Source of the DNA: Elusimicrobiota bacterium
Lineage (GTDB): Bacteria > Elusimicrobiota > Elusimicrobia > UBA1565 > UBA9628
Length of the DNA stretch: 36,085 nt
NCBI GenBank assembly: GCA_028865585.1
Contig: JAGWJU010000002.1
Coordinates: 1 to 36,085 of the forward strand
Reading direction: 5' to 3'
Part shown: piece after piece, positions 1-36,085 of the stretch
How the letters are laid out: each line of letters opens with the position of its first letter
How positions within the stretch are numbered: the stretch's first letter is position 1
Notes under the pieces: generated by a model
Seen by the model: only the letters and a program-made list of their open reading frames with translations
Told to the model about the DNA's origin: nothing
The model's database searches: none
Made by a program: the position numbers and the translations under genes

Positions 1-67
1 GGGGGGAATATGTAGCGGAGGAAATTCCGGGTAGGCAAGCGCGCCGTGATGCGCTACAATAACCGCC

Positions 68-1459
68 TTGTTAGACTTGGCCATCTTCGTCGTTTACCTG
101 GCCCTCGTGGCCGGCCTGGAGTGGGCCGGCGCGCGCAAGCGGCGGCGCGGCCTGGGCGACTACGTCCTGGCGGGGCGCACGCTGACGCTCCCGGTCTTCG
201 TCGCCACCTTGGTCCCGTCCTTCTACGGCGGAGTGCTGGGCATCGGCGAATTCACCTGGACCCACGGCCTCTCCAACTGGCTGGTCATGGCCTTGCCCTA
301 CTACGTCTTCGCGGCCGTTTACGCCCTGTTCCTGGCCGGGCGCATCCGCTTGAAGCCCGGCCTCACCATCGCCGATCACGTGGAGAGCGCCTACGGCGCC
401 GCCTTCGCGGTCTTCGCGGCGCTCCTGGTCTTCGTGCTCTCCTCGCCCGCGGACGAGTTCGTGATGATCGGCACCCTCCTGTCCTATTTCTTCGGCATGG
501 CCTTGAAGCCCGCCATGGCGCTGGGCGCCGTGGTCTCGCTTCTCTTCATGCTTAAAGGAGGGCTGCGCTCGGACGTCTGGGCCAATGCCTTGCAGTTCCT
601 TTTGGTCCTGGTCGGCTTCGCGGTCCTTTTCCCGTTCGCCATTTCGCGCGTGGGCGCCCCCTCGCATCTGGCCGCGCTGCTGCCTCCGGGACACCTGAGT
701 TTGACCGGCGGACTTTCGGTTTGGCAGATTCTGGGATGGTGGATCATCGCGGCGTGGACCATCGTCGATCCGATCTTCCACCAGCGAGCGGCCGCGGCCG
801 GCAGCCCCGCGGTGGCCCGGCGCGGCATCCTGCTTTGCATCCCCTTTTGGATGGCCATCGATCTGATGACCACGGCCGCGGGCCTCTACGCCCGCGCCGC
901 GGTGCCGCACTTAAGCCATCCGCTCATGGCCTACCCCAAGCTGGCCGACCTGGTCCTCCCGCCGGGATTCCGCGCGCTCTTTTTCTGCGGCATGGCTTCC
1001 TCCGTGCTGGCGGGGCTCCAGGGCCGCATCCTGCAGTCGGCCATCAGCCTCGGCAAGGACGCGCTGGGCCGGGCCTTCAAGGCGACGGACGCGGCCGAGG
1101 AGAAGCTCACCATGATCGCCATGGTCGCCAGCGCCCTGCTGGGCTACGCTTTGGCCGTGTGGATCCCCTCGGTGGTGGGGTTGTGGTACGCGCTGGGCTC
1201 GGCGGTCATTCCCGCGCTTTTGTGGCCGCTGGTCAGCGCCTACTACCCGCGCCTGAGGCCCTCGCGGGCCTTCGCCTTCGCCGCGTCCATAGGCGCCTGC
1301 GCGATTTCCTTCCTCTGGGTCGGCGCCAGCCACGCCATCCATCACCCGCTCTTGGGCCTAAACCCGATGTTCCCGGGGCTGGCCTACTCCATGCTGATCT
1401 GGGGGCTGGGACTCTGGATCGCGCCGCAGGCGCTGGCGAAAAATCTCAGCGTGACCTGA
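68..1459 (+). CDS. Sodium:solute symporter (SSF) family membrane transporter, substrate unknown
   Basis: 463-aa ORF with TTG start, hydrophobic multi-TM throughout. The N-terminal block 'GDYVLAGRTLTLPVFVATLVPSFYGG' resembles the SSF N-terminal region. Its 3' end converges with the next gene, overlapping by 14 nt. Confidence 0.7.
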   Translation: MLDLAIFVVYLALVAGLEWAGARKRRRGLGDYVLAGRTLTLPVFVATLVPSFYGGVLGIGEFTWTHGLSNWLVMALPYYVFAAVYALFLAGRIRLKPGLTIADHVESAYGAAFAVFAALLVFVLSSPADEFVMIGTLLSYFFGMALKPAMALGAVVSLLFMLKGGLRSDVWANALQFLLVLVGFAVLFPFAISRVGAPSHLAALLPPGHLSLTGGLSVWQILGWWIIAAWTIVDPIFHQRAAAAGSPAVARRGILLCIPFWMAIDLMTTAAGLYARAAVPHLSHPLMAYPKLADLVLPPGFRALFFCGMASSVLAGLQGRILQSAISLGKDALGRAFKATDAAEEKLTMIAMVASALLGYALAVWIPSVVGLWYALGSAVIPALLWPLVSAYYPRLRPSRAFAFAASIGACAISFLWVGASHAIHHPLLGLNPMFPGLAYSMLIWGLGLWIAPQALAKNLSVT

Positions 1460-2606
1460 GAGCGGCGCCCACGCGGCGCTCAAGGGCGCCCGAGGACAGC
1501 CAGCCGCCGCGGCTCCAGAGAATGCGTCCGGACGGCGAGGTCAGCGCGAACCACGGCATGTCCTCCACGCCGTAGCCCTCGGCCAAACGCCCGCGCGCGT
1601 CCTCCACTAAGGGAACGCGCAAACCTGACGCCAAACGCGCCAGGCGGGCGCGCGCCGCGGACCCCAACGCTTCAGTTGCGCGCTCGTCGATCGCAACCGG
1701 AGCAGGCCAACCGCGCCGCCGGGCTTGCGTTGAGTAATGCTCAAGGATGGAGAGTTCCTTGGGGAGATTCGCGTCCTCGTCCAGCCACGAGGCGAAAAAC
1801 AAAAGCAAGTGCGGATGGCCAGCTCCGAAATCGACGAAATGCCCGGGCGCGCCCACGGCGGGCAGCCGCTCGGATTGCTCCGGCTTCATCGCGGGAATAG
1901 GCGCCAAAGAAACCGCGTTTTGAACCGTGGGGCGCCCGGGCAGGATGCGGGCGATGCCGTCGGCGAGAATTTGGGCCTGCTGGACGACGCCTTCGTAACT
2001 CATCCGGTCGGAATAGATCGCGCGCTCGCGGCCATCCGGCCCGATAAGGAAGATGATGGGCTGATGATCGATGTCGCCGTGAATCGCGGCCACGTAGACG
2101 TGGTAGGCGCGCCAAACGCGCTTTAGCCGCGCCGGGCGTCCGGTCAAAAACCGCCAGCGGCCCCGCATCCCATGGGCGCGCGTGTAGGCCGCCACGTCGC
2201 TAATCTTGGTCGCCGAAGGGTTGGCGTTGATGCCGACAATCTGGACTCGCGCGGCCGCGGGCCCCAAGAAACGCAGAGCCTCCGTCATGCTCTGCGTCAT
2301 CAAAGGGCAGATGCTGGTGCAGTGGGAATCGATGAAGGCGAGCATAACGGCCTTGCCGCGAAACTGCGATAGAGAAACGACCCGCCCGTTTTGATCGCGA
2401 AGCTTAAAGTTCGGAGCCGGCAGGCTGCCGGCCGGACTTCCCAAATCGATGTCCTTGTTGGCCCAAGCCTCCGCCGAGTTTCTCGGCTGCGGCAGGGGTT
2501 TCGGCGCAGAGCGAAAGGCTCTGAAGGCCGCGGCGGCCGCGAGAAGAGCGACGACGGCGGCGGCCGAGGGGAGATAGCGCTTTGGGCTCCGCGAGGATTG
2601 ATTCAT
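1446..2606 (-). CDS. SCO1/SenC-type copper chaperone / thiol-disulfide protein with a second, Cys-less thioredoxin-like domain; N-terminal membrane anchor
   Basis: ATG at 2606. Signal/anchor 'AAAVVALLAAAAAF'. Domain 1 has 'FIDSHCTSICP' (CxxxC) and a later 'DHQP' His, as in SCO proteins. Domain 2 has 'LLLFFASWLDED' where redoxins carry W-C-x-x-C. Confidence 0.75.
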   Translation of the reverse strand: MNQSSRSPKRYLPSAAAVVALLAAAAAFRAFRSAPKPLPQPRNSAEAWANKDIDLGSPAGSLPAPNFKLRDQNGRVVSLSQFRGKAVMLAFIDSHCTSICPLMTQSMTEALRFLGPAAARVQIVGINANPSATKISDVAAYTRAHGMRGRWRFLTGRPARLKRVWRAYHVYVAAIHGDIDHQPIIFLIGPDGRERAIYSDRMSYEGVVQQAQILADGIARILPGRPTVQNAVSLAPIPAMKPEQSERLPAVGAPGHFVDFGAGHPHLLLFFASWLDEDANLPKELSILEHYSTQARRRGWPAPVAIDERATEALGSAARARLARLASGLRVPLVEDARGRLAEGYGVEDMPWFALTSPSGRILWSRGGWLSSGALERRVGAALRSR

Positions 2607-2729
2607 GGAGTTATCCTGCCAATTCTAAAAATCATAACGCAAGCCGGCTCCGAATCCGTCGCCAAGCGGGCGCCCAGGCGCGAAAAACGCCCCCTGGCAA
2701 AAGGGGGGAACTTCGCTTATACTTCTTGC

Positions 2730-5699
2730 GTGACTCTCTTCGGCGCGATTTTGCTCTTGGCTGCTTGCGGCCCCCTGGCCCCGCCCGCTTCGGCCGGCCA
2801 AGCGCCCGCCACCGCGCTGCAGCTGTCGGAACTCAAGCGGGCGGCTTTTGCCGCCGGGATTAAATGGACGACGCTCATAAAAAACGGTCCCGGCGGCGAG
2901 ATATTTCTCACGCAAAAAGGCGCCGGCCTCATTGAGCGCTACGAGAAAAAGCATTCCCTCTCCGGGCCATTCTCCCGCGGCGCGCGCCCGACCCCGATCG
3001 GGAAACTCGAGAATCTCGCCTTGCAGAAACCCACGGCGGAGAACCTCTCCAGCTTTTACGACGGCGGCGTCGCGGGAGCGGGGGACTCAGGAAAGAAACC
3101 GACTTACGACATCAGCCTCGTCAACGGCTATCCCAGCGTCTCGTTCAATCAAAAGCACGCCTCGGAGCAGTTCGGCTACCTCTTCGCAGACGGCCTGAGT
3201 CCCTACGCCGCTCCAAGCCCCTACGCCAACGTCCGCCTCGGCGCGGACGGCTACGGCCGGGTCGATTACCACGTCAGGGGAACGCTCGGCCTCGTCCGCG
3301 TTTCGGCGGACTATCCGGTCGGCCCGCCGCTGCCGGCGCAAGGCCTCGAGAATTTCCTCGGCTCCGGCGCGGACCAATATCTCCGCTACGGCAACGCGCC
3401 TCAAAGCGCCGACGTGGTCGTCGCCAGCCTGGACGCCGCCGTAGGCCGCGCCTACAAAACCGGCCCGCTCGCCCTTTTCTGGGGATTCAACACGGCGAAC
3501 AAATTCGAATACGCCCTGCTCAACTCCGGAATAGCCGGAACCGGCGGCGTTGAGCTTCCCTTGCCGGGCGGCCGGAGCCTGCAGGCCTACATCGGCGAGT
3601 CGAGGGACTACGCCATGGTGAACCCCGACGCCGTTCAATCCTTCGTCTTTCATCAGGGGAACGGAGCTCCGGTCGGGATTTTTACCGGCAAGGAGCGTTC
3701 CGTCGGCATCGCCTACGTGGATCCCTCCGACGGCCTGGCCGCTCTGGTTTCCCATGGCGGCGGCACGTCGCTCGCCTCCGAGAACGCCCAGGTCTCCCTG
3801 ACCAAGGGGCGGTTCACCCTGGGCGCAAGCGTCGAAAAGAAGGCGGGCAGAGGAATCGAGTACGGCGAAACCGACGAGACCGGACAAGCGGGCTATCGCC
3901 TGGGCCGCGATACCGTCGTGTCCATCGGATACCAGTCCGACAAGCTGCAGTACGGCAATGCCGTCGTGAACGCGAAGGGCTGGTTCGCCAGGCTCAGCAC
4001 CATGTTCGGCCCGGCGGCCCGCATTTCAGCCGAACAGTTCTTCGGCGCCCAATCCCAATCGACGCTCCAAGACAAAGCGACCGGCGCCTTCATCGGCTTC
4101 TCCTCGGCGGCGGGCGGCGCGCTCGCTCGGGTGCAGAGCCTCATTGATCATCTGGCCTCGAACCTCCAATCGCAAGAACTCACGCCAGATCAGCTCCGGC
4201 AGGACATCATCGGCATCTCCGACGCAGTCGGCGGCAGCCCCGAGCTTGCCGCGCAAATCGTTGCGGCCGCCCGGCAGGCGCGCCTCAGCGGAGATCAGGA
4301 GAAAATTCTCTCCGGCATACTGCTCGCCGGCGTTCCTCCGGACAATCCATACTATCTTTCCGTCAGCCGCGTCCTGGGCCGACCCGTCCCGCTCTCCTCG
4401 CTGGTTTCAAACCTGCTCGCGCTGCAGGGGAACCTATTCCTTCCCGTGCAGCAGGCCGTCGGGAATCTGGCCCTCCATAAAAACGATCTTGAACGGACTT
4501 TGAAAACGCTCCGGAATCAGACCCTGTGGCAAAACGCCGTGGCCGATGCGACCCGCACCATGATCTTCAACTCCTTGGGCGATTTGAACGAAACCGTGAA
4601 CGTCCTGGGCCGCCCCGTGGCGCTGAAGCTCGATGCCCCGACGCTGATTCCGCTGGCCGGCATCGCCATCAACGCCGGAGTAACGCCCCTCGCGCCGATC
4701 ACGCCCGAGCAGACGGCGCAGTGGATTCTGCAAAAAGCCGCGGGCAGCCTCGGAATTGCTCCGGGAAACGCGAGCGCGCAGGCCGTTTCCGACGCCTTCT
4801 TCGCCCAGGCGCAGCAGCAGCTGGCCCAAATGATAAGCCGGGACGGCTCCGCGGGCGCCTTAAACCCCGCCGCTCTCGCGGATCAAATCCAGCGCAGCCT
4901 CCCGCCGCCTCTGGCGGACTACCTTAGGCGGAAATACGGCGCCGGCCTTTCCAAGTACATCACCGCCCTGTCGCAAGAACCCCAGGAATTAGCCTCCCGG
5001 CTCATCTCCCAAATCAAAAGCGCGGAAGGGGCCCAAGTGACGTCCGCCGTCAACAACGGCTTCGCCGCGGCCGGAGAAATCATCAGCCGGCAGGTAAACC
5101 AAATTCTGGCGACCTCCGCGCAGGAGGCCAAAGAGTTCGACAAGCTTACGGCCGACGGCGGAGCCCCGGCGGACGTCCAGGGGATGGAGGCGGCAATGGA
5201 CTCCTTCGCCCGCTTAAACGGGCAGGGAAAAAAGACGACCGAAAACTTAACGGACGCCATCTCCGGACAGACCCGAACGAGCGTCGCGGCGCTCGCGTTG
5301 CGGCAGGCTCAAGAGCAGATAACCGCCAGCCGCGCCGACGTGCGGAGCATGCAGGCGTCTCCGCAGGACTGGCCCTCTTCCCTCACGGTCTCGGTCGATC
5401 CTCGATTGGCGGCTTATTACGGGAGGGACGGCATTCACAGACTGGTTCAAGGCTTGGCCGACATCTACCGCTCCCTGGGCAGCGTGAAAAAACTGAACAT
5501 TTCCGTCATGCCGGGTTCCTACATGAGGAGCGTGGGAACCTGGAACCAAGAGATCGACCTCCCCGCGCCCGCGAGCCCGGACGACGCTTCCGGCAAAATC
5601 GACGCCATGCTCGGGGCGGAGAAATGCCTCCTCGCCCCTGACTCGCCGGAATGCGGGAATGCCGCCGCGGCGCCGGCGCAAACGCGCCCAGGGCGCTAA
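2730..5699 (+). CDS. Large (~990 aa) secreted lipoprotein, unknown function
   Basis: The ORF-track frame opens at 2391, but 2391-2606 overlaps the convincing minus-strand SCO gene. In-frame GTG at 2730 gives 'VTLFGAILLLAAC', a short signal with an L-A-A-C lipobox. N-terminal half is beta-rich and Gly/Tyr-rich; C-terminal half is Ala/Gln-rich and helical. I recognise no family. Confidence 0.55.
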   Translation: MTLFGAILLLAACGPLAPPASAGQAPATALQLSELKRAAFAAGIKWTTLIKNGPGGEIFLTQKGAGLIERYEKKHSLSGPFSRGARPTPIGKLENLALQKPTAENLSSFYDGGVAGAGDSGKKPTYDISLVNGYPSVSFNQKHASEQFGYLFADGLSPYAAPSPYANVRLGADGYGRVDYHVRGTLGLVRVSADYPVGPPLPAQGLENFLGSGADQYLRYGNAPQSADVVVASLDAAVGRAYKTGPLALFWGFNTANKFEYALLNSGIAGTGGVELPLPGGRSLQAYIGESRDYAMVNPDAVQSFVFHQGNGAPVGIFTGKERSVGIAYVDPSDGLAALVSHGGGTSLASENAQVSLTKGRFTLGASVEKKAGRGIEYGETDETGQAGYRLGRDTVVSIGYQSDKLQYGNAVVNAKGWFARLSTMFGPAARISAEQFFGAQSQSTLQDKATGAFIGFSSAAGGALARVQSLIDHLASNLQSQELTPDQLRQDIIGISDAVGGSPELAAQIVAAARQARLSGDQEKILSGILLAGVPPDNPYYLSVSRVLGRPVPLSSLVSNLLALQGNLFLPVQQAVGNLALHKNDLERTLKTLRNQTLWQNAVADATRTMIFNSLGDLNETVNVLGRPVALKLDAPTLIPLAGIAINAGVTPLAPITPEQTAQWILQKAAGSLGIAPGNASAQAVSDAFFAQAQQQLAQMISRDGSAGALNPAALADQIQRSLPPPLADYLRRKYGAGLSKYITALSQEPQELASRLISQIKSAEGAQVTSAVNNGFAAAGEIISRQVNQILATSAQEAKEFDKLTADGGAPADVQGMEAAMDSFARLNGQGKKTTENLTDAISGQTRTSVAALALRQAQEQITASRADVRSMQASPQDWPSSLTVSVDPRLAAYYGRDGIHRLVQGLADIYRSLGSVKKLNISVMPGSYMRSVGTWNQEIDLPAPASPDDASGKIDAMLGAEKCLLAPDSPECGNAAAAPAQTRPGR

Positions 5700-5772
5700 A
5701 CCTTGCCAGCGCATAAATGGCGTCGGCACTCCTGCCCTACGCGGGGAGGAGGAAAATGGGAGTGAACCCTCT

Positions 5773-5792
5773 CTCCGGGCTAAAGCCCGGAG
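5773..5792. terminator. Hairpin between convergent genes (possible bidirectional terminator)
   Basis: CTCCGGGC-taaa-GCCCGGAG, a perfect 8-bp stem. It lies between the lipoprotein stop (5699) and the DabA-like fragment stop (5831). No clear U-tract on either strand. Confidence 0.35.
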
Positions 5793-5830
5793 CTTCGGGT
5801 CCTCGGCCTGCTCTGGTCGTCGTCCCTTGC

Positions 5831-6160
5831 TCACGGATGTATTTCCTGATCATCTATTTTCTCGGCCTCCGGGCCGAGATCCTCCAGCAGAGCCCGGCGC
5901 AAATCGCGGTCCAGAATACGGCCCCCATGAAACTCCTCGCGATATGCCTCTTCGGCCAGAAACGGCTCGCAGCCGAGCTTGCCGCCCGCGGAAATGACCG
6001 CCTGCTCGAAATCCCGGGATTCGAAAGCGTGAAGAGTGTTGTGATGGACGAAAATGCCGATGGGGCCTTGGGCGGGCAACAGCTCTGCCAGACGATCAAC
6101 GACTGACTGTAAATGCGGACGCGAAGCCGGGACGGCCTCATCCGCGAACGGCTGGTTCAT
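5831..6160 (-). pseudogene. N-terminal fragment (~109 aa) of a DabA/DUF2309 (UPF0753) inorganic-carbon-pump subunit
   Basis: 'LPAQGPIGIFVHHNTLHAFESRDFEQAV...GRILDRDL' matches my memory of the conserved N-terminus of DUF2309 proteins, which are ~800-1000 aa. The frame stops after 109 codons. No continuation is visible in other frames and there is no DabB/NuoL-like partner. Confidence 0.45.
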
Positions 6161-6187
6161 CTTTTCGGATGCGGCGCTGTCCGCCGC

Positions 6188-6442
6188 TTACGGCCTCCCA
6201 AGCCGGGCGAAAATCATGCGGCTCTCCTCCATTCGCTTCCTCAGGATTTGCGCGATGGGACGGAGAACCCGGAAAATCTCGCGGTCGCGGATGGAATACA
6301 AAACGGCGGATTTGCGTTTGCGCGAAACCACGATGCCCGCGCGGCGCAAGATGGCGAGGTGTTTGGAAAGGCTCGACTGCTCGACTTGCAGGCGTTCCGC
6401 CATGCGGCCGACGGCCTCGAAATGTTTAGGCGCCTCGTACAA
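6188..6442 (-). CDS. ArsR/SmtB-family winged-helix regulator, N-terminally short (possible remnant)
   Basis: 'VGRMAERLQVEQSSLSKHLAILRRAGIVVSRKRKSAVLYSIRD' is the HTH plus beta-wing of ArsR/SmtB. TTG start. An in-frame stop 9 codons upstream caps the ORF, so the usual alpha1 helix ('L..LadptRl.IL') cannot be encoded. Overlaps the cusA 3' end by 17 nt. Confidence 0.55.
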   Translation of the reverse strand: MYEAPKHFEAVGRMAERLQVEQSSLSKHLAILRRAGIVVSRKRKSAVLYSIRDREIFRVLRPIAQILRKRMEESRMIFARLGRP

Positions 6443-9400
6443 TCGAGCCGCGCACCCTGCCTTCCTTCATTTCCCAACGCCATTTCCAAATCGTATAGAC
6501 GGCCGGGTAAATCAAAAGCTCCATGATGAACGAAGTGAAGATGCCGCCGACCATCGGCGCGGCGATGCGCTTCATGACATCGGCGCCGGCTTCGTAGGCG
6601 GGCGCCCACATGACGGGCAAAAGCCCCATGAAGAGGCAAAGCACCGTCATCATCTTTGGCCGCACGCGCTTGACCGCACCGTGCATCACGGCCTCCTCCA
6701 AATCGGCGAGCGTCCGCATTTTGCCCTTGTTTTTCCATTCCTCATAGGCCAAATCAAGATAGAGCAGCATCACCACGCCGGTTTCGGCGTCGACACCCGC
6801 CAAGGCGATGATGCCGACCCAGACCGCAACGGACATGTTGTAGCCCAACATATAGAGCAGCCAAACCGCCCCAACCAAGGAAAAGGGCACGGCCAGAAAC
6901 ACGATGCCGGTTTTTACCACGGAGCCGGTGTTGACGTAGAGCAGCACGAAAATAATGAATAGGGTCAACGGCAGGATCAGCATGATCCGTTTGCGGGCGC
7001 GCTGCATGTACTGGTACTGGCCGCTCCATTTAAGGTAATAGCCTGGCGGAATCGTCACCTCCTTGGCGATAAGAGCTTTGGCCTTTTCTACGTAGCCACC
7101 GACGTCTTGCCCTGGCATGAGGTCCACATAGACCCAGCCGGTGAGCATGGCATCTTCATCGGTGATGGACGGCGGCCCCATTACTAGCTTGATGTCGGCC
7201 AACTGCCCAATGGGCACTTGGGCGCCGGTGGGCGCCGCGACCAGCACGCGCCGCAGCAGTTCTGGATCCCGGCGCAGGTCCTGCGGATAGCGGATGTTGA
7301 CGGGGTAGCGCTCCCGGCCCTCCACCGTCGTTGTGACGTTCTCTCCGCCGATAGCTGTCTCGATGACGTCCTCCACGTCCTCAACCGTCAGCCCGTAGCG
7401 GGCCGCCTCTTCCCGCCGCACCTTGAAGTCAATGAAATATCCGCCCTCGGTGCGCTGGGCGAAGGCGCTGCGCGTACCTGGCTCCTTGCGTAGCACGCCC
7501 TCGATGTCCTCACCGATCTTCTGGATTTGAGAGAGGTCGGGCCCAAAAATCTTAATGCCGACAGGCGTGCGGATGCCCGTCGTGGTCATGTCCACGCGCG
7601 CTTTGATGGGCATGGTCCAGACATTCGATGTGCCGGGAAGCTGGAGCGCTTGGTCCATCATCGAAACGAGATCATCCCAACTCGGCCGTCTCTTTTCGGG
7701 CCAGAAAAATCCCAGAAACGGCTTGAGCCATTGGGGCGCCCAGGAACTATACCAGCACGCATGAAACGTTTCCGGCCAATCCTGCTGGGGCTTTAATTCA
7801 ACCGTGGTATCGACCATCTCCAGGGGAGCGTTATCCGTTGCGGTGCGGGCGCGGCCGACGGTGCCGAAGACCCTTTTGACCTCGGGAAAGCTCTTTAAAA
7901 TCTCGTCTTGATGCTGGAGCCAGACCTTCGCCGCCTCGATGGAAATTCCGGGCAAGGTCGTGGGCATGTAAAGGAGGTCACCCTCGTTCAGGTTGGGCAT
8001 GAACTCCGAGCCAAGGCGCAGATAAATCGGAATCGTGGCCACGATGAGCAGCGCGGCCAAAACGATCGCGGCGCGGCGACGGGCCAGCACAAAGCGCAAG
8101 GCCGGATCATAAACGCGAAACAGCGCGCGGCTGACGGGGTGCTCCTCCTCCGAATAGATTTTTCCAGCCCAGAAAAAATTAACGATGCGGCTAAGTATCC
8201 GGGATTTGAACTTGAGTTCCCGCGCAGGCTTCAAGAAAATCTGCATCAAGACCGGAACCAGAGTCACGGCCAAAAACGCCGCGAAGAACATAGAGAAGGT
8301 CTTCGTGTAGGCCAGGGGCTTGAAGAGCCGTCCTTCCTGCGCTTGGAGGGTGAAGATGGGCAGAAAGCTAACCGCGATGACCAAGAGCGAGAAGAAGAGC
8401 GGTCGGCCAACTTCCTTGGTAGCCTCCAGAATCACGTCTTGCAGGGGCTTGGCCCCTCCCGACTGCTCCGAAAGCTCCAAATGCTTTTGGGCGTTCTCGA
8501 CCATGATCACGGCGGCGTCGACCATGGCGCCGATGGCGATGGCGATGCCGCCCAAGGACATGATGTTGGCACCCAGATTCATGTAGGTCATGGGAATAAA
8601 AGCCATGAGCGCCGCGAGCGGGAGGGTCAGCACCGGGATCAACGCGCTGCGGAAATGCCACAAAAAAATGATGATGACGAGGCTGACGATAATCATTTCC
8701 TCGATAAGTTTGTCGCGCAAAGTGGCGATGGAGCGTTTGACCAGGCTTGAGCGATCGTAGACAGGCACGAGCTCGACGCCTGGCGGAAAGGCGCTTTTGA
8801 CCTCAGCGATTTTAGCCTTGACCGCGTTGATGACCTTCAGGGCGTTTTCCCCGTAACGCATCACCACGATGCCGCCCACGGTTTCCCCTTGGCCGTCAAG
8901 CTCGGCCACGCCCCTGCGCGGCGCGGGGCCGTAGCGCACGTAGCCTATATCCTTGATGAGAATAGGTGCGCCGTTCTTGTCCACGCCGACCGGGACGTTC
9001 TCCAGATCCGCCAGATTCTTGACGTAACCCCGCCCGCGCACCATATACTCGTGCTCGCTCATCTCCACCACGCCGCCGCCCACGTCGTTGTTGGAGCGGC
9101 GCACGGCCGCGATGACGTTTTTGAGCGGAATGCGGTAGGCCAAGAGCGCTTCCGGATCGATCACGATCTGGTATTGCTTGACGTAGCCGCCGATCGAGGC
9201 GACCTCCGCCACTCCGGGAACGCTCTCAAGCCAGTAACGCAGGGACCAATCCTGGAAGGCGCGCAAATCGGCCAAGCTGTGCCGCCCGGATTTGTCCACC
9301 AGCGCGTATTCGTAGACCCAGCCGGCTCCGGTCGCATCAGGCCCCAGGTATGGGTCGACGCCTCCGGGCAACTCGCCCTTGATTTTGGAGAGATACTCCA

Positions 9401-9731
9401 AGGTGCGCGAGCGTGCCCAATATAGATCCGTTCCATCCTGAAAAATGATGTAGACGAAGGACAGACCGAAGAAGGAGTATCCGCGCACGACCTTGACCTT
9501 GGGCGCGCCAAGCATGGCCGTGACGATGGGGTAGGTGATCTGGTCCTCGACCAAATTCGGCGAGCGGCCCGGCCACTCCGTGAAAACGATGGTCTGCACG
9601 TCCGAGAGATCGGGGATGGCGTCCAAGGGGATTTTTTTCAAGGCATAAATACCCCAGACAATGGCAAAAACCAAGCCCAAGAAAACGAAGAAGCGGTTCT
9701 TCGCGCACCAGTCGATAAGGCCGTTAATCAT
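6426..9731 (-). CDS. cusA: Heavy-metal efflux RND pump, CusA type (Cu(I)/Ag(I))
   Basis: 'MINGLIDWCAKNRFFVFLG...IPLDAIPDLSDVQTIVFTEWPGRSPNLVEDQITYP' is a classic CusA/CzcA N-terminus. ATG at 9731 overlaps the cusB stop by 8 nt; the track start at 9776 is probably an extension. The motifs 'LLYMPTT', 'PLEMVDTT' and 'VDMTTTG' match, from memory, the three-Met Cu(I) site of E. coli CusA. Confidence 0.93.
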   Translation of the reverse strand: MINGLIDWCAKNRFFVFLGLVFAIVWGIYALKKIPLDAIPDLSDVQTIVFTEWPGRSPNLVEDQITYPIVTAMLGAPKVKVVRGYSFFGLSFVYIIFQDGTDLYWARSRTLEYLSKIKGELPGGVDPYLGPDATGAGWVYEYALVDKSGRHSLADLRAFQDWSLRYWLESVPGVAEVASIGGYVKQYQIVIDPEALLAYRIPLKNVIAAVRRSNNDVGGGVVEMSEHEYMVRGRGYVKNLADLENVPVGVDKNGAPILIKDIGYVRYGPAPRRGVAELDGQGETVGGIVVMRYGENALKVINAVKAKIAEVKSAFPPGVELVPVYDRSSLVKRSIATLRDKLIEEMIIVSLVIIIFLWHFRSALIPVLTLPLAALMAFIPMTYMNLGANIMSLGGIAIAIGAMVDAAVIMVENAQKHLELSEQSGGAKPLQDVILEATKEVGRPLFFSLLVIAVSFLPIFTLQAQEGRLFKPLAYTKTFSMFFAAFLAVTLVPVLMQIFLKPARELKFKSRILSRIVNFFWAGKIYSEEEHPVSRALFRVYDPALRFVLARRRAAIVLAALLIVATIPIYLRLGSEFMPNLNEGDLLYMPTTLPGISIEAAKVWLQHQDEILKSFPEVKRVFGTVGRARTATDNAPLEMVDTTVELKPQQDWPETFHACWYSSWAPQWLKPFLGFFWPEKRRPSWDDLVSMMDQALQLPGTSNVWTMPIKARVDMTTTGIRTPVGIKIFGPDLSQIQKIGEDIEGVLRKEPGTRSAFAQRTEGGYFIDFKVRREEAARYGLTVEDVEDVIETAIGGENVTTTVEGRERYPVNIRYPQDLRRDPELLRRVLVAAPTGAQVPIGQLADIKLVMGPPSITDEDAMLTGWVYVDLMPGQDVGGYVEKAKALIAKEVTIPPGYYLKWSGQYQYMQRARKRIMLILPLTLFIIFVLLYVNTGSVVKTGIVFLAVPFSLVGAVWLLYMLGYNMSVAVWVGIIALAGVDAETGVVMLLYLDLAYEEWKNKGKMRTLADLEEAVMHGAVKRVRPKMMTVLCLFMGLLPVMWAPAYEAGADVMKRIAAPMVGGIFTSFIMELLIYPAVYTIWKWRWEMKEGRVRGSIVRGA

Positions 9732-10770
9732 GGCCGAATCCTTGCGCCGCGGCCCGGAAGTCGGATTCCGAATCAATCAGGAAATTGCCGCTGGTTACCA
9801 CGCGGTCGCCGGCTTTAAGGCCCTTCAAAATTTCGACCCAATGATCGGCATGGTTTCCGACCGTGACTTGACGCGGAGCCAAGTAACCGCGGCCCAAATC
9901 CACGAAGACGGTCTGGCGCAAGCCCGTATCGACCACGGCATCCCTCGGGACCGCAAGACGCACGCCCAGGCTGACCTGGATGTCGGCATCCAGATAAACG
10001 CCGGGACGCAGGACGCCGCCGGGATCTTTGATTTCAACGCGCACGCGGGCCGCGCGGGTTGCGGGGTTTAGGACCGGATCGATGGAAACGACCTTTCCCC
10101 GAAAAACCTGACCGGGTAGCGACGGGCTCATCGCCTCCACGATCTGTCCCATCTTGACCAGGGGCAGGTCTTGTTCGAAAACGTCGGCGTAGAGCCAGAG
10201 GGGGGAATTTTTACCGCGGGACAGCAGCAGGCCCGCATCTGGCTTGTCCGCACGGCCAAGCGCCGCGATCTGCAATGCGGAGAGCCCCAAGAGCTTCAAG
10301 CGCAGACGACTTGACGCCAAAAGAGCCTGTGCCCTGTGCCGGGACTCGGCGAATCGGCTTTTTTGCGCGGCGCGCGCAGATGCCAAGGCCGCGAGATAGT
10401 CCTCTTCGGCTTGATAGAGCTCCGGATCGTAGGCGATCCAGCCGACGGTTCTGATGTTTCTTACCAGAGGCCGCATTTGAGCCGTGCCGAGCCGCAGGCC
10501 AATTTCTTGCCGGCGGTAGGGGCTGACCTCGAAGGCGTCTTTTTCTGGAGCGGCGTCTTGATCCGCGTAGACCGGCACATAGTCCATTCCCATGGAGTCT
10601 TTCGCGGGCACGGGCGAGGTCATGTTCGGATTCATTGCACTCCGGTAATAGAGGATTTTTTTGGCAGAGGCTCCTCCGTCCGAACCGGACTTCGACCCGC
10701 CGCAGCCGGACAAGATTAGGACCGCGGCTAGGGCCGCCAGCACCGCCGGGACCGAAAGTTTTTTGCTCAT
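9724..10770 (-). CDS. cusB: RND periplasmic adaptor (membrane fusion protein), CusB-like lipoprotein
   Basis: Signal plus lipobox 'LILSGC'. Adaptor-like barrel/hairpin sequence. The start forms an ATGA overlap with the upstream outer-membrane factor stop. Confidence 0.85.
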   Translation of the reverse strand: MSKKLSVPAVLAALAAVLILSGCGGSKSGSDGGASAKKILYYRSAMNPNMTSPVPAKDSMGMDYVPVYADQDAAPEKDAFEVSPYRRQEIGLRLGTAQMRPLVRNIRTVGWIAYDPELYQAEEDYLAALASARAAQKSRFAESRHRAQALLASSRLRLKLLGLSALQIAALGRADKPDAGLLLSRGKNSPLWLYADVFEQDLPLVKMGQIVEAMSPSLPGQVFRGKVVSIDPVLNPATRAARVRVEIKDPGGVLRPGVYLDADIQVSLGVRLAVPRDAVVDTGLRQTVFVDLGRGYLAPRQVTVGNHADHWVEILKGLKAGDRVVTSGNFLIDSESDFRAAAQGFGHD

Positions 10771-12077
10771 TGCTTGCCTCCTTGCGCCGTAAGCGGCCCA
10801 CCCGAGACGCGCTCCAGGTCCGCGACGGCGATTTCAAAATCTACGCGATGGCGCTCCTGATCCAGCTCGAACGATAGAAGCGAGCGCTCCGAGTCCAAGA
10901 GGCTCAAAAAGCTGGCCCGGCCGGCTTCGTAGGCGTTTTGGGTCGAATCCAGCGCGGCCTGAGCCTGAGGCAGCACCGTATCCTCATAAAGTTTGAAGAG
11001 CCGCGCCGCCGTGTCGGCTTTCACGGACAAATTCTCGACTTGATACCGGGTTTCGTTGACCATGTCCTGCAGGCCCGATTCCGAGGCCGCCAAATTTTCC
11101 CGGGACTGCCTGAGCGCCGCATTCTCCTTGTTAAGCCATATGGGAAGGTTAAGGCCGAAGCTCAGGGCTTGGGCATCCTGACCGTCATAGGGCAGATTGG
11201 TAGTGCCTCCGCCGATTTCGCTGTACTGATAGCCCAACGTCAAATCCGGGAAATAGTCCCGAATGGCCAAGCGCCGCTCCGCGGCATTTTTGTTCTTGAG
11301 CGCACGCAGGGCCAGGATTTCCGGCCTCATGGCAAGGGCCTGCTCGCTCCAGGCCGTTTCATTCCAGCGGAAGTCCGGATTCTCGGGCCGCTCCAGACGA
11401 CCCAACGGCGCCTCCGGCGAGCGATCCAGAAGAGCATTTAATCGCGCTCGGGCGCTCTTTTGCTTCTCTTCGGCCGTCACTAAGTCGTTTTCAATTTTTG
11501 CGAGTTCCACCTGCGCTCGCAAGGCCTCGGATTCAGGCGCCCGCCCGACCGTATATTTCTCGGTGGCAGAACGGGAGAAGCGATTCATAACGCTTTGCTG
11601 TTCCTCTAGGATGGCGATGGCCTGATCCAGAAAGTAAATCCCGTAGTAGGCGCGCACGGTCCGATCCATAATTTCCAAGGATTTTGCGCGCAACGCTTGG
11701 CGCGAGACTTCTGCGGCCATGGAGGCCGCTTGGCCACGCAGCGCCCGTTTGCCCCAAAACGGGATATTCTGGGTGATGGTGATTTGATCTCCCATCGGGC
11801 CGGCCATGGTCTGCGGCGCCTTACGCATGCCTGTCAGCATATGGGAAACATTCAACGTCGGGTCATCGAAGGCCCGGGCCTCTTCCGGAACGTTTGCCGC
11901 CGCGGCCCACGCATGGCGCGCGGCTTGAATTTCCGGATTGTCTTTCTGGGCCAATTCCAGAACGGAAGCCAAGCTCATATCCCCGGTGGAGATTGCGACG
12001 ACGGAAGACGGCGCGGAAGCGGCCGGCTCCGCGGCACTTAGAACCGAGGCGAACAGCAACGCAAAGCATGCGACCAT
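10767..12077 (-). CDS. cusC: TolC-family outer-membrane efflux factor (CusC-like)
   Basis: ATG at 12077 preceded by GGAGG, giving signal 'MVACFALLFASVLSAAEP'. TTG at 12095 is the alternative start. Two-repeat coiled OMF-type sequence ('...RLNALLDRS...', '...LDSERSLLSFELD'). Confidence 0.85.
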   Translation of the reverse strand: MVACFALLFASVLSAAEPAASAPSSVVAISTGDMSLASVLELAQKDNPEIQAARHAWAAAANVPEEARAFDDPTLNVSHMLTGMRKAPQTMAGPMGDQITITQNIPFWGKRALRGQAASMAAEVSRQALRAKSLEIMDRTVRAYYGIYFLDQAIAILEEQQSVMNRFSRSATEKYTVGRAPESEALRAQVELAKIENDLVTAEEKQKSARARLNALLDRSPEAPLGRLERPENPDFRWNETAWSEQALAMRPEILALRALKNKNAAERRLAIRDYFPDLTLGYQYSEIGGGTTNLPYDGQDAQALSFGLNLPIWLNKENAALRQSRENLAASESGLQDMVNETRYQVENLSVKADTAARLFKLYEDTVLPQAQAALDSTQNAYEAGRASFLSLLDSERSLLSFELDQERHRVDFEIAVADLERVSGGPLTAQGGKQ

Positions 12078-12148
12078 GCGCCCTCCAGCAATCAATCAAC
12101 GCGTCTTATGGAAACGGAACGAATTCAGGCGTGCGTCCAGGACGGCTG

Positions 12149-12505
12149 TTAGGCGAGAGGCGGGGACAGGCAGGAAGGACCGGGCGGGGATGCGGATTCA
12201 AAGCGGGGGGAAGAATAGGCGAGAAGCGTAACTCGGTGCGCCCTAAAAACCCCGACAGAATGATTGGCTACCGCAAGCTGGAAACTCGGTCTTGAAGATT
12301 GACCGATAAAGACGGCGCCTCGCCCCGCATTTAAACAACAAGTTTTGCCGGGGGGAAGAGGATGCTGGGACGCGTTTTTTTGCGGGGCTGCGCCGCAACA
12401 GGGGCGCATGGCGCAACAGCGCGCATTTCCCCGCATTGGGGGGAATCCCGCGCTGAAAAGAGTAACGGCCAAAAAAACGCCTAATGCGCGATGGACTCGC
12501 TTCAT
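12149..12505 (-). CDS. Possible small secreted Cys-rich protein (CC..CC..CC), unknown family
   Basis: Internal ATG at 12505 gives 'MKRVHRALGVFLAVTLFSAGFPP' (signal-like), then 'CCAMRPCCGAAPQKNASQHPLPPGKTCC'. The C-terminal ~60 aa look like low-quality coding and no SD is seen. The upstream part of the 182-aa track ORF overlaps the MerT-like gene. Confidence 0.3.
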   Translation of the reverse strand: MKRVHRALGVFLAVTLFSAGFPPMRGNARCCAMRPCCGAAPQKNASQHPLPPGKTCCLNAGRGAVFIGQSSRPSFQLAVANHSVGVFRAHRVTLLAYSSPRFESASPPGPSCLSPPLA

Positions 12506-12536
12506 CTGATTTATTTCAGGCAACATACCCGCTATG

Positions 12537-12565
12537 TATATAGCAGGTTTAAGCCCGGAATTCAA
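12537..12565 (-). promoter_or_regulatory. Candidate internal sigma70-type promoter for the Cys-rich ORF and cusCBA
   Basis: Minus strand reads TTGAAT-N17-TATATA, located between the MerT-like stop (12583) and the ATG at 12505. Confidence 0.35.
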
Positions 12566-12582
12566 CACGCACGTACGTCCTC

Positions 12583-12975
12583 TCAACCGTATCTGGCCAG
12601 GAGCGGTCCCAGGAGATAAGCGAAGAAAAATCCTACGGCATAAATGGCCGCCGCGCTCCACCACATCGTTTTGTTGAAGCGGCCGGCCGCCTCGCATCCT
12701 TTTCCGCCGGTCACGGCGCAGGCTAGCTTCCCCTGAGGACGGAATAGAAGGGCGCCGTTGAATACAAGGAGAAGCCCCGCGATCCCAAATATCCAGACCT
12801 TGTGTCTGGAGACGGAGACCAGCCAGGGAAAGGCCGAAAGAAGGCTTCCCACCGCGGCCCCGCCCGCGATCACGGAGAGGGTCACGGGCAGGGCGCAGCA
12901 GAGGAGAGTCCCGGCGGAAGTAAAAAGAGACAGGACGGAGAGGACCTTGCTCTCGGACTTTTTATCCTTTTCCAT
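12583..12975 (-). CDS. MerT/MerF-like small membrane protein with vicinal-Cys motif in TM1
   Basis: ATG at 12975 preceded by AAGGGA. 'GTLLCCALPVTLSVIAGG' resembles the MerT/MerF 'CC..P' first helix. A second Cys pair sits in 'CAVTGGKGC' before the last TM. Three predicted TMs. Confidence 0.6.
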   Translation of the reverse strand: MEKDKKSESKVLSVLSLFTSAGTLLCCALPVTLSVIAGGAAVGSLLSAFPWLVSVSRHKVWIFGIAGLLLVFNGALLFRPQGKLACAVTGGKGCEAAGRFNKTMWWSAAAIYAVGFFFAYLLGPLLARYG

Positions 12976-13336
12976 GGTCGTTTCCCTTCGCATTGCCTTG
13001 TCCGACCGCAGAGGCCTTCGGCGCTTGCGTGACCTTTGCTTCTTTAGGGGTGAACCCGTGTTCGCGGACGACGCGGCGGATTTCTTTCAAGGTCACCTCG
13101 TTTCCCGGCGCCAGATCGAGCGTGGCCGTGCCGGCATTCAGGCTCACGACGACCTTGGCCACGCCCTTGATTTTCTCGAGGCCCTTCGTCATGCCGTAGG
13201 CGCATGGCGCGCAGTCCATGCCGTATATTTTCATCACGACCTTGCTCATTTCCGCACGGGCCGACGCTGCCTGCCACGCGGCCAGGGCCAGAAAGAGCCC
13301 GGCCAGGACCGCTGATTTCTTGCTTTTTTTCGCCAT
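12962..13336 (-). CDS. Periplasmic heavy-metal-associated (HMA) protein, MerP/CopZ-like
   Basis: Sec signal 'AVLAGLFLALAAWQAASARA'. Complete ferredoxin-like HMA domain with 'GMDCAPCA'. GGAGGA SD upstream. Confidence 0.85.
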   Translation of the reverse strand: MAKKSKKSAVLAGLFLALAAWQAASARAEMSKVVMKIYGMDCAPCAYGMTKGLEKIKGVAKVVVSLNAGTATLDLAPGNEVTLKEIRRVVREHGFTPKEAKVTQAPKASAVGQGNAKGNDHGKG

Positions 13337-13348
13337 ATTATATCCTCC

Positions 13349-14212
13349 TCAATCGAACCAATAGGTAAAATCGAAGATCGTCCGGTACAGCTCACGGTTC
13401 TGTGTGCCGTTTAACTGCTGATAGACGGGAAAAAGAATCCCGGCCTCCACACCCCAGCTTCCGTAGAGGCCCAAAGCGGACGGGCCGAGCAGGAACTTCG
13501 TCCCGCCGCTGTCGGGATTCAAAACCCCGCCGATCTTGTCTTTCCCGGGGAACTCTCCCAGGCTTTCGATAAAGAGCCGCCAGTCCGGCTTGGGATAATC
13601 TCTCCTAAACATCAGCGGCCGCCAGCCGAAGACGGCGCTTATATAAGGAAGGTCTCCCAGGCGGTCGCCGCCCGAGCTGAAATGGCGCTGCCAGCCTCCG
13701 CCCAGCCACCAGTAGATCGTCCTTGAGGCGTAGCCGGTCACAAGAGCCGCGTTGACCTCCGGACCTACCTGCACGCCTCCTCGAGCCCCTTCGGTCGGAA
13801 GGCCGCCGCTTAAAAAAGCCGTGCTTTCGTAGCGCTCCCCAACAGCCGGCGCGCGGCGCTGGAACCTCCACATCAAAGACCCCTCGACCTCATCGGCAGC
13901 ATCCATCATCGCCCCCACGCGCGTGCGCGGCGGCCGGCGGAGATTTCCCAGCGTGGGAGACAGGGGCCCGCTTACATTCACCTGCAGGTCCGGGGTAACG
14001 CCGTAGCCCACCATATCCCGGAACATCGCGGAACTGCCTTGCGAGTTTGTCAGCGTCATGACGGCGGCATCATTGGTCCAGGAGCCCTCGCCCAAGGTGG
14101 GCGTGGCCAGACCGAAGGCCGGGCCATGGCCGAGGCCGAGCGCCAAGCGGGGACCTGCCAGGCAAGCCGCCGCGGCGGCCAGGAGCCATCCTCTTGGTCC
14201 TATTGCTCTCAT
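13349..14212 (-). CDS. Outer-membrane beta-barrel protein, unknown family
   Basis: Signal peptide 'WLLAAAAACLAGPRLALG'. Alternating Gly/aromatic beta-strand pattern. Aromatic C-terminus 'FDFTYWFD'. GGAGGA SD upstream. Confidence 0.6.
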   Translation of the reverse strand: MRAIGPRGWLLAAAAACLAGPRLALGLGHGPAFGLATPTLGEGSWTNDAAVMTLTNSQGSSAMFRDMVGYGVTPDLQVNVSGPLSPTLGNLRRPPRTRVGAMMDAADEVEGSLMWRFQRRAPAVGERYESTAFLSGGLPTEGARGGVQVGPEVNAALVTGYASRTIYWWLGGGWQRHFSSGGDRLGDLPYISAVFGWRPLMFRRDYPKPDWRLFIESLGEFPGKDKIGGVLNPDSGGTKFLLGPSALGLYGSWGVEAGILFPVYQQLNGTQNRELYRTIFDFTYWFD

Positions 14213-14328
14213 AGGTTATCCTCCTCGTGAAAATCCCGCGGCAGCGGCCGGGCCGGACGCAACGCTCGCGCTCACTGACGCAGGATAATGGCAGCCGGAC
14301 CACAAATAGACCAATCCCAAGGACAATC

Positions 14329-14625
14329 TCAGCCACAGAGTGGCACTCGGCTCGCGTCAAACCGGACGCGCGCAGCGTGCTCTTCAAAGCTCACCTCGGC
14401 TTCTCCGACCCCGTTTATGGCGGCAAGAGTCTTCTTGATCCTGGCGGCGCATTTGACGCAGGACATTCCCTCAACCGGAATGATCGCCGTCTTCATGCTC
14501 GCCTGATTTGCGGGAAGATTGGATTTTCGGCCGCAGGCCGCAAGTCCGCCGAAGAGCACATAGGCGCACAGAAGCGCGGCAGCCGCGCTGCCCTCGAAAA
14601 ACGACCAATCAACCTTGAATTTCAT
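14329..14625 (-). CDS. HMA-domain lipoprotein (C-terminally short HMA)
   Basis: Lipobox 'GGLAAC', then 'IIPVEGMSCVKCAARIKKTLAAINGVGEAEVSFEEHAARVRFD'. The domain stops after beta3 ('ASRVPLCG*'). The start forms an ATGA overlap with the regulator stop. Confidence 0.7.
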   Translation of the reverse strand: MKFKVDWSFFEGSAAAALLCAYVLFGGLAACGRKSNLPANQASMKTAIIPVEGMSCVKCAARIKKTLAAINGVGEAEVSFEEHAARVRFDASRVPLCG

Positions 14626-15041
14626 GTTCCATCGCCTCCTTTGTCATCCAGGGACTTCAGGATAGGGCAGCGATCGGTGGTCCTGCGGGCGCAGCAGTTC
14701 CGCATGAGTCCCAGAAGGGTTCTCCTCATGGCTTGAAGGGCGTTGATTTTTGCCTCCACCTCCCGCAGTTTGGCGGCGGCCTTGAGCTTGACCCGTCCGC
14801 TACGGGCCCTTCGGCTGATCCGGAGCTCCAGGAGGTCTTCGATCTCCTTAAGGGTGAACCCGAGGGCTTGGGCGTTTTTGATGAACCGGATTTTCCGGAT
14901 CGCCTCCTCCGCATAGAGCCGGTAGCCGGAGTCCTTATGATCTTCGGGAATCAGCAGGCCTCGGCGCTCGTAGTAGAGCACCGTTTGGATGTTCACATGC
15001 GCCCGCTTGGCCACCTTGCCGATCGTCAATTCTGCCCCCAT
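14622..15041 (-). CDS. MerR-family metal-sensing regulator with Ser at the MerR-Cys82-equivalent position (CueR-like signature)
   Basis: ATG at 15041 with GGAGGG SD; the track start at 15074 would swallow its own promoter. HTH 'TIGKVAKRAHVNIQTVLYYERRGLL'. Loop 'NCCARRTTDRCPILKSL' (C116, C117, C125). 'ARSGRV' aligns to 'AQCGKT' in the paralogue at 24723. Confidence 0.88.
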   Translation of the reverse strand: MGAELTIGKVAKRAHVNIQTVLYYERRGLLIPEDHKDSGYRLYAEEAIRKIRFIKNAQALGFTLKEIEDLLELRISRRARSGRVKLKAAAKLREVEAKINALQAMRRTLLGLMRNCCARRTTDRCPILKSLDDKGGDGT

Positions 15042-15061
15042 GGCTTTCACCCTCCCCATGC

Positions 15062-15093
15062 AGTATAAACCCAATACTATGGTATGGAGTCAA
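15062..15093 (-). promoter_or_regulatory. MerR-type promoter/operator: TTGACT-N20-TATACT with ATAC-N4-GTAT dyad
   Basis: Minus strand reads TTGACTccATACcataGTATtgggttTATACT. The over-long 20-nt spacer is typical of MerR-family activated promoters. 15 of 20 spacer positions are identical to the promoter at 24673-24704. Confidence 0.6.
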
Positions 15094-15203
15094 GGGGTAT
15101 GTCCATCCCATCGAGCCGCCCTCGATTCAGCCCGTTTGGAACTCGACCTGCTGCTCGGTGGCTGCCTTTCCAACCTTGAAGTTTTAACTCGACGCTGCGC
15201 TTG

Positions 15204-15335
15204 AAAAATTGTACTTTACGCTTAAGCTGCAACAGCTTTAAAGCCTCCGCAGCTCAATGAAGAGAACGCCTGCAACGGCTGCGCGGCGGCCAGGACGCGC
15301 AGGGGGGAAAATAAGACTTTTCCGCATCCGCTACG
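15204..15335. repeat. Copy 1 of a diverged ~130-bp direct repeat (possible structured RNA or regulatory element)
   Basis: Aligns by eye at roughly 75-80% identity to 35950-36080. Shared blocks are AAAAATTGTAYTTTAYGCTTAAG, GCCTCCGYAGCTCAA and AGAACGCCTGYAAC. Contains hairpins AAGCTG-caa-CAGCTT and CGCAGC...GCTGCG. Confidence 0.6.
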
Positions 15336-15576
15336 GATGCTTGAGGCGGGCGATAATCCGTTGGGCGATATCAGGGCGGTTCAATTCATCCGGCCGGCGG
15401 CTCATCATGTGCTTGAGCGCCCGGGAAATCAGGCCCATCTGGCGGGCGAAACGATCGCAGTGGCGGCACATAGCAAAGTGCAGACGAACCATCCAACGCA
15501 CCCGCCGGGGAGCGTTTTGGAACTCTCCCTCGGCCAGCATGCGCGCCACTTCCCGGCAGGAAGGCATGCCCATCAT
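15331..15576 (-). CDS. Small soluble ZAS-type (zf-HC2) anti-sigma factor, RsrA-like
   Basis: ATG at 15576 forms an ATGA overlap with the sigma stop. 81 aa with no TM segment. 'MPSC...(25 aa)...HFAMCRHC' gives C-x25-H-x3-C-x2-C. Confidence 0.75.
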   Translation of the reverse strand: MMGMPSCREVARMLAEGEFQNAPRRVRWMVRLHFAMCRHCDRFARQMGLISRALKHMMSRRPDELNRPDIAQRIIARLKHP

Positions 15577-16163
15577 GACCGTTTTTCCCAATTCCTCTCC
15601 AGGCACTCACGGAGCTTGAGCCGCGCCCGATACATCAGCACCCGTAAATTAGTGTAGGAAACGCCCAAGACGTTACAAATTGCCTCCGCTGATTCGCCTT
15701 CAGCCTCTTTAAGAAAGAACGCGGCGCGCTGGCTTGCGGAAAGGCCCTCCGCGCACTGCTCGATTAGCGTTTGGATTTCAGCGTTGAGCGCCGAATCCTC
15801 GGGGCCTTTCGGCGGGCTGGCCCACATGCCGCGGGCGTTGAAGCGCTTCTCGAACTCGCCTTCAACGGCGTCCAGGCTCTCCTCGCGCCGCCGCTTCCGG
15901 CGCAAATCCAAAGCCTTATTATAAAGGATGCCGAAAAGGTAGGTCTTGAGCCGGGAGCGGCTCTCGAAGCGATCAATCGCCTCCAGAAAGGCTGAAAAAG
16001 TTTCCTGCGCCAGTTCCTCCGCGTCGGCTTGCGAAAAGCCCATCGCAAGACCGGCCGCCATGAGCGCAGGAGTATGCTCGCGAACGAGCCTTTCCATCGC
16101 GCCGCCCTCGCGCCGGCGGAGCGCCGTGATGTCCGCTTCAGCTTCTGTATTCGAGGGCGCCAT
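15573..16163 (-). CDS. ECF-type RNA polymerase sigma-70 family factor
   Basis: Region 2 'FSAFLEAIDRFESRSRLKTYLFGILYNKALDLRR'. Region 4 'LSASQRAAFFLKEAEGESAEAICNVLGVSYTNLRVLMYRARLKLRE'. Start is ATG at 16163 or ATG at 16175. Confidence 0.9.
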   Translation of the reverse strand: MAPSNTEAEADITALRRREGGAMERLVREHTPALMAAGLAMGFSQADAEELAQETFSAFLEAIDRFESRSRLKTYLFGILYNKALDLRRKRRREESLDAVEGEFEKRFNARGMWASPPKGPEDSALNAEIQTLIEQCAEGLSASQRAAFFLKEAEGESAEAICNVLGVSYTNLRVLMYRARLKLRECLERNWEKRS

Positions 16164-16167
16164 AAGG

Positions 16168-16194
16168 TGTAACATTCTAACAGTTTGCCCTACT
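16168..16194 (+). promoter_or_regulatory. ECF-type promoter motif, copy C (TGTAAC-N16-CTACT), upstream of the porin-led operon
   Basis: TGTAACattctaacagtttgccCTACTtatt. Same architecture as the copies at 27749, 28771 and 35868 (minus strand). Confidence 0.55.
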
Positions 16195-16231
16195 TATTTC
16201 CGATGGGGGGAATGAAACGGGAGGCTCGCCG

Positions 16232-17326
16232 GTGAAAAGATTTAAGTTCTTGCTGTTCGCCGCGTGCTTGGCGCCGGTTGCGGCGCCGTCTTTGTGGGCC
16301 GACTCTCCGGGGGATGCGCCGACGACCAGGTACGTGACGACTTCCCGCGGCTCCCTGGGCCTCTCCGGCTCGGTCTATCTTTATGACTACGCCCCGGCCT
16401 TCTCCGGAGCGAGCAACAACTTCGACCTCTACGCCTTCATCCTGAACCTCGACGGCGCTTCAGCCGACGGCAAAACCGGGCTGCACGCCCAATTCCGCTA
16501 CCGCGACACGAGACTGCGCTCCTATTATCTCTCCAACGTTTGGTTCCAGGAGCTCTATGCCTACCGCAAAACGCCCTGGGGAGACGCGCACGTCGGCAAA
16601 TTTTACAGAAAGGTGGGGATACTCTGGGATGACTCGTTCTTCGGAAACATCCAATATTTCAACGGCCTGAAGCTCGCTCCCAATTACGGCGCGGAGTGGG
16701 TGGGGAACAAGCCTTTGGCTGAAGATTTCAGCGTCGATTATTCCGCGCAATTCTTCCCGAATAACAGCAACACCGACGGATCCCTCCCCGGCCGGGACGT
16801 CGACAGCGATCCTCTGGCCAAAATGCGCAATACCGCGACACTGCGCGTAGTCCCAACCTGGACCTGGGGAAAATCCAATTCCATGGCTTTAGGCTTTTCC
16901 GCGCTGAACGCGAGCCTGGACCGCTCTACCTCGACTGCGGGAAATTTCAACATCAACCAGCTCGCGGCCGACGCGACTTTGACTTGGGGGCCGTCCGTGA
17001 CCTATACCGAGATCCTGCGCCAGAACGGGGAGTTGGACACCACGCAAAACACACTGGGACGTCCCGCCTACGATACGGCGGTCTATCTTCTAGCCGGCAC
17101 GCGCTGGCAGATTAATTCCAGGGTAAACCTTCGCTTTAATTACAGCTCGGCCAATTACGTGGGGCAAAATGCCAGGGAAGAGGAATATGTCCCCGGCGCA
17201 GTGGTAAGCCTGACGCAAAACCTCTCCCTAATCGCAGAGTTCGACTACTGGAGGATCCTCTCCCGGACCGGCGGACAGAGCCTGCTTGATCGCAGCTATA
17301 ATACGGTGCTGCGATACGATTTCTAA
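16232..17326 (+). CDS. Outer-membrane beta-barrel, porin-like
   Basis: GTG start 7 nt after GGGAGG. Signal 'FLLFAACLAPVAAPSLWA'. Beta-strand periodicity. C-terminal 'VLRYDF'. Confidence 0.6.
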   Translation: MKRFKFLLFAACLAPVAAPSLWADSPGDAPTTRYVTTSRGSLGLSGSVYLYDYAPAFSGASNNFDLYAFILNLDGASADGKTGLHAQFRYRDTRLRSYYLSNVWFQELYAYRKTPWGDAHVGKFYRKVGILWDDSFFGNIQYFNGLKLAPNYGAEWVGNKPLAEDFSVDYSAQFFPNNSNTDGSLPGRDVDSDPLAKMRNTATLRVVPTWTWGKSNSMALGFSALNASLDRSTSTAGNFNINQLAADATLTWGPSVTYTEILRQNGELDTTQNTLGRPAYDTAVYLLAGTRWQINSRVNLRFNYSSANYVGQNAREEEYVPGAVVSLTQNLSLIAEFDYWRILSRTGGQSLLDRSYNTVLRYDF

Positions 17327-17337
17327 AGGAGGACGAA

Positions 17338-18714
17338 ATGACCCCAAATTCCACCGCAGCGAATAAGACGCCTTCCATCGGCGAGCGCTTGGATCGCTTG
17401 CAATGGCGGCCGTTCCACACGCGGGTCAGTCTGGCTTTAGGAATCGCCTGGCTCTTGGATTCCTTCGAGGTCAATATCATCGGCAACGTGCTAGGCCTGC
17501 TGAAGAAGCTTTGGGCCATCAGCAGCTTTGAGAGCTCGCTTTTGGTCAGCGTCTGGCTGGTAGGTATCATGGTCGGAGCTCTATTTTTCGGTTATCTTGC
17601 CGATCGCTACGGCCGCCGCAAGCTCTTTCTCCTGACCCTGGCGCTCTATTCGGCCTTTACCTTGGCCTCCGCCGCGGCCCCGGGTTATGTCTGGTTCCTC
17701 GTTTTTCGCTTCCTGACCGCCATCGGGGTGGGCGCCGAATATTCAGCCATCAACTCAGCCATCAGCGAACTCATCCCTGCCCGTTTTCGGGGCCGCGCCA
17801 ACGCGACGGTCATGAATTTCTGGCCGGTGGGGGGAATCGCGGCCGCGCTCATCACGAGCTTTCTCATCAATCTCTTGCCGCCGTCCATCGGCTGGCGTTT
17901 GGCCTTCGGTTTCGGCGCCATCATCGCGCTCTTCACGCTTTGGGCCCGCCGAGCGCTTCCCGAATCGCCGCGATGGCTTTCCAAGCGCGGGCTCGATGTC
18001 CAGGCCCGCGGTGCGCTGGCGCAAATAGAGGATGGGGAACGGCGATTCTCCGGTTCGGACCGTGCTCCCGATCGTGCGCCGGGGTTTTGGGAGCAGTTGA
18101 CGGAACTAGTGCGCCGTTGTCCAGGCCGTCTCGCATTGGGTTGCGCGCTCGACTTCTCGGAGGCCTCGGGCTACTACGGCATCTTTGCTTTCCTGCCGTT
18201 AGTCGTTCTTCCGAAACTGGGCATCGCCGAGGGGCGCGTACCATGGTTCTTCATCGTGGGCAATGTGGGAGCGGCTGCAGGTGGGCTTTTAGCCGCCTGG
18301 GCGCTTGATCGCGCCGGCCGCAAAATCACGGTGACGGGCTTCTATCTCTTGGCCGCCGGCGCGATGCTGATTATGGGTGCGGCCTCGCAAACCGGAAACG
18401 TTACGGGCGTGACTTGGGCCTTCATCGCGGCGAACTTCTGCGCCACGGGCAGTTGGATTTCGGCTTATCCCACGTTCTCGGAGATCTTTCCGACCCACCT
18501 ACGCTCGACCGGCATCGGCTTTTCGGTCGCCTTCGGCCGCATCGGAGCGGCCGCAGCGCCTCCGCTTTTGGTCTACCTCGCCGGACGCTGGAGCCCGATG
18601 GCGGCTTTCGCCCTCCTAGCATCTTTCTGGCTCATCGGCGCCGCAGCCATGGTTCCCTGGTGCGTCAAGGGTCCCGAGGCGCGCGGATTGGCATTGGAGG
18701 CGCTGGAGGCATAA
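17338..18714 (+). CDS. MFS transporter (metabolite:H+ symporter-like)
   Basis: AAGGAGGA SD. 'GYLADRYGRRKLFLL' is the MFS loop 2-3 motif. About 12 TMs. Confidence 0.88.
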   Translation: MTPNSTAANKTPSIGERLDRLQWRPFHTRVSLALGIAWLLDSFEVNIIGNVLGLLKKLWAISSFESSLLVSVWLVGIMVGALFFGYLADRYGRRKLFLLTLALYSAFTLASAAAPGYVWFLVFRFLTAIGVGAEYSAINSAISELIPARFRGRANATVMNFWPVGGIAAALITSFLINLLPPSIGWRLAFGFGAIIALFTLWARRALPESPRWLSKRGLDVQARGALAQIEDGERRFSGSDRAPDRAPGFWEQLTELVRRCPGRLALGCALDFSEASGYYGIFAFLPLVVLPKLGIAEGRVPWFFIVGNVGAAAGGLLAAWALDRAGRKITVTGFYLLAAGAMLIMGAASQTGNVTGVTWAFIAANFCATGSWISAYPTFSEIFPTHLRSTGIGFSVAFGRIGAAAAPPLLVYLAGRWSPMAAFALLASFWLIGAAAMVPWCVKGPEARGLALEALEA

Positions 18715-19607
18715 TGGAAGCAGCGGCAAAACCCGTCAATACGGAACAGCGCTATCCTTTTTCGCCCCTGTTCGCTCTCGACACGCTCTGGCTTCAGGTG
18801 GCGGGGACCCTCTGCAACCTGCGCTGCACTCATTGCTTCATCTCCTGCTCTCCGGCCAATCACAGCCATGAAATGATGTCCCTCGAAGATGTGAGGCGCT
18901 ATCTGGACGAGGCACGGCAGATGGGAGTTAAAGAGTATTACTTTACCGGTGGAGAGCCCTTCATGAACAAGGATCTCTTCGCCATGATTGAACTGGCTCT
19001 CAAGCAAGGCCCCGTCTCCATCCTGACCAATGGCCTGCTGATCACCTCTAAAACCGCCGCGCGGCTTAAAAGCCTTTCGGACGCCTCGGACTACAGCCTG
19101 GAGCTGCGCGTTTCCTTGGACGGCTATGACGCCGCGACTCATGACGCGGTCCGGGGCCTCGGCACATTCGGAAAGACGCTCAAGGGCGTCTTAAACCTGG
19201 CCGAGGCGGGCCTCAATCCCGTCATCACCGCGGTCGAGGTGAAGGATGACTTGGGCGCCCGGCAAGGCCGCGAAAAATTCCTGGCCTTCTTAAAATCCAT
19301 CGGACTCACAAAGCCCCGGCTTAAAATACTGCCCATTCTGCGATTGGGAGCCGAAATTCACCGGACGCGCGCCTATGAGGCCTGGGAAAACCTGCGCGGA
19401 CGCGAACTGACGAAAGAAGACGGCTTGGCTCTGCAGTGCTCCTCCTGCCGCATGGCGACGTCCAAAGGCGTCTACGTCTGCCCCTTGCTCATCGATTCGC
19501 CGGACGCGCGCATGGGGGCGACATTGCGGGACTCCCTGCGGCCTTTTGAACTTAAGCATCAGGCGTGCTATACCTGCCACGCCACGGGGTTTTCATGCCG
19601 GACTTAA
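18714..19607 (+). CDS. Radical SAM protein with Cys-rich C-terminal domain (ArsS / TIGR04167-like 'rSAM/selenodomain' family, all-Cys form)
   Basis: The ATG overlaps the MFS stop (TAATG). 'CNLRCTHC' is CxxxCxxC. 'YYFTGGEPF' is present. C-terminal 'CSSC...C...ACYTCHATGFSC' is Cys-rich. The track ORF from 18414 is an upstream extension inside the MFS gene. Confidence 0.85.
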   Translation: MEAAAKPVNTEQRYPFSPLFALDTLWLQVAGTLCNLRCTHCFISCSPANHSHEMMSLEDVRRYLDEARQMGVKEYYFTGGEPFMNKDLFAMIELALKQGPVSILTNGLLITSKTAARLKSLSDASDYSLELRVSLDGYDAATHDAVRGLGTFGKTLKGVLNLAEAGLNPVITAVEVKDDLGARQGREKFLAFLKSIGLTKPRLKILPILRLGAEIHRTRAYEAWENLRGRELTKEDGLALQCSSCRMATSKGVYVCPLLIDSPDARMGATLRDSLRPFELKHQACYTCHATGFSCRT

Positions 19608-20413
19608 ACGGCCGGACCATAGAGGCGGGAGCCTTCAAGAGCGTCGCCTTCATCGGCGGCATCTATTCTAATTATCTCGCCCTGGGAAAAGCGCTCGAGT
19701 TGCTTAAAGGACGGGCGGATACCGTTGTGGCATTGGGCGATTTCGGCGCGTTCGGGCCGCATCCTGACCGAACGCTTGAAATTCTGCGGGAAAGGGAAAT
19801 AGCGGCCATCCGGGGGAACTACGAGGAGGCCTTGGCCGAGGGCGCGGACGACTGCCGCTGCGGCTACACCGATCCGCGCGACAATGAGTTCGCCCGGATC
19901 TCCTACGATTACACAAAAGCGAACACCTCGCGGGAGCACGTGCAATGGATGGGCTCCTTGCCCGCGCATATCCGCTTAAGCATAGCCGGGAAGCGGATTC
20001 TGCTCTGCCACGGCTCGCCGCGCCGCGTCAACGAGTTTCTCTGGGAAAGCGCCACGCCCGAGCCCTTCATCAAAAAAATGCTGGACGACCACGAGGCCGA
20101 CATCGTGGTCTGCACCCACACGGGGCTCCACTGGGCCCGCTTCATAGAGCCGGGCCGAGGCGTGGTCAACGTCGGAGCTCTCGGGCGTCCCGCCAACGAC
20201 GGCGCTCCTCGCGTCTGGACGGCCGTCATCGAGGAGAAGGACGGCGCGCCGGCAGTCCGTTTTTTGCCCGTGGAGTACGATTTCGAGCGGCTGGCGCGCG
20301 AGATGGAGTCGGAAAAGCTGCCGCCCGAGTTCGCCCAAACCATCCGCACCGGCTGGTGGACGACCTGCCTGGAAACGCTGCCCGCCAAGGAGCGGGCCGC
20401 GGGGAAGTTCTAG
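19595..20413 (+). CDS. Metallophosphoesterase (calcineurin-like)
   Basis: 'VALGDFGAFGP', 'IRGNYEE', 'LLCHGSP' and 'VVCTHTG' motifs. Overlaps the rSAM 3' end by 13 nt. Confidence 0.8.
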   Translation: MPDLNGRTIEAGAFKSVAFIGGIYSNYLALGKALELLKGRADTVVALGDFGAFGPHPDRTLEILREREIAAIRGNYEEALAEGADDCRCGYTDPRDNEFARISYDYTKANTSREHVQWMGSLPAHIRLSIAGKRILLCHGSPRRVNEFLWESATPEPFIKKMLDDHEADIVVCTHTGLHWARFIEPGRGVVNVGALGRPANDGAPRVWTAVIEEKDGAPAVRFLPVEYDFERLAREMESEKLPPEFAQTIRTGWWTTCLETLPAKERAAGKF

Positions 20414-20420
20414 CGGCGAG

Positions 20421-21104
20421 ATGAAGATATCAATCATCATTCCCGTTCTAAACGAGAGCGGGACAATCGCCGCCGCGCTCAAGCGCCTCAAAGAGCCCGG
20501 CGAGGCGGAGCCCCCGGAGATTATTGTTTCCGACGGAGGAAGCGCCGACGGCACGCCGGAAGCGGCTCAAAATCTGGCGGACAACGTGATACGGGCCGGC
20601 AGACCCGGCCGCGCGCGGCAGATGCATGAAGGCGCCTTGGCCGCCGCGGGGGAACTTCTGCTCTTCCTTCACGCCGACACCCGCCTGCCGGAAAATTGGA
20701 GGGAAGTTCTGGAGGAAGCTTGGCGCGGACGTCCGCGGCCGGCCGCTGCGGCGTTTCGCCTGCGCTTCGACAGCGATTCATGGTTCTATCGCATTATCGC
20801 CCGAGCTGCCGCTTGGCGCAGCCGGATGACCGGGGTTCCGCTGGGAGATCAGGCTATCGCCGTTTTGCGCGAAGATTACTTCCAGGTCGGAGGATTCCCC
20901 CCGGTGCCGCTGATGGAGGAATACTTTCTCATCGCCAAGCTCAGACGTCTTGGCCCGGTGCTCATCCTGCCCGAGGCCGCCGTCACCTCGGCCAGGCGCT
21001 ACGAAAAAAAAGGCCGCGTTTTCCAGGTTTTAAGGAACGCCTTCATCACCGCCCTATTCTACGCGGGGGTCCCGCCGCGAGTGCTGGCGAAAATTTACCG
21101 ATGA
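20421..21104 (+). CDS. GT2-like transferase ('rSAM/selenodomain-associated transferase 2', TIGR04283-like)
   Basis: 'ISIIIPVLNESGTI...IIVSDGGSADGT...GRARQMHEGA...LLFLHADTRLP' matches my memory of this family. Confidence 0.8.
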   Translation: MKISIIIPVLNESGTIAAALKRLKEPGEAEPPEIIVSDGGSADGTPEAAQNLADNVIRAGRPGRARQMHEGALAAAGELLLFLHADTRLPENWREVLEEAWRGRPRPAAAAFRLRFDSDSWFYRIIARAAAWRSRMTGVPLGDQAIAVLREDYFQVGGFPPVPLMEEYFLIAKLRRLGPVLILPEAAVTSARRYEKKGRVFQVLRNAFITALFYAGVPPRVLAKIYR

Positions 21105-21793
21105 CCCAGCGGCAGGACGCCGTCGTGGTTTTCGCCAAAGCGCCGGTCCCCGGCCGCGTCAAAACAAGACTGTGCCCGCCGCTGTCTTTCGGACAGGCCG
21201 CGCAATTATACCGGGCCTTCATCCTGGACACCCTGGCGTGCGCGCGGAGCATTGCCGGGGTCAAGCTCCTGGTGGCCTACGCCGATGACGGAGCCTCGCC
21301 GGAGCTGAACTGGCTTAAAAATCAGCCCGGCTTTGATTTTTTTCCGCAGGAAGGCGGGGATTTAGGCGAGCGGCTCGTCCGCGCGTTCGACAGTGTTTTT
21401 CAAGGCGGAGCCGGGAAAGCCGTGATCATCGGCTCCGACGCGCCGCAGATCCGCCCCGAGACGATAAGACGCGCGCTGGATTCGCTCTCCGAAAGCGACG
21501 CCGTGCTTGGGCCCGCCGAAGACGGCGGCTACTATCTCATCGGGCTTAAGGAGCGCCGACCGGAGCTGTTCCAGGATGTCCCATGGTCCACGGACAAGGC
21601 CTTCGAGGAGACCCTCACCCGCGCGCGGAGTTCCGGCTTGAAAGTTTCGCTACTGGCGCCGATGGCGGACATGGACACCGTATCGGATGTTATAAACTTA
21701 GGACGCGAATTACGGGGAAAGCCGCCGGAAATTTGTCCCGCAACAGGTGAAGTCATGAATAGGCTTATTACAGGAGGGAAAGAGAGTGCTTAA
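21101..21793 (+). CDS. DUF2064 transferase ('rSAM/selenodomain-associated transferase 1', TIGR04282-like)
   Basis: ATGA overlap with the previous gene. 'VVVFAKAPVPGRVKTRLCPPL' N-terminus and 'GPAEDGGYYLIG'. The track ORF from 20696 is an upstream extension. Confidence 0.75.
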   Translation: MTQRQDAVVVFAKAPVPGRVKTRLCPPLSFGQAAQLYRAFILDTLACARSIAGVKLLVAYADDGASPELNWLKNQPGFDFFPQEGGDLGERLVRAFDSVFQGGAGKAVIIGSDAPQIRPETIRRALDSLSESDAVLGPAEDGGYYLIGLKERRPELFQDVPWSTDKAFEETLTRARSSGLKVSLLAPMADMDTVSDVINLGRELRGKPPEICPATGEVMNRLITGGKESA

Positions 21794-23144
21794 AAAAATG
21801 TCGGCCGCCTTTTTTGTCTGCGCCATCATCGGGTTCGTCGGCGGCGTTTTCTATCTGAGAAAAAAGTATGCGGCGGCGCCGATCATGATGATTCCGGTCA
21901 GAACCTACACCACGTTCCAGTACCCCGAGGACCCGGCCCGCCACAGTTCCCGCTTCGGCTTCTACGACGCGCGCCGCTTGAAGCTCGTCACCAAGGACGG
22001 CGTACATTTTAATTTTATTTTCAAACCGGAAAACGGCCGCACGGCGCGGGTCGTGTTCAAGAACGTGGACGTACGGCTTTTGAGCACGACTTTGCCGGCC
22101 TGGACGAAAAGCGACCCCGCCCTCCAGCGCATCGCCCTGACGGATCGGGAGTGGAACCGGCAGGAAGTGAGCTTTAATCCCCATGGAAGTCATTTTGAAA
22201 TCAGCGGAGGAGACGGATGGGAAAAGGAACACATCTACGCGGCGCACCTGGCCAGGAACTGCCTCAACGCCGGCTTATGGGAGGTTCTCTTGTTCGACAA
22301 GGAGAACGGCCGCAAAACCCTCTACTACCACGGCTGGTTCACCTTTCCGCTGGGCTGGTATCGGAAACTTTTTGAGCGCGAGACCGGATTGGCTTATTGG
22401 AGACACTGGTATTATCTGGAGCACTGGGATAATCCCGCGGGGCTCAAAATGGACCTCTCCAAGCTGCGGCGCATGCTGGCGCAATATCCGGTCGAAGCCT
22501 CGTTCAACCCGAATGAGCCCATCCTGCGAGAAGGCGAACAAATCGACAAGCGCAAGAACATCAGCGTCGAAACATTATCTGCCTGGGGAGACATTCTCCG
22601 CAAGAGTCCGTCCATTCGCTACGCCGCCTTTTTGCCGCCCGGCCGTTATTTCGTGAGCCATCCCTGGGGCAACGAGTACTGGCGGCTGGCGAAATTCGAG
22701 GGGGCCGTTTGGCGCCGGATTATTTCCCCGGCCGGGCCCAAACCTCTTGATGAACTAGAGCTTCAATTCAAAAGCACAAAAGGAGCGCTCAGCCGTTATA
22801 TCATCAGCGGCTTTTCCCTAAGCGCGCTGCCCCGGCTTAAGCTCGAGGACTATCCGAAAGGCCTTTACATGCCCATGGGCATCGGCGTGCCGCCGTTCCA
22901 CCAAAGCTACGAGGATCTGGAGAAAAATCCTCCGCAAAAGACTCCTTATTTCTGCCTGTGGCTCGATTCGCGGGGCCGCTGGATCAACCACCACGAGGGC
23001 GGCATCGACGGCCCCGTCTTATTGCGCGACAAGGACAATCCCGATCTGCTCCATGTCTTCCTTCTCTCCTACGAGAGGCACACCCTGATCGGACACTATG
23101 TGATTCACCTCGGGCATCATGCAAAATTGGGAGGCGCTCGATGA
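21786..23144 (+). CDS. Membrane-anchored protein of unknown function (Trp/Tyr-rich)
   Basis: GTG at 21786, 7 nt after GGAGGG, overlaps the upstream stop; ATG at 21798 is the alternative. One N-terminal TM 'AAFFVCAIIGFVGGVFYL'. 'GWFTFPLGWYRKLFE...YWRHWYYLEHWDNP'. I recognise no family. Confidence 0.6.
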   Translation: MLKKMSAAFFVCAIIGFVGGVFYLRKKYAAAPIMMIPVRTYTTFQYPEDPARHSSRFGFYDARRLKLVTKDGVHFNFIFKPENGRTARVVFKNVDVRLLSTTLPAWTKSDPALQRIALTDREWNRQEVSFNPHGSHFEISGGDGWEKEHIYAAHLARNCLNAGLWEVLLFDKENGRKTLYYHGWFTFPLGWYRKLFERETGLAYWRHWYYLEHWDNPAGLKMDLSKLRRMLAQYPVEASFNPNEPILREGEQIDKRKNISVETLSAWGDILRKSPSIRYAAFLPPGRYFVSHPWGNEYWRLAKFEGAVWRRIISPAGPKPLDELELQFKSTKGALSRYIISGFSLSALPRLKLEDYPKGLYMPMGIGVPPFHQSYEDLEKNPPQKTPYFCLWLDSRGRWINHHEGGIDGPVLLRDKDNPDLLHVFLLSYERHTLIGHYVIHLGHHAKLGGAR

Positions 23145-23959
23145 AATCAATTAGCATTAAAGCGCTGGCTCCGTTAACCGCATGCGCGCTGCTCTTGGCC
23201 TCAGCTCTCTCGGCCGCGGCGTCCGATCAGTCCCACGCCCTGTACGCCGAAGTGCTCAAAGCCTACGTGCATGACGGCCGGGTGGACTACGGAGCGCTTT
23301 CTCGGAAACCCGAAGACTTGGACCTCTATCTTAAAACTTTAGCCGCGGTCCCGCGGGGGGAATTCAAAAGCTGGCCGACATCGGATCAACTCGCCTTTCT
23401 CTTAAATCTCTACAACGCGGCGACTCTGCGCCTCATCGTCAGCCACTATCCTATTAAAAGCATCAAGGACATCGGGCACCTTTGGCAGAGTCCCTGGGAC
23501 TTGCCCGTGGTTCATCTCTTCGGTAAGACCATCACGCTCAACGACGTGGAGCACGGCATCATCCGCAAGGATTACGCCGAGCCGCGCGTGCACATGGCCT
23601 TGGTCTGCGCTTCCAAGGGCTGTCCGCCGCTTCGGGACGAGCCCTACGTCGGCGCGCGGCTCAACGCCCAACTCGATGACCAAGCTCGGGCGTTCCTGCG
23701 CAATCCGGACAAGTTCCGCATCGATCGCAAGGCCGGCGTCGTGTATCTTTCCTCCATCTTCAAGTGGTACGGACAAGACTTCATTCCCCGTTATCTGCCG
23801 GCTTCGGGCTTCGGCTTAGGAAGCGCCAAAGAGCGCGCCAGCCTCCATTTCATCGGCGATTATTTGAGCGCCGCGGATCGCGACTACTTAGCCAAAGGCC
23901 GCTACCGGGTTGATTATCTCGATTACGATTGGTCCTTGAACGAACGGGGCTCGCGATGA
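23141..23959 (+). CDS. DUF547 domain protein, secreted
   Basis: ATGA overlap with the previous gene. Signal peptide. 'VDYGAL...LAFLLNLYNAATL...HYPIKSIKDI...HMALVCASKGCPPLR...SSIFKWYGQDF' is the typical DUF547 pattern. Confidence 0.8.
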   Translation: MKSISIKALAPLTACALLLASALSAAASDQSHALYAEVLKAYVHDGRVDYGALSRKPEDLDLYLKTLAAVPRGEFKSWPTSDQLAFLLNLYNAATLRLIVSHYPIKSIKDIGHLWQSPWDLPVVHLFGKTITLNDVEHGIIRKDYAEPRVHMALVCASKGCPPLRDEPYVGARLNAQLDDQARAFLRNPDKFRIDRKAGVVYLSSIFKWYGQDFIPRYLPASGFGLGSAKERASLHFIGDYLSAADRDYLAKGRYRVDYLDYDWSLNERGSR

Positions 23960-24648
23960 AGCGGGTCAAATGGTTCGGAGCCGCGGTTGCCCTTCTTCTC
24001 TTAATCGTCCTGGCCGGGCATTGGAATGTCCAAGGGTTGCTGCGCCGGTCTCTGGCCGCCATCCAAAACATGGGGCCGTGGGCCCCCGGACTCTTTATCG
24101 GAGCCTACATCGCCGCCACCATCTTATTTATTCCCGGCTCACTGCTCACCTTGGGCGCGGGCGTTCTCTTCGGCGTGCTGTGGGGGACGATCTACGTTTC
24201 CATCGGCTCCGTCATGGGCGCCGCGGCGGCGTTCATTCTGGGGCGCACCCTGGCGCGCGATTGGGTCTCTCGCCGCGTCGAAGCCAACGCGAAATTCAAG
24301 GCCGTCAGCCGGGCCGTGGCCGAGGACGGCTGGAAAATCGTGGCGCTGGTGCGGCTCTCTCCTATTTTTCCTTTTAATCTCCTCAATTATGCGCTGGGGG
24401 TCACCGAAGTTTCCTTTCGAGACTACGTCCTGGCGTCGTGGATCGGCATGCTGCCCGGCACCCTGCTCTACGTCTACATCGGCTCCTTGGCCGGGAATCT
24501 GGCGCGGTTAGGATCCTCCTCGGGGCGCTCCCGCGGCCCCTGGGAATGGACTTTTTACGCCGTGGGCTTGTTGGCCACGTTGGCCGTGTCGCTTTACGTG
24601 GGCCGCATCGCGCGCCGGGCGATGCGCGAGCAGGAAACCCCGGAATAA
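23956..24648 (+). CDS. TVP38/TMEM64 (DedA-related) membrane protein
   Basis: ATGA overlap with the previous gene. 'FIPGSLLTLGAGVLFG...GAAAAFILGR...RLSPIFPFNLLNYALG'. Confidence 0.85.
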   Translation: MKRVKWFGAAVALLLLIVLAGHWNVQGLLRRSLAAIQNMGPWAPGLFIGAYIAATILFIPGSLLTLGAGVLFGVLWGTIYVSIGSVMGAAAAFILGRTLARDWVSRRVEANAKFKAVSRAVAEDGWKIVALVRLSPIFPFNLLNYALGVTEVSFRDYVLASWIGMLPGTLLYVYIGSLAGNLARLGSSSGRSRGPWEWTFYAVGLLATLAVSLYVGRIARRAMREQETPE

Positions 24649-24672
24649 TCGGCCGCGAGGCGCCCGTCCCTC

Positions 24673-24704
24673 TTGACTCTATACTCTAGTATAGGGTCTA
24701 TAAT
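24673..24704 (+). promoter_or_regulatory. MerR-type promoter/operator: TTGACT-N20-TATAAT with perfect 7-bp dyad
   Basis: TTGACT CTATACT-ct-AGTATAG ggtc TATAAT. The dyad lies at 24679-24694. GGAG SD and the merR ATG follow 19 nt after the -10. Confidence 0.7.
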
Positions 24705-24722
24705 TTAACCCAGGAGCGAAAC

Positions 24723-25139
24723 ATGGGCCAACGCTTTACCATCGGGAAAATCGCCAATCTGGCGGGGACCAGCATCCAGACCATCCGTTATTACGAGAGA
24801 TGCCGGCTCCTGCCGCCGAACGGCCGTACGGAGTCCGGCTATCGGCTCTACACGGAGGAAGCGGTCCAAAAACTGCGCTTCATCAAGAACGCTCAGAGTC
24901 TCGGTTTCTCCCTGGCTGAAATCGCGCGCCTGCTGCGACTCCGGGTCGGCTCGCCGGCGCAGTGCGGCAAGACCATGGCGCGCGTGAAGGCAAGACTTAA
25001 GGTTGTCCAGGGCAAGATTTCCGGGCTGCGGGCCATCGAAAGAACTTTGCGGCTTTTGATCCGGACCTGCGCGGCCCGGGGGACGAGCTCCTCGTGTCCG
25101 ATTTTGGAAAACTTCGAAATAAAAGACAGGAGGATATAA
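24723..25139 (+). CDS. merR: Mercury-responsive MerR regulator (all three Hg-ligand Cys present)
   Basis: HTH 'TIGKIANLAGTSIQTIRYYERCRLL'. C81 ('AQCGKT'), C116 and C125 ('RTCAARGTSSSCPILENF', C-x8-C) correspond to MerR C82/C117/C126. Confidence 0.88.
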   Translation: MGQRFTIGKIANLAGTSIQTIRYYERCRLLPPNGRTESGYRLYTEEAVQKLRFIKNAQSLGFSLAEIARLLRLRVGSPAQCGKTMARVKARLKVVQGKISGLRAIERTLRLLIRTCAARGTSSSCPILENFEIKDRRI

Positions 25140-25771
25140 TGGAAGATAAAAACAACGGACGTTTTGTCGGACTCGCCGCGCTGCTCACGGCGGGCCTGGC
25201 TTCGGTCTGCTGCATCGGCCCGCTTCTTGCCGTCGCCTTGGGCTTTGGAAGCTTGGGATTCGCCGCGGGGCTTATCCGATATCGGCCGCTGTTCCTAGCG
25301 CTGACCGCCGTGATACTGGCTTTCGGCTTTTATCAGGCTTATCGCAAACGTTCGGTTGAATGCGCGGACGGAAGCTGCGAGATGCGCTCGGGAAGCCGCG
25401 CGATGAAAACGGGCCTGTGGGTCCTAACCGCCGCCGTCCTGGCCTTGGCGACTTTTCCCAAGTGGTCGGCCTGCCTGCTGGGGCAATGCAAACCTAAAGC
25501 CGCCGCCGGGGCTGCGGCGGCTTCCGTTCCCGCCGGAGCCCAGGCCATAAACCTTGGAATTTCCGGCATGGACTGCGCCGCCTGCACGGTCGAGATTAAA
25601 AAGGACGTGGAAAAATTGCCCGGCGTCTATTCCGCGAACGTTGATTTTTACGCCGGGACGGCGCTGGTTGAAACCAACGGGAAAGTCAACCCTCAAGACG
25701 TGGTGAGGGCGGTCGCGGCCGCGGGATATCAGGCCAAAGTCATTCAGTCAAAAAATGGAGGAGCGCAATGA
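25139..25771 (+). CDS. merT: MerT-MerP fusion (mercuric ion transporter with C-terminal HMA domain)
   Basis: The ATG overlaps the merR stop (TAATG), 5 nt after AGGAGGA. 'LASVCCIGPLLAV' and 'YRPLFLALTAV...CADGSC' are MerT-like. The C-terminal complete HMA domain has 'GMDCAACT'. Confidence 0.85.
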   Translation: MEDKNNGRFVGLAALLTAGLASVCCIGPLLAVALGFGSLGFAAGLIRYRPLFLALTAVILAFGFYQAYRKRSVECADGSCEMRSGSRAMKTGLWVLTAAVLALATFPKWSACLLGQCKPKAAAGAAAASVPAGAQAINLGISGMDCAACTVEIKKDVEKLPGVYSANVDFYAGTALVETNGKVNPQDVVRAVAAAGYQAKVIQSKNGGAQ

Positions 25772-27219
25772 AGCAAAATAACGGGGTGGAAGGACGCGAG
25801 TTCTGGGACGGCGCGACGAAATTCGACTTGGCTGTGATTGGAGGCGGCTCTGGTGCTTTCGCCGCCGCCATCAAGGGCTCGGAGATGGGGGCCAAGGTCG
25901 CCATTATTGAGGAAGGCGTCATTGGGGGCACGTGCTTAAACCGCGGCTGCGTGCCCACCAAGCACCTCATTCGCGCGGCCGAGGTTTATCACTTGGCGCA
26001 GTCCAATCCTTTCGCCGGATTTTCGCTCAAGCGCTCCAAGCTGGACTTCGCCAAGCTCATCGAAAAGAAAGACGCGCTCCTCGATTGGGCCAGGAACGCC
26101 AAGTACTGGGACATCTTGAGGTATCACAAGAACATCAGCTTCATCAGCCGCAGGGCCAAACTGACCGCTCCCGGGCGCATCGACGCCGGAGGAACGGAAA
26201 TCCAGGCTCAAAAAATCATCATCGCGACCGGATCCTCGGCCTTTATCCCGCCCATCGAGGGGCTGGATAAGGTTCCCTATCTGACCAGCACGGAGGCCTT
26301 GAATCTCAAGGAGCTTCCCGGCTCCATGATGGTGCTGGGGGCCAACGCCGTGGGCCTGGAGCTGGCCCAAATGTTTTCCCGCTTCGGGGTCAAGACGGCC
26401 ATCCACGAGATCATGGGCCGCGTGGCTCCTCTGGAGGAGCCCGAGATATCGGACGCCTTGGGGAAATACATTAAGGAAGACGGCATCGAGGTCTGCACTT
26501 GCTCGAAAGTTGTCAAAGCCCGCAAGGAAGGGACGCAAATCGTCATCAGCTCCGAAATGCCCGGCGGGAAAATCAGGGAATTTATGGCCGAGGCGCTTTT
26601 GGTGGCCACGGGCAGGCGTCCCAACACGCGGAATATGGGGCTTGAAGGCCTCGGCGTGGCCATGGACGCCCGCGGCTACATCAAGACCGACGAGATGATG
26701 AAAACATCGGTTGCCGGCGTTTTCGCGGCGGGAGACTGCGTTGGGCCTTACCAGTTCGTCTATACGGCCGCTTATCAGGGAGCGGTCGCGGCCCAGAACG
26801 CCCTGGAAGACTGTTGCGAGCGTAAAATCAATTACGAACAGGTCCCCTACGCCATTTTCACCGATCCGGAAGTCGCTTCCGTGGGATTGAAGGAAGAGCA
26901 GGCCAGGAAGCGCGGCCTCGCTGTTCGGACCAGCATTCTGGATTTCCACTGGGTTCCCCGGGCCGAGGCGATGCTGAACGAGCGGGGCCTCATCAAGATC
27001 GTGGCCGAGGAAAAAAGCCTCAAGCTCCTGGGCGTGCACATCGTGGCGCCCCAGGCCGGAGAGCTTATTCACGAGGCCGCCATGGCCTTGAAATTCGGCG
27101 CGACCGCGGCGGATCTAATCGACGCGCTCCATGTCTATCCGACGCTCTCCGAGGCCTTGAAGATTTGCGCGCAGGGATTCTTCAAGGACGCGACCAAGCT
27201 CTCCTGCTGCGCGGAATAA
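25768..27219 (+). CDS. merA: Mercuric reductase, core form without N-terminal HMA (NmerA) domain
   Basis: ATGA overlap with the previous gene. 'VIGGGSGAFAAA'. Redox-active 'GGTCLNRGCVPTK'. C-terminal vicinal pair 'KLSCCAE', which is diagnostic of MerA. Confidence 0.93.
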   Translation: MKQNNGVEGREFWDGATKFDLAVIGGGSGAFAAAIKGSEMGAKVAIIEEGVIGGTCLNRGCVPTKHLIRAAEVYHLAQSNPFAGFSLKRSKLDFAKLIEKKDALLDWARNAKYWDILRYHKNISFISRRAKLTAPGRIDAGGTEIQAQKIIIATGSSAFIPPIEGLDKVPYLTSTEALNLKELPGSMMVLGANAVGLELAQMFSRFGVKTAIHEIMGRVAPLEEPEISDALGKYIKEDGIEVCTCSKVVKARKEGTQIVISSEMPGGKIREFMAEALLVATGRRPNTRNMGLEGLGVAMDARGYIKTDEMMKTSVAGVFAAGDCVGPYQFVYTAAYQGAVAAQNALEDCCERKINYEQVPYAIFTDPEVASVGLKEEQARKRGLAVRTSILDFHWVPRAEAMLNERGLIKIVAEEKSLKLLGVHIVAPQAGELIHEAAMALKFGATAADLIDALHVYPTLSEALKICAQGFFKDATKLSCCAE

Positions 27220-27243
27220 AAACGGAAAGGAGGAAAAACGAAG

Positions 27244-27432
27244 ATGAAGACAGTTCGCGTTTATGAAGGCTCGTTGTGGTGCAACGGGTGCCGCCACTGC
27301 CCGGTGGTCGACTACGCGCCTGAGGAAGGCCAAGTCGTCATCCATGATCCGGCGAAGCCCAAGAATGGCAAGATGATGATGAGCGTCGAGGAGTACAACG
27401 CCCTCATCGCGCACGCCAAGCCGATCGCATAA
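27244..27432 (+). CDS. 62-aa Cys-rich protein (CxxCxxC), unknown family
   Basis: AAGGAGG SD about 9 nt upstream. 'SLWCNGCRHCPVVDY...VVIHDPAKPKNGKMMMSVEEYNALI'. Lies 24 nt after merA. Confidence 0.6.
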   Translation: MKTVRVYEGSLWCNGCRHCPVVDYAPEEGQVVIHDPAKPKNGKMMMSVEEYNALIAHAKPIA

Positions 27433-27439
27433 TCGGACT

Positions 27440-27471
27440 GGAACGGGCCGGTCGAGAGGCCGGCCTGTTCC
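27440..27471 (+). terminator. Strong hairpin after the 62-aa gene (attenuator or terminator-like; no U-tract)
   Basis: GGAACGGGCCGG-tcgagagg-CCGGCCTGTTCC, a 12-bp stem with one G-U pair. It is followed by 'aaagctt', not a T run. Confidence 0.35.
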
Positions 27472-27508
27472 AAAGCTTAGGGCAGTCATTTGTTCCAAGG
27501 AGGTCGAC

Positions 27509-27574
27509 ATGGGATTTATGGGCTGGGCGGCGTTCCTATGCTTGGCGATGTTGTTGAGCGGCTGTTGCTGTTGA
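27509..27574 (+). CDS. Micro-ORF 1 (21 aa): MGFMGWAAFLCLAMLLSGCCC
   Basis: Below the ORF-track length cutoff. AAGGAGG (27497-27503) lies 5 nt before the ATG. Hydrophobic peptide with lipobox-like L-S-G-C, followed only by C-C and then stop. Confidence 0.35.
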   Translation: MGFMGWAAFLCLAMLLSGCCC

Positions 27575-27590
27575 AGGACAGGAGCGCAAG

Positions 27591-27677
27591 ATGAGGCAAG
27601 GGGACTTGTGGACCATCATCGCCGCCATCGCGGCCGTTTCCTTGTGCTGTCTTGGGCATCTATTCATGCGGCGTTAA
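27591..27677 (+). CDS. Micro-ORF 2 (28 aa): MRQGDLWTIIAAIAAVSLCCLGHLFMRR
   Basis: GGAG lies 6 nt before the ATG, 16 nt after the micro-ORF 1 stop. One TM helix flanked by charged ends, with an intramembrane 'CC..H'. Confidence 0.35.
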   Translation: MRQGDLWTIIAAIAAVSLCCLGHLFMRR

Positions 27678-27748
27678 GGAATGCATGACCGGCACCGCCG
27701 CGGACGCAAACCAAATAATCTTAAAAGCGCATCGGAAGATGACGCCAC

Positions 27749-27775
27749 TGTAACATTCCCGGCTTTGGCGCGACT
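27749..27775 (+). promoter_or_regulatory. ECF-type promoter motif, copy A (TGTAAC-N16-CGACT)
   Basis: TGTAACattcccggctttggcgCGACTtaataat, ending 19 nt before the ATG at 27794. Confidence 0.5.
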
Positions 27776-27793
27776 TAATAATGGAAGGATCGC

Positions 27794-28159
27794 ATGAGAA
27801 CGCTGGTAAAACCTAAAGTCCGCAGAAAGATCGCGCTTGACGGGGAGCAGGACGGGCCGGCGCAGGCGGCCACGGCCTCGGCGGCGACATTGTTGGATTA
27901 TCCCCAGGAAGGAGAAATCATCACGTCTTCCTGCTACACGTTCCGCATCGCCCCGCGCGTAGCGGCTCTAGGCGTGGATATTTCCATCGACCAGGGGCCG
28001 TGGATGCCCTGCCGGGAATCGGTCGGCTACTGGTGGTATGATTGGTCGGGCTATGCGGCGGGCCGGCACCAAGCATCGGTCAGGACGCGGACTGCGGACG
28101 GGCGGCTTGTTCCAAGCGATATCCGCCAATTTGAAACGCGCTCTGAACCCACGGCTTGA
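27794..28159 (+). CDS. Hypothetical protein, probably beta-sandwich
   Basis: GGAAGGA SD. 'YTFRIAPRVAALGVDISIDQGPWMPCRESVGYWWYDWSGYAAGRHQASVRTRTADGR' looks like an Ig/E-set-type module. No signal peptide. Confidence 0.55.
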   Translation: MRTLVKPKVRRKIALDGEQDGPAQAATASAATLLDYPQEGEIITSSCYTFRIAPRVAALGVDISIDQGPWMPCRESVGYWWYDWSGYAAGRHQASVRTRTADGRLVPSDIRQFETRSEPTA

Positions 28160-28195
28160 TTTTAGGAACGAATAAATGAAACAGGGGGCAACATC

Positions 28196-28714
28196 ATGAC
28201 TCAAGCTGCGCTGCAGGACAATCCGGAAGCCGTTCTGGACGGCATCAAAAAGAAGCTCGGCTTCGTGCCCAACATCTATAAGGAAATGATCAAGTCCCCG
28301 GCCGCGTTCGAAGTCTATGTCGGGGGAACGCAGGCCCTGGAGCGGCGAGGGATTTTGAAACCCGTTGAGCGGCAGGCCGCCATGCTGGCCGTTTCGGCCT
28401 CGAACAAGTGCGATTACTGCGCGAGCGCGCACAGCCTGCTCGCCAAGGCCTCGGGCATGGCCGAAGAAGACACCGCAGCCGTAAGATCCGGCGGCGAACC
28501 GCGCGACGCAAGGCTCGGGGCCCTGGTCCGCGCCGTCCGGCTGATTCTGGACAAGCGGGGATTCCTGGATGAGGAGAACCTGCGGCGTCTTGAAAAGGAT
28601 GGAATCGCTCGGCCGCAGCTCTACGAGCTTATCGCGATTGTCGGCCTTAAGACGATCTCCAACTACCTCAACCATATCAATCATACGGAGATCGATCCGC
28701 AGTTCAAGGGTTAG
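28196..28714 (+). CDS. Carboxymuconolactone decarboxylase / AhpD-like family protein (CxxC)
   Basis: 'AVSASNKCDYCASAHS' is the AhpD-core CxxC motif. All-helical, ~170 aa. Confidence 0.85.
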   Translation: MTQAALQDNPEAVLDGIKKKLGFVPNIYKEMIKSPAAFEVYVGGTQALERRGILKPVERQAAMLAVSASNKCDYCASAHSLLAKASGMAEEDTAAVRSGGEPRDARLGALVRAVRLILDKRGFLDEENLRRLEKDGIARPQLYELIAIVGLKTISNYLNHINHTEIDPQFKG

Positions 28715-28770
28715 GGCTCCATCGGGGGCGCGGCGGACGAAGCTCTTGGGGAATTGAACGCCCGTTGATT

Positions 28771-28797
28771 TGTAACATTTGCGGCACTAGCCGGACT
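28771..28797 (+). promoter_or_regulatory. ECF-type promoter motif, copy B (TGTAAC-N16-GGACT), upstream of the bufferin-type operon
   Basis: TGTAACatttgcggcactagccGGACTaattatt. A leader of roughly 50 nt containing a CTGGG-accgaa-CCCAG hairpin precedes the precursor ATG. Confidence 0.55.
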
Positions 28798-28854
28798 AAT
28801 TATTATCGGCTGGGACCGAACCCAGACCGAATCGGAAACAAACAGGAGAGATGA

Positions 28855-29163
28855 ATGAGCAAGACGATGAACAAAGCCCTCTTGGGGGCGGCTATGGCCG
28901 GAATCATGGGGGCGGCTATGATGGCGGCTCCCGCTTCGGCTAAACAAAGAAAAGCGGCGAAGAACGTCAAGTGCTACGGCGTGAACAAATGCGCCGGGCA
29001 CGGCAGCTGCGGCGGCAAGGGTCACCAGTGCGCGGGCAAGAATTCCTGCAAGGGCCAAGGCTGGCTCCCCATGCCCAAGAAATCCTGCGAGAACATCGAG
29101 GGCGGTTCATTGACGCCTGTCAAACCGGCGACCCAGCCGATGAACAGCAAGGGTGGCCAGTAA
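28855..29163 (+). CDS. bufA: DUF2282 / BufA-type bufferin precursor peptide with Sec signal (6 Cys, 2 His in core)
   Basis: GGAG lies 6 nt before the ATG. Signal 'ALLGAAMAGIMGAAMMAAPASA'. Core 'KCYGVNKCAGHGSCGGKGHQCAGKNSCKGQGWLPMPKKSCENIEGGSLTP' follows the 'KCYGV...C...CAG...W..P...C...GGSL' DUF2282 pattern. Confidence 0.85.
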   Translation: MSKTMNKALLGAAMAGIMGAAMMAAPASAKQRKAAKNVKCYGVNKCAGHGSCGGKGHQCAGKNSCKGQGWLPMPKKSCENIEGGSLTPVKPATQPMNSKGGQ

Positions 29164-29189
29164 GGCTTAAGCAAATAGGAACGAATCGT

Positions 29190-30083
29190 GTGGCGGCCTG
29201 GAAAACCTCCCATCATCAGCCGGACGGCTTAGTCGTCCGCGGCGTCGGCATCGGCCTACGTTCCGTCCATTACGATCACATCCTCTCCCGCCGTCCCGCG
29301 GTCCCTTGGTTCGAGGCTATTTCCGAGAACTATATGGGACTGCGGGACGGCCAAGGGGGAAGGCCCTTGGAAATTTTGCGGCTTGTCCGAGAGCGTTATC
29401 CCGTGGCCCTTCACGGAGTTTCCATGAATATCGGCTCCGCAGACCCCCTGGACCGGGATTATTTGAAAAAACTCAAGCGCCTGGCCGACCTCGTCAAACC
29501 CGCGCACATCTCGGATCATCTATGCTGGACGGGGACGCGAGGGCGCAATCTGCACGATCTCCTGCCTCTGCCTTATACGCGGGAAGCCTTGAATCTCATC
29601 GTGCCCCGGGTTCGGGAAATCCAGGAGACGCTGGGCAGGCGCTTTCTTCTGGAAAACGTTTCCAGTTACGCCGCGTACCGGCATTCCGAGATGCCGGAAT
29701 GGGAGTTCTTGGCCGAAATCGCGGAGCGCTCGGGCTGCGGCATTCTCTTGGACGTCAACAACGTCCACGTCAGCGCGACGAACCACGGATACGACCCACT
29801 CGAATACATCGATGGCGTTCCGTCCGGGCTGGTAGTGCAGATGCACCTGGCCGGCTATTCCGAGTCCGGCGCTCTCCTCATCGACACGCACGATCACCCG
29901 GTGTCCGATCCGGTCTGGGACTTGTACGCCCGAGCCCTGCGCCGTTTTGGGGACGTTCCCACGCTCATCGAATGGGACGATCGGATTCCCTCTTTTCGCG
30001 TCCTTGAGGAACAGGCCGCGCGCGCCGAAAAAATCCGCCGGGGGGTGTCGCGTGAGCGCCTTGCGCCCGCCCTGTCTTCCTGA
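29190..30083 (+). CDS. bufB: DUF692 multinuclear non-heme iron oxidase (MNIO; BufB/MbnB-like)
   Basis: GTG at 29190 is the only plausible start after the precursor stop. 'GVGIGLRSVHYDHIL...WFEAISENYM...ALHGVSMNIGS...ISDHLCW...LLENVSSY...LLDVNNVHVSA...MHLAG...LIDTHDHPV...TLIEWD'. Confidence 0.9.
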   Translation: MAAWKTSHHQPDGLVVRGVGIGLRSVHYDHILSRRPAVPWFEAISENYMGLRDGQGGRPLEILRLVRERYPVALHGVSMNIGSADPLDRDYLKKLKRLADLVKPAHISDHLCWTGTRGRNLHDLLPLPYTREALNLIVPRVREIQETLGRRFLLENVSSYAAYRHSEMPEWEFLAEIAERSGCGILLDVNNVHVSATNHGYDPLEYIDGVPSGLVVQMHLAGYSESGALLIDTHDHPVSDPVWDLYARALRRFGDVPTLIEWDDRIPSFRVLEEQAARAEKIRRGVSRERLAPALSS

Positions 30084-30888
30084 ACTGCAAAGCTGGCTCC
30101 AGGACGTCCTGAGCGATCCGGACGGGGTGGACGCGGCCGCAGCCCGCGGCGCGGCGAACGCCCAAGTCCTGTCGTGGATTCTAGACGGAGCCGGCGCGGA
30201 CGTGCGAACCCGGCTTTCGGTCTATTCCGACGCCTACTTCCTGCGCCTGCTCGATTCTCTCGGCCACGATTTTCCGGCGCTCAAACGAGCCTTGGGCGGC
30301 GACGGCTTCCGAGGCTTGATCGCGGACTATCTCAAGACAAACCCCTCCACGTTTAAGAGCGTTTCCATGGTCGGCGGGAGTCTTTTCACTTTCATTCGAT
30401 GGCATCCCTTAAGCCGAAAATTCGGGTTCCTGCCGGATTTGGCGCGTTTGGAATGGGCCGTGCTCACTTGTCTCCATCGGGATCGCCCTGAGACGGCCGA
30501 TCTTTTCCGATCCGGGGCGCTGTCGGAAGCGGATCTGCCGTCCGCCCAATTATCGCTGGGCCCGGCGGCACGGCTTTTGGAAACGGACTGGGCCGTGGAC
30601 CGGCTCTGGCGCCGCGCGGAGCTTCCCTCGGGCCGCGGCCCGAGGCGTTTGCGAAAAAAAGAGCCTCGCAAGCTGCTGATATTTCGGGATGAGTTATGGG
30701 TCCGCGTGGAATCCTTAGATCCGGCGCAATGGTCGGCTCTAAAGAAGATTGAGCGGGGGGCTGCGCTCGAATCGGTCTGCCGGCATTGGGAAAATTCCTC
30801 CGGCTTTCGGGTCGCTCCCGCGGCCGCGCGAAAATGGTTTAAGAATTGGATTCAATCCGGAATCATCGCCATCAGGAGGCCCTCATGA
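30052..30888 (+). CDS. bufC: DUF2063 protein (BufC-type MNIO partner)
   Basis: GTG at 30052, overlapping bufB by 32 nt. 'VYSDAYFLRLLDSLGHDFPALKRALGGDGFRGLIADYLKTNPS' matches the DUF2063 N-terminal domain pattern. Confidence 0.8.
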   Translation: MSALRPPCLPELQSWLQDVLSDPDGVDAAAARGAANAQVLSWILDGAGADVRTRLSVYSDAYFLRLLDSLGHDFPALKRALGGDGFRGLIADYLKTNPSTFKSVSMVGGSLFTFIRWHPLSRKFGFLPDLARLEWAVLTCLHRDRPETADLFRSGALSEADLPSAQLSLGPAARLLETDWAVDRLWRRAELPSGRGPRRLRKKEPRKLLIFRDELWVRVESLDPAQWSALKKIERGAALESVCRHWENSSGFRVAPAAARKWFKNWIQSGIIAIRRPS

Positions 30889-32402
30889 ACGAAACCATCC
30901 GTGTTTTGCCGGATGACGAGCATAACCGCGCCTTGGCGTCAAACGCTCATCCGCAGGGTTGGATCAATCCCAATCCTGCCGCGAAATACCATTTGGTCGT
31001 TGTCGGCGGAGGCACGGCCGGCCTGGTCACGGCGGCGGGCGCCGCCGGCCTGGGCGCCAAGGTCGCGTTGGTGGAGAAGCACCTCCTGGGCGGGGACTGT
31101 TTGAACGTCGGCTGCGTGCCGTCGAAGGCTCTCATCCGAGCGTCCCGGGCCGCAGCGGATGTCCGGGGCGCGGCTGAGTTTGGAATTTCGGTCCCGCTGG
31201 GCTGGACGGCGGATTTTCCCGGGATCATGGAGCGGCTGCGCCGTTTGCGCGCGCAGTTAAGTTCAAACGATTCGGCCAAGCGCTTTAAGGACTTGGGCGT
31301 GGACATTTTCCTGGGCGAAGGCCGGTTCGTGGGCCCGTCATCCCTGGAAGTCGCGGGCTCACGGCTCAATTTCTCCAAGGCCGTCATCGCCACGGGCGCG
31401 CGCGCGGCCAGGCTGCCCATCCCAGGACTATGGGAATCGGGCGCCCTGACCAACGAAACCGTCTTCTCGCTGACCGAACTGCCCAAGCGCCTCGTCGTCA
31501 TCGGCGCGGGGCCCATCGGCTGCGAACTCTCGCAGGCTTTCGCCCGCTTCGGCGCCCGCGTCTCCATTCTGGAAGTCTCGAGCCAAATTCTCGGGCGCGA
31601 GGACGAGGACGCGGCCCGCATCGTGCAAGCCGCGCTCAAGAAAGACGGGGTTGAAATCATGACGTCCTGCAAAATCTCCGGCGTGGAGGCGCGAGGCGGG
31701 GAGAAAATCGTGCGGTTAGAAAGCGAAGGTAGAAACATGGAACTGACCGCGGACGCGATTCTGGTCGGCGTGGGCCGCGCTCCCAACGTCGAAGGCCTGG
31801 AATTGGAGGCGGCGGGCGTGGAATACGACAAGCGGACGGGCGTCAAGGTGGACGACCGACTGCGCACGGCGAACTCCCGCATCTTCGCTGCGGGGGACGT
31901 TTGCTCGCCTTACAAATTCACCCATGCGGCCGACGCCATGGCGCGGGTCGCGATTCAGAACGCATTGTTCGCGGGCAGGAAAAAGGCGAGTTCGCTCGTC
32001 ATCCCCTGGTGCACCTACACAGATCCGGAAGTCGCCCACGTCGGACTTTACGAAAAGGAGGCGCACGCTCTCGGCATCAAGACGAATACCTTCATACAAG
32101 CCCTTAAGGATGTAGACCGAGCCGTTCTGGACGGGCAAGGAGAAGGCTTTGTTAAAATCCATCTTCGGACCGGCACCGATGAAATCCTTGGCGCGACCAT
32201 CGTGGCCGCCCATGCCGGCGAGATGATTGGAGAACTAGCCCTGGCCATGACCGCTAAAATCGGGCTCAAAACAATAGGGGCGACTATCCATCCATATCCC
32301 ACTCAAGCCGAGGCCGTTAAGAAAACGGCGGACGCCTACAACCGAAGCCGCTTGACGCCTGCGGCCAAGCGACTCTTGGCGTTTTGGCTGGGGCGGCCGT
32401 AG
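30885..32402 (+). CDS. Class-I pyridine-nucleotide-disulfide oxidoreductase (MerA/Lpd-like flavoprotein lacking the MerA C-terminal Cys pair)
   Basis: AGGAGG lies 5 nt before the ATG. ATGA overlap with the bufC stop. 'VVVGGGTAGL', 'GGDCLNVGCVPSK', 'HPYPTQAEA'. The C-terminus 'TPAAKRLLAFWLGRP' has no CC. Confidence 0.9.
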   Translation: MNETIRVLPDDEHNRALASNAHPQGWINPNPAAKYHLVVVGGGTAGLVTAAGAAGLGAKVALVEKHLLGGDCLNVGCVPSKALIRASRAAADVRGAAEFGISVPLGWTADFPGIMERLRRLRAQLSSNDSAKRFKDLGVDIFLGEGRFVGPSSLEVAGSRLNFSKAVIATGARAARLPIPGLWESGALTNETVFSLTELPKRLVVIGAGPIGCELSQAFARFGARVSILEVSSQILGREDEDAARIVQAALKKDGVEIMTSCKISGVEARGGEKIVRLESEGRNMELTADAILVGVGRAPNVEGLELEAAGVEYDKRTGVKVDDRLRTANSRIFAAGDVCSPYKFTHAADAMARVAIQNALFAGRKKASSLVIPWCTYTDPEVAHVGLYEKEAHALGIKTNTFIQALKDVDRAVLDGQGEGFVKIHLRTGTDEILGATIVAAHAGEMIGELALAMTAKIGLKTIGATIHPYPTQAEAVKKTADAYNRSRLTPAAKRLLAFWLGRP

Positions 32403-32411
32403 GCGCGCAAT

Positions 32412-32939
32412 ATGCCAAATCCCGTCACCCGCCTTTTCTGGAAGGCCGCCATTCGTCTGCGCTGGCTTCTGCCCTCGAAGAAAGCCTCCGGAGTCGAGAT
32501 AGGACGGCGTATTCCGGATTTTGCTTTATCCAATGCGGAAGGACGCAGCTTCAGACTCTCTTCAGTTTTCCCTGATAAGGCCGCGGTGCTGTGGCTGACC
32601 AATCTCTGCTCAAGCTGCCAGGAGCGCATTCCGCTTCTAGAGCGGGTCTATTCGGAGAAACGCAAAAACTTGGAGATATTCGCCATTTCGACGCTAGGGG
32701 ACGATCGGCGGACGCCCGAAATAATCGCAGCGGAGCATCACCCGAGCTTCCCGCTGCTTTTGGACCCCAAAGACTGGGTGAAGAATACATTGGGATTGGA
32801 GCACCCATCAGGAGCCTGCCCTATGTATAACCTCCTAATGCTGGATCGCTCCGGACGCGTTCGCTTGCGCCACCACCTTTCGGCCATCCCGGACGAGCGG
32901 TTTTTGAAAGAGTTGGATTCCCTACTGGAGGCCGCATGA
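32412..32939 (+). CDS. Thioredoxin-fold redoxin (TlpA/AhpC-TSA-like) with CSSC active site
   Basis: 'IPDFALSNAEGRSFRLSSV...AVLWLTNLCSSCQERIPLLE'. Lies 9 nt after the reductase stop. Confidence 0.75.
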   Translation: MPNPVTRLFWKAAIRLRWLLPSKKASGVEIGRRIPDFALSNAEGRSFRLSSVFPDKAAVLWLTNLCSSCQERIPLLERVYSEKRKNLEIFAISTLGDDRRTPEIIAAEHHPSFPLLLDPKDWVKNTLGLEHPSGACPMYNLLMLDRSGRVRLRHHLSAIPDERFLKELDSLLEAA

Positions 32940-33571
32940 CAGGTCCTGATTTAAGCGCCTCCATGGAGAAATACCGTAAGCACGCCCCAGGTTATGATGA
33001 TAGCGCCCGTCGAACCGAAGGCTTGCGCCGCAGGACCATCCAAGCCCTTGATCTACGTGGGGGAGAAACAGTCGTTGATGTCGGATGCGGAACGGGCCTG
33101 AGCTTCGCTGGCCTGCAGAACCGCATCGGGCCTAAAGGAACTCTCATCGGCATCGAGCCCTGCGCAGAGATGATAGCCCGGGCACGCGAACGGGTGGAGA
33201 CATACGGATGGAAGAACGTGGTTCTGCTCGAGTCTTCGGCCGAGCGGGCGGTCTGGGACGCTCCGGCTGACGCCTATCTCTTTAATTTTGCCCATGACGT
33301 CTTGCGCTCTCATATCTCGCTCAAAAATCTCTTTAAGCATGCCGTCATCGATGCCCGCGTCGTGGCTTCTGGAATGAAGCTCATGCCGTGGTACCTGGCG
33401 CCGGTAAACCCCATCGTAAGGCGCAAAGCTCGACCTTATCTGACCACGTTCGACGGTTTTTCTCGGCCCTGGACGGTTCTGGAAAACTATGCCCTAAACT
33501 TGAACGTGCGGATATACGTCTTCGGGTTGTTTTATCTGGCACATGGCACTTTGTCATTAGGAAGTGGATGA
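32936..33571 (+). CDS. Class I SAM-dependent methyltransferase
   Basis: ATGA overlap with the previous gene. Motif I 'VVDVGCGTGLS'. Paralogous along its full length to 34847-35509. Confidence 0.8.
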   Translation: MTGPDLSASMEKYRKHAPGYDDSARRTEGLRRRTIQALDLRGGETVVDVGCGTGLSFAGLQNRIGPKGTLIGIEPCAEMIARARERVETYGWKNVVLLESSAERAVWDAPADAYLFNFAHDVLRSHISLKNLFKHAVIDARVVASGMKLMPWYLAPVNPIVRRKARPYLTTFDGFSRPWTVLENYALNLNVRIYVFGLFYLAHGTLSLGSG

Positions 33572-34884
33572 TGAAAAAGCGGATTTTGCTTCTGGCCCCC
33601 AGCGCATGGGACTTGGCGGGAATCAATAAACCCGAATTCCAGGCAAAATACGAATTCATCCAAGTTCCGATGGCGTTCTATCAAACCCATCCACTTCTAA
33701 TCGGGATCCGGTTCGACATCCTGCGTTTCATCGCCAGAGCCGTACGCCTAGGCCGCAAACTGAATGTCGATGGAATAGTCGGCACGCACGATTATCCGGC
33801 ATCCTTAGCCGCAGCGGCCGTGGCCGCAGAGTTGGGGCTTCCGGGGCCAGCCGTGAACAAAGCCCTGCTTTGCCAGCACAAATATCTTTGTCGTCTCAAG
33901 CAACGAGACATAATCCCCGAAGCCACTCCTGCCTTCAGTCTGATTGATCCCTTCGACTTTACGCAGCGCCTGCCGCTCAAATTTCCTATCTTCGTCAAAC
34001 CGGTCAAAGCAACCCTGTCCATGTTCGCCGGAGAAGCCGGCAATGAACGCGAACTCGCGGACCTCCTGAAACTTTCTCAACTGGAGCGGCTCGGAGGACT
34101 TATTGCTCTTCGGCCGTTTAACCGCATGCTCACGGCTTACACTGATTTTAAAACGCACGCGAATTATTTTATCGCAGAGGAAGTCCTGCGTGGCGCCCAA
34201 GTCACCGTCGAAGGCTTCGCGTACCGCGGCCGCCCGGAAATCATGGGCATCGTCGATTCGATTATGTATCCGGGCACGCGCAGCTTTGAGCGTTTTGAAT
34301 ATCCGTCCCGCTTGCCGCCCCAGGTTCAGGAGCGTATGGGAAACTTGGCTCTTCGCTTCATATCCTCCATCGGATTCAATGACGGGTGCTTCAATGTGGA
34401 AATGATTTACGACGCCCAGGAAAACTCCATCCACATCATCGAGGTCAACCCACGGCTATGTTCGCAATTCAGCGATCTTTACGAAAAGGTCAACGGCACG
34501 AGCGGCTATGCCGTGCAGTTGGCCATTGCCGCGGGCGAACGGCCGTCGTTTTCCAGAAGGGCCGGGAAATACCGTGCGGCGGCGAGCTTCGTCTTGAGAA
34601 CATTCGAGGACAAGAAGGTCCTGCGCCTGCCGGCTCAGCCGGCAATAACCGCCATCACGGAAAGGTTCCCGGGCACGCTGGTTATGCCGCTTTGCCGCAA
34701 GAACGCGTGGCTTTCCTCAGAACCTCAGGACCGGGAAAGTTTTCGCTACGCCGCCATTAATATGGGCGCAGGCGGCTTTGACGAGCTACACGCTTCTTTC
34801 CACGCCGCGCACGCGGCCCTGCCCTTTGAATTCACCGGCAGGACCTTCAGGACGGATTACCGTTTGTCCGAGAGCCTGACGTAA
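33568..34884 (+). CDS. ATP-grasp family ligase
   Basis: ATGA overlap with the previous gene; starts 'MMKKRILLLAPS'. 'FPIFVKPVKATLSMFA', 'YFIAEEVLRGAQVTVEGF', 'CFNVEMIYD...IHIIEVNPRL'. The track ORF from 33388 is an upstream extension. Confidence 0.8.
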   Translation: MMKKRILLLAPSAWDLAGINKPEFQAKYEFIQVPMAFYQTHPLLIGIRFDILRFIARAVRLGRKLNVDGIVGTHDYPASLAAAAVAAELGLPGPAVNKALLCQHKYLCRLKQRDIIPEATPAFSLIDPFDFTQRLPLKFPIFVKPVKATLSMFAGEAGNERELADLLKLSQLERLGGLIALRPFNRMLTAYTDFKTHANYFIAEEVLRGAQVTVEGFAYRGRPEIMGIVDSIMYPGTRSFERFEYPSRLPPQVQERMGNLALRFISSIGFNDGCFNVEMIYDAQENSIHIIEVNPRLCSQFSDLYEKVNGTSGYAVQLAIAAGERPSFSRRAGKYRAAASFVLRTFEDKKVLRLPAQPAITAITERFPGTLVMPLCRKNAWLSSEPQDRESFRYAAINMGAGGFDELHASFHAAHAALPFEFTGRTFRTDYRLSESLT

Positions 34885-35509
34885 TCGAATTCCGCCGATA
34901 AACGCCTCTGGCGATATAGCTGGCGCCCAACCAAATCTGGCGCACGTTCAAGTCCGGGATATAATCGGACTGCAGGAGGCTCCAAGGGCGATTGAGGCTT
35001 TCAGTCGTCGTCATATAGTTTCTGTTGACGACGCGGACGTAAATATTAAGGGGAGAAAGCCACCAGGGGAAAAGCTTGGTTCCTGCCAAAGCGACGCGAG
35101 CAGAATTCTTGGCCGAGGCAAAAATATTGGACAACGCCTTGGGAGAGCGCAGTACGTCCTGGGTATAGTGGAACAACGCCGCGTCCCAGGAAGGGATGAC
35201 TGCGGATTCCATCGAGGATTCAATAAGGGTGACGTTTTTCCAGCCCGCGCTTTCGACACGTTTTCGGGCCAGCGACAGCATATCAGGACTCAATTCCACG
35301 CCGACAATGCTCCCCCGAGACCCAATCTTTTCTTCCAAGAGGGAAAAACACGCGCCCGTGCCGCAGGCGACATCAAGAACTGTATCGCCAGGACGCAAAT
35401 CCAGGGCAGCGACCGCCCTCTCGCGGACCGAAGCCGCACGACGAGTGGCGCGATCGTAGTTCGAAGCCAATTCGTGGTAACGAGCGACAGCAAGAGAAGG
35501 ATCAGGCAT
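34847..35509 (-). CDS. Class I SAM-dependent methyltransferase (paralogue of 32936-33571)
   Basis: Start is ATG at 35509 or 35518, overlapping the upstream gene end. 'VLDVACGTGACF'. Collinear with the paralogue ('ALDLR.G.TV.DV.CGTG', 'GWKNV.L.ESS', 'DVLRS', 'RPW..L', 'LNVR'). The 3' end overlaps the ATP-grasp 3' end by 38 nt. Confidence 0.8.
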   Translation of the reverse strand: MPDPSLAVARYHELASNYDRATRRAASVRERAVAALDLRPGDTVLDVACGTGACFSLLEEKIGSRGSIVGVELSPDMLSLARKRVESAGWKNVTLIESSMESAVIPSWDAALFHYTQDVLRSPKALSNIFASAKNSARVALAGTKLFPWWLSPLNIYVRVVNRNYMTTTESLNRPWSLLQSDYIPDLNVRQIWLGASYIARGVYRRNSITSGSRTNGNPS

Positions 35510-35822
35510 CTTCGTCATTCTTAATGATTCTACCATTCGCCCTAAGTACCGCCATAATTTGGGGGATGCTGGGTGCTCCACCAAATCTGCAGGCTGTCGC
35601 GCCACGCACAGTTGCCGCTCCCGTGTTTATTTCTCGACCGTTTATCAAAATGGTAGGAGATGGGAAGCCGCGCCACGCACGAGGAGTTTTTTTCGATTGC
35701 ACATCGATTTCCTTCCAGATTGGCGCGAGGCCCGCATGCGATAAGGCCATTCTCAGATTTTTGCGAGCCTGCTCCACGTTTGGGCAGCCTTCAAAATAAA
35801 GAAGATAAATCTTCATCTTCAT
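35502..35822 (-). CDS. Small thioredoxin/glutaredoxin-fold protein (single N-terminal 'GCP' Cys plus a distal Cys)
   Basis: 'KIYLLYFEGCPNVEQARKNL...FPSPTILINGREI...ACRF'. GAAGG SD. The exact family was not recognised. Confidence 0.5.
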   Translation of the reverse strand: MKMKIYLLYFEGCPNVEQARKNLRMALSHAGLAPIWKEIDVQSKKTPRAWRGFPSPTILINGREINTGAATVRGATACRFGGAPSIPQIMAVLRANGRIIKNDEDA

Positions 35823-35841
35823 CTCGAACCTTCATCTAATA

Positions 35842-35868
35842 AGTGCAATTTTGAGGTCATTTGTTACA
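35842..35868 (-). promoter_or_regulatory. ECF-type promoter motif, copy D (TGTAAC-N16-GCACT)
   Basis: Minus strand reads TGTAACaaatgacctcaaaattGCACTtattag, ending 20 nt before the ATG at 35822. Confidence 0.5.
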
Positions 35869-35949
35869 AGCCATCTCCAATTGTCTTCTAATTTAATCAA
35901 TTTACATCTAGCCAAGTTACATTCGCTCTGAAGATCCAAAAAATTGTAT

Positions 35950-36085
35950 TTTATGCTTAAGTTATAATTACTTTTCGCCTCCGTAGCTCAACGGGAAAGA
36001 ACGCCTGTAACTGCTACGCGGTCGAGGAAAAAGAAGAGAAAATAGTCGTTTTTCTGCCGTTGCCGCTGTAATCCCGCCCCAGAGT
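35950..36085. repeat. Copy 2 of the diverged ~130-bp direct repeat (runs to the window edge)
   Basis: Aligns to 15204-15335. Hairpins AAGTTA-taa-TTACTT and CGTAGC...GCTACG carry compensatory changes relative to copy 1. Confidence 0.6.

Follow-up and report, generated by a model that had tools for sequence, protein, structure and literature searches.

Genes and candidate promoters at the locus

The window analysed here, 36,085 nucleotides of DNA from an uncultivated Elusimicrobiota bacterium, encodes an ECF sigma factor and, directly after it, a small protein of the zinc-binding anti-sigma (ZAS) type (Table 1). The sigma factor scored above the cutoff of NCBIfam TIGR02937, the best specific model, TIGR02943, remained below its cutoff, and the closest solved structure, CnrH, matched at only E=3e-11. 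The anti-sigma start overlaps the sigma end, either as an ATGA overlap (15576-15573) or with a TTG start at 15591, and the product matched the NCBIfam anti-sigma factor family NF052368 (E=5e-13, 48.7 bits, just under the 50-bit cutoff). Among 76 homologues with the sigma 3' end in the sequence, 69 have an adjoining HxxxCxxC ORF of 65-113 amino acids, and 66 of these ORFs start no more than ~35 nt from the sigma stop.

Four further transcription units are each preceded by a copy of a motif starting with TGTAAC, here referred to as sites C, A, B, and D. A preliminary description, made from the sequence alone, had already assigned the functions of these operons, and Pfam and NCBIfam searches confirmed them except for the "porin," which matched no family in either collection; this porin-like protein carries a signal peptide, and its C terminus reads ...RYDF, as is typical of outer-membrane barrel proteins. 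The two merR genes of the window were also correctly described as having sigma70-like promoters; these are of the sigma70/MerR type, consisting of TTGACT, a 20-nt spacer with a palindrome, and TATAAT or TATACT.

Table 1. Positions of genes and candidate regulatory elements in the window
Feature	Position	Strand	Description
ZAS-type anti-sigma gene	15331..15591	-	81-86 aa, small, cytoplasmic; C-x25-H-x3-C-x2-C in translation
ECF sigma factor gene	15573..16163	-	196 aa; region 2 and region 4 only; Pfam Sigma70_r2, Sigma70_r4_2
Candidate intragenic promoter	15649..15677	-	TGTAAC-N18-ACTAA in 3' end of sigma gene
Candidate promoter C	16168..16196	+	TGTAAC 16168-16173, 18 nt, ACTTA 16192-16196; exact match
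Housekeeping-type extended -10 (putative)	16174..16182	-	TGTTAGAAT; 10 nt upstream of sigma ATG
Operon 3' of promoter C	16232..24648	+	Porin-like outer-membrane protein, MFS transporter, radical SAM, metallophosphoesterase, TIGR04283 and TIGR04282 glycosyltransferases (arsenosugar type), 452-aa hypothetical, DUF547, VTT/DedA (Pfam/NCBIfam); genes abut or overlap
Candidate promoter A	27749..27777	+	TGTAAC-N18-ACTTA; 16 nt upstream of ATG of 121-aa hypothetical gene
Transcription unit 3' of promoter A	27794..28714	+	121-aa hypothetical, AhpD/CMD-family protein
Candidate promoter B	28771..28799	+	TGTAAC-N18-ACTAA; 55 nt upstream of ATG of DUF2282 bufferin precursor
Operon 3' of promoter B	28855..34884	+	DUF2282 bufferin precursor, MNIO (MbnB/TglH/ChrH), DUF2063, then redox and other genes: MerA-like pyridine-nucleotide disulfide oxidoreductase, AhpC/TSA, methyltransferase, ATP-grasp
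Transcription unit 3' of promoter D	34847..35822	-	DUF2703/DF-family (seleno)protein-like thioredoxin fold, SAM methyltransferase
Candidate promoter D	35840..35868	-	TGTAAC-N18-ACTTA; 17 nt upstream of ATG of thioredoxin-like gene

A bipartite motif that covaries with the sigma factor

The preliminary description listed four copies of TGTAAC-N16-NNACT, and all four are present with the sequences quoted, at 16168 (+), 27749 (+), 28771 (+), and 35868..35842 (-). The actual count is five, as one more exact copy had been missed, at 15677..15651 (-) within the sigma gene. Five exact matches in the 36-kb window, to which all motif counts for the host genome refer, compare with 0.02 expected from 100 dinucleotide shuffles, none of which contained more than one. 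The TWAWT said to follow each site was imprecise; the invariant element is an A two bases 3' of ACT, found in 37/37 distinct sites from the window and related loci by a search that did not demand it, and the full motif is therefore TGTAAC-N18-ACTNA. This motif is exact at all five window sites, and 9 and 14 window matches were obtained when one and two mismatches were allowed (0.35 and 6.0 expected, respectively). It is asymmetric and bipartite, with a gap of 18 nt in 53 of 56 matches from related loci (17-19 nt allowed), and conservation is confined to the two blocks, neither spacer nor flanks being conserved. The "CGAC/CGTC"-like -10 proposed earlier has to be replaced by ACTNA, since CGAC can be read at site A only. 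It is of note that the -10 block lacks the CGT usual in ECF promoters, which counts against an ECF reading. The four intergenic sites are all aimed at the next gene, 16-55 nt upstream of its start, and no sigma70-type promoter was predicted in 14500-16500 or 27100-29000, a scan that covered sites C, A, and B and the intragenic site.

We compared 80 loci encoding homologous sigmas; these sequences are mutually related, and the counts given here overstate the number of independent events. Further Elusimicrobiota, and Bdellovibrionota too, have the motif beside their homologues of the sigma gene, and sites occupy orthologous positions where the sigmas are 60-90% identical as well as in another phylum. 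Site C is kept at the same position upstream of porin orthologues in L001 and L002, and equivalent divergent sites are present in L003/4, L007-9, L041-43, and L051. DUF2282 orthologues carry the motif 61 nt upstream in L003/L004, AhpD homologues carry it in L011, L017, L030, L032, and L035, and the oxidoreductase homologue has its own copy in L051, L017, L019, and L026, as do DUF547, GT2, and VTT genes in relatives. Beyond these families shared with the window, the motif is found upstream of PHO4-type transporters, glutaredoxins, and an MsrB-MsrA fusion, the last downstream of a CGTAAC-N18-ACTTA site in L016. At loci whose sigma is of the Arg type described below, an ORF starts within 120 nt for 36/39 sites, compared with 51% of random positions. 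The idea that the motif recurs by chance, or marks the terminus of a mobile or repeated element, has only the shortness of the conserved blocks in its favour; this reading is effectively refuted by the enrichment, the conserved orthologous sites, the block-only conservation, and the covariation with a sigma residue, and we regard it as extremely improbable.

The sixth base of the -35 block tracks one residue of the sigma recognition helix, R174 in the window protein, which an alignment pairs with the first Arg in the sigmaE/AlgU recognition helix GTVRSRIFRAR: homologues with Arg go with TGTAAC, and those with Gly go with TGTAAT/G. In the 327 kb surrounding Arg-type homologues, GTAAC-N18-ACTNA occurs 42 times and any other GTAAx..yCTNA combination at most 4 times, and in the 542 kb surrounding Gly-type homologues, GTAAT, GTAAG, and GTAAC occur 51, 24, and 1 times, respectively. 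TGTAAT/G versions also stand upstream of DUF2282 genes at the Gly-type loci. Both phyla hold both types, with Arg-type sigmas in Bdellovibrionota (L034 and L041-43) and a Gly-type sigma in Elusimicrobiota (L020). More distant Trp-type homologues (~35% identity) have similar anti-sigmas, yet no MNIO operon is present in their loci.

These findings bear on which protein reads the motif. It could be the promoter of a different sigma factor, such as an ECF paralogue whose gene lies outside the window, with the adjacency being incidental; the window is just 36 kb of the genome, the sigma gene has no motif upstream of itself, and it is common for bacteria to have multiple ECF sigmas whose -35 "AAC" motifs overlap (PMC8103513). 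However, in two phyla the motif accompanies the family of the window sigma, the sixth base of its -35 block changes along with one recognition-helix residue of that family, and the copy inside the sigma gene shows the same C to T/G switch, so that we consider a different sigma improbable. The conserved blocks could also be bound by a regulatory protein rather than act as -35 and -10 elements: genes for two MerR proteins and for a DUF2063 "putative DNA-binding" protein lie in the window, and sites A and D are unusually near start codons. This is less probable still: unlike the MerR operators of the window, which are palindromes within TTGACT...TATAAT promoters, the motif shows no dyad symmetry; its orientation is always that of the downstream gene; its spacing and "AAC" block fit ECF promoters; and it covaries with a sigma residue and with no regulator, being present also in relatives whose loci are without MerR or DUF2063 homologues. 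As for sites A and D, a transcript starting ~7 nt after ACTNA would have a leader of just ~10-11 nt, and the mRNA must then begin with its ribosome-binding site. The preliminary description had rightly pointed to this short leader and had suggested that part of the block may be something other than a -10, but a Shine-Dalgarno sequence at the predicted transcript 5' end explains what A and D share, and nothing beyond a -10 and a leader is needed. With high confidence, we propose that the five elements are promoters read by RNA polymerase with the adjacent ECF sigma. The local regulon suggested earlier is thus supported by the recurrence of the motif beside homologous sigmas, the shared downstream families, and the covariation of -35 base and helix residue.

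The intragenic site and a proposed circuit

The fifth site is encoded by codons ..C-N-V-L-G-V-S-Y-T-N.. of the region 4.2 helix-turn-helix, 57 nt upstream of the anti-sigma TTG start and 72 nt upstream of the ATG (15576). It is kept in sigma homologues down to ~40% identity, and in loci having both, the ZAS ORF lies 47-108 nt downstream. This copy may be no working promoter, either because the protein needs Cys-Asn...Thr-Asn there or because it survives as a silent relic. Family-wide, motif-less groups included, C-N and T-N/H are conserved, the A of ACTNA is also fixed by the Asn/His codon, and the anti-sigma could be translated from the sigma transcript without a promoter of its own, since its start overlaps the sigma stop. 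Codon choice argues otherwise. Arg-type genes use TGT in 20/20 and AAC in 19/19 cases, compared with 10/42 (24%) and 50/97 (52%) for the same codons elsewhere in these genes, whereas AAT and AAC alternate freely at the neighbouring Asn and the spacer codons vary freely. In Gly-type sigmas, the Asn codon is AAT in all 15 genes that keep Asn, or the residue is Lys (AAG), matching the TGTAAT/G of their other promoters, and in the motif-less Trp-type sigmas, Cys is TGC in 8/17. The Thr codon is ACT in 13/19 Arg-type genes (background, 28/154 [18%]) and ACC in the other 6, and the internal promoter may therefore be weak or absent in some relatives. Judging from these codons, it is the choice among synonymous codons that maintains the intragenic copy, and a nonfunctional copy seems unlikely, though less so than the alternatives discussed above.

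The sigma gene itself has no TGTAAC motif upstream in its own orientation, even with up to 2 mismatches allowed, which removes the usual argument from autoregulation. Site C does abut it, as noted previously, beginning 5 nt from the sigma start codon, but on the opposite strand and 35 nt upstream of the porin-like GTG, and is a divergent neighbour rather than a sign of autoregulation. The extended -10 upstream of the sigma gene, which overlaps the spacer of site C, is likely a constitutive promoter: TAnAAT precedes the sigma ATG by 6-23 nt in 14/14 sequences (the window and L001-L013; 12 labelled Elusimicrobia/Elusimicrobiota), preceded by TGn in at least six of them, and is absent at this position in the elusimicrobial L016.

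In the circuit that we propose, the ZAS anti-sigma would bind the sigma in the resting state. Thiol-reactive stress, caused by oxidants, by electrophiles, or by soft metals and metalloids (Hg, Cu, or As, for example), would be expected to attack the Cys/His zinc site and release the sigma. The freed sigma would start transcription ~7 nt after ACTNA at the four intergenic promoters, turning on the porin-like/MFS/radical-SAM operon, the hypothetical-AhpD pair, the bufferin operon, and the thioredoxin-like/methyltransferase pair, while the fifth promoter would transcribe the anti-sigma alone and thus provide negative feedback. The sigma gene would not be autoregulated and appears to be expressed constitutively with a very short leader. 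The motif is very probably the promoter for the adjacent sigma, switching on metal- and thiol-stress genes.

Comparison with characterized systems

The likeness to Bacillus subtilis sigmaX mentioned in the preliminary description is limited to the -35 hexamer, TGTAAC in both; the sigmaX -10 is CGWC (PMC12153292). Its anti-sigma type and its cell envelope regulon are unrelated to those of the window. In Streptomyces coelicolor sigmaR-RsrA, the cytoplasmic ZAS anti-sigma has an HxxxCxxC zinc site that acts as a thiol-redox sensor (cited in PMC2893595). The window shares with it this type of anti-sigma and, in its predicted regulon, a wealth of thioredoxin-like and redox enzymes, but sigmaR belongs to another ECF group with another promoter, is autoregulated from upstream promoters, and has no bufferin or metal-resistance context. 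An internal promoter also has a parallel, as Rhodius et al. in 2006 reportedly found a sigmaE-dependent promoter inside Escherichia coli rpoE that transcribes rseA. In both cases, an ECF-dependent promoter within the sigma coding sequence would give the anti-sigma its own sigma-dependent transcription; to our knowledge, cross-phylum conservation and covariation with sigma specificity have not been described for the E. coli site. The two systems differ in that upstream promoters also place rpoE under positive autoregulation (PMC8103513), and in that RseA, a membrane protein rather than a cytoplasmic ZAS anti-sigma, is released by proteolysis.

Among the closest known systems is sigmaE with its anti-sigma MseR (NMB2144/NMB2145) of Neisseria meningitidis and N. 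gonorrhoeae (PMC2893595); Neisseria sigmaE and Haemophilus influenzae RpoE2/HrsE have been termed "ECF group 13" (PMC7907618). In both Neisseria and the window, the gene for a small cytoplasmic ZAS anti-sigma directly follows the sigma gene, and Cys4, His30, Cys34, and Cys37 of the window protein (numbered from the M-P-S-C start) are in the register reported for MseR (PMC2893595). The Neisseria regulon and the one predicted for the window both include a DUF2282-DUF692(MNIO)-DUF2063 operon, which in Neisseria is driven from GTAAGGTT-N12/13-CGTCTAA (PMC3511200, PMC2893595). In the same register, this promoter reads GTAAG-N18-TCTAA and that of the window GTAAC-N18-ACTNA, the sixth -35 base being C rather than G and the first -10 base A rather than T. 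The Neisseria sigma gene lies at the end of a DoxX-DUF2282-DUF692-DUF2063 operon and is positively autoregulated, whereas the window sigma gene stands apart, without an ECF promoter of its own and with a predicted internal promoter for the anti-sigma; the window also has no DoxX or msrAB.

The ECF16 systems sigmaF/NrsF of Caulobacter crescentus and BcrS/AbcS of Brucella are similar in their -35, (T/C)GTAAC, and in their response to metal or oxidant stress, which is predicted for the window, and two DUF2282-DUF692-DUF2063 (bufferin) operons are direct targets of sigmaF (PMC3511200, PMC11626156, PMC8315932), the sigmaF promoter being GTAACC-N16-CGAA (PMC3511200, PMC2893595). They differ in the -10, CGAA after N16-17 compared with ACTNA, in having a promoter for the sigma gene itself, and in the anti-sigma, a six-helix membrane protein (DUF1109) compared with the soluble ZAS protein of the window, which gave no DUF1109 match in Pfam or NCBIfam. 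Taken together, the predicted regulon most resembles Neisseria sigmaE/MseR and Caulobacter sigmaF among characterized systems, both of which drive bufferin-type operons. It would be a circuit of an ordinary kind from an unstudied branch of bacteria, with one promoter copy apparently hidden inside the sigma gene itself.

The motif and its genes in the window

The preliminary description had listed four copies of TGTAAC-N16-NNACT as the promoters of an ECF regulon, and its observation is real: all four intergenic copies (sites A to D) are exact, are oriented like the next gene and end 16 to 55 nt before its start codon. The count needs amending, since the 36-kb window holds five occurrences, against 0.02 predicted from dinucleotide shuffles; the fifth was overlooked because it is intragenic, on the minus strand within the ECF sigma gene. 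Among the exact sites from the window and related loci, a purine occupies position 7, positions 8 to 11 are rich in T, and an A that the search did not demand stands two positions past ACT in 37/37 distinct sites. The unit is therefore TGTAAC-N18-ACTNA, and all five window sites remain exact under this longer pattern. Of the ACT followed by TWAWT that had been proposed, ACT stands, while the invariant part is ACTNA and not TWAWT. Nor is there a CGAC- or CGTC-like -10 element, as the two bases preceding the conserved ACTNA block vary (CT, CG, GG, GC and AC).

Further window matches with one or two mismatches (11481-, 19885-, 34117+, 35893- and others) are intragenic or antisense and were taken as chance or degenerate matches. 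One degenerate copy, TGTAAC-N18-ATTAA, occupies AT-rich intergenic DNA on the strand of site D, 53 nt upstream of that site; it may be a remnant or a weak promoter in tandem. A scan for sigma70-type promoters in the regions 14500-16500 and 27100-29000 predicted none and gave nothing convincing for the sigma gene. As previously described, the promoters of the merR genes form a separate class, with TTGACT, a 20-nt spacer holding a palindrome, and TATAAT or TATACT.

Coordinates of the motif copies and associated features in the window and, where a locus is named, in related genomes
Feature	Position	Strand	Details	Predicted leader (nt)
ECF sigma gene	15573-16163	-	regions 2 and 4 only
Putative anti-sigma ORF		-	follows sigma gene; 81-86 aa; start overlaps sigma stop codon
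Predicted extended -10 (TGnTAnAAT) of sigma gene	16174-16182	-	reads TGTTAGAAT (reverse complement)
Fifth motif copy	15677..15651	-	inside sigma gene
Site C	16168	+	5 nt from sigma start codon, opposite strand; points into porin-like gene; operon: porin-like, MFS transporter, radical SAM, metallophosphoesterase, TIGR04283, TIGR04282, hypothetical, DUF547, VTT/DedA	29
Radical SAM to VTT/DedA genes	18414-24648	+	behind site C
Site A	27749	+	precedes 121-aa hypothetical protein and AhpD/CMD protein	10
Site B	28771	+	precedes DUF2282-MNIO-DUF2063, then MerA-like oxidoreductase, AhpC/TSA, methyltransferase, ATP-grasp enzyme	49
Site D	35868	-	precedes DUF2703/DF-family thioredoxin-like protein and methyltransferase	11
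Degenerate copy	35893-35921	-	TGTAAC-N18-ATTAA
MerR-type promoters	24674-24706; 15093..15060	+; -	palindromes ctatactctagtatag / ccataccatagtattgg in 20-nt spacer
Tiny ORF after merA	27509-27574	+	encodes MGFMGWAAFLCLAMLLSGCCC*; hydrophobic, three terminal cysteines
HMA-domain protein	12962-13336
PHO4-transporter motif sites	L003 8172; L006 8641; L009 6734; L012 9950; L051 9881	-	related loci
Site before MsrB-MsrA fusion	L016 10749	+	CGTAAC-N18-ACTTA

The gene map was drawn from Pfam and NCBIfam, and genes were assigned by homology to curated window proteins together with first-ORF-downstream rules; greedy longest-ORF calling miscalled several genes in this GC-rich DNA. The porin-like protein behind site C has a signal peptide and the C-terminus ...RYDF. 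Farther along the same operon, both "arsenosugar biosynthesis" glycosyltransferases (TIGR04283 and TIGR04282) exceed their NCBIfam cutoffs. The set from radical SAM to VTT/DedA is conserved and its function obscure; in relatives, members of this operon often have a promoter copy of their own. Behind site B, DUF2282-MNIO-DUF2063, in which MNIO is the DUF692 family, is the bufferin gene set (PMC11626156).

Several neighboring features concern metals. One MerR-type promoter directly precedes MerR2-MerT/HMA-MerA and the other precedes MerR1, and merR in the window is co-directional with its mer genes, not divergent. The tiny ORF after merA possibly encodes a small mercury- or metal-handling membrane peptide and seems to be followed by a second small Cys-Cys ORF. 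Apparent large RND-type efflux genes occupy positions 1-14200 (ORFs of 1102, 1116, 348, and 442 aa), and this left part of the window fits a metal-resistance island. At the end of the window, a stretch resembles a tRNA without being one.

In Neisseria, the mapped start lies 6 nt past CGTCTAAH, and by analogy, transcription from the window sites would start about 7 nt past ACTNA. From the leader common to sites A and D, it had been suspected that part of the conserved block might be something besides a -10 element; on the predicted starts, ATGRAAGGWTCG would comprise the start site and the Shine-Dalgarno sequence, and no extra element is needed. In several relatives, an ATG lies just 11-13 nt past ACTNA, and hence short or absent leaders seem typical of this regulon.

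Conservation of the predicted regulon and covariation of the -35 element

A scan of one genome per species yielded 80 loci encoding relatives of the sigma factor, whose identity to the window protein is 90-58% in Elusimicrobiota MAGs, about 40-45% in Bdellovibrionota/Bacteriovoracia and about 35% in Omnitrophota, Burkholderiales, and others. In the closer loci, the exact motif recurs at two fixed places: one, matching site C, lies just before the sigma gene on the other strand, and the other, matching the fifth site, lies within that gene, about 470 nt past its start. The gap between GTAAC and AC is exactly 18 nt in 53/56 matches in related loci, with 17-19 nt permitted. The homologues vary at one residue of the region 4.2 recognition helix, reading T-N-L-R-V (Arg type), T-N-L-G-V (Gly type), or N-(L/C)-W-V (Trp type), and in the Arg-type loci, an ORF of at least 80 aa begins within 120 nt of 36/39 sites, compared with 51% of random positions. 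Gene families of the window that stand behind the motif in relatives include the porin-like, DUF2282, DUF547, AhpD, MerA-like oxidoreductase, VTT, and GT2 families; PHO4-type transporters, glutaredoxins with Cys-rich tails, and an MsrB-MsrA fusion are found there as well.

It is of note that a PHO4-family transporter with an inserted C-L-N-C-H-W-A-H-W motif is a motif-driven gene in many relatives. This gene is divergent from the sigma gene in four of the five loci tabulated, the place held in the window by the porin-like gene. The Elusimicrobial locus L016 has a CGTAAC-N18-ACTTA site immediately behind its anti-sigma gene, and the gene that this site precedes codes for a secreted MsrB-MsrA fusion.

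The variable residue covaries with the last base of the -35 element. In 327 kb of Arg-type loci, we counted 42 GTAAC-N18-ACTNA sites, 4 with GTAAT, 1 with GTAAG, and at most 2 of each other GTAAx..yCTNA combination, whereas 542 kb of Gly-type loci gave 1 with GTAAC, 51 with GTAAT, 24 with GTAAG, and at most 9 of each other combination. Separate counts without intragenic sites are slight undercounts, as the filter dropped two true intergenic sites of locus L009 that translate by chance as C-N...T-N-L-R. Both sigma types occur in both phyla, with Arg-type proteins in Bdellovibrionota (L034 and L041-43) and a Gly-type protein in Elusimicrobiota (L020); therefore, the -35 switch follows the residue and not the taxon. 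In an alignment with AlgU/sigmaE, Arg174 of the window sigma factor falls on the leading Arg of GTVRSRIFRAR, where the helix that enters the -35 major groove begins. This covariation ties the motif to the sigma family and not merely to its neighborhood. Together with the conserved regulon, it upholds the ECF-regulon reading once the -10 element, the number of sites, and the assumed autoregulation have been corrected.

The sigma gene, its anti-sigma factor, and the internal site

The sigma factor (196 aa) matches Pfam Sigma70_r2 at residues 26-93 and Sigma70_r4_2 at residues 133-184 and exceeds the cutoff of TIGR02937; with the best specific NCBIfam model, TIGR02943, it reaches 117 of the 162 bits required. 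A PDB search returned only distant ECF sigma factors (best CnrH, E=3e-11) and hence offers no structural shortcut to its ECF group. Three region 4 cysteines (about C136, C163, and C187, in ..C-A/L-x-x-L.., I-C-N, and R-E-C-L-E) are conserved in all 80 homologues. They are reminiscent of the redox-sensitive cysteine pair described for Mycobacterium tuberculosis SigK (PMC7826278). The sigma factor itself may be redox or metal sensitive.

The assumption that the sigma gene is autoregulated found no footing, as the motif is absent upstream of it in its orientation in the window, even at two mismatches. Instead, TAnAAT is found 6-23 nt before the sigma ATG in 14/14 sequences from the window and loci L001-L013, 12 of which are labelled Elusimicrobia or Elusimicrobiota, and is preceded by TGn in at least 6 of the 14; it is not present at L016. 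This suggests that the sigma gene is transcribed constitutively in housekeeping fashion and that its leader is very short or missing. The housekeeping -10 element falls in the spacer of the divergent ECF promoter in the window as well as in L001-4, L006, and L012, and interference between the two promoters may result. Separately, Gly-type Bdellovibrionota loci (L017, L021, L024-L027, L029, L030, L032, and L056) carry a palindrome of 16-20 nt, (a)aTGTTTAyATrTAAACAtt, 10-40 nt before the sigma ATG; it resembles a repressor operator, and the window does not have it.

The ORF directly after the sigma gene carries the signature C-x25-H-x3-C-x2-C of a zinc-binding anti-sigma factor (ZAS). It has no Pfam match, and its sole NCBIfam match is a ZAS-type "anti-sigma factor family" model. 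An HxxxCxxC ORF of 65-113 aa adjoins the sigma gene in 69/76 homologues whose sigma 3' end is present, and we infer that the two genes are cotranscribed.

The fifth site is encoded by helix-turn-helix codons, I-C-N-V-L-G-V-S-Y-T-N-L, and its codon usage departs from that of the surrounding gene. In Arg-type genes, the Cys codon is TGT in 20/20 cases (background in the same genes, 10 TGT to 32 TGC), the Asn codon is AAC in 19/19 (50 AAC to 47 AAT), and the Thr codon is ACT in 13/19 (28 ACT to 126 other Thr codons), while the Asn codon two residues on uses AAT and AAC freely and the spacer codons vary synonymously. Gly-type genes that keep the Asn use AAT in 15/15 cases, and those with Lys instead use AAG, matching the TGTAAT/G promoters of the same loci. 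In the Trp-type genes, which are without the motif, the Cys codon is TGC in 8/17. This pattern argues for selection on the DNA over and above the protein. Where both are present, the HxxxCxxC ORF starts 47-108 nt past the -10 block of the internal motif, and the motif is most simply read as a sigma-dependent promoter driving the anti-sigma gene, an arrangement that would provide negative feedback. An analogous sigmaE promoter for rseA lies inside rpoE of Escherichia coli; in the literature searched, we found no close precedent for conserved internal anti-sigma promoters.

We propose that at rest, the ZAS anti-sigma factor binds the sigma factor and that thiol-reactive stress breaks its zinc site, freeing the sigma factor to read all five promoters, intergenic and internal alike. 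A housekeeping extended -10 promoter would supply the sigma mRNA constitutively and almost without a leader, and the internal promoter, read by the sigma factor that it helps to encode, would transcribe the anti-sigma gene only; feedback would therefore be purely negative. When specificity shifted (Arg to Gly; -35 C to T/G), the internal site would have shifted too, at a synonymous codon position, so that reader and target sequence would evolve together inside some 40 bp of a single gene. The joint reading, in which DNA coding for the helix-turn-helix holds an own-sigma promoter for the anti-sigma gene alone, with a constitutive sigma factor, purely negative feedback, and co-evolution of reader and site, seems to us evenly poised between right and wrong. 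The sigma dependence of the sites, their transcription starts, and the inducer are predictions made from sequence; for the inducer, the metal context (mer genes, bufferin, and HMA proteins) suggests soft metals or metalloids.

Significance and relation to known ECF systems

These data provide a testable promoter motif and a predicted regulon for an uncharacterized ECF family in Elusimicrobiota and Bdellovibrionota, phyla almost without genetics. One predicted thiol-sensing ZAS switch would link bufferin-type copper- and metal-binding peptides with DUF547, AhpD-like, MerA-like, and arsenosugar-type genes, a linkage that hints at the roles of several domains whose function is unknown. The covariation of Arg/Gly with C/T(G) is a clean data point for the sigma4/-35 recognition code, which serves the design of orthogonal ECF switches. 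The predicted, conserved intragenic anti-sigma promoter is a case in which a regulatory sequence restricts the choice of synonymous codons within the gene of a regulator, and the predicted circuit illustrates ECF wiring solely for negative feedback. We consider this intragenic promoter with its synonymous constraint, the residue-base covariation, and the regulon of poorly understood genes to be of moderate specialist interest.

ECF (group 4) sigma factors typically consist of regions 2 and 4 only, recognize a -35 AAC and a -10 CGT, have an adjacent cotranscribed anti-sigma gene, and show positive autoregulation (PMC8103513). The window system shares the sigma architecture, the AAC (TGTAAC in 5/5 window sites and in the 42 sites of Arg-type loci), and the adjacent anti-sigma gene, a ZAS ORF that directly overlaps the sigma stop codon; however, its sites carry ACTNA in place of CGT, and positive autoregulation is lacking. 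The likeness to Bacillus subtilis sigmaX that had been pointed out is confined to the -35 hexamer, which is the same (PMC12153292).

ECF16 (SigF/NrsF; Caulobacter sigmaF and Brucella BcrS) has a six-transmembrane DUF1109 anti-sigma factor and a CGAA -10 (PMC3511200, PMC8315932), its promoter being (T/C)GTAAC-N16/17-CGAA (PMC8315932). It shares with the window the TGTAAC -35 element and a DUF2282-DUF692-DUF2063 target, which lies behind promoter B in the window. However, the window sites read nACT at the position of CGAA, and the window anti-sigma factor is a ZAS-type protein instead of a DUF1109 membrane protein; the window sigma factor is therefore not a member.

Closer parallels are found in Neisseria sigmaE/MseR and Haemophilus RpoE2/HrsE ("ECF group 13"), which have a small ZAS anti-sigma factor and DUF2282-DUF692-DUF2063 and msrAB targets (PMC2893595, PMC7907618). 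Methionine sulfoxide reductase is a hallmark target of both, and the MsrB-MsrA site of L016 parallels this. The idea that the Trp-type homologues (Burkholderiales and Omnitrophota) are the Neisseria family found no confirmation: their loci showed no MNIO operon and few motif sites. In Neisseria, the sigma gene is autoregulated within a DoxX-DUF2282-DUF692-DUF2063-sigma-anti-sigma operon, whereas in the window, 12.6 kb separate the sigma/anti-sigma pair from the bufferin operon, which is on the opposite strand, and no motif lies upstream of the pair. The Neisseria promoter, GTAAGGTT-N12/13-CGTCTAA (PMC2893595), shares with the window sites the register GTAAx-N18-xCTNA (GTAAG-N18-TCTAA in Neisseria) but departs from them at base six of the -35 element and base one of the -10 element. 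The window anti-sigma factor, read from its M-P-S-C start at the third Met (MPSC...H-FAM-C-RH-C), has Cys4, His30, Cys34, and Cys37 in the register of MseR, where mutagenesis has shown their importance (PMC2893595). Taken together, the kind of circuit is well known and its link to bufferin genes has precedent, while this sigma factor is uncharacterized.

Follow-up and report, generated by a model that had tools for sequence, protein, structure and literature searches.

The nine-gene operon described here, found in an Elusimicrobia genome (contig JAGWJU010000002.1; the whole stretch of 36,085 nucleotides that was analysed is referred to as the window), is a form of the arsenosugar-linked gene set not described before, in which a different key enzyme is accompanied by a probable arsenate reductase. 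Judged from its sequence, there seems to be somewhat better than an even chance that this operon encodes a metalloid biotransformation, most likely of arsenic, and represents the arsenosugar-type cassette of ArsS, TIGR04282, and TIGR04283 in a modular, variant form. A metalloid had already been put forward as a substrate in an earlier note on this DNA, and this is still the best reading. The operon is, therefore, a testable candidate for a new route to carbon–arsenic bonds.

The operon comprises nine co-directional, tightly packed ORFs on the + strand between positions 16232 and 24648 (Table 1), for which the Pfam-type domain calls are MFS, Radical_SAM, Metallophos_2, GT2, DUF2064, DUF547, and VTT. 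The junctions from g1 to g9 are an 11-nt gap, TAATG, a 13-nt overlap, a 7-nt gap, ATGA, an 8-nt overlap (created by the GTG start of g7 at 21786), ATGA, and ATGA; rechecking of the ORFs and junctions reproduced exactly the nine-gene coupled operon and every junction previously listed. Shine-Dalgarno-like sequences precede most of the nine starts, and a sigma-70 scan revealed no strong promoter or terminator within the operon. The coupled gene order also occurs in four related contigs (L085-L088; 76-93% nucleotide identity) and the arrangement is, therefore, not due to chance. In the window the operon is immediately flanked by systems of the mercury and copper type; the window contains no gene for ArsM, ArsR, or arsenite efflux, in line with the earlier remark that no ArsM is adjacent.

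Table 1. Positions of the operon genes (g1-g9) and associated features in the window.
Feature	Position	Strand	Basis
Anti-sigma factor, 91 aa, ZAS-type H-x3-C-x2-C	15331..15606	-	NF052368 48.2 vs cut-off 50
ECF-type sigma factor, divergent from operon	15573..16175	-	Sigma70_r2 and r4_2; TIGR02937 85 bits vs cut-off 43
30-nt intergenic block GTGTAACATTCTAACAGTTTGCCCTACTTA, candidate promoter or operator	16167..16196	+	Conservation upstream of g1
g1, outer-membrane 16-strand porin (predicted fold)	16232..17326	+	Signal peptide; C-terminal ...RYDF; fold
g2, MFS transporter, sugar-porter / aromatic-acid:H+ symporter-like	17338..18714	+	Sugar_tr 151 bits; MFS_1 139 bits
g3, radical SAM, Cys-rich C-terminal domain, C-x2-C-x6-C tail	18714..19607	+	CX3CX2C at residues 34-41; 297 aa
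g4, degenerate metallophosphoesterase-fold protein, Car1/Orf1-like candidate arsenate-type reductase	19595..20413	+	Metallophos_2 45 bits
g5, TIGR04283 family GT2-fold transferase	20421..21104	+	235 bits vs cut-off 182
g6, TIGR04282/DUF2064 CofC-like nucleotidyl/glycosyl-transferase-fold protein	21101..21793	+	205 bits vs cut-off 134
g7, N-terminally anchored, ~420-aa soluble domain	21786..23144	+	Conserved family, window-specific insertion
g8, DUF547, exported, conserved C-x4-C	23141..23959	+	PF04784 87 bits
g9, VTT-domain (TVP38/DedA superfamily) membrane protein	23956..24648	+	PF09335 115 bits
MerA-like FAD disulfide oxidoreductase NF004991, displaced operon continuation	30885..32402	+	NF004991 810 vs cut-off 620
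Thioredoxin-fold redoxin, AhpC/TSA/ResA-like, CSSC motif	32412..32939	+	ResA-like 33 bits; CxxC
Class I SAM methyltransferase	32936..33571	+	SAM-binding region
ATP-grasp protein, last coupled gene of ancestral operon	33568..34884	+	Synteny with L087 15677-16996 (ATP-grasp_4)

The radical SAM enzyme g3 had been assigned to TIGR04167, i.e., to the ArsS type. It scores only 62 bits against the cut-off of 300 for this model, a shortfall that the earlier note had itself named as counting against the assignment, it has no match to DUF3641, and SPASM-type maturase and Rv1681 models outscore ArsS on its radical SAM core. Identity of g3 to true ArsS is 24-27%, compared to 52-60% among true ArsS sequences themselves. 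BLASTP alignments of g3 with ArsS are colinear and include the C-terminal Cys motif, and profile comparison (hhalign) of the g3 family with 11 true ArsS sequences gave 98% probability (E 1e-13, 243 columns). The family, which has members in no fewer than 587 species, the majority of them Acidobacteriota, forms its own clade in which an identity of ~65% is maintained across phyla, and all of the 79 members carry the C-x2-C-x6-C tail. It adjoins a g4-type “metallophosphoesterase” (MPE) in 77 of 80 loci, whereas a MPE-like partner of true ArsS was encountered in only 4 of 13. In one assembly a true ArsS cassette coexists with a g3-MPE pair, which suggests that the two are not simply redundant. 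Sequence comparison thus places g3 in a separate, highly conserved family that is not ArsS but shares distant homology with it along the entire length. The cassette of a radical SAM enzyme, a phosphoesterase, and TIGR04282 and TIGR04283 proteins recognized previously is indeed present.

The partner protein g4 had been described as a metallophosphoesterase; its fold agrees with this, but its catalytic motifs are degenerate and its likeness to Car1-type reductases had been missed. In the g4 family motif I is invariantly G-x-Y and motif III reads GNYE, and g4 is missing residues on which canonical binuclear catalysis depends, namely the Asp/His of motif I and the His of motif III. Four cysteines are invariant (C87, C89, C173, and C258), of which, in an alignment with the MPEs of ars operons, C87 and C89 correspond to Cys74 and Cys76, residues reported as essential in Car1 according to PMC12124457. 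Both Car1 and Orf1 are arsenate reductases with an MPE fold that belong to ars operons (Shen et al., 2024, Mol Microbiol 122:201, as cited in PMC12124457). The best annotated homologues of g4 sit in arsR-MPE-acr3-arsM, arsR-...-MPE-GNAT-acr3, and arsC-arsM-arsR-arsH-MPE-arsC operons, and the MPE-like genes beside true ArsS genes have the same degenerate signature as g4. Hence g4 resembles the Car1-type MPE-fold arsenate reductases and is a reductase candidate.

The arsenic-specific context of the related loci, which is strong, had not been noticed before. The genes arsR-arsC-acr3 adjoin the cassette in L087 and L088, and in L003 ArsR and a true ArsM (351 bits vs 263) have as neighbours DUF2064, an importer of the ABC type, and a radical SAM-MPE pair. 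ArsM-like genes adjoin 7 of the 80 acidobacterial loci, with a CMD neighbour scoring 117 for TIGR04169 (cut-off 120); the best model for the ArsM-like neighbours of the g3 family is arsinothricin ArsM (344 bits, below the cut-off of 500). Furthermore, a radical SAM::ArsM fusion fills the slot of g3 and g4 in 24 loci from four phyla, which share the ECF/GT2/DUF2064/DUF547/VTT/Pyr_redox_2 scaffold. The same genes surround true ArsS in shuffled order (L147 and L170), and the set also occurs with g3-like radical SAM enzymes (L076 and a cultured Roseomonas plasmid, L285).

Both transferases exceed the curated cut-offs (Table 1), as the earlier note had expected, although the names TIGR04282 and TIGR04283 rest on genomic association. 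The g6 protein matches PDB 3cgx (113 bits), and g6-type genes adjoin TIGR04283 in 56 of 80 loci and are fused to it in L170. The product of g7, formerly an “unknown TM protein,” does possess a single N-terminal helix but consists mostly of a soluble domain of ~420 aa. It is a window-specific insertion, overlooked previously and absent from all close relatives (L085-L088), from a conserved family (at least 958 homologues, no Pfam model) that is often fused to VTT, i.e., in about half of the top homologue matches. Its AF2 model (pLDDT 88) has no PDB match with E<1e-3; as further evidence on this family, 25 of 80 loci have a VTT gene no more than 10 kb away, and a family member adjoins the true ArsS cassette in L170. 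The g8 protein has a signal peptide (MKSISIKALAPLTAC...) with a possible lipobox, and 21 homologues retain its C156 and C161. The g9-type VTT genes recur with Pyr_redox_2 (the two are fused in L147). DUF547 and VTT were supposed to be conserved neighbours of the cassette. They are recurrent, occurring in all close relatives and in 9 and 16, respectively, of the 24 fusion loci, but facultative, since only 8 and 11 of 80 TIGR04283-anchored loci contain them; the MerA-like flavoprotein is likewise a recurrent but facultative neighbour.

The same expectation for the porin and MFS genes does not hold, as they are kept beside the cassette only in the close Elusimicrobia relatives. No Pfam model matches g1, but its AF2 model (pLDDT 82) contains 16 beta-strands and resembles OmpF, PorB, OprP, and DcaP (Foldseek TM 0.63-0.66, probability 1.0), so that g1 is a 16-strand porin by predicted fold; in L005 and L171 its homologues adjoin DUF2064 and an ABC importer that is PhnS-like. 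The MFS gene g2 (TIGR00895 215, cut-off 419) was found only in L085-L088. Other loci have PiT, PhnS-like, or PhnD-type importers in this position, and such phosphate/phosphonate-type transporters recur in the related loci. For an arsenic reading, it is counter-intuitive that a toxic metalloid should be actively imported, and phosphate-type transporters in arsenic islands can serve phosphate acquisition instead.

The operon spans the envelope, as proposed earlier, lies beside a divergent ECF sigma/anti-sigma pair, and is probably controlled by this sigma factor and its thiol-rich ZAS anti-sigma factor. The position of the sigma gene is conserved in L085-L088, which also contain an 81-91 aa ORF equivalent to the anti-sigma gene, and sigma homologues (55-68% identity) occur in 9 of the 24 fusion loci. 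The anti-sigma sequence contains HFAMCRHC and one Cys upstream of it. The 30-nt block upstream of g1 is 100% identical between the window and L086 and shows 1-2 differences in L087/L088, while its flanks vary; we consider it a candidate promoter or operator that may depend on the ECF sigma factor. Synteny with the relatives reveals an extension missed in the earlier note: the ancestral operon ran on into Pyr_redox_2, redoxin, methyltransferase, and ATP-grasp genes, which are now separated from it by a mer/bufferin insertion. In L087/L088 the MerA-like flavoprotein gene lies directly 3' of VTT, and the redoxin is syntenic with L087 14518-15045 (AhpC-TSA/Redoxin). The flavoprotein has the redox pair CLNVGC, no C-terminal Cys pair, and a score below the cut-off for MerA (TIGR02053 398 vs 454), and the methyltransferase is not ArsM, as only its SAM-binding region matches (~40 bits) and the ArsM cysteine motifs are missing.

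In the pathway that we propose, the porin and the MFS transporter, the latter presumably working inward, would take an arsenical that is pentavalent and resembles phosphate or phosphonate across the envelope, after which g4, with its retained C-x-C, may reduce it to the trivalent state. The invariant C-terminal tri-cysteine tail of g3 would hold As(III), and, by analogy with ArsS and ArsL, g3 would join it to a SAM-derived fragment, probably 5'-deoxyadenosyl, through a C–As bond. The TIGR04282 and TIGR04283 transferases could then turn the product into a glycoside-type conjugate, and the exported DUF547 protein (C-x4-C), the VTT/DedA protein, and g7 may work at the membrane or in the periplasm. 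The displaced MerA-like flavoprotein and redoxin may provide thiol reducing power or handle the product.

It is unlikely that the pathway acts instead on Se or another soft chalcogen or metalloid (Te, Sb), with thiol-rich proteins conjugating selenite-derived species. Some ArsS and AhpD-like family members of the cassette are selenoproteins (NCBIfam names; PMC9312934), the PhnD-type binding protein of L285 matches a putative selenate-binding model below its threshold (83 bits vs 250), and selenite resistance has been associated with a DedA protein (a reference listed in PMC10127716). However, the specific neighbours are arsenic genes, i.e., ArsM (adjacent and fused), ArsR, ArsC, Acr3, and Car1-like MPEs; no selD, selA/B, or SenA/B/C-like genes were seen, and there is no in-frame TGA in g3 or g4. 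An envelope-stress glycolipid or lipid-carrier system, in which GT2 and DUF2064 proteins build a lipid-linked glycan, VTT/DedA recycles or flips the carrier, and the ECF sigma factor senses damage, would fit the GT2-fold and nucleotidyltransferase-fold enzymes, the exported DUF547 protein, the porin, and the sigma factor, as well as the proposed role of DedA-family proteins as undecaprenyl-phosphate flippases or scramblases (PMC10127716). It seems improbable, as it leaves unexplained the obligate radical SAM and Car1-like pair, the ArsM fusions, the adjacency of ars operons, and the thiol-reductase genes, while the TIGR04283 protein g5 is soluble (227 aa, no membrane anchor) and the anti-sigma factor is of the small soluble ZAS type rather than an envelope sensor. 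Equally improbable is a phosphonate or reduced-phosphorus pathway with Phn-type import, g4 as a genuine phosphoesterase, and a radical SAM enzyme modifying a C-P or P-containing compound. The recurrent PhnS-like, PhnD-type, and PiT transporters and the MPE fold of g4, which has nucleotide phosphodiesterases (e.g., 3qfm) among its closest structures, are consistent with it, but g4 lacks the catalytic residues, the ArsM fusion and adjacency and the ars operon context indicate arsenic, neither pepM nor phn C-P lyase genes were encountered, and phosphorus analogues were not substrates for the As-dependent radical SAM enzyme ArsL (bioRxiv 10.1101/2024.02.01.577332). Finally, a canonical arsenosugar cassette with an orthologue of cyanobacterial ArsS is very improbable: despite the distant full-length homology and partner genes (TIGR04282/04283, MPE-like, DUF547, VTT, Pyr_redox_2) as around true ArsS in L147/L170, the TIGR04167 and DUF3641 results, the low identity, the separate clade, and the co-occurrence with true ArsS in one assembly contradict it.

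The favoured reading, arsenic biotransformation, can be compared with several known systems. With the cassette of ArsS, characterized in Synechocystis (as cited in PMC8552651; bioRxiv 10.1101/2024.02.01.577332), the operon shares TIGR04282 and TIGR04283 proteins above their cut-offs and an accessory set of degenerate MPE-like, DUF547, VTT, NF004991 flavoprotein, AhpD/CMD-like, and PiT genes, and g3 shares with ArsS the CX3CX2C motif, the Cys-rich C-terminal domain, the terminal tri-Cys motif, and homology by profile comparison. It differs in the separate radical SAM family, the tighter MPE coupling, and the lack of ArsM in the operon; the porin and MFS front end, ECF/ZAS control, and inserted g7 are also not features of the canonical cassette. 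Like other DedA/TVP38 proteins, g9 has a VTT domain and the MerA-like flavoprotein linked or fused to it in many genomes, but in the window and in related loci it is tied to a radical SAM/arsenic cassette and the g7 domain, with no lipid substrate indicated. ArsL of the arsinothricin pathway (PMC8552651; bioRxiv 10.1101/2024.02.01.577332) is, like g3, a radical SAM enzyme with a C-terminal tri-cysteine tail and an arsenic context, and its tail binds As(III) (bioRxiv 10.1101/2024.02.01.577332). ArsL is, however, 428 aa long with CX3CX2C at 194-201 and a RCCLKC tail, whereas in g3 (297 aa) this motif is at 34-41 and the tail is C-x2-C-x6-C, and the window contains neither the ArsQ-type permease nor the ArsM of the ArsL/ArsM pathway. 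For the Car1/Orf1 system, where the comparison is with ars-operon homologues of Car1 and not with Car1 itself, g4 shares the MPE fold, 30-35% full-length identity, the replacement of GNH by GNY, and a C-x-C in exact register with Cys74/Cys76. Those homologues retain the motif I Asp/His, whereas g4 has lost Asp-x-His (GGIYSN) and has two extra invariant cysteines and a C-terminal WW..CLE..LP extension; its translational coupling is to a radical SAM gene, not to arsR or acr3.

We consider it quite probable that the nine coupled plus-strand genes of the operon (g1-g9; see the table of coordinates) constitute an arsenic or metalloid cassette homologous to the system of the arsenosugar radical SAM (rSAM) enzyme ArsS. 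ORF calling in the window returned nine reading frames, and all junctions listed in the earlier note were indeed present, i.e., an 11-nt gap, TAATG, a 13-nt overlap, a 7-nt gap, ATGA, an 8-nt overlap at a GTG start, and two further ATGA junctions, with a Shine-Dalgarno-like sequence 5' of most starts. The coupled arrangement is retained in four related contigs (76-93% nucleotide identity) and represents, therefore, a real operon; across g7, contig DAIDHS010000062.1 is 100% identical to the window. Pfam and NCBIfam also returned the domains named in that note: MFS (g2), Radical_SAM (g3), Metallophos_2 (g4), GT2 (g5), DUF2064 (g6), DUF547 (g8), and VTT (g9). The two transferases g5 and g6 score above the cut-offs of TIGR04283 (235.2 bits vs. 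182, over the full model length) and TIGR04282 (205.4 vs. 134; DUF2064 in Pfam, 127 bits), respectively, and g9 belongs to the VTT/DedA superfamily (PF09335, 114.6 vs. a gathering score of 33.9). The first gene product, g1, has no family match; it possesses a signal peptide and a C-terminus ending in ...RYDF with its aromatic residue, and its AF2 model (pLDDT 82) comprises 16 antiparallel strands and matches OmpF, PorB, OprP and DcaP-type porins (TM 0.63-0.66), which identifies it as a general 16-strand porin. A PDB sequence search with the DUF547 protein gave no match, and in the literature on DUF2064, DUF547, TIGR04282, TIGR04283 and TIGR04167 no functional study was found. A sigma-70 promoter scan revealed nothing relevant upstream of the operon; of the ECF-type promoter proposed there previously, a conserved 30-nt block was verified and nothing beyond it.

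Coordinates of the operon, of other features of the window, and of selected genes in loci from other genomes (L numbers)
Sequence	Coordinates	Feature	Remarks
Window	1446-2606 (minus strand)	SCO1/SenC-AhpC fusion protein	
Window	2391-5699	Candidate 1102-aa ORF	No Pfam match
Window	6426-12095 (minus strand)	RND efflux system, CusCBA/Czc type	OEP, HlyD_D23, ACR_tran (748 bits)
Window	12149-15068	Candidate ORFs from RND system to anti-sigma gene	182, 185, 287, 169, 111 aa; no Pfam match
Window	16232-24648	Operon g1-g9	Plus strand, 9 ORFs
Window	~21680-23138	g7	
Window	24673-24704	MerR-type promoter ahead of mer operon	TTGACT-CTATACTCTAGTATAGGGT-CTATAAT; 19-bp spacer, internal palindrome
Window	24673-27219	Compact mer operon: merR, merT::HMA fusion, merA	Starts 25 nt after VTT gene
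Window	27234-28096	~860-nt segment between merA and CMD gene	No counterpart in otherwise colinear L086
Window	27968-28684	238-aa ORF, minus strand	Overlapped by preceding segment; no Pfam match
Window	~28196-30888	CMD/AhpD-like gene, then bufferin-type RiPP cluster	Synteny with L086 17410-20631
Window	30885-34884	Counterparts of L087/L088 flavoprotein-to-ATP-grasp genes	
Window	30885-32402	Flavoprotein (second Pyr_redox_2)	NF004991, 810 vs. cut-off 620
Window	32936-33571	Methyltransferase	
Window	34847-35605	Methyltransferase	
L089	1565-4222	rSAM::ArsM fusion	885 aa
L147	6942-9155	VTT::NF004991-like flavoprotein fusion	737 aa
L170	12638-13951	TIGR04282::TIGR04283 fusion	437 aa; both halves above cut-offs
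L285	3312-4688	Second radical SAM gene, immediately upstream of g3-like rSAM	459 aa

In the close Elusimicrobia relatives L087 and L088 the operon continues unbroken into genes for a MerA-like flavoprotein, a redoxin, a methyltransferase and an ATP-grasp protein. The counterparts of these genes in the window are separated from the VTT gene by an inserted mer operon (merA, 524 bits vs. cut-off 454) and a CMD/bufferin-type cluster, which thus interrupt an operon that is continuous in both relatives. The latter cluster encodes a precursor of the BufA1 family, annotated as such in L085/L086, which is accompanied by an MbnB/DUF692 enzyme (352 bits) and its DUF2063/HvfC partner; such gene sets are associated with copper or metal stress. 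The displaced flavoprotein is not a MerA (TIGR02053, 398 vs. 454; no C-terminal Cys pair), and the two methyltransferases are not ArsM enzymes (41-47 bits vs. the NF008823 cut-off of 263), since only their SAM-binding motif matches ArsM and the conserved Cys motifs are missing. Judged by NF008823 and the Cys motifs, the earlier observation that no ArsM adjoins the operon holds for the whole cluster in the window. Together with the RND efflux system and the SCO1/SenC-AhpC fusion protein, the window as a whole looks like a metal-resistance island.

The gene neighborhoods were scored in four sets of loci, anchored on g3 (n = 80), on TIGR04283 (n = 80, from many phyla; the scan for GT2 loci used a four-sequence alignment as a seven-sequence alignment was too divergent), on an rSAM::ArsM fusion (n = 24; Elusimicrobia, Omnitrophota, Planctomycetota, and Nitrospirota) and on g7 (n = 80). 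Around g3, the MPE-like gene (77 loci), a Pyr_redox_3 flavoprotein (~60), DUF2064 (32-44) and a CMD/AhpD-like gene (33-40; 117 bits vs. 120 for TIGR04169) predominate, followed by thioredoxin (18), PhnS-like ABC (8), ArsM-like (7), DUF547 (6) and GT2 genes (4). TIGR04283 is accompanied by DUF2064 in 56 of the 80 loci, and by true ArsS (13-14), NF004991 (12), VTT (11), DUF547 (8) and MPE-like genes (4), while the fusion loci contain VTT (16 out of 24), PiT (14), Pyr_redox_2 (13), GT2 (11), DUF2064 (10), DUF547 (9) and ECF (9) genes and no MPE gene. The previously suggested conservation of the transport, DUF547 and TVP38 genes as neighbors of the cassette is, therefore, only partly borne out: DUF547 and VTT recur in the fusion and TIGR04283 sets, but MFS was found in none and porin in one of the 80 g3 loci, VTT was likewise found in one and g7 in none of them, and neither transporter occurred in a fusion locus. 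Taken together, the counts of the four sets reveal a conserved back end (GT2, DUF2064, DUF547, VTT, flavoprotein and redoxin, often under an ECF sigma factor) with interchangeable front ends, i.e., PiT with rSAM::ArsM, ArsS with or without MPE-like and ArsM genes, and, in the window, porin and MFS with g3 and a Car1-like protein. Three gene fusions (L147, L170, and L089) tie components of the system together. The gene set occurs, rearranged, in other phyla (L076, L147, and L170) and also on plasmid p546-1 of the cultured Roseomonas haemaphysalidis (L285), where a g3-like rSAM (37% identity), a PhnD-type importer (148 vs. 112) and an MPE-like gene lie together. The second radical SAM gene of this plasmid has its best, sub-threshold matches with the TrsS (seleno)protein and tetraether synthase (Tes) models.

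Several associations link these systems to arsenic. An arsR-arsC-acr3 cluster directly adjoins the operon in L087 and L088, and in L003 an ArsR gene and an ArsM gene scoring above the cut-off (351 vs. 263) flank DUF2064, an ABC importer and an rSAM-MPE pair. ArsM-like enzymes with all ArsM cysteine motifs are adjacent or fused to g3-like rSAMs; those of L055, L077 and L084 (384-453 aa) and the C-terminus of the L089 fusion have an extra C-terminal domain with a Cys-rich tail (e.g., ...CCGPDCC, ...CCAPSAGSSCC) and match best, below its cut-off, the arsinothricin-type ArsM model. Thiol motifs are found throughout, i.e., in the rSAM tail, the Cys quartet of g4, DUF547 (C-x4-C), the redoxin (CxxC), the flavoprotein (CxxxxC) and the ZAS anti-sigma factor (H-x3-C-x2-C). 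The recurrent transporters are of the phosphate/phosphonate type and would suit arsenate or methylarsonate as mimics; the PiT/Phn importers and the rSAM::ArsM fusion, the modules that related genomes have instead, point to arsenic, as does the homology of g4 to MPE proteins of ars operons (see below). Selenium or another chalcogen was considered as the substrate in view of selenoprotein members and the link between DedA proteins and selenite, but no selenium genes were found nearby. An envelope glycolipid system independent of metalloids, also considered, would leave the rSAM/ArsM/Car1-like core unexplained.

The most constant partner of g3 is g4, which adjoins it in 77 out of 80 loci, the two genes as a rule overlapping by the same short stretch. 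It has the metallophosphoesterase fold (Metallophos_2, 44.8 vs. cut-off 27; PDB matches 3rqz, 1nnw, and 2gju) but is not a canonical binuclear enzyme: in all 73 homologues motif I D-x-H has become G-x-Y (GGIYSN) and the catalytic His of motif III G-N-H-[DE] a Tyr (GNYE), whereas canonical 3rqz retains DVH and GNHD. Four cysteines (C87, C89, C173, and C258) are invariant in these homologues. This loss of catalytic residues also argues against phosphonate metabolism, a reading considered for the Phn and PiT transporters. A shared GG.YGN, RGN.E and C-x-C signature is also found in the MPE-like neighbors of true ArsS (L147, L150, L138, and L114). As summarized in a passage of PMC12124457, which credits the finding to Shen et al. 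2024, Rufibacter tibetensis Car1 has evolved from a metallophosphoesterase into an arsenate reductase in which Cys74 and Cys76 are essential, and ars operons of Paraclostridium (arsR-orf1-acr3-arsM) contain a Car1 homologue. We approached Car1 through annotated plasmid homologues of g4; tblastn matches included MPE genes in ars operons of Paraclostridium (arsR-MPE-acr3-arsM), Hymenobacter (arsR-DUF6428-MPE-GNAT-acr3) and Rubrobacter (arsC-arsM-arsR-arsH-MPE-arsC), and a weaker rhizobial match (L284) had no informative gene context. The plasmid proteins are 30-35% identical to g4 over the full length, and C87/C89 of g4 align with C74/C76 (numbering as in PMC12124457) of the Paraclostridium and Hymenobacter proteins, with which it also has GNY in common. 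Because of this homology and these shared residues, g4 is read as a homologue of Car1-like reductases, a putative activity judged through the ars-operon relatives of Car1. The latter keep motif I, whereas g4 has lost more of the phosphoesterase site.

The radical SAM protein g3 was previously assigned to TIGR04167, the family of ArsS, whose characteristic reaction is the transfer of 5'-deoxyadenosyl to dimethylarsenite. This assignment does not stand: g3 scores 62.2 bits against a cut-off of 300, over residues 22-166 only, compared to 453-461 bits for true ArsS in L106, L147 and L170, and has no match to the C-terminal DUF3641 (PF12345), Pfam giving only Radical_SAM and Fer4_12, while PF12345 is present in the ArsS of L170. 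With this failed membership test a canonical ArsS cassette is excluded. Only distant, profile-level homology reaches the DUF3641 region: against a profile of 11 true ArsS proteins g3 gave a probability of 98% and an E-value of 1e-13 over 243 columns, and BLASTP alignment is colinear over residues 22-295, including the C-terminal cysteine motif. It possesses the cysteines expected of ArsS, i.e., CX3CX2C (CNLRCTHC, residues 34-41) and C285/C288/C295, and the two tails align, but ArsS ends in C-x2-C-x7-C whereas C-x2-C-x6-C is found in 79 out of 79 members of the g3 family. By these alignments g3 is related to ArsS over its entire length, if distantly; its family, ~65% identical across phyla, is a separate and tightly conserved one. 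This family occurs in at least 587 species-representative genomes, mostly of Acidobacteriota/Thermoanaerobaculia, and the closest proteins carry the name Elusimicrobiota. Pairwise scores separate four lineages, with identities to g3 of 34-37% for the L152/L285 type (full length), 33% for the rSAM domain of the rSAM::ArsM fusion (core only) and 24-27% for ArsS; a PDB sequence search with g3 yielded only weak generic rSAM matches. The acidobacterial assembly ERZ25039533 carries both a CMD-Pyr_redox_3-g3-MPE cluster (L002) and, separately, a canonical ArsM-ArsS-TIGR04282/04283 cassette with g7 (L170), which suggests that the two rSAM types are not redundant; g3, therefore, probably makes another product than ArsS or acts on another arsenical.

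In L085-L088 the DUF2064 gene directly overlaps the DUF547 gene, and g7 is, therefore, an insertion specific to the window. It is neither a spurious ORF nor an unrelated insertion, as it belongs to a conserved family, without a model in Pfam, of at least 958 homologues (~55% identity; Planctomycetota, cyanobacteria, Nitrospirota, Acidobacteriota, and others); approximately half of its best matches are ~690-aa fusions with a VTT/TVP38 domain. Within 10 kb of g7 homologues (80 loci), VTT genes were found 25 times, 16 of them fused or immediately upstream, Pyr_redox_2 12 times and GT2 9 times, and in L170 g7 lies beside the ArsS cassette with its ArsM-like, true ArsS, TIGR04282::TIGR04283, PiT and Pyr_redox_2 genes. 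The AF2 model (pLDDT 88, pTM 0.86) shows a single N-terminal helix, which rules out a polytopic membrane protein, followed by a mixed alpha/beta domain for which Foldseek found no relative in the PDB (best match E 2.6e-3, TM 0.13; PKS dehydratase and TbpB at ~0.13).

The mechanism we propose draws on what was observed, i.e., which genes are present and coupled, which families their products do and do not belong to, the fold of g1, which residues are conserved and which genes are associated in other genomes; in its full form we regard it as slightly better than an even bet. Porin and MFS would let in a pentavalent arsenical, a direction suggested by the binding-protein-dependent ABC systems and PiT that occupy the equivalent position, or may instead export the product. 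The arsenical would be reduced by g4, and the trivalent species held on the Cys tail of g3 for formation of a C-As bond; the product may then be conjugated by the TIGR04282 and TIGR04283 proteins, with DUF547, VTT and g7 acting at the membrane or in the periplasm and thiols being recycled by the flavoprotein and redoxin. The abundance of the family in soil Acidobacteriota could explain unexplained organoarsenic speciation in soils and groundwater, and, since the enzyme pair is small and a related system is available in a cultured organism (R. haemaphysalidis p546-1), the idea is directly testable.

The kind of system is already known, since the NCBIfam names encode the association of ArsS with TIGR04282 and TIGR04283; for the genes that follow ArsS, the names reflect association only. 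New here are a distinct rSAM family in the place of ArsS, the near-obligate pairing of this family with a degenerate, Car1-like MPE (similar to the metallophosphoesterase-fold arsenate reductase reported not long ago), a modular architecture of front and back ends to which the rSAM::ArsM fusion also belongs, and the g7 domain, which is conserved and associated with TVP38/DedA proteins; our literature search found no paper on the g3 family, its MPE pairing, the modular architecture or the g7 domain. To our knowledge, ArsS and ArsL are the only radical SAM routes to carbon-arsenic bonds known so far. It is tentatively conceivable, on balance rather doubtful, that the g3 family forms a third such class in obligate partnership with a Car1-derived MPE-fold reductase, and with g7 as a TVP38/DedA partner of new fold; the reductase would then pass a trivalent arsenical to g3, the product of the pair, widespread in soil Acidobacteriota (the at least 587 species) and other phyla, would be an organoarsenical not yet described, and g7 would work on it at the membrane. 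ArsL holds its As(III) substrate by the three cysteines of the C-terminal tail (bioRxiv 10.1101/2024.02.01.577332); this enzyme has ~430 aa, CX3CX2C near residue 194 and a C-terminal RCCLKC (PMC8552651; bioRxiv 10.1101/2024.02.01.577332), whereas g3 has 297 aa, CX3CX2C at residues 34-41 and CYTCHATGFSC as its tail, an architecture and tail motif that rule out an ArsL-like enzyme. The operon defines a distinct, highly conserved rSAM family on the same genetic scaffold as ArsS.

Follow-up and report, generated by a model that had tools for sequence, protein, structure and literature searches.

Judged by comparison with its relatives, a 28-codon open reading frame at the distal end of a mercury-resistance (mer) operon is a real, conserved micro-gene that lacks annotation, and its product, pep2, resembles the first helix of a mercury transporter standing on its own. 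It lies in a 36,085-nt stretch of Elusimicrobiota DNA, the whole of which we call the window, immediately downstream of a second micro-ORF, pep1, which is lineage-specific and unproven as a gene. The reading that we favor, with better than even confidence, is that pep2 is a genuine mer-distal micro-gene for a single-pass peptide derived from helix 1 of a MerT/MerF-type protein and probably able to bind Hg(II) or another soft metal, with pep1 as an addition confined to this lineage.

The window is a metal-resistance island originating from mine-drainage metagenomes. Both micro-ORFs lie downstream of merR, merT-HMA, merA, and a 62-aa ORF, all on the plus strand, and the features of this segment are as follows.

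24723..25139, plus strand: merR (Pfam MerR_1, MerR-DNA-bind, and MerR), regulator of the operon upstream of the micro-ORFs.
25139..25771, plus strand: merT-HMA fusion with a C-terminal MerP-like HMA domain (Pfam MerT and HMA).
25768..27219, plus strand: merA-type mercuric reductase, 483 aa (Pfam Pyr_redox_2 and Pyr_redox_dim).
27244..27432, plus strand: Cys-rich ORF of 62 aa (orf62, with WCNGCRHCP), directly after merA in this lineage.
27439..27472, plus strand: GC-rich hairpin of 15 bp separating the 62-aa ORF from the micro-ORFs (MFE -37.1 kcal/mol, z -4.4).
27497..27587, plus strand: 91-nt block present in the window and absent from its closest relative, contig L002; it holds the pep1 Shine–Dalgarno (SD) site, all of pep1, and the pep2 SD.
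27509..27574, plus strand: pep1, 21 aa, MGFMGWAAFLCLAMLLSGCCC, an ORF with an SD (ATG at 27509, TGA at 27572-27574).
27591..27677, plus strand: pep2, 28 aa, MRQGDLWTIIAAIAAVSLCCLGHLFMRR, with homologues in contigs L002, L003, and L012 (ATG at 27591, TAA at 27675-27677).
27695..27721, plus strand: dead 3' remnant of a further micro-gene, p38, comprising its last ~9 codons and stop (27716-27718); a TGA closes the frame upstream, and there is no start codon.

The micro-ORFs and the ribosome-binding sites that precede them (AAGGAGG-5nt-ATG and GGAG-6nt-ATG) are located exactly as the first-pass annotation had described: the pep1 SD is AAGGAGG(T) (AAGGAGGT, 27497-27504), with 5 nt from AAGGAGG to the ATG, and the pep2 SD is GGAG at 27581-27584, with a 6-nt spacer. 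The same pep1-pep2 arrangement is present in Logan DNA contigs from an independent run at low depth; none of the RNA-seq runs searched for the locus carries it. Because 123 ORFs of at least 20 aa overlap the 10-kb stretch around the micro-ORFs, an ORF of this size is by itself no evidence of a gene.

The upstream genes form a recognizable mer operon. The merT-HMA start is preceded by AGGAGG (5 nt from the ATG at 25139), and its product scores E 1.6e-14 against Pfam MerT, with SVCCIGPLL in helix 1; the MerA lacks an N-terminal HMA domain and ends in a Cys pair (...LSCCAE). The 62-aa ORF has five relatives in a 5.8-billion-protein set, found in mer or Cu contexts, and matches no family in Pfam or NCBIfam; a 121-aa ORF downstream of the micro-ORFs likewise has no Pfam or NCBIfam family. 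The hairpin at 27439-27472 is kept in L002, with a G-U to G-C change, and in L003 the corresponding position is occupied by a hairpin with another sequence. Lacking a U-tract, the window element could serve as a partial terminator or as a stem that stabilises the transcript. The presence of so strong a hairpin behind the operon, with no promoter found 3' of it, counts against the micro-ORFs as expressed genes; with the operon order merR, merT-HMA, merA, orf62, hairpin, pep1, pep2, pep2 would be expressed by read-through. An Rfam scan of 27200-28000 (E<=10) returned only noise, so the segment is not a known RNA.

The case for pep2 as a gene rests on a family of six copies in four contigs, the window included. 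The five further copies occur on three contigs of uncultured bacteria (one each in L002 and L003, three in L012), and every copy adjoins mercury genes: merR-merT-merA-orf62 in the window, L002, and L003, and an HMA protein with MerC in L012. Family members are predicted to consist of a short polar N-terminus, a Trp, a ~19-residue hydrophobic helix bearing L-C-C-[LF]-G-H-L, and a C-terminal Arg anchor. M1 and the core residues L, C, C, G, H, and L are invariant in all six copies, and the stop codon always falls 1-5 residues beyond the core, after an Arg tail, for a total length of 24-28 aa. Across 20 ungapped codon columns, the first, second, and third codon positions vary in 12, 8, and 18, respectively. 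All divergent pairs give pN/pS values of 0.29-0.63 at a pS of 0.5-0.9; synonymous sites are near saturation, with the core invariant. Between the window and L003, pN/pS is lower in the pep2 frame (0.40) than in any of the other five (0.68-3.1), four of which contain stops, and the ORF aligns but its flanks do not.

The comparison of homologues that the first-pass annotation had proposed came out in favor of pep2: the relatives keep the reading frame, both Cys residues, the His, and the stop position, and change is mostly synonymous. Frame, start, and stop are kept with a synonymous excess, as expected under purifying selection, in a small sample; the statistics rest on few short sequences because the family itself is so small. 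The nearest pair behaves differently from the divergent ones: pep2 DNA is almost identical between the window and L002, with pN/pS ~1 and nine N-terminal differences, and owing to this near identity, the intactness of pep2 in the window could reflect mere recency. A terminator-like sequence inside pep2 (GCCGCCATCGCGGC) was considered as a conserved element and rejected, as it is absent from L003.

Consistent with the initial remark that no mer peptide so small is known, searches of Pfam, NCBIfam, PDB, and two protein collections of very large size returned no match to pep2, and a protein homology search with three pep2 sequences joined into one query was equally negative. HMMER comparison of a 39-aa window stretch including pep2 with 1.84 billion representative proteins returned one spurious repeat protein with no Cys motif, and a PDB profile search returned just a signal peptide at E 5, with no MerF or MerT. 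Degenerate DNA scans of 185,579 species genomes for A-L-C-C-[LF]-G-H-L-[FV] and C-C-L-G-H-L-F yielded 34 and 74 matches, respectively, which is chance level; their sole real match was the known L003 contig, and a scan of metagenomes added L012 alone.

To place pep2 among mercury proteins, we aligned the family with the MerT N-termini of the same loci using hhalign, which gave a probability of 67% and an E-value of 5e-5 over pep2 residues 1-25 and MerT residues 1-30, including CC-x-G-x-L; none of 300 column shuffles reached the observed score. In tblastn searches within L002 and L003, the second-best match to pep2 is the contig's own MerT helix 1. Against 7.3 Gb of plasmids, the single match, AWTAIGVAMVVTLCCLGPLL, is helix 1 of a MerT-like ORF; the other family members gave no plasmid match. 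The resemblance to the vicinal Cys residues in the first helix of MerT/MerF that had been proposed on first inspection is thereby upheld. The vicinal pair of pep2 sits in the CC-[LI]-G-P-L context of helix 1 as LCC[LF]GHL, with His in place of Pro in six of six copies.

The stretch of similarity to MerT is nonetheless short, and pep2 falls outside each established family. MerT has three helices and a second, cytoplasmic Cys pair, whereas pep2 stops just past the motif and does not match the MerT model PF02411. MerF has two helices, two CC pairs, and a family model of its own, against one helix and one CC in pep2, and MerE has two helices and a C-P-C-H motif, against C-C-x-G-H. Hmmscan of Pfam-A (E<=10) with pep2 and its L003 homologue found no MerT, MerF, or MerE, nor did a Pfam scan of the pep2+p38 concatenate, and PDB sequence comparison with the solved MerF chains found no match.

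We propose that pep2 most likely derives from the part of MerT/MerF-type Hg(II) importers that spans the N-terminus and the first transmembrane helix, with the invariant His presumably taking the place of the conserved Pro in CC-L-G-P-L. The positive-inside rule predicts an N-out/C-in topology, which would place the Cys-Cys...His cluster in the cytoplasmic leaflet. If translated, the peptide would bind Hg(II) or another soft metal at the membrane, and it could work as an oligomer or as a partner of MerT-HMA, handing metal towards MerA; a role in Hg(II) handling is suggested by both motif and context.

A possible partner is found in L002 and L003, where pep2 is followed by an intact 38-aa micro-gene (p38) that would be translationally coupled to it and encodes one helix followed by C-x3-C-P. 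P38 aligns collinearly, if weakly, with MerT residues 52-90, which comprise helix 2 and the cytoplasmic Cys pair (P 0.014; 6 of 200 shuffles reach the score). On account of this alignment, the ancestral unit may have been a two-piece mini-MerT/MerF, and the pairing of pep2 with p38 suggests a split mini-transporter. In the window, p38 has been destroyed by an internal deletion: the surviving remnant aligns locally with the 3' end of L002 p38 at a score of 25, compared with 23 for the best of 500 shuffles. A longer remnant, indicated by an initial MAFFT alignment, was rejected, as local alignment with shuffles supports the last 27 nt only. Given this decay of its partner, the pep2 module may be on its way out in the window. 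Separately, a minus-strand peptide in L002 weakly matches DUF6132.

These observations also allow a bolder reading, which we regard as tentative and rather doubtful, in which pep2, hardly more than a MerT helix 1 with Cys-Cys-x-Gly-His and an Arg anchor, is a working part of mercury resistance, either as the smallest known membrane Hg(II) carrier or buffer when oligomeric or, with p38, as half of a split mini-MerT/MerF, and pep1, a helix ending in Cys-Cys-Cys, is a replacement newly recruited in this lineage for the lost second thiol module.

On the other hand, pep2 might be a nonfunctional 5' fragment of a merT- or merF-like gene that once followed merA, with pep1 a chance ORF and nothing made or used. 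Its resemblance to a MerT-like helix 1 would fit such an origin, as would the existence in Nocardioides of a full-length, two-helix version exactly after merA; so would the decaying state of the window region, where p38 is reduced to a stub, the lack of synonymous excess between window and L002 pep2, and the absence of pep1 from the closest relative. We nevertheless judge it unlikely, since the six copies at four divergent loci all stop within the same few residues of the motif with an Arg tail and all carry His for the MerT Pro, a convergence not expected of independent truncations. Moreover, the core has remained invariant with synonymous sites near saturation, and L012 keeps three solo copies, one of which is coupled to the next gene by ATGA.

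The arrangement of the family copies bears on a second alternative, to which we assign a low probability, that the micro-ORFs are translated leaders or upstream ORFs that tune or couple downstream genes while the peptides themselves are functionless. Stop codons do overlap the SD or start of the next cistron: the L002 copy carries TAAGGAGGAATTCATG, in which the stop overlaps the next SD or start, and an L012 copy overlaps a patatin gene by ATGA. L012 also contains a tandem pair of copies 4 nt apart. Such an organization is gene-like and equally fits the main reading; the poor pep2 SD of L002 counts against that reading. In the window, pep1 supplies the pep2 SD within the same 91-nt block, and a small hairpin is able to pair with the AAGG of the pep1 SD. 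However, the motif is conserved even though what lies downstream differs from one context to the next: L002 and L003 have p38, L012 has a second copy followed by patatin, copy L012c has nothing after it, and the window has the dead p38 remnant. Nor would a leader have any need to keep CC-x-G-H invariant within a helix like helix 1 of MerT.

Pep1 requires separate treatment. The 91-nt block that carries it has a junction at which two independent assemblies (L001 and L057) break. AGGAGG followed by an ATG 5-10 nt downstream occurs at 11 sites in the window, and each of the 10 besides that of pep1 begins an ORF of 62 aa or more; pep1 is probably translated because its SD is perfect, and this site is its sole evidence beyond chance. 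Pep1 has no homologue in any collection searched and no family in Pfam or NCBIfam, an exact-DNA search of species genomes gave no match, and its database look-alikes are limited to signal-peptide-like N-termini. Since the closest relative lacks the whole ORF through the 91-nt indel, the frame is not kept there, and by the refutation test set in the first-pass annotation pep1 is not a conserved gene; it is a lineage-specific addition carried on that indel. Its layout is that of pep2, with M-x4-W, a hydrophobic stretch, and vicinal Cys at positions 19-20. Read-through or selenocysteine insertion at the UGA that ends pep1 was considered and rejected, because the extended frame runs across pep2 in another register and no SECIS-like match lies beside the stop.

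It had further been suggested that pep1 is a lipoprotein signal peptide, on which Lgt and signal peptidase II would act at L-S-G-|-C to release a metal-chelating, lipidated Cys-Cys-Cys. The lipobox ([LVI][ASTVI][GAS]C) is indeed present in MGFMGWAAFLCLAMLLSGCCC as L16-S17-G18-C19, closing a hydrophobic h-region, and is the same L-S-G-C box as in a real lipoprotein of the window (MSKKLSVPAVLAALAAVLILSGCGG, SD at 10782, minus strand), and the perfect SD and the signal-peptide-like look-alikes are consistent with this proposal. The n-region (MGFMG) has no Lys or Arg, as was already cautioned, and only two residues follow Cys19; we are not aware of any mature lipoprotein of just two or three residues. 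Together with the absence of homologues and of the ORF from the closest relative, and with a layout matching that of pep2, which cannot be a lipoprotein because Leu occupies lipobox position -1, these features leave the lipidated product unsupported and the proposal highly improbable. Least probable of all is that pep1 and/or pep2 are RiPP precursors for the bufferin-type MbnB/DUF692-DUF2063 enzymes encoded 1.2-3 kb downstream: MbnB-family enzymes act on Cys in precursor peptides, and these small Cys-rich peptides shortly precede a DUF2282-MbnB/TglH/ChrH-DUF2063 cluster that has the same orientation, but that cluster has its own DUF2282 precursor (28855-29163), two unrelated genes (the 121-aa ORF and a CMD-family gene) intervene, no MbnB-family gene is among the flanking ORFs scanned at L002, L003, and L012, and the peptides are almost wholly hydrophobic helices with no leader/core layout and no Pfam match, DUF2282-type or other.

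If the favored reading of pep2 as a genuine membrane micro-gene is correct, the peptide would represent the minimal unit required to retain or transfer Hg(II) within a membrane and could be made synthetically, both for NMR or EXAFS and for use in the design of bioremediation systems. It would also be one more micro-protein missed by every annotation pipeline and by a 15-billion-protein catalogue, and the pep2+p38 pair would amount to a natural split-transporter experiment. Micro-ORF-aware annotation is warranted for the intergenic tails of such metal-resistance operons from uncultured acid-mine organisms.

Bacterial membrane proteins of fewer than 50 aa, such as KdpF, CydX, and AcrZ, are single helices that fall under annotation cut-offs and often serve as accessory subunits of transporters. 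To our knowledge, no small membrane protein of that kind has a vicinal Cys-Cys...His motif or a mer link. The accepted membrane carriers of Hg(II), MerT, MerC, MerF, MerE, and MerG, have at least ~78 residues and two helices. Among these, MerE (78 aa) resembles pep2 in having a helix-1 Cys pair with a neighboring His and in being encoded by a small gene located distally in mer operons; it differs in its C-P-C-H motif and two helices, against C-C-x-G-H and one helix in pep2. In MerE, Hg(II) uptake depends critically on both the helix-1 Cys pair and the adjacent His (PMC5715351).

MerF, with 81 aa, two helices, and two vicinal Cys pairs, is the smallest established Hg(II) transporter and a minimal CC-based carrier. 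A cytoplasmic orientation has been reported for its vicinal pairs, and MerF can carry out transport by itself (PMC5500634). Pep2 is one-third of this size and has a single helix; together, pep2 and p38 (66 aa, two helices, CC plus C-x3-C) would share the overall plan of MerF in a putative two-piece arrangement, of which the second piece is dead in the window.

The closest parallels are with MerT. Hg(II) transport by MerT and MerF depends on the vicinal CC of helix 1, the essential Hg(II) ligand in MerT, and vicinal Cys residues favor Hg(II) (PMC5500634). MerT (PF02411) and pep2 share a short polar N-terminus with Trp or basic residues, a helix with [AS]-x-C-C-[LI]-G-x-L, and a mer operon location. 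MerT is, however, an inner-membrane Hg(II) importer of ~116 aa with three helices, whereas pep2 has 24-28 aa and one; pep2 lacks the second, cytoplasmic Cys pair of MerT, has the invariant His where MerT has Pro, and carries Arg right after the motif, which predicts a membrane orientation opposite to that of MerT. Between the two in size stands an unannotated, 108-aa, two-helix MerT-like ORF on plasmid pNOCA01 of Nocardioides sp. JS614 (L132, 3906-4231), the source of the tblastn match, whose ATG overlaps the merA stop and which matches Pfam MerT weakly (E 0.86). Unlike pep2, this full-length ORF encodes two helices, has Pro at the position of the His, and starts with a long basic extension at its N-terminus; its helix 1, AWTAIGVAMVVTLCCLGPLL, nevertheless has the same Trp-to-CC spacing as LWTIIAAIAAVSLCCLGHLF in pep2, and ~10 of 19 residues are identical.

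Both micro-ORFs that follow the mer operon, pep1 (21 aa) and pep2 (28 aa), exist together with their SD sites as described in the first-pass annotation, which had proposed them as tiny mer accessory peptides. The features of the locus, in window positions, are as follows.

24723-25139, +, merR, upstream of both micro-ORFs
25139-25771, +, merT-HMA fusion, MerT with a C-terminal HMA (MerP-like) domain
25768-27219, +, merA, a MerA of 483 aa without an N-terminal HMA domain
27244-27432, +, orf62, a 62-aa Cys-rich ORF without a Pfam or NCBIfam family
27439-27472, +, 15-bp GC hairpin (-37.1 kcal/mol, z -4.4), between orf62 and the micro-ORFs
27497-27587, +, 91-nt block found in the window and not in L002 (the closest relative's contig), holding the whole of pep1 and the SDs of both micro-ORFs
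27497-27504, +, pep1 SD, AAGGAGG(T), with an AAGGAGG-to-ATG gap of 5 nt
27509-27574, +, pep1, MGFMGWAAFLCLAMLLSGCCC, with a TGA stop at 27572-27574
27581-27584, +, pep2 SD, GGAG, with a 6-nt spacer to the ATG
27591-27677, +, pep2, MRQGDLWTIIAAIAAVSLCCLGHLFMRR
27695-27721, +, remnant of p38, a 38-aa micro-gene that follows pep2 in relatives
27794-28159, +, 121-aa ORF directly after the micro-ORFs, followed by a CMD/AhpD-family gene at 28196-28714

The pep2 SD region directly abuts the pep1 TGA. The size of a small ORF is by itself no evidence: 123 ORFs of 20 aa or more overlap the 10-kb stretch around the micro-ORFs. The mer operon (25139-27219) has an unusual layout, with merR co-directional with the structural genes, a MerT-HMA fusion and an HMA-less MerA. 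The window as a whole is a metal-resistance island (CusA-like RND pump, membrane-fusion protein, outer-membrane factor, HMA protein and a DUF2282/MbnB/DUF2063 cluster), and its sequence is also present in mine-drainage and soil metagenomes. The 121-aa ORF falls into no Pfam or NCBIfam family, and the gene-position index contains no exact copy of it. Directly 3' of orf62, the hairpin lacks a U-tract; its counterpart in L002 (4197-4232) keeps the stem, with one G-U pair changed to G-C, and the hairpin that contig L003 has at the equivalent position (~4209-4241) differs in sequence. The element may be a terminator or a stabiliser that marks where the core mer transcript ends.

With orf62 as the anchor, relatives of the locus were found on L002, an Elusimicrobia MAG contig whose orf62 protein is 89% identical to that of the window, and on L003, a MAG contig (77% identical); both carry an intact 28-codon pep2 ORF downstream of merR-merT-merA-orf62. 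A metagenome scan yielded contig L012, which also encodes an HMA-domain protein and MerC and holds three pep2 copies, both solo and in tandem.

L002, pep2 homologue, MEQSGPWAIIAAIAAVSLCCLGHLFMRR
L003, pep2 homologue, MGQEKIWTILAAIALIALCCFGHLFTRR
L012a, pep2 homologue, MKDSIWILAALGLLALCCLGHLVLR
L012b, pep2 homologue, MELILALVVCGLCCLGHLFLGRRR, 4 nt 3' of L012a, its stop overlapping the ATG of a patatin gene
L012c, pep2 homologue, MKDWVWMLAAAGTLALCCLGHLFR, 2 kb away
L002 4356-4472 and L003 4863-4979, +, p38, translationally coupled to pep2; one helix plus C-x3-C-P-M-P

Met1, L-C-C and G-H-L are kept in 6/6 members, with the stop 1-5 residues past the motif and an Arg before it, and the core codons differ at the third position in nearly every copy. 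Over the 20 ungapped codon columns of the family, 12, 8 and 18 columns vary at codon positions 1, 2 and 3, respectively; pN/pS is 0.29-0.63 in every divergent pair, at 0.5-0.9 synonymous differences per site. Between the window and L003, where the flanks of pep2 give no alignment, pN/pS is lower in the pep2 frame (0.40) than in any of the five others (0.68-3.1), and stops occur in four of those five. The window-L002 pair alone is uninformative, because all nine of its differences are N-terminal and its pN/pS is ~1. Across these six short sequences, the substitution pattern reads as that of a protein-coding gene under purifying selection, and the conserved frame and Cys with synonymous drift, which the first-pass annotation named as a check on both peptides, are found for pep2. 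The window therefore has an intact pep2 that belongs to a conserved family but has lost its usual neighbour, p38.

No match to pep2 was found in Pfam-A, NCBIfam, Rfam or the PDB sequences, nor, with a concatenate of three members as the query, in a 5.8-billion-cluster protein set. Exhaustive HMMER searching of 1.84 billion representative proteins gave no genuine relative; the sole match, P0006, was rejected as a repeat protein unrelated to pep2, which had aligned with the N-terminal, non-native padding of the query. Degenerate motif DNA scans of 185,579 species genomes returned 34 and 74 matches, which are chance numbers, and only the L003 contig was genuine. Given the lack of protein or domain matches and these chance-level scans, pep2 represents a new, unannotated and rare micro-protein family, linked to mer loci and so far known from only a few uncultured lineages. 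In the motif scan, three Halieaceae MAGs (L017 2434; L022 6636, minus strand; L037 3605) share an ORF ending in ...LASA(G/R)ERDALCC[LF]GHLF and a stop; this end, conserved among the three and without the Met-Trp-helix layout, is probably unrelated to pep2.

MerT proteins encoded at the pep2 loci start MENKKWSLVGAFLAAIAASACCLGPLILAALG..., and hhalign places pep2 residues 1-25 on residues 1-30 of these MerT N-termini, including CC-x-G-x-L (Prob 67%, E 5e-5); in a composition-preserving control, 0/300 column shuffles reached the observed score (20.3 vs. 8.9 +/- 2.4). Within L002 and L003, helix 1 of the locus's own MerT is the second-best tblastn match of pep2. Against 7.3 Gb of plasmids, tblastn gave one match, not significant alone (E-value 7), located 93 nt past the annotated merA of Nocardioides sp. 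JS614 pNOCA01, where a 108-aa two-helix ORF (L132 3906-4231; NC_008697.1 ~280907-281232, minus strand of the record) carries CCLGPLL in helix 1. This ORF, whose ATG overlaps the merA stop codon (ATGA), is absent from the PLSDB gene table of pNOCA01, matches Pfam MerT weakly (E 0.86) and probably encodes a MerT/MerF-like transporter that went unlisted or unannotated; the Trp-to-CC spacing of its first helix, AWTAIGVAMVVTLCCLGPLL, equals that of pep2, LWTIIAAIAAVSLCCLGHLF. The alignment, the shuffle control and the tblastn matches together make the earlier comparison with the helix-1 CC pair of MerT/MerF well founded. By sequence, pep2 resembles helix 1 of a mer transporter standing on its own; it probably derives from helix 1 of MerT-type transporters and may work like it, and it fell outside MerT, MerF and MerE in membership tests.

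Such a peptide could instead be a decayed 5' fragment of merT or merF, but decay is unlikely for six copies that share their stop position, keep the His invariant and show an excess of synonymous change. That the micro-ORFs are purely leader or coupling ORFs is also improbable, as the peptide motif is kept while the downstream gene differs in every context. The nearby MbnB/DUF2063 enzymes bring in a third alternative, in which the micro-ORFs are RiPP precursors:

28855-29163, +, DUF2282 Cys-rich secreted precursor-like gene, in a RiPP-type cluster at 28855-30888
~29100-30083, +, MbnB/TglH/ChrH-family enzyme (E 1.9e-105)
29947-30888, +, DUF2063 protein
30846-32402, second pyridine-nucleotide disulfide oxidoreductase, after the cluster
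32412-32939, AhpC/redoxin, after the cluster

The first three correspond to the genes known from copper-binding 'bufferin'-type peptide systems. A precursor role for the micro-ORFs is unlikely, since the cluster owns its DUF2282 precursor and no MbnB-family gene occurs among the ORFs scanned beside pep2 in L002, L003 and L012.

In L002 and L003, the pep2 stop lies within TAAGGAGGAATTCATG, which begins p38 (consensus MRKGI[IV]IA[VI]VAA.VGAGIW..S[RK]C.G.CPMP.SQ.QAK; 74% identity between the two). By hhalign, p38 falls on MerT 52-90, which spans helix 2 and the cytoplasmic Cys pair. The placement is collinear with that of pep2 on helix 1, although weak (P 0.014; 6/200 shuffles reach it). Because this placement is weak and the pep2+p38 concatenate matches neither Pfam MerT nor MerF, we offer a 'split mini-MerT/MerF' purely as a hypothesis. 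p38 also resembles the first half of an opposite-strand DUF6132-like gene (48% over 29 aa). In the window, p38 is dead: its last ~27 nt remain (local score 25 vs. a shuffle maximum of 23; 0/500), in a frame closed upstream by TGA and without a start.

The conservation sought for pep1 did not appear: it has no homologue in the species genomes or in any relative locus compared, and only signal-peptide-like chance matches among plasmids. In L002, the 91-nt block and with it the ORF are missing, ...TTTGTCCC being joined directly to the GAAGATG of pep2. L001 (identical to the window and ending at ~27494) and L057, independent assemblies of the window lineage, both break within a few bases of the block start; a minor variant contig of run X1 also ends at 27509, and one Logan contig from another run spans the junction intact. 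Since two independent assemblies break exactly there, strain-level presence/absence (heterogeneity) at this junction is suggested. The pep1 SD, AAGGAGGT, is a perfect anti-SD complement, and of the other AGGAGG sites in the window that have an ATG 5-10 nt further on, 10/10 start ORFs of 62 aa or more. The layout of pep1 mirrors that of pep2: Met is followed after four or five residues by Trp, and then come a hydrophobic stretch and, at matching positions, Ser17 and Cys19-Cys20. pep1 is a lineage-specific micro-ORF that is probably translated, and possibly a diverged duplicate of the pep2 family. Its lipobox (L-S-G-C) is present, but processing to the lipidated Cys-Cys-Cys once envisaged finds no support, given an n-region without positive charge and only two residues left after cleavage.

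Two further putative metal-handling proteins were noted. The orf62 family (L002-L004, L047-L057) comprises proteins of 62-64 aa with W-C-x-G-C-x-H-C-P and then a conserved EEYNALIAHAKPI tail, and just five relatives turned up in a set of 5.8 billion clusters. In four lineages the gene comes after merA, and elsewhere it lies beside NosD/ABC/multicopper-oxidase genes (L053) or SCO1/SenC (L056); these neighbours suggest a small soft-metal-handling protein. At 12583-13336 (minus strand), beside the CusA/CusB/OMP-like efflux genes of 6426-12095, an HMA-domain protein (12962-13336) adjoins a 136-aa membrane ORF. This ORF belongs to no Pfam family, has a helix containing a vicinal pair (…SAGTLLCCALPVTLSV…) and may be another uncharacterised CC-type metal carrier.

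As no promoter-like site was found after the hairpin on the + strand, the micro-ORFs would be expressed by read-through of 27439-27472. None of the RNA runs searched contained the locus. The C-terminal Arg residues and neutral/acidic N-terminus of pep2 predict an N-out/C-in topology, which would place Cys-Cys-x-Gly-His in the cytoplasmic leaflet. A single helix could not form a pore, and pep2 would likely act as a small oligomer or as an accessory helix docking on MerT-HMA. Its thiol pair (plus imidazole) could then be an intermediate stop for Hg(II) passing from the membrane carrier to MerA, which here lacks the N-terminal metal-binding domain. Vicinal Cys favour Hg(II), and mutagenesis has shown the helix-1 CC pair to be required in MerT and MerF (PMC5500634). 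The vicinal pairs of MerF are likewise reported to face the cytoplasm (PMC5500634), as predicted for that of pep2. Unlike helix 1 of the mer transporters, which has Pro at this position, pep2 has an invariant His; in MerE, uptake of Hg(II) depends critically on the Cys pair of helix 1 as well as on the His next to it (PMC5715351).

Follow-up and report, generated by a model that had tools for sequence, protein, structure and literature searches.

Gene content of the locus

The window, by which we refer to the complete stretch of 36,085 nucleotides of Elusimicrobiota DNA analyzed here, harbors a bufferin operon packed between mercury-resistance genes and a set of redox and tailoring-like genes. 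The relevant features are the following.

20421..21793, + strand: two glycosyltransferase-like genes, a GT2 gene (20421-21104; NCBIfam TIGR04283, 235 against a cut-off of 182) and a DUF2064 gene (about 21101-21793; TIGR04282, 203 against 134)
23141..23959, + strand: DUF547 gene (Pfam, 86 bits), with the start adopted from the L111 gene call
23956..24648, + strand: DedA/VTT-domain membrane protein (Pfam VTT_dom, 114 bits), the usual upstream partner of the reductase
24649..30884, + strand: island (indel block) from the merR promoter through bufC
24673..24704, + strand: putative MerR-type promoter/operator, as read from the sequence (TTGACT, a 20-nt spacer with the palindrome CTATACTCTAGTATAG, TATAAT)
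24723-25139, + strand: merR (Pfam MerR)
About 25142-25771, + strand: merT-HMA fusion (Pfam MerT plus HMA)
25768-27219, + strand: merA (TIGR02053, 524 against a cut-off of 454)
28196..28714, + strand: AhpD/CMD-family protein (Pfam CMD, 39 bits), which travels with bufABC
28855..29163, + strand: bufA, predicted Sec-exported Buf2-type bufferin precursor
29190..30083, + strand: bufB, MNIO maturase
30052..30888, + strand: bufC, DUF2063/HvfC-like partner protein
30885..32402, + strand: class-I flavoprotein disulfide reductase of a DedA-associated subfamily (NF004991)
32412..32939, + strand: thioredoxin-fold redoxin with a CSSC motif (Pfam AhpC-TSA/Redoxin), a lineage-specific partner of the reductase
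32936..35822, both strands: variable cassette, with Pfam and NCBIfam matches for the methyltransferase MT1 (32936-33571, +), an ATP-grasp protein (33568-34884, +; ATP-grasp_4), the convergent paralogue MT2 (34847-35605, -) and a DF-family/DUF2703 protein (35502-35822, -)

Gene calls and direct reading of the sequence agree with the sequence-only reading of the locus on the content, order, spacing and overlaps of the seven genes from bufA to the ATP-grasp gene. The tight packing is borne out at every junction read: ATGA overlaps join bufC to the reductase gene (30885-30888), the redoxin gene to MT1 (32936-32939) and MT1 to the ATP-grasp gene (33568-33571), a 9-nt gap separates the reductase and redoxin genes (32403-32411), and the 32-nt overlap of bufB and bufC is the same in the independent gene call of L111, the closest island-bearing relative. 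Pfam and NCBIfam profiles also uphold the proposed families of the reductase, redoxin, methyltransferase and ATP-grasp products, and the gene that had been called merA encodes a true MerA.

The reductase carries Pyr_redox_2, Pyr_redox and Pyr_redox_dim domains together with the motifs CLNVGC and, C-terminally, HPYPTQAE; a C-terminal Cys pair is absent from its sequence. It scores 810 against the NF004991 cut-off of 620. It is not a MerA (TIGR02053, 398, below the cut-off of 454).

A Buf2-type bufferin operon

As judged from profile scores, the core is a genuine bufferin operon, bufA2-bufB-bufC, of the standard Buf2 type. The product of bufA presents the Sec-type signal (MSKTMNKALLGAAMAGIMGAAMMAAPASA, followed by KQ) that had been proposed for it and six Cys in its core; it passes the DUF2282/BufA1 profile under which it was originally classified (PF10048, 26 bits against 22.4), and matches NCBIfam BufA2 better (67 against 60). 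The predicted MNIO and DUF2063 partners are also corroborated. BufB scores 352 bits with Pfam MbnB_TglH_ChrH and 368 with NCBIfam MNIO_BufB (cut-off 310), and BufC scores 50.8 with Pfam DUF2063 (cut-off 27.2) and just 40 with NCBIfam HvfC (cut-off 142).

The closest characterized counterpart in layout is buf2ABC of Caulobacter vibrioides (CCNA_02999-03001; Buf2 / BUF_6/12Cys; PMC11626156, PMC12452194). It likewise comprises three genes, one for a precursor that bears a Sec signal and six conserved Cys, one for an MNIO of the BufB type and one for a DUF2063 partner. Its sequences are, however, distant, the nearest relatives of the window operon belonging to Elusimicrobiota and other uncultured phyla. 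By analogy with Caulobacter Buf1 and Buf2, BufB and BufC would convert precursor Cys into 5-thiooxazoles in the cytoplasm, and the modified peptide would then be exported through Sec and sequester soft metal ions in the periplasm. The buf1ABCD (gig) operons of Caulobacter and Cupriavidus metallidurans share this MNIO and DUF2063 maturation logic and yield a periplasmic metallophore, but there the precursor is a four-Cys DUF2282 protein, DoxX is encoded, and control often falls to an ECF sigma factor with NrsF; the window operon has none of these features beside it.

The lack of a DoxX-like ORF had been regarded as a departure from the norm. The absence itself holds within the window, where a DoxX of L016, verified with Pfam, found no better tblastn match than E = 0.97, whereas the norm does not. 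DoxX is missing from the model operon, Caulobacter buf2ABC, and is dispensable even for Buf1 (PMC11626156); its frequency across all MNIO loci is 40% (PMC12452194 Table S1). Among the 80 closest BufB relatives (52-71% identity, chosen by similarity to the window BufB), DoxX lies within 10 kb in only 13 (12 in our tally of neighbors). Hence, a "missing" DoxX is the normal state in this BufB clade.

The region upstream of bufA had been read as an ECF-type promoter at 28771, of a type shared with other thiol-active genes. This reading is not confirmed: a sigma-70 scan gives nothing at this position, and the 30-mer occurs only once in the window, which leaves no shared promoter type to be detected. 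Immediately before it, positions 28722-28768 are what is left of the 3' end of a HEAT-repeat gene, which L111 retains intact.

Probable independent inheritance of the adjoining genes

The synteny of related loci indicates that the genes downstream of bufC have histories of their own. All four combinations of the island and the methyltransferase/ATP-grasp cassette are found: the window has both, L111 (reductase 91% identical) the island and the reductase-redoxin pair only, L085 the cassette only, and L114 (reductase 92%) neither, retaining DUF547-DedA-reductase-redoxin. L085 is 74-82% identical in nucleotides to window positions 17475-24639 and 30870-35815 and lacks 24649-30884, with 18 nt between the DedA stop and the reductase ATG. 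In the outgroups L118 and L119 (reductase 69-70%), DUF547, DedA and reductase are also contiguous, with a 4-nt overlap in L118. The block is therefore buf-free in L085, L114, L118 and L119 alike (reductase identity 69-92%), and blastn and tblastx synteny breaks delimit the missing island in these four. The DUF547 gene shares 82-90% identity with its L085, L114 and L111 counterparts, a VTT gene lies immediately 5' of the reductase in eight loci (L085, L114, L118, L119, L116, L016, L033 and L060), and the TIGR04283 and TIGR04282 genes are syntenic in L085, L111, L118 and L005. The redoxin gene follows the reductase in L085, L111, L112/L113 and L114, and not in L118, L119 or other phyla.

The BufB comparison set points in the same direction. 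No redoxin or ATP-grasp homologue lies within 10 kb of bufB in any of the 80 relatives, the only two methyltransferase matches are weak and on the opposite strand, and L005, the closest BufB relative, ends with bufC-CMD.

Gene identities, synteny and the presence or absence of each block are direct observations, and they are best explained by an interval in which three independently inherited units are packed into a single co-directional gene string, the reductase, redoxin, methyltransferase and ATP-grasp genes representing separate, older blocks at the locus. To this explanation as a whole we assign a probability of about 0.8. Within the resident reductase-redoxin pair, the true partners of the reductase would be encoded on its 5' side, first by the DUF547 and DedA/VTT genes and, at a greater distance, by the two glycosyltransferase genes. 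Such an association is congruent with the pyridine nucleotide-disulfide oxidoreductases that constitute the commonest fusion of COG0398 DedA/TVP38 proteins (PMC10127716) and with the DedA-reductase fusions P0139 and P0209, except that here the pair is split by a 6.2-kb mer-buf block. We infer the direction of the event: the mer-AhpD-buf block most likely arrived between DedA and reductase by recombination, with replacement of the DedA allele too, which has only 57-60% identity to L114 and L085 against 87-92% for the flanking genes.

A possible residual link between reductase and bufferins

The bufC-reductase ATGA overlap is common to the window and L111, and its conservation indicates that both genes are probably co-expressed in this lineage. 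The likely effect would be an altered expression of the reductase, not a common biochemical pathway. The same coupling echoes the tight DedA-reductase coupling of island-free relatives.

A looser association, with the DUF547-DedA-reductase module (plus the redoxin in this lineage) as a facultative accessory or same-regulon member for bufferin operons, might furnish membrane-associated reducing power under the same metal or thiol stress, and selection would keep both close. Several observations speak for such a tie. A DedA-reductase module is found no more than 10 kb from buf operons in L016, L033, L045 and L060, and reductase orthologues of at least 45% identity occur at such a distance at four of the 80 BufB loci, in four phyla and each time in a different arrangement; the rough expectation, which ignores phylogeny, would be below 0.4 loci for a single-copy gene in some 1.3 Mb of flanking sequence. 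One of three arbitrarily picked distant orthologues, in Tautonia sociabilis (L116), has its DedA-reductase module divergent from an MNIO-DUF2063 operon. Moreover, bufC precedes the reductase gene in three lineages of Elusimicrobiota (in L112/L113 as a 3' end, with one orphan gene between), buf directly follows the TIGR04283/TIGR04282 pair in L005, and 7% of MNIO genes have a Pyr_redox_dim domain nearby (PMC12452194 Table S1). However, the module is missing at 76 of the 80 loci; YceI (23 of the 80), DoxX (12) and S9 peptidase (10) are more frequent neighbors; the reductase belongs to a very large family that is strongly conserved (65-70% identity across phyla); among the reductase loci examined, L085, L114, L115, L117, L118 and L119 lack buf; and the sample is small and was picked by similarity to the window BufB. 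We consider this association unlikely as the explanation of the locus. The proximity in several phyla, above chance expectation, is a weak lead, and some functional or regulatory connection to bufferins may exist for the reductase alone among the tail genes.

The methyltransferase/ATP-grasp cassette

L085 has the entire cassette without buf, L111 and L114 have none of it and L112 carries a truncated form, a distribution at odds with its proposed role in bufferin tailoring. The pair formed by the ATP-grasp gene and the convergent MT2 recurs in L086, L087, L096 and the P0005 contig, and ATP-grasp homologues are found in unrelated contexts without buf. The predicted ATP-grasp structure (pLDDT 90.6) suggests a fold closest to small-molecule L-amino-acid ligases: the best Foldseek matches are BL00235, BacD/YwfE and RizA (TM 0.66-0.77, at just 14-17% sequence identity) together with biotin carboxylases, and no RiPP macrocyclase appears among the best 50.

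That the cassette might be a RiPP system in its own right, of graspetide type with a PIMT-like methyltransferase and an unannotated precursor, is congruent with the Pfam PCMT scores of the two methyltransferases (39 and 36 bits), both above the threshold of 20.3, and with the ATP-grasp and convergent methyltransferase pair being kept in at least five contexts. We regard it as highly improbable in view of these structural matches, of the lack of any graspetide maturase family match at E <= 1e-3, and of the lack of a conserved small ORF beside the pair in annotated contexts. Scarcely any credence is left for the original proposal of a new subclass in which the four tail genes replace DoxX with a dedicated NAD(P)H-to-thiol electron branch plus peptide methylation and ligation: the tight spacing from bufC through ATP-grasp and the bufC-reductase-redoxin order of L111 favor it, but the free combination of island and cassette, the redoxin- and ATP-grasp-free BufB loci, the DoxX-less rule of Buf2, the ligase-like ATP-grasp fold and ATP-grasp and methyltransferase scores far under RiPP-specific family cut-offs (e.g. 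TIGR04188, 30 against 380) speak against it, and synteny has largely refuted it. Synteny with bufABC fails for three of the four tail genes, and the reductase escapes only weakly.

A mercury-resistance context for the bufferin

Under the preferred explanation of three independent units, the operon belongs with the genes upstream of it. The island, about 6.2-7 kb in length, has the order merR-merTP-merA-AhpD-bufABC between the DedA gene and the reductase. An AhpD/CMD homologue adjoins bufABC in L111, L005 and L034, the last of them unrelated, and mer genes accompany the unit in all three. Such a recurrent linkage supports the soft-metal role envisaged in the sequence-only reading, which we deem plausible. 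Its position behind merR-merTP-merA and an AhpD/CMD gene sets the window operon apart from Caulobacter buf2ABC. Given that the window operon travels with these genes, it seems plausible that Hg(II) is as likely a target of its bufferin as Cu. The MerC-bufferin fusions of mercury-detoxification clusters (PMC12452194) also tie bufferin domains to mer genes and imply a role beyond copper; in the window, on the other hand, BufA is predicted to be secreted as a peptide of its own, and a MerT-HMA fusion, instead of MerC, serves as the transporter.

A Buf2-type bufferin operon of ordinary form

The window carries a Buf2-type bufferin operon of ordinary form, which travels with a mer operon and lies inside a resident DedA-reductase operon. 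A sequence-only reading had described it as the core of a longer unit in which four redox and tailoring genes (here, the tail) replace DoxX. All seven genes are found in the order claimed, and their domain assignments stand:

28855-29163, bufA, precursor with a Sec-type signal and six Cys read from the translation
29190-30083, bufB, MNIO enzyme (BufB equivalog, NF050167 368 against a cut-off of 310; Pfam PF05114, 352 bits)
30052-30888, bufC, DUF2063 partner (Pfam PF09836, 50.8 against a cut-off of 27.2)
30885-32402, reductase with all three Pyr_redox domains (NF004991, DedA-associated FAD oxidoreductase, 810 against a cut-off of 620)
32412-32939, redoxin with a CSSC motif
32936-33571, MT1, methyltransferase, 46-47% identical paralogue of the convergent MT2
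33568-34884, ATP-grasp protein, following MT1

Direct reading of the sequence likewise bears out the ATGA overlaps and the 9-nt gap, as well as the 32-nt overlap of bufB by the DUF2063 gene, which recurs in the independent gene call of the relative L111. The precursor passes NCBIfam BufA2 (NF050166, 67.1 against a cut-off of 60), its sole NCBIfam match, more clearly than Pfam PF10048, where the pass is narrow (26 bits against 22.4). Its Sec signal peptide, six conserved Cys and BufA2 / BUF_6/12Cys profile place it in the Buf2 type; the six-Cys precursor, the exclusive match to BufA2 and the lack of DoxX in the window rule out the Buf1/gig type (bufABCD), which has a DUF2282 precursor of four Cys and DoxX as BufD. 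For bufC, the related NCBIfam HvfC model falls under its cut-off (40 against 142).

The absence of DoxX from the window was confirmed (tblastn best E = 0.97, with a Pfam-confirmed DoxX query), but the premise that DoxX normally completes the module does not hold. The founding Buf2 operon of Caulobacter vibrioides is without a DoxX gene, and Buf1 can mature and function when DoxX is missing (PMC11626156); DoxX accompanies 40% of about 14,000 MNIO loci (PMC12452194 Table S1). In the set of the 80 best BufB relatives, drawn from species-representative genomes of many phyla and 52-71% identical, a DoxX homologue lies within 10 kb in 13, with a Pfam-verified query, and immediately 3' of bufC in only six. 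Since the Buf2 model lacks DoxX and only a minority of MNIO and BufB loci have it, bufABC in this BufB clade ordinarily comes without DoxX. A DoxX gene just beyond the window edge is unlikely, because convergent genes close the operon and no DoxX follows in the further 0.4 kb that the identical contig L001 covers; none is found downstream in the relatives L111, L085 and L114 either. Clustering of neighbouring ORFs gives YceI as the top neighbour of the clade, found in 23 of 80 loci and as a rule some 1 kb 5' of bufB, followed by DoxX (12), S9 prolyl oligopeptidase (10, immediately 3' of bufC and mostly in Acidobacteriota), a protein resembling cytochrome oxidase subunit III (7) and an ECF sigma factor (6).

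An island within a resident DedA-reductase locus

The bufferin genes form the end of a block (24649-30884, here the island) that runs from the merR promoter through merA and an AhpD/CMD-family gene (CMD) to bufC. The last two tail genes, together with MT2 and a DF-family/DUF2703 protein, form a second block (32936-35822, the cassette). Both blocks vary among relatives bearing the reductase.

Island and cassette in relatives of the window (locus; reductase identity; island; cassette; gene order)
L085 (metagenome); 78%; absent; present; DUF547-DedA-reductase-redoxin-MT1-ATP-grasp, then convergent MT2 and DF protein
L114; 92%; absent; absent; DUF547-DedA-reductase-redoxin
L111; 91%; present; absent; DUF547-DedA-merR-merTP-merA-CMD-HEAT-bufABC-reductase-redoxin
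L112/L113; 80%; bufC 3' end only, at contig edge; truncated methyltransferase only; bufC end, orphan 449-aa gene, reductase-redoxin
L118, L119 (outgroups); 69-70%; absent; absent; DUF547-DedA-reductase contiguous, without redoxin

With the window, which holds both, island and cassette are therefore found in all four combinations of presence and absence, a polymorphism among close Elusimicrobiota relatives that could be used for studying island movement. Contiguity of DedA and reductase is probably the ancestral state. In L085, where 24649-30884 is missing, the DedA stop is separated from the reductase ATG by a spacer of 18 nt, and in L118 the two genes overlap by 4 nt. The DedA gene of the window lies 6.2 kb upstream of the reductase because the island intervenes.

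Further upstream lie two glycosyltransferase-family genes (TIGR04283 and TIGR04282), which pass their cut-offs, are labelled 'arsenosugar biosynthesis glycosyltransferase' and are syntenic with DUF547-DedA-reductase in L118; in L005, the closest buf relative, bufABC lies directly 3' of the same gene pair. The stretch 18414-21793 also holds a metallophosphoesterase and a radical SAM gene, for which an assignment as ArsS was ruled out (61 bits against a cut-off of 300). An orphan ORF at 21786-23144 (452 aa; region 21680-23138), with no Pfam or NCBIfam match, is missing at the same position in L111, L114 and L085; L112/L113 have a copy (69% identical) placed between bufC and the reductase, and hence this gene moves within the locus.

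Probable arrival of the island by recombination

At the nucleotide level, the window is 90% identical to L114 across DUF547 and 93% across reductase-redoxin, with no alignment whatever across 23943-30938. The window's DedA (23956-24648) is 92% identical to that of L111 and only 57-60% to those of L114 and L085, which are 91% identical to each other, while the genes flanking it (DUF547 and reductase) are 87-92% identical. The alignment gap and the divergence of DedA together imply that the exchanged block takes in DedA as well as the opening codons of the reductase. Rather than site-specific insertion, this pattern suggests homologous recombination, in which the donor would already have possessed DedA-mer-buf-reductase, and the divergent DedA allele is a sign of recombinational allelic replacement along with the mer-buf block. 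Scans of the region for tRNA genes and Rfam families were empty, with no tRNA gene at the island borders. A plasmid search with BufB returned 509 records, none of which reaches 60% identity; most come from Proteobacteria.

The island itself, compared with L111, is a mosaic. The segment 27235-28095, which holds a 62-aa CxxC...C protein (27244-27432) and a 121-aa protein (27794-28159), is absent from L111, and the 187-aa HEAT-repeat gene of L111 is deleted in the window, its last ~45 nt being left at 28722-28768. This remnant of a gene intact in L111 supplies the bases immediately 5' of the site, at 28771, where an ECF promoter had been claimed. A sigma-70 scan gave no match there, the 30-mer at the site is unique in the window allowing up to 3 mismatches, and alignment with L111 and L005 shows no more conservation than overall identity predicts.

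A possible mercury link

The proposed connection with soft metals remains plausible, as CMD-bufABC accompanies mer genes in the window, L111, L005 and L034. The merA gene (25768-27219) encodes a true MerA (TIGR02053, 524 against a cut-off of 454), with the C-terminal Cys pair (...SCCAE). In L005 (Elusimicrobiota; BufA 74%, BufB 71%), the operon closes with bufC and then the CMD/AhpD gene, and merR and merTP lie about 7 kb upstream; in the unrelated L034 (Bdellovibrionales), CMD-bufABC-DoxX is followed by merC-like, merR, merT and merP genes. MerC-bufferin fusions are known from mercury clusters (PMC12452194). The window offers a clean natural example of the mer-AhpD-BufA2BC unit, and this arrangement argues that some Buf2 bufferins may serve in mercury rather than copper defence. 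A putative MerR-type promoter/operator of textbook form (24673-24704) has TTGACT and TATAAT on either side of a 20-nt spacer that contains the palindrome CTATACTCTAGTATAG; it begins 25 nt past the DedA stop, merR being the first gene of the operon.

The DedA-associated reductase and bufferin operons

The reductase belongs to the NF004991 family, its translation carrying both the CxxxxC redox centre (CLNVGC) and the His-Glu dyad (HPYPTQAE) of the family's motif test. It is not a MerA (TIGR02053, 398 against 454; C-terminus ...AFWLGRP, without a Cys pair), and in a PDB sequence search it stands at equal distance from MerA and LpdA. The family is highly conserved (65-70% identity across phyla). 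Forms fused to DedA exist (proteins P0139 and P0209), DedA-reductase fusions are the commonest fusion type of COG0398 DedA proteins (PMC10127716), and a DedA/VTT gene lies directly 5' of the reductase in L085, L114, L118, L119, L116, L016, L033 and L060, being lacking in L115 and L117.

Four of the 80 BufB loci (L016, L033, L045 and L060) have an orthologue of at least 45% identity within 10 kb, preceded directly by DedA/VTT wherever upstream sequence exists; in L033, Cu/Zn superoxide dismutase and YceI genes stand between the DedA-reductase-DUF547 genes and bufABC. One of three arbitrarily sampled distant orthologues, from Tautonia sociabilis (L116), has its DedA-reductase module divergent from an MNIO-DUF2063 operon. 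Pyr_redox_dim domains occur near 7% of MNIO genes (PMC12452194 Table S1). This closeness exceeds the chance expectation for a single-copy gene, in a small sample chosen by similarity to the window's BufB and uncorrected for phylogeny. A real functional tie between module and bufferins is nonetheless improbable. Also improbable is the broader proposal of non-random co-location, in five or more phyla (Elusimicrobiota, Planctomycetota, Myxococcota, Bdellovibrionota and Omnitrophota), between MNIO-DUF2063 operons and the DUF547-DedA(COG0398)-flavoprotein reductase module. On this proposal the module would serve bufferin-based metal defence as a facultative redox accessory that has so far gone unrecognised, and in this lineage operon and module would be fused into one translationally coupled string under mer/metal control. 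What remains is a weak, testable association of bufferin operons with an uncharacterised DedA-reductase pair.

The tail and the methyltransferase/ATP-grasp cassette

The proposed bufferin subclass with dedicated redox and tailoring genes is not supported. In tblastn searches with the window's proteins, redoxin and ATP-grasp homologues occur in none of the 80 BufB loci and the methyltransferase gives just two weak matches (26-27% identity, opposite strand), and in none of the four loci with a nearby reductase does that gene immediately follow bufC. Nor do the parts form a unit, since L111 has buf without the cassette and L085 the tail without buf. A literature search for MNIO or bufferin systems with ATP-grasp or methyltransferase found nothing relevant. 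The tight ATGA coupling is misleading here, a gene block having probably entered an operon already in place, and on present evidence the proposed subclass with methylation/ligation tailoring is not worth pursuing.

The ATP-grasp family is widespread in unrelated contexts, buf being present in none of three annotated contexts and 26 metagenome loci; its sole conserved neighbour is a convergent overlapping methyltransferase (contig of P0005, L086, L087 and L096). The tail-to-tail overlap with MT2, about 38 nt in the window (34847-34884), is conserved in these four and in L085 (9745-9785). The predicted structure of the ATP-grasp protein is confident (pLDDT 90.6), its best fold matches being L-amino-acid ligases and biotin carboxylases at 14-17% identity; PDB sequence searches gave no close characterised relative for it or the methyltransferase. 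A graspetide-type RiPP system is very improbable (TIGR04188, 30 against a cut-off of 380; no maturase family matched; small-molecule-ligase fold). Because of these ligase/carboxylase matches and of RiPP-specific families scoring far below cut-offs, a role for the cassette in producing or altering a small molecule is likelier than one in tailoring BufA, a reading at the level of fold.

The DF-family (seleno)protein/DUF2703 homologue (35502-35822, minus strand) has Cys (GCPNV) at the family's redox-motif position. The region's matches to families with selenoprotein members according to NCBIfam comprise the DF family, AhpD-related proteins and methyltransferases.

A repeated promoter-hairpin unit

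A promoter-like sequence (TTGTATTTTAYGCTTAAGTTAYAAT) followed by a hairpin resembling a tRNA 5' half (GCCYCCGYAGCTCAATGG...GCTRCGGGG) occurs in the window at 15204-15290 and 35939-36030, where ARAGORN and Rfam give no match. The second copy marks where the cassette ends on its right side in comparison with L114 and L112. Further copies lie in L085 (14480-14600, 17060-17180 and 18345-18480), L114 (3945-4075) and L112 (4140-4270), and the hairpin shows one compensatory change (GTAGC/GCTAC against GCAGC/GCTGC). In L112, the same promoter stands ahead of an apparently complete tRNA-Arg(TCT)-like gene.
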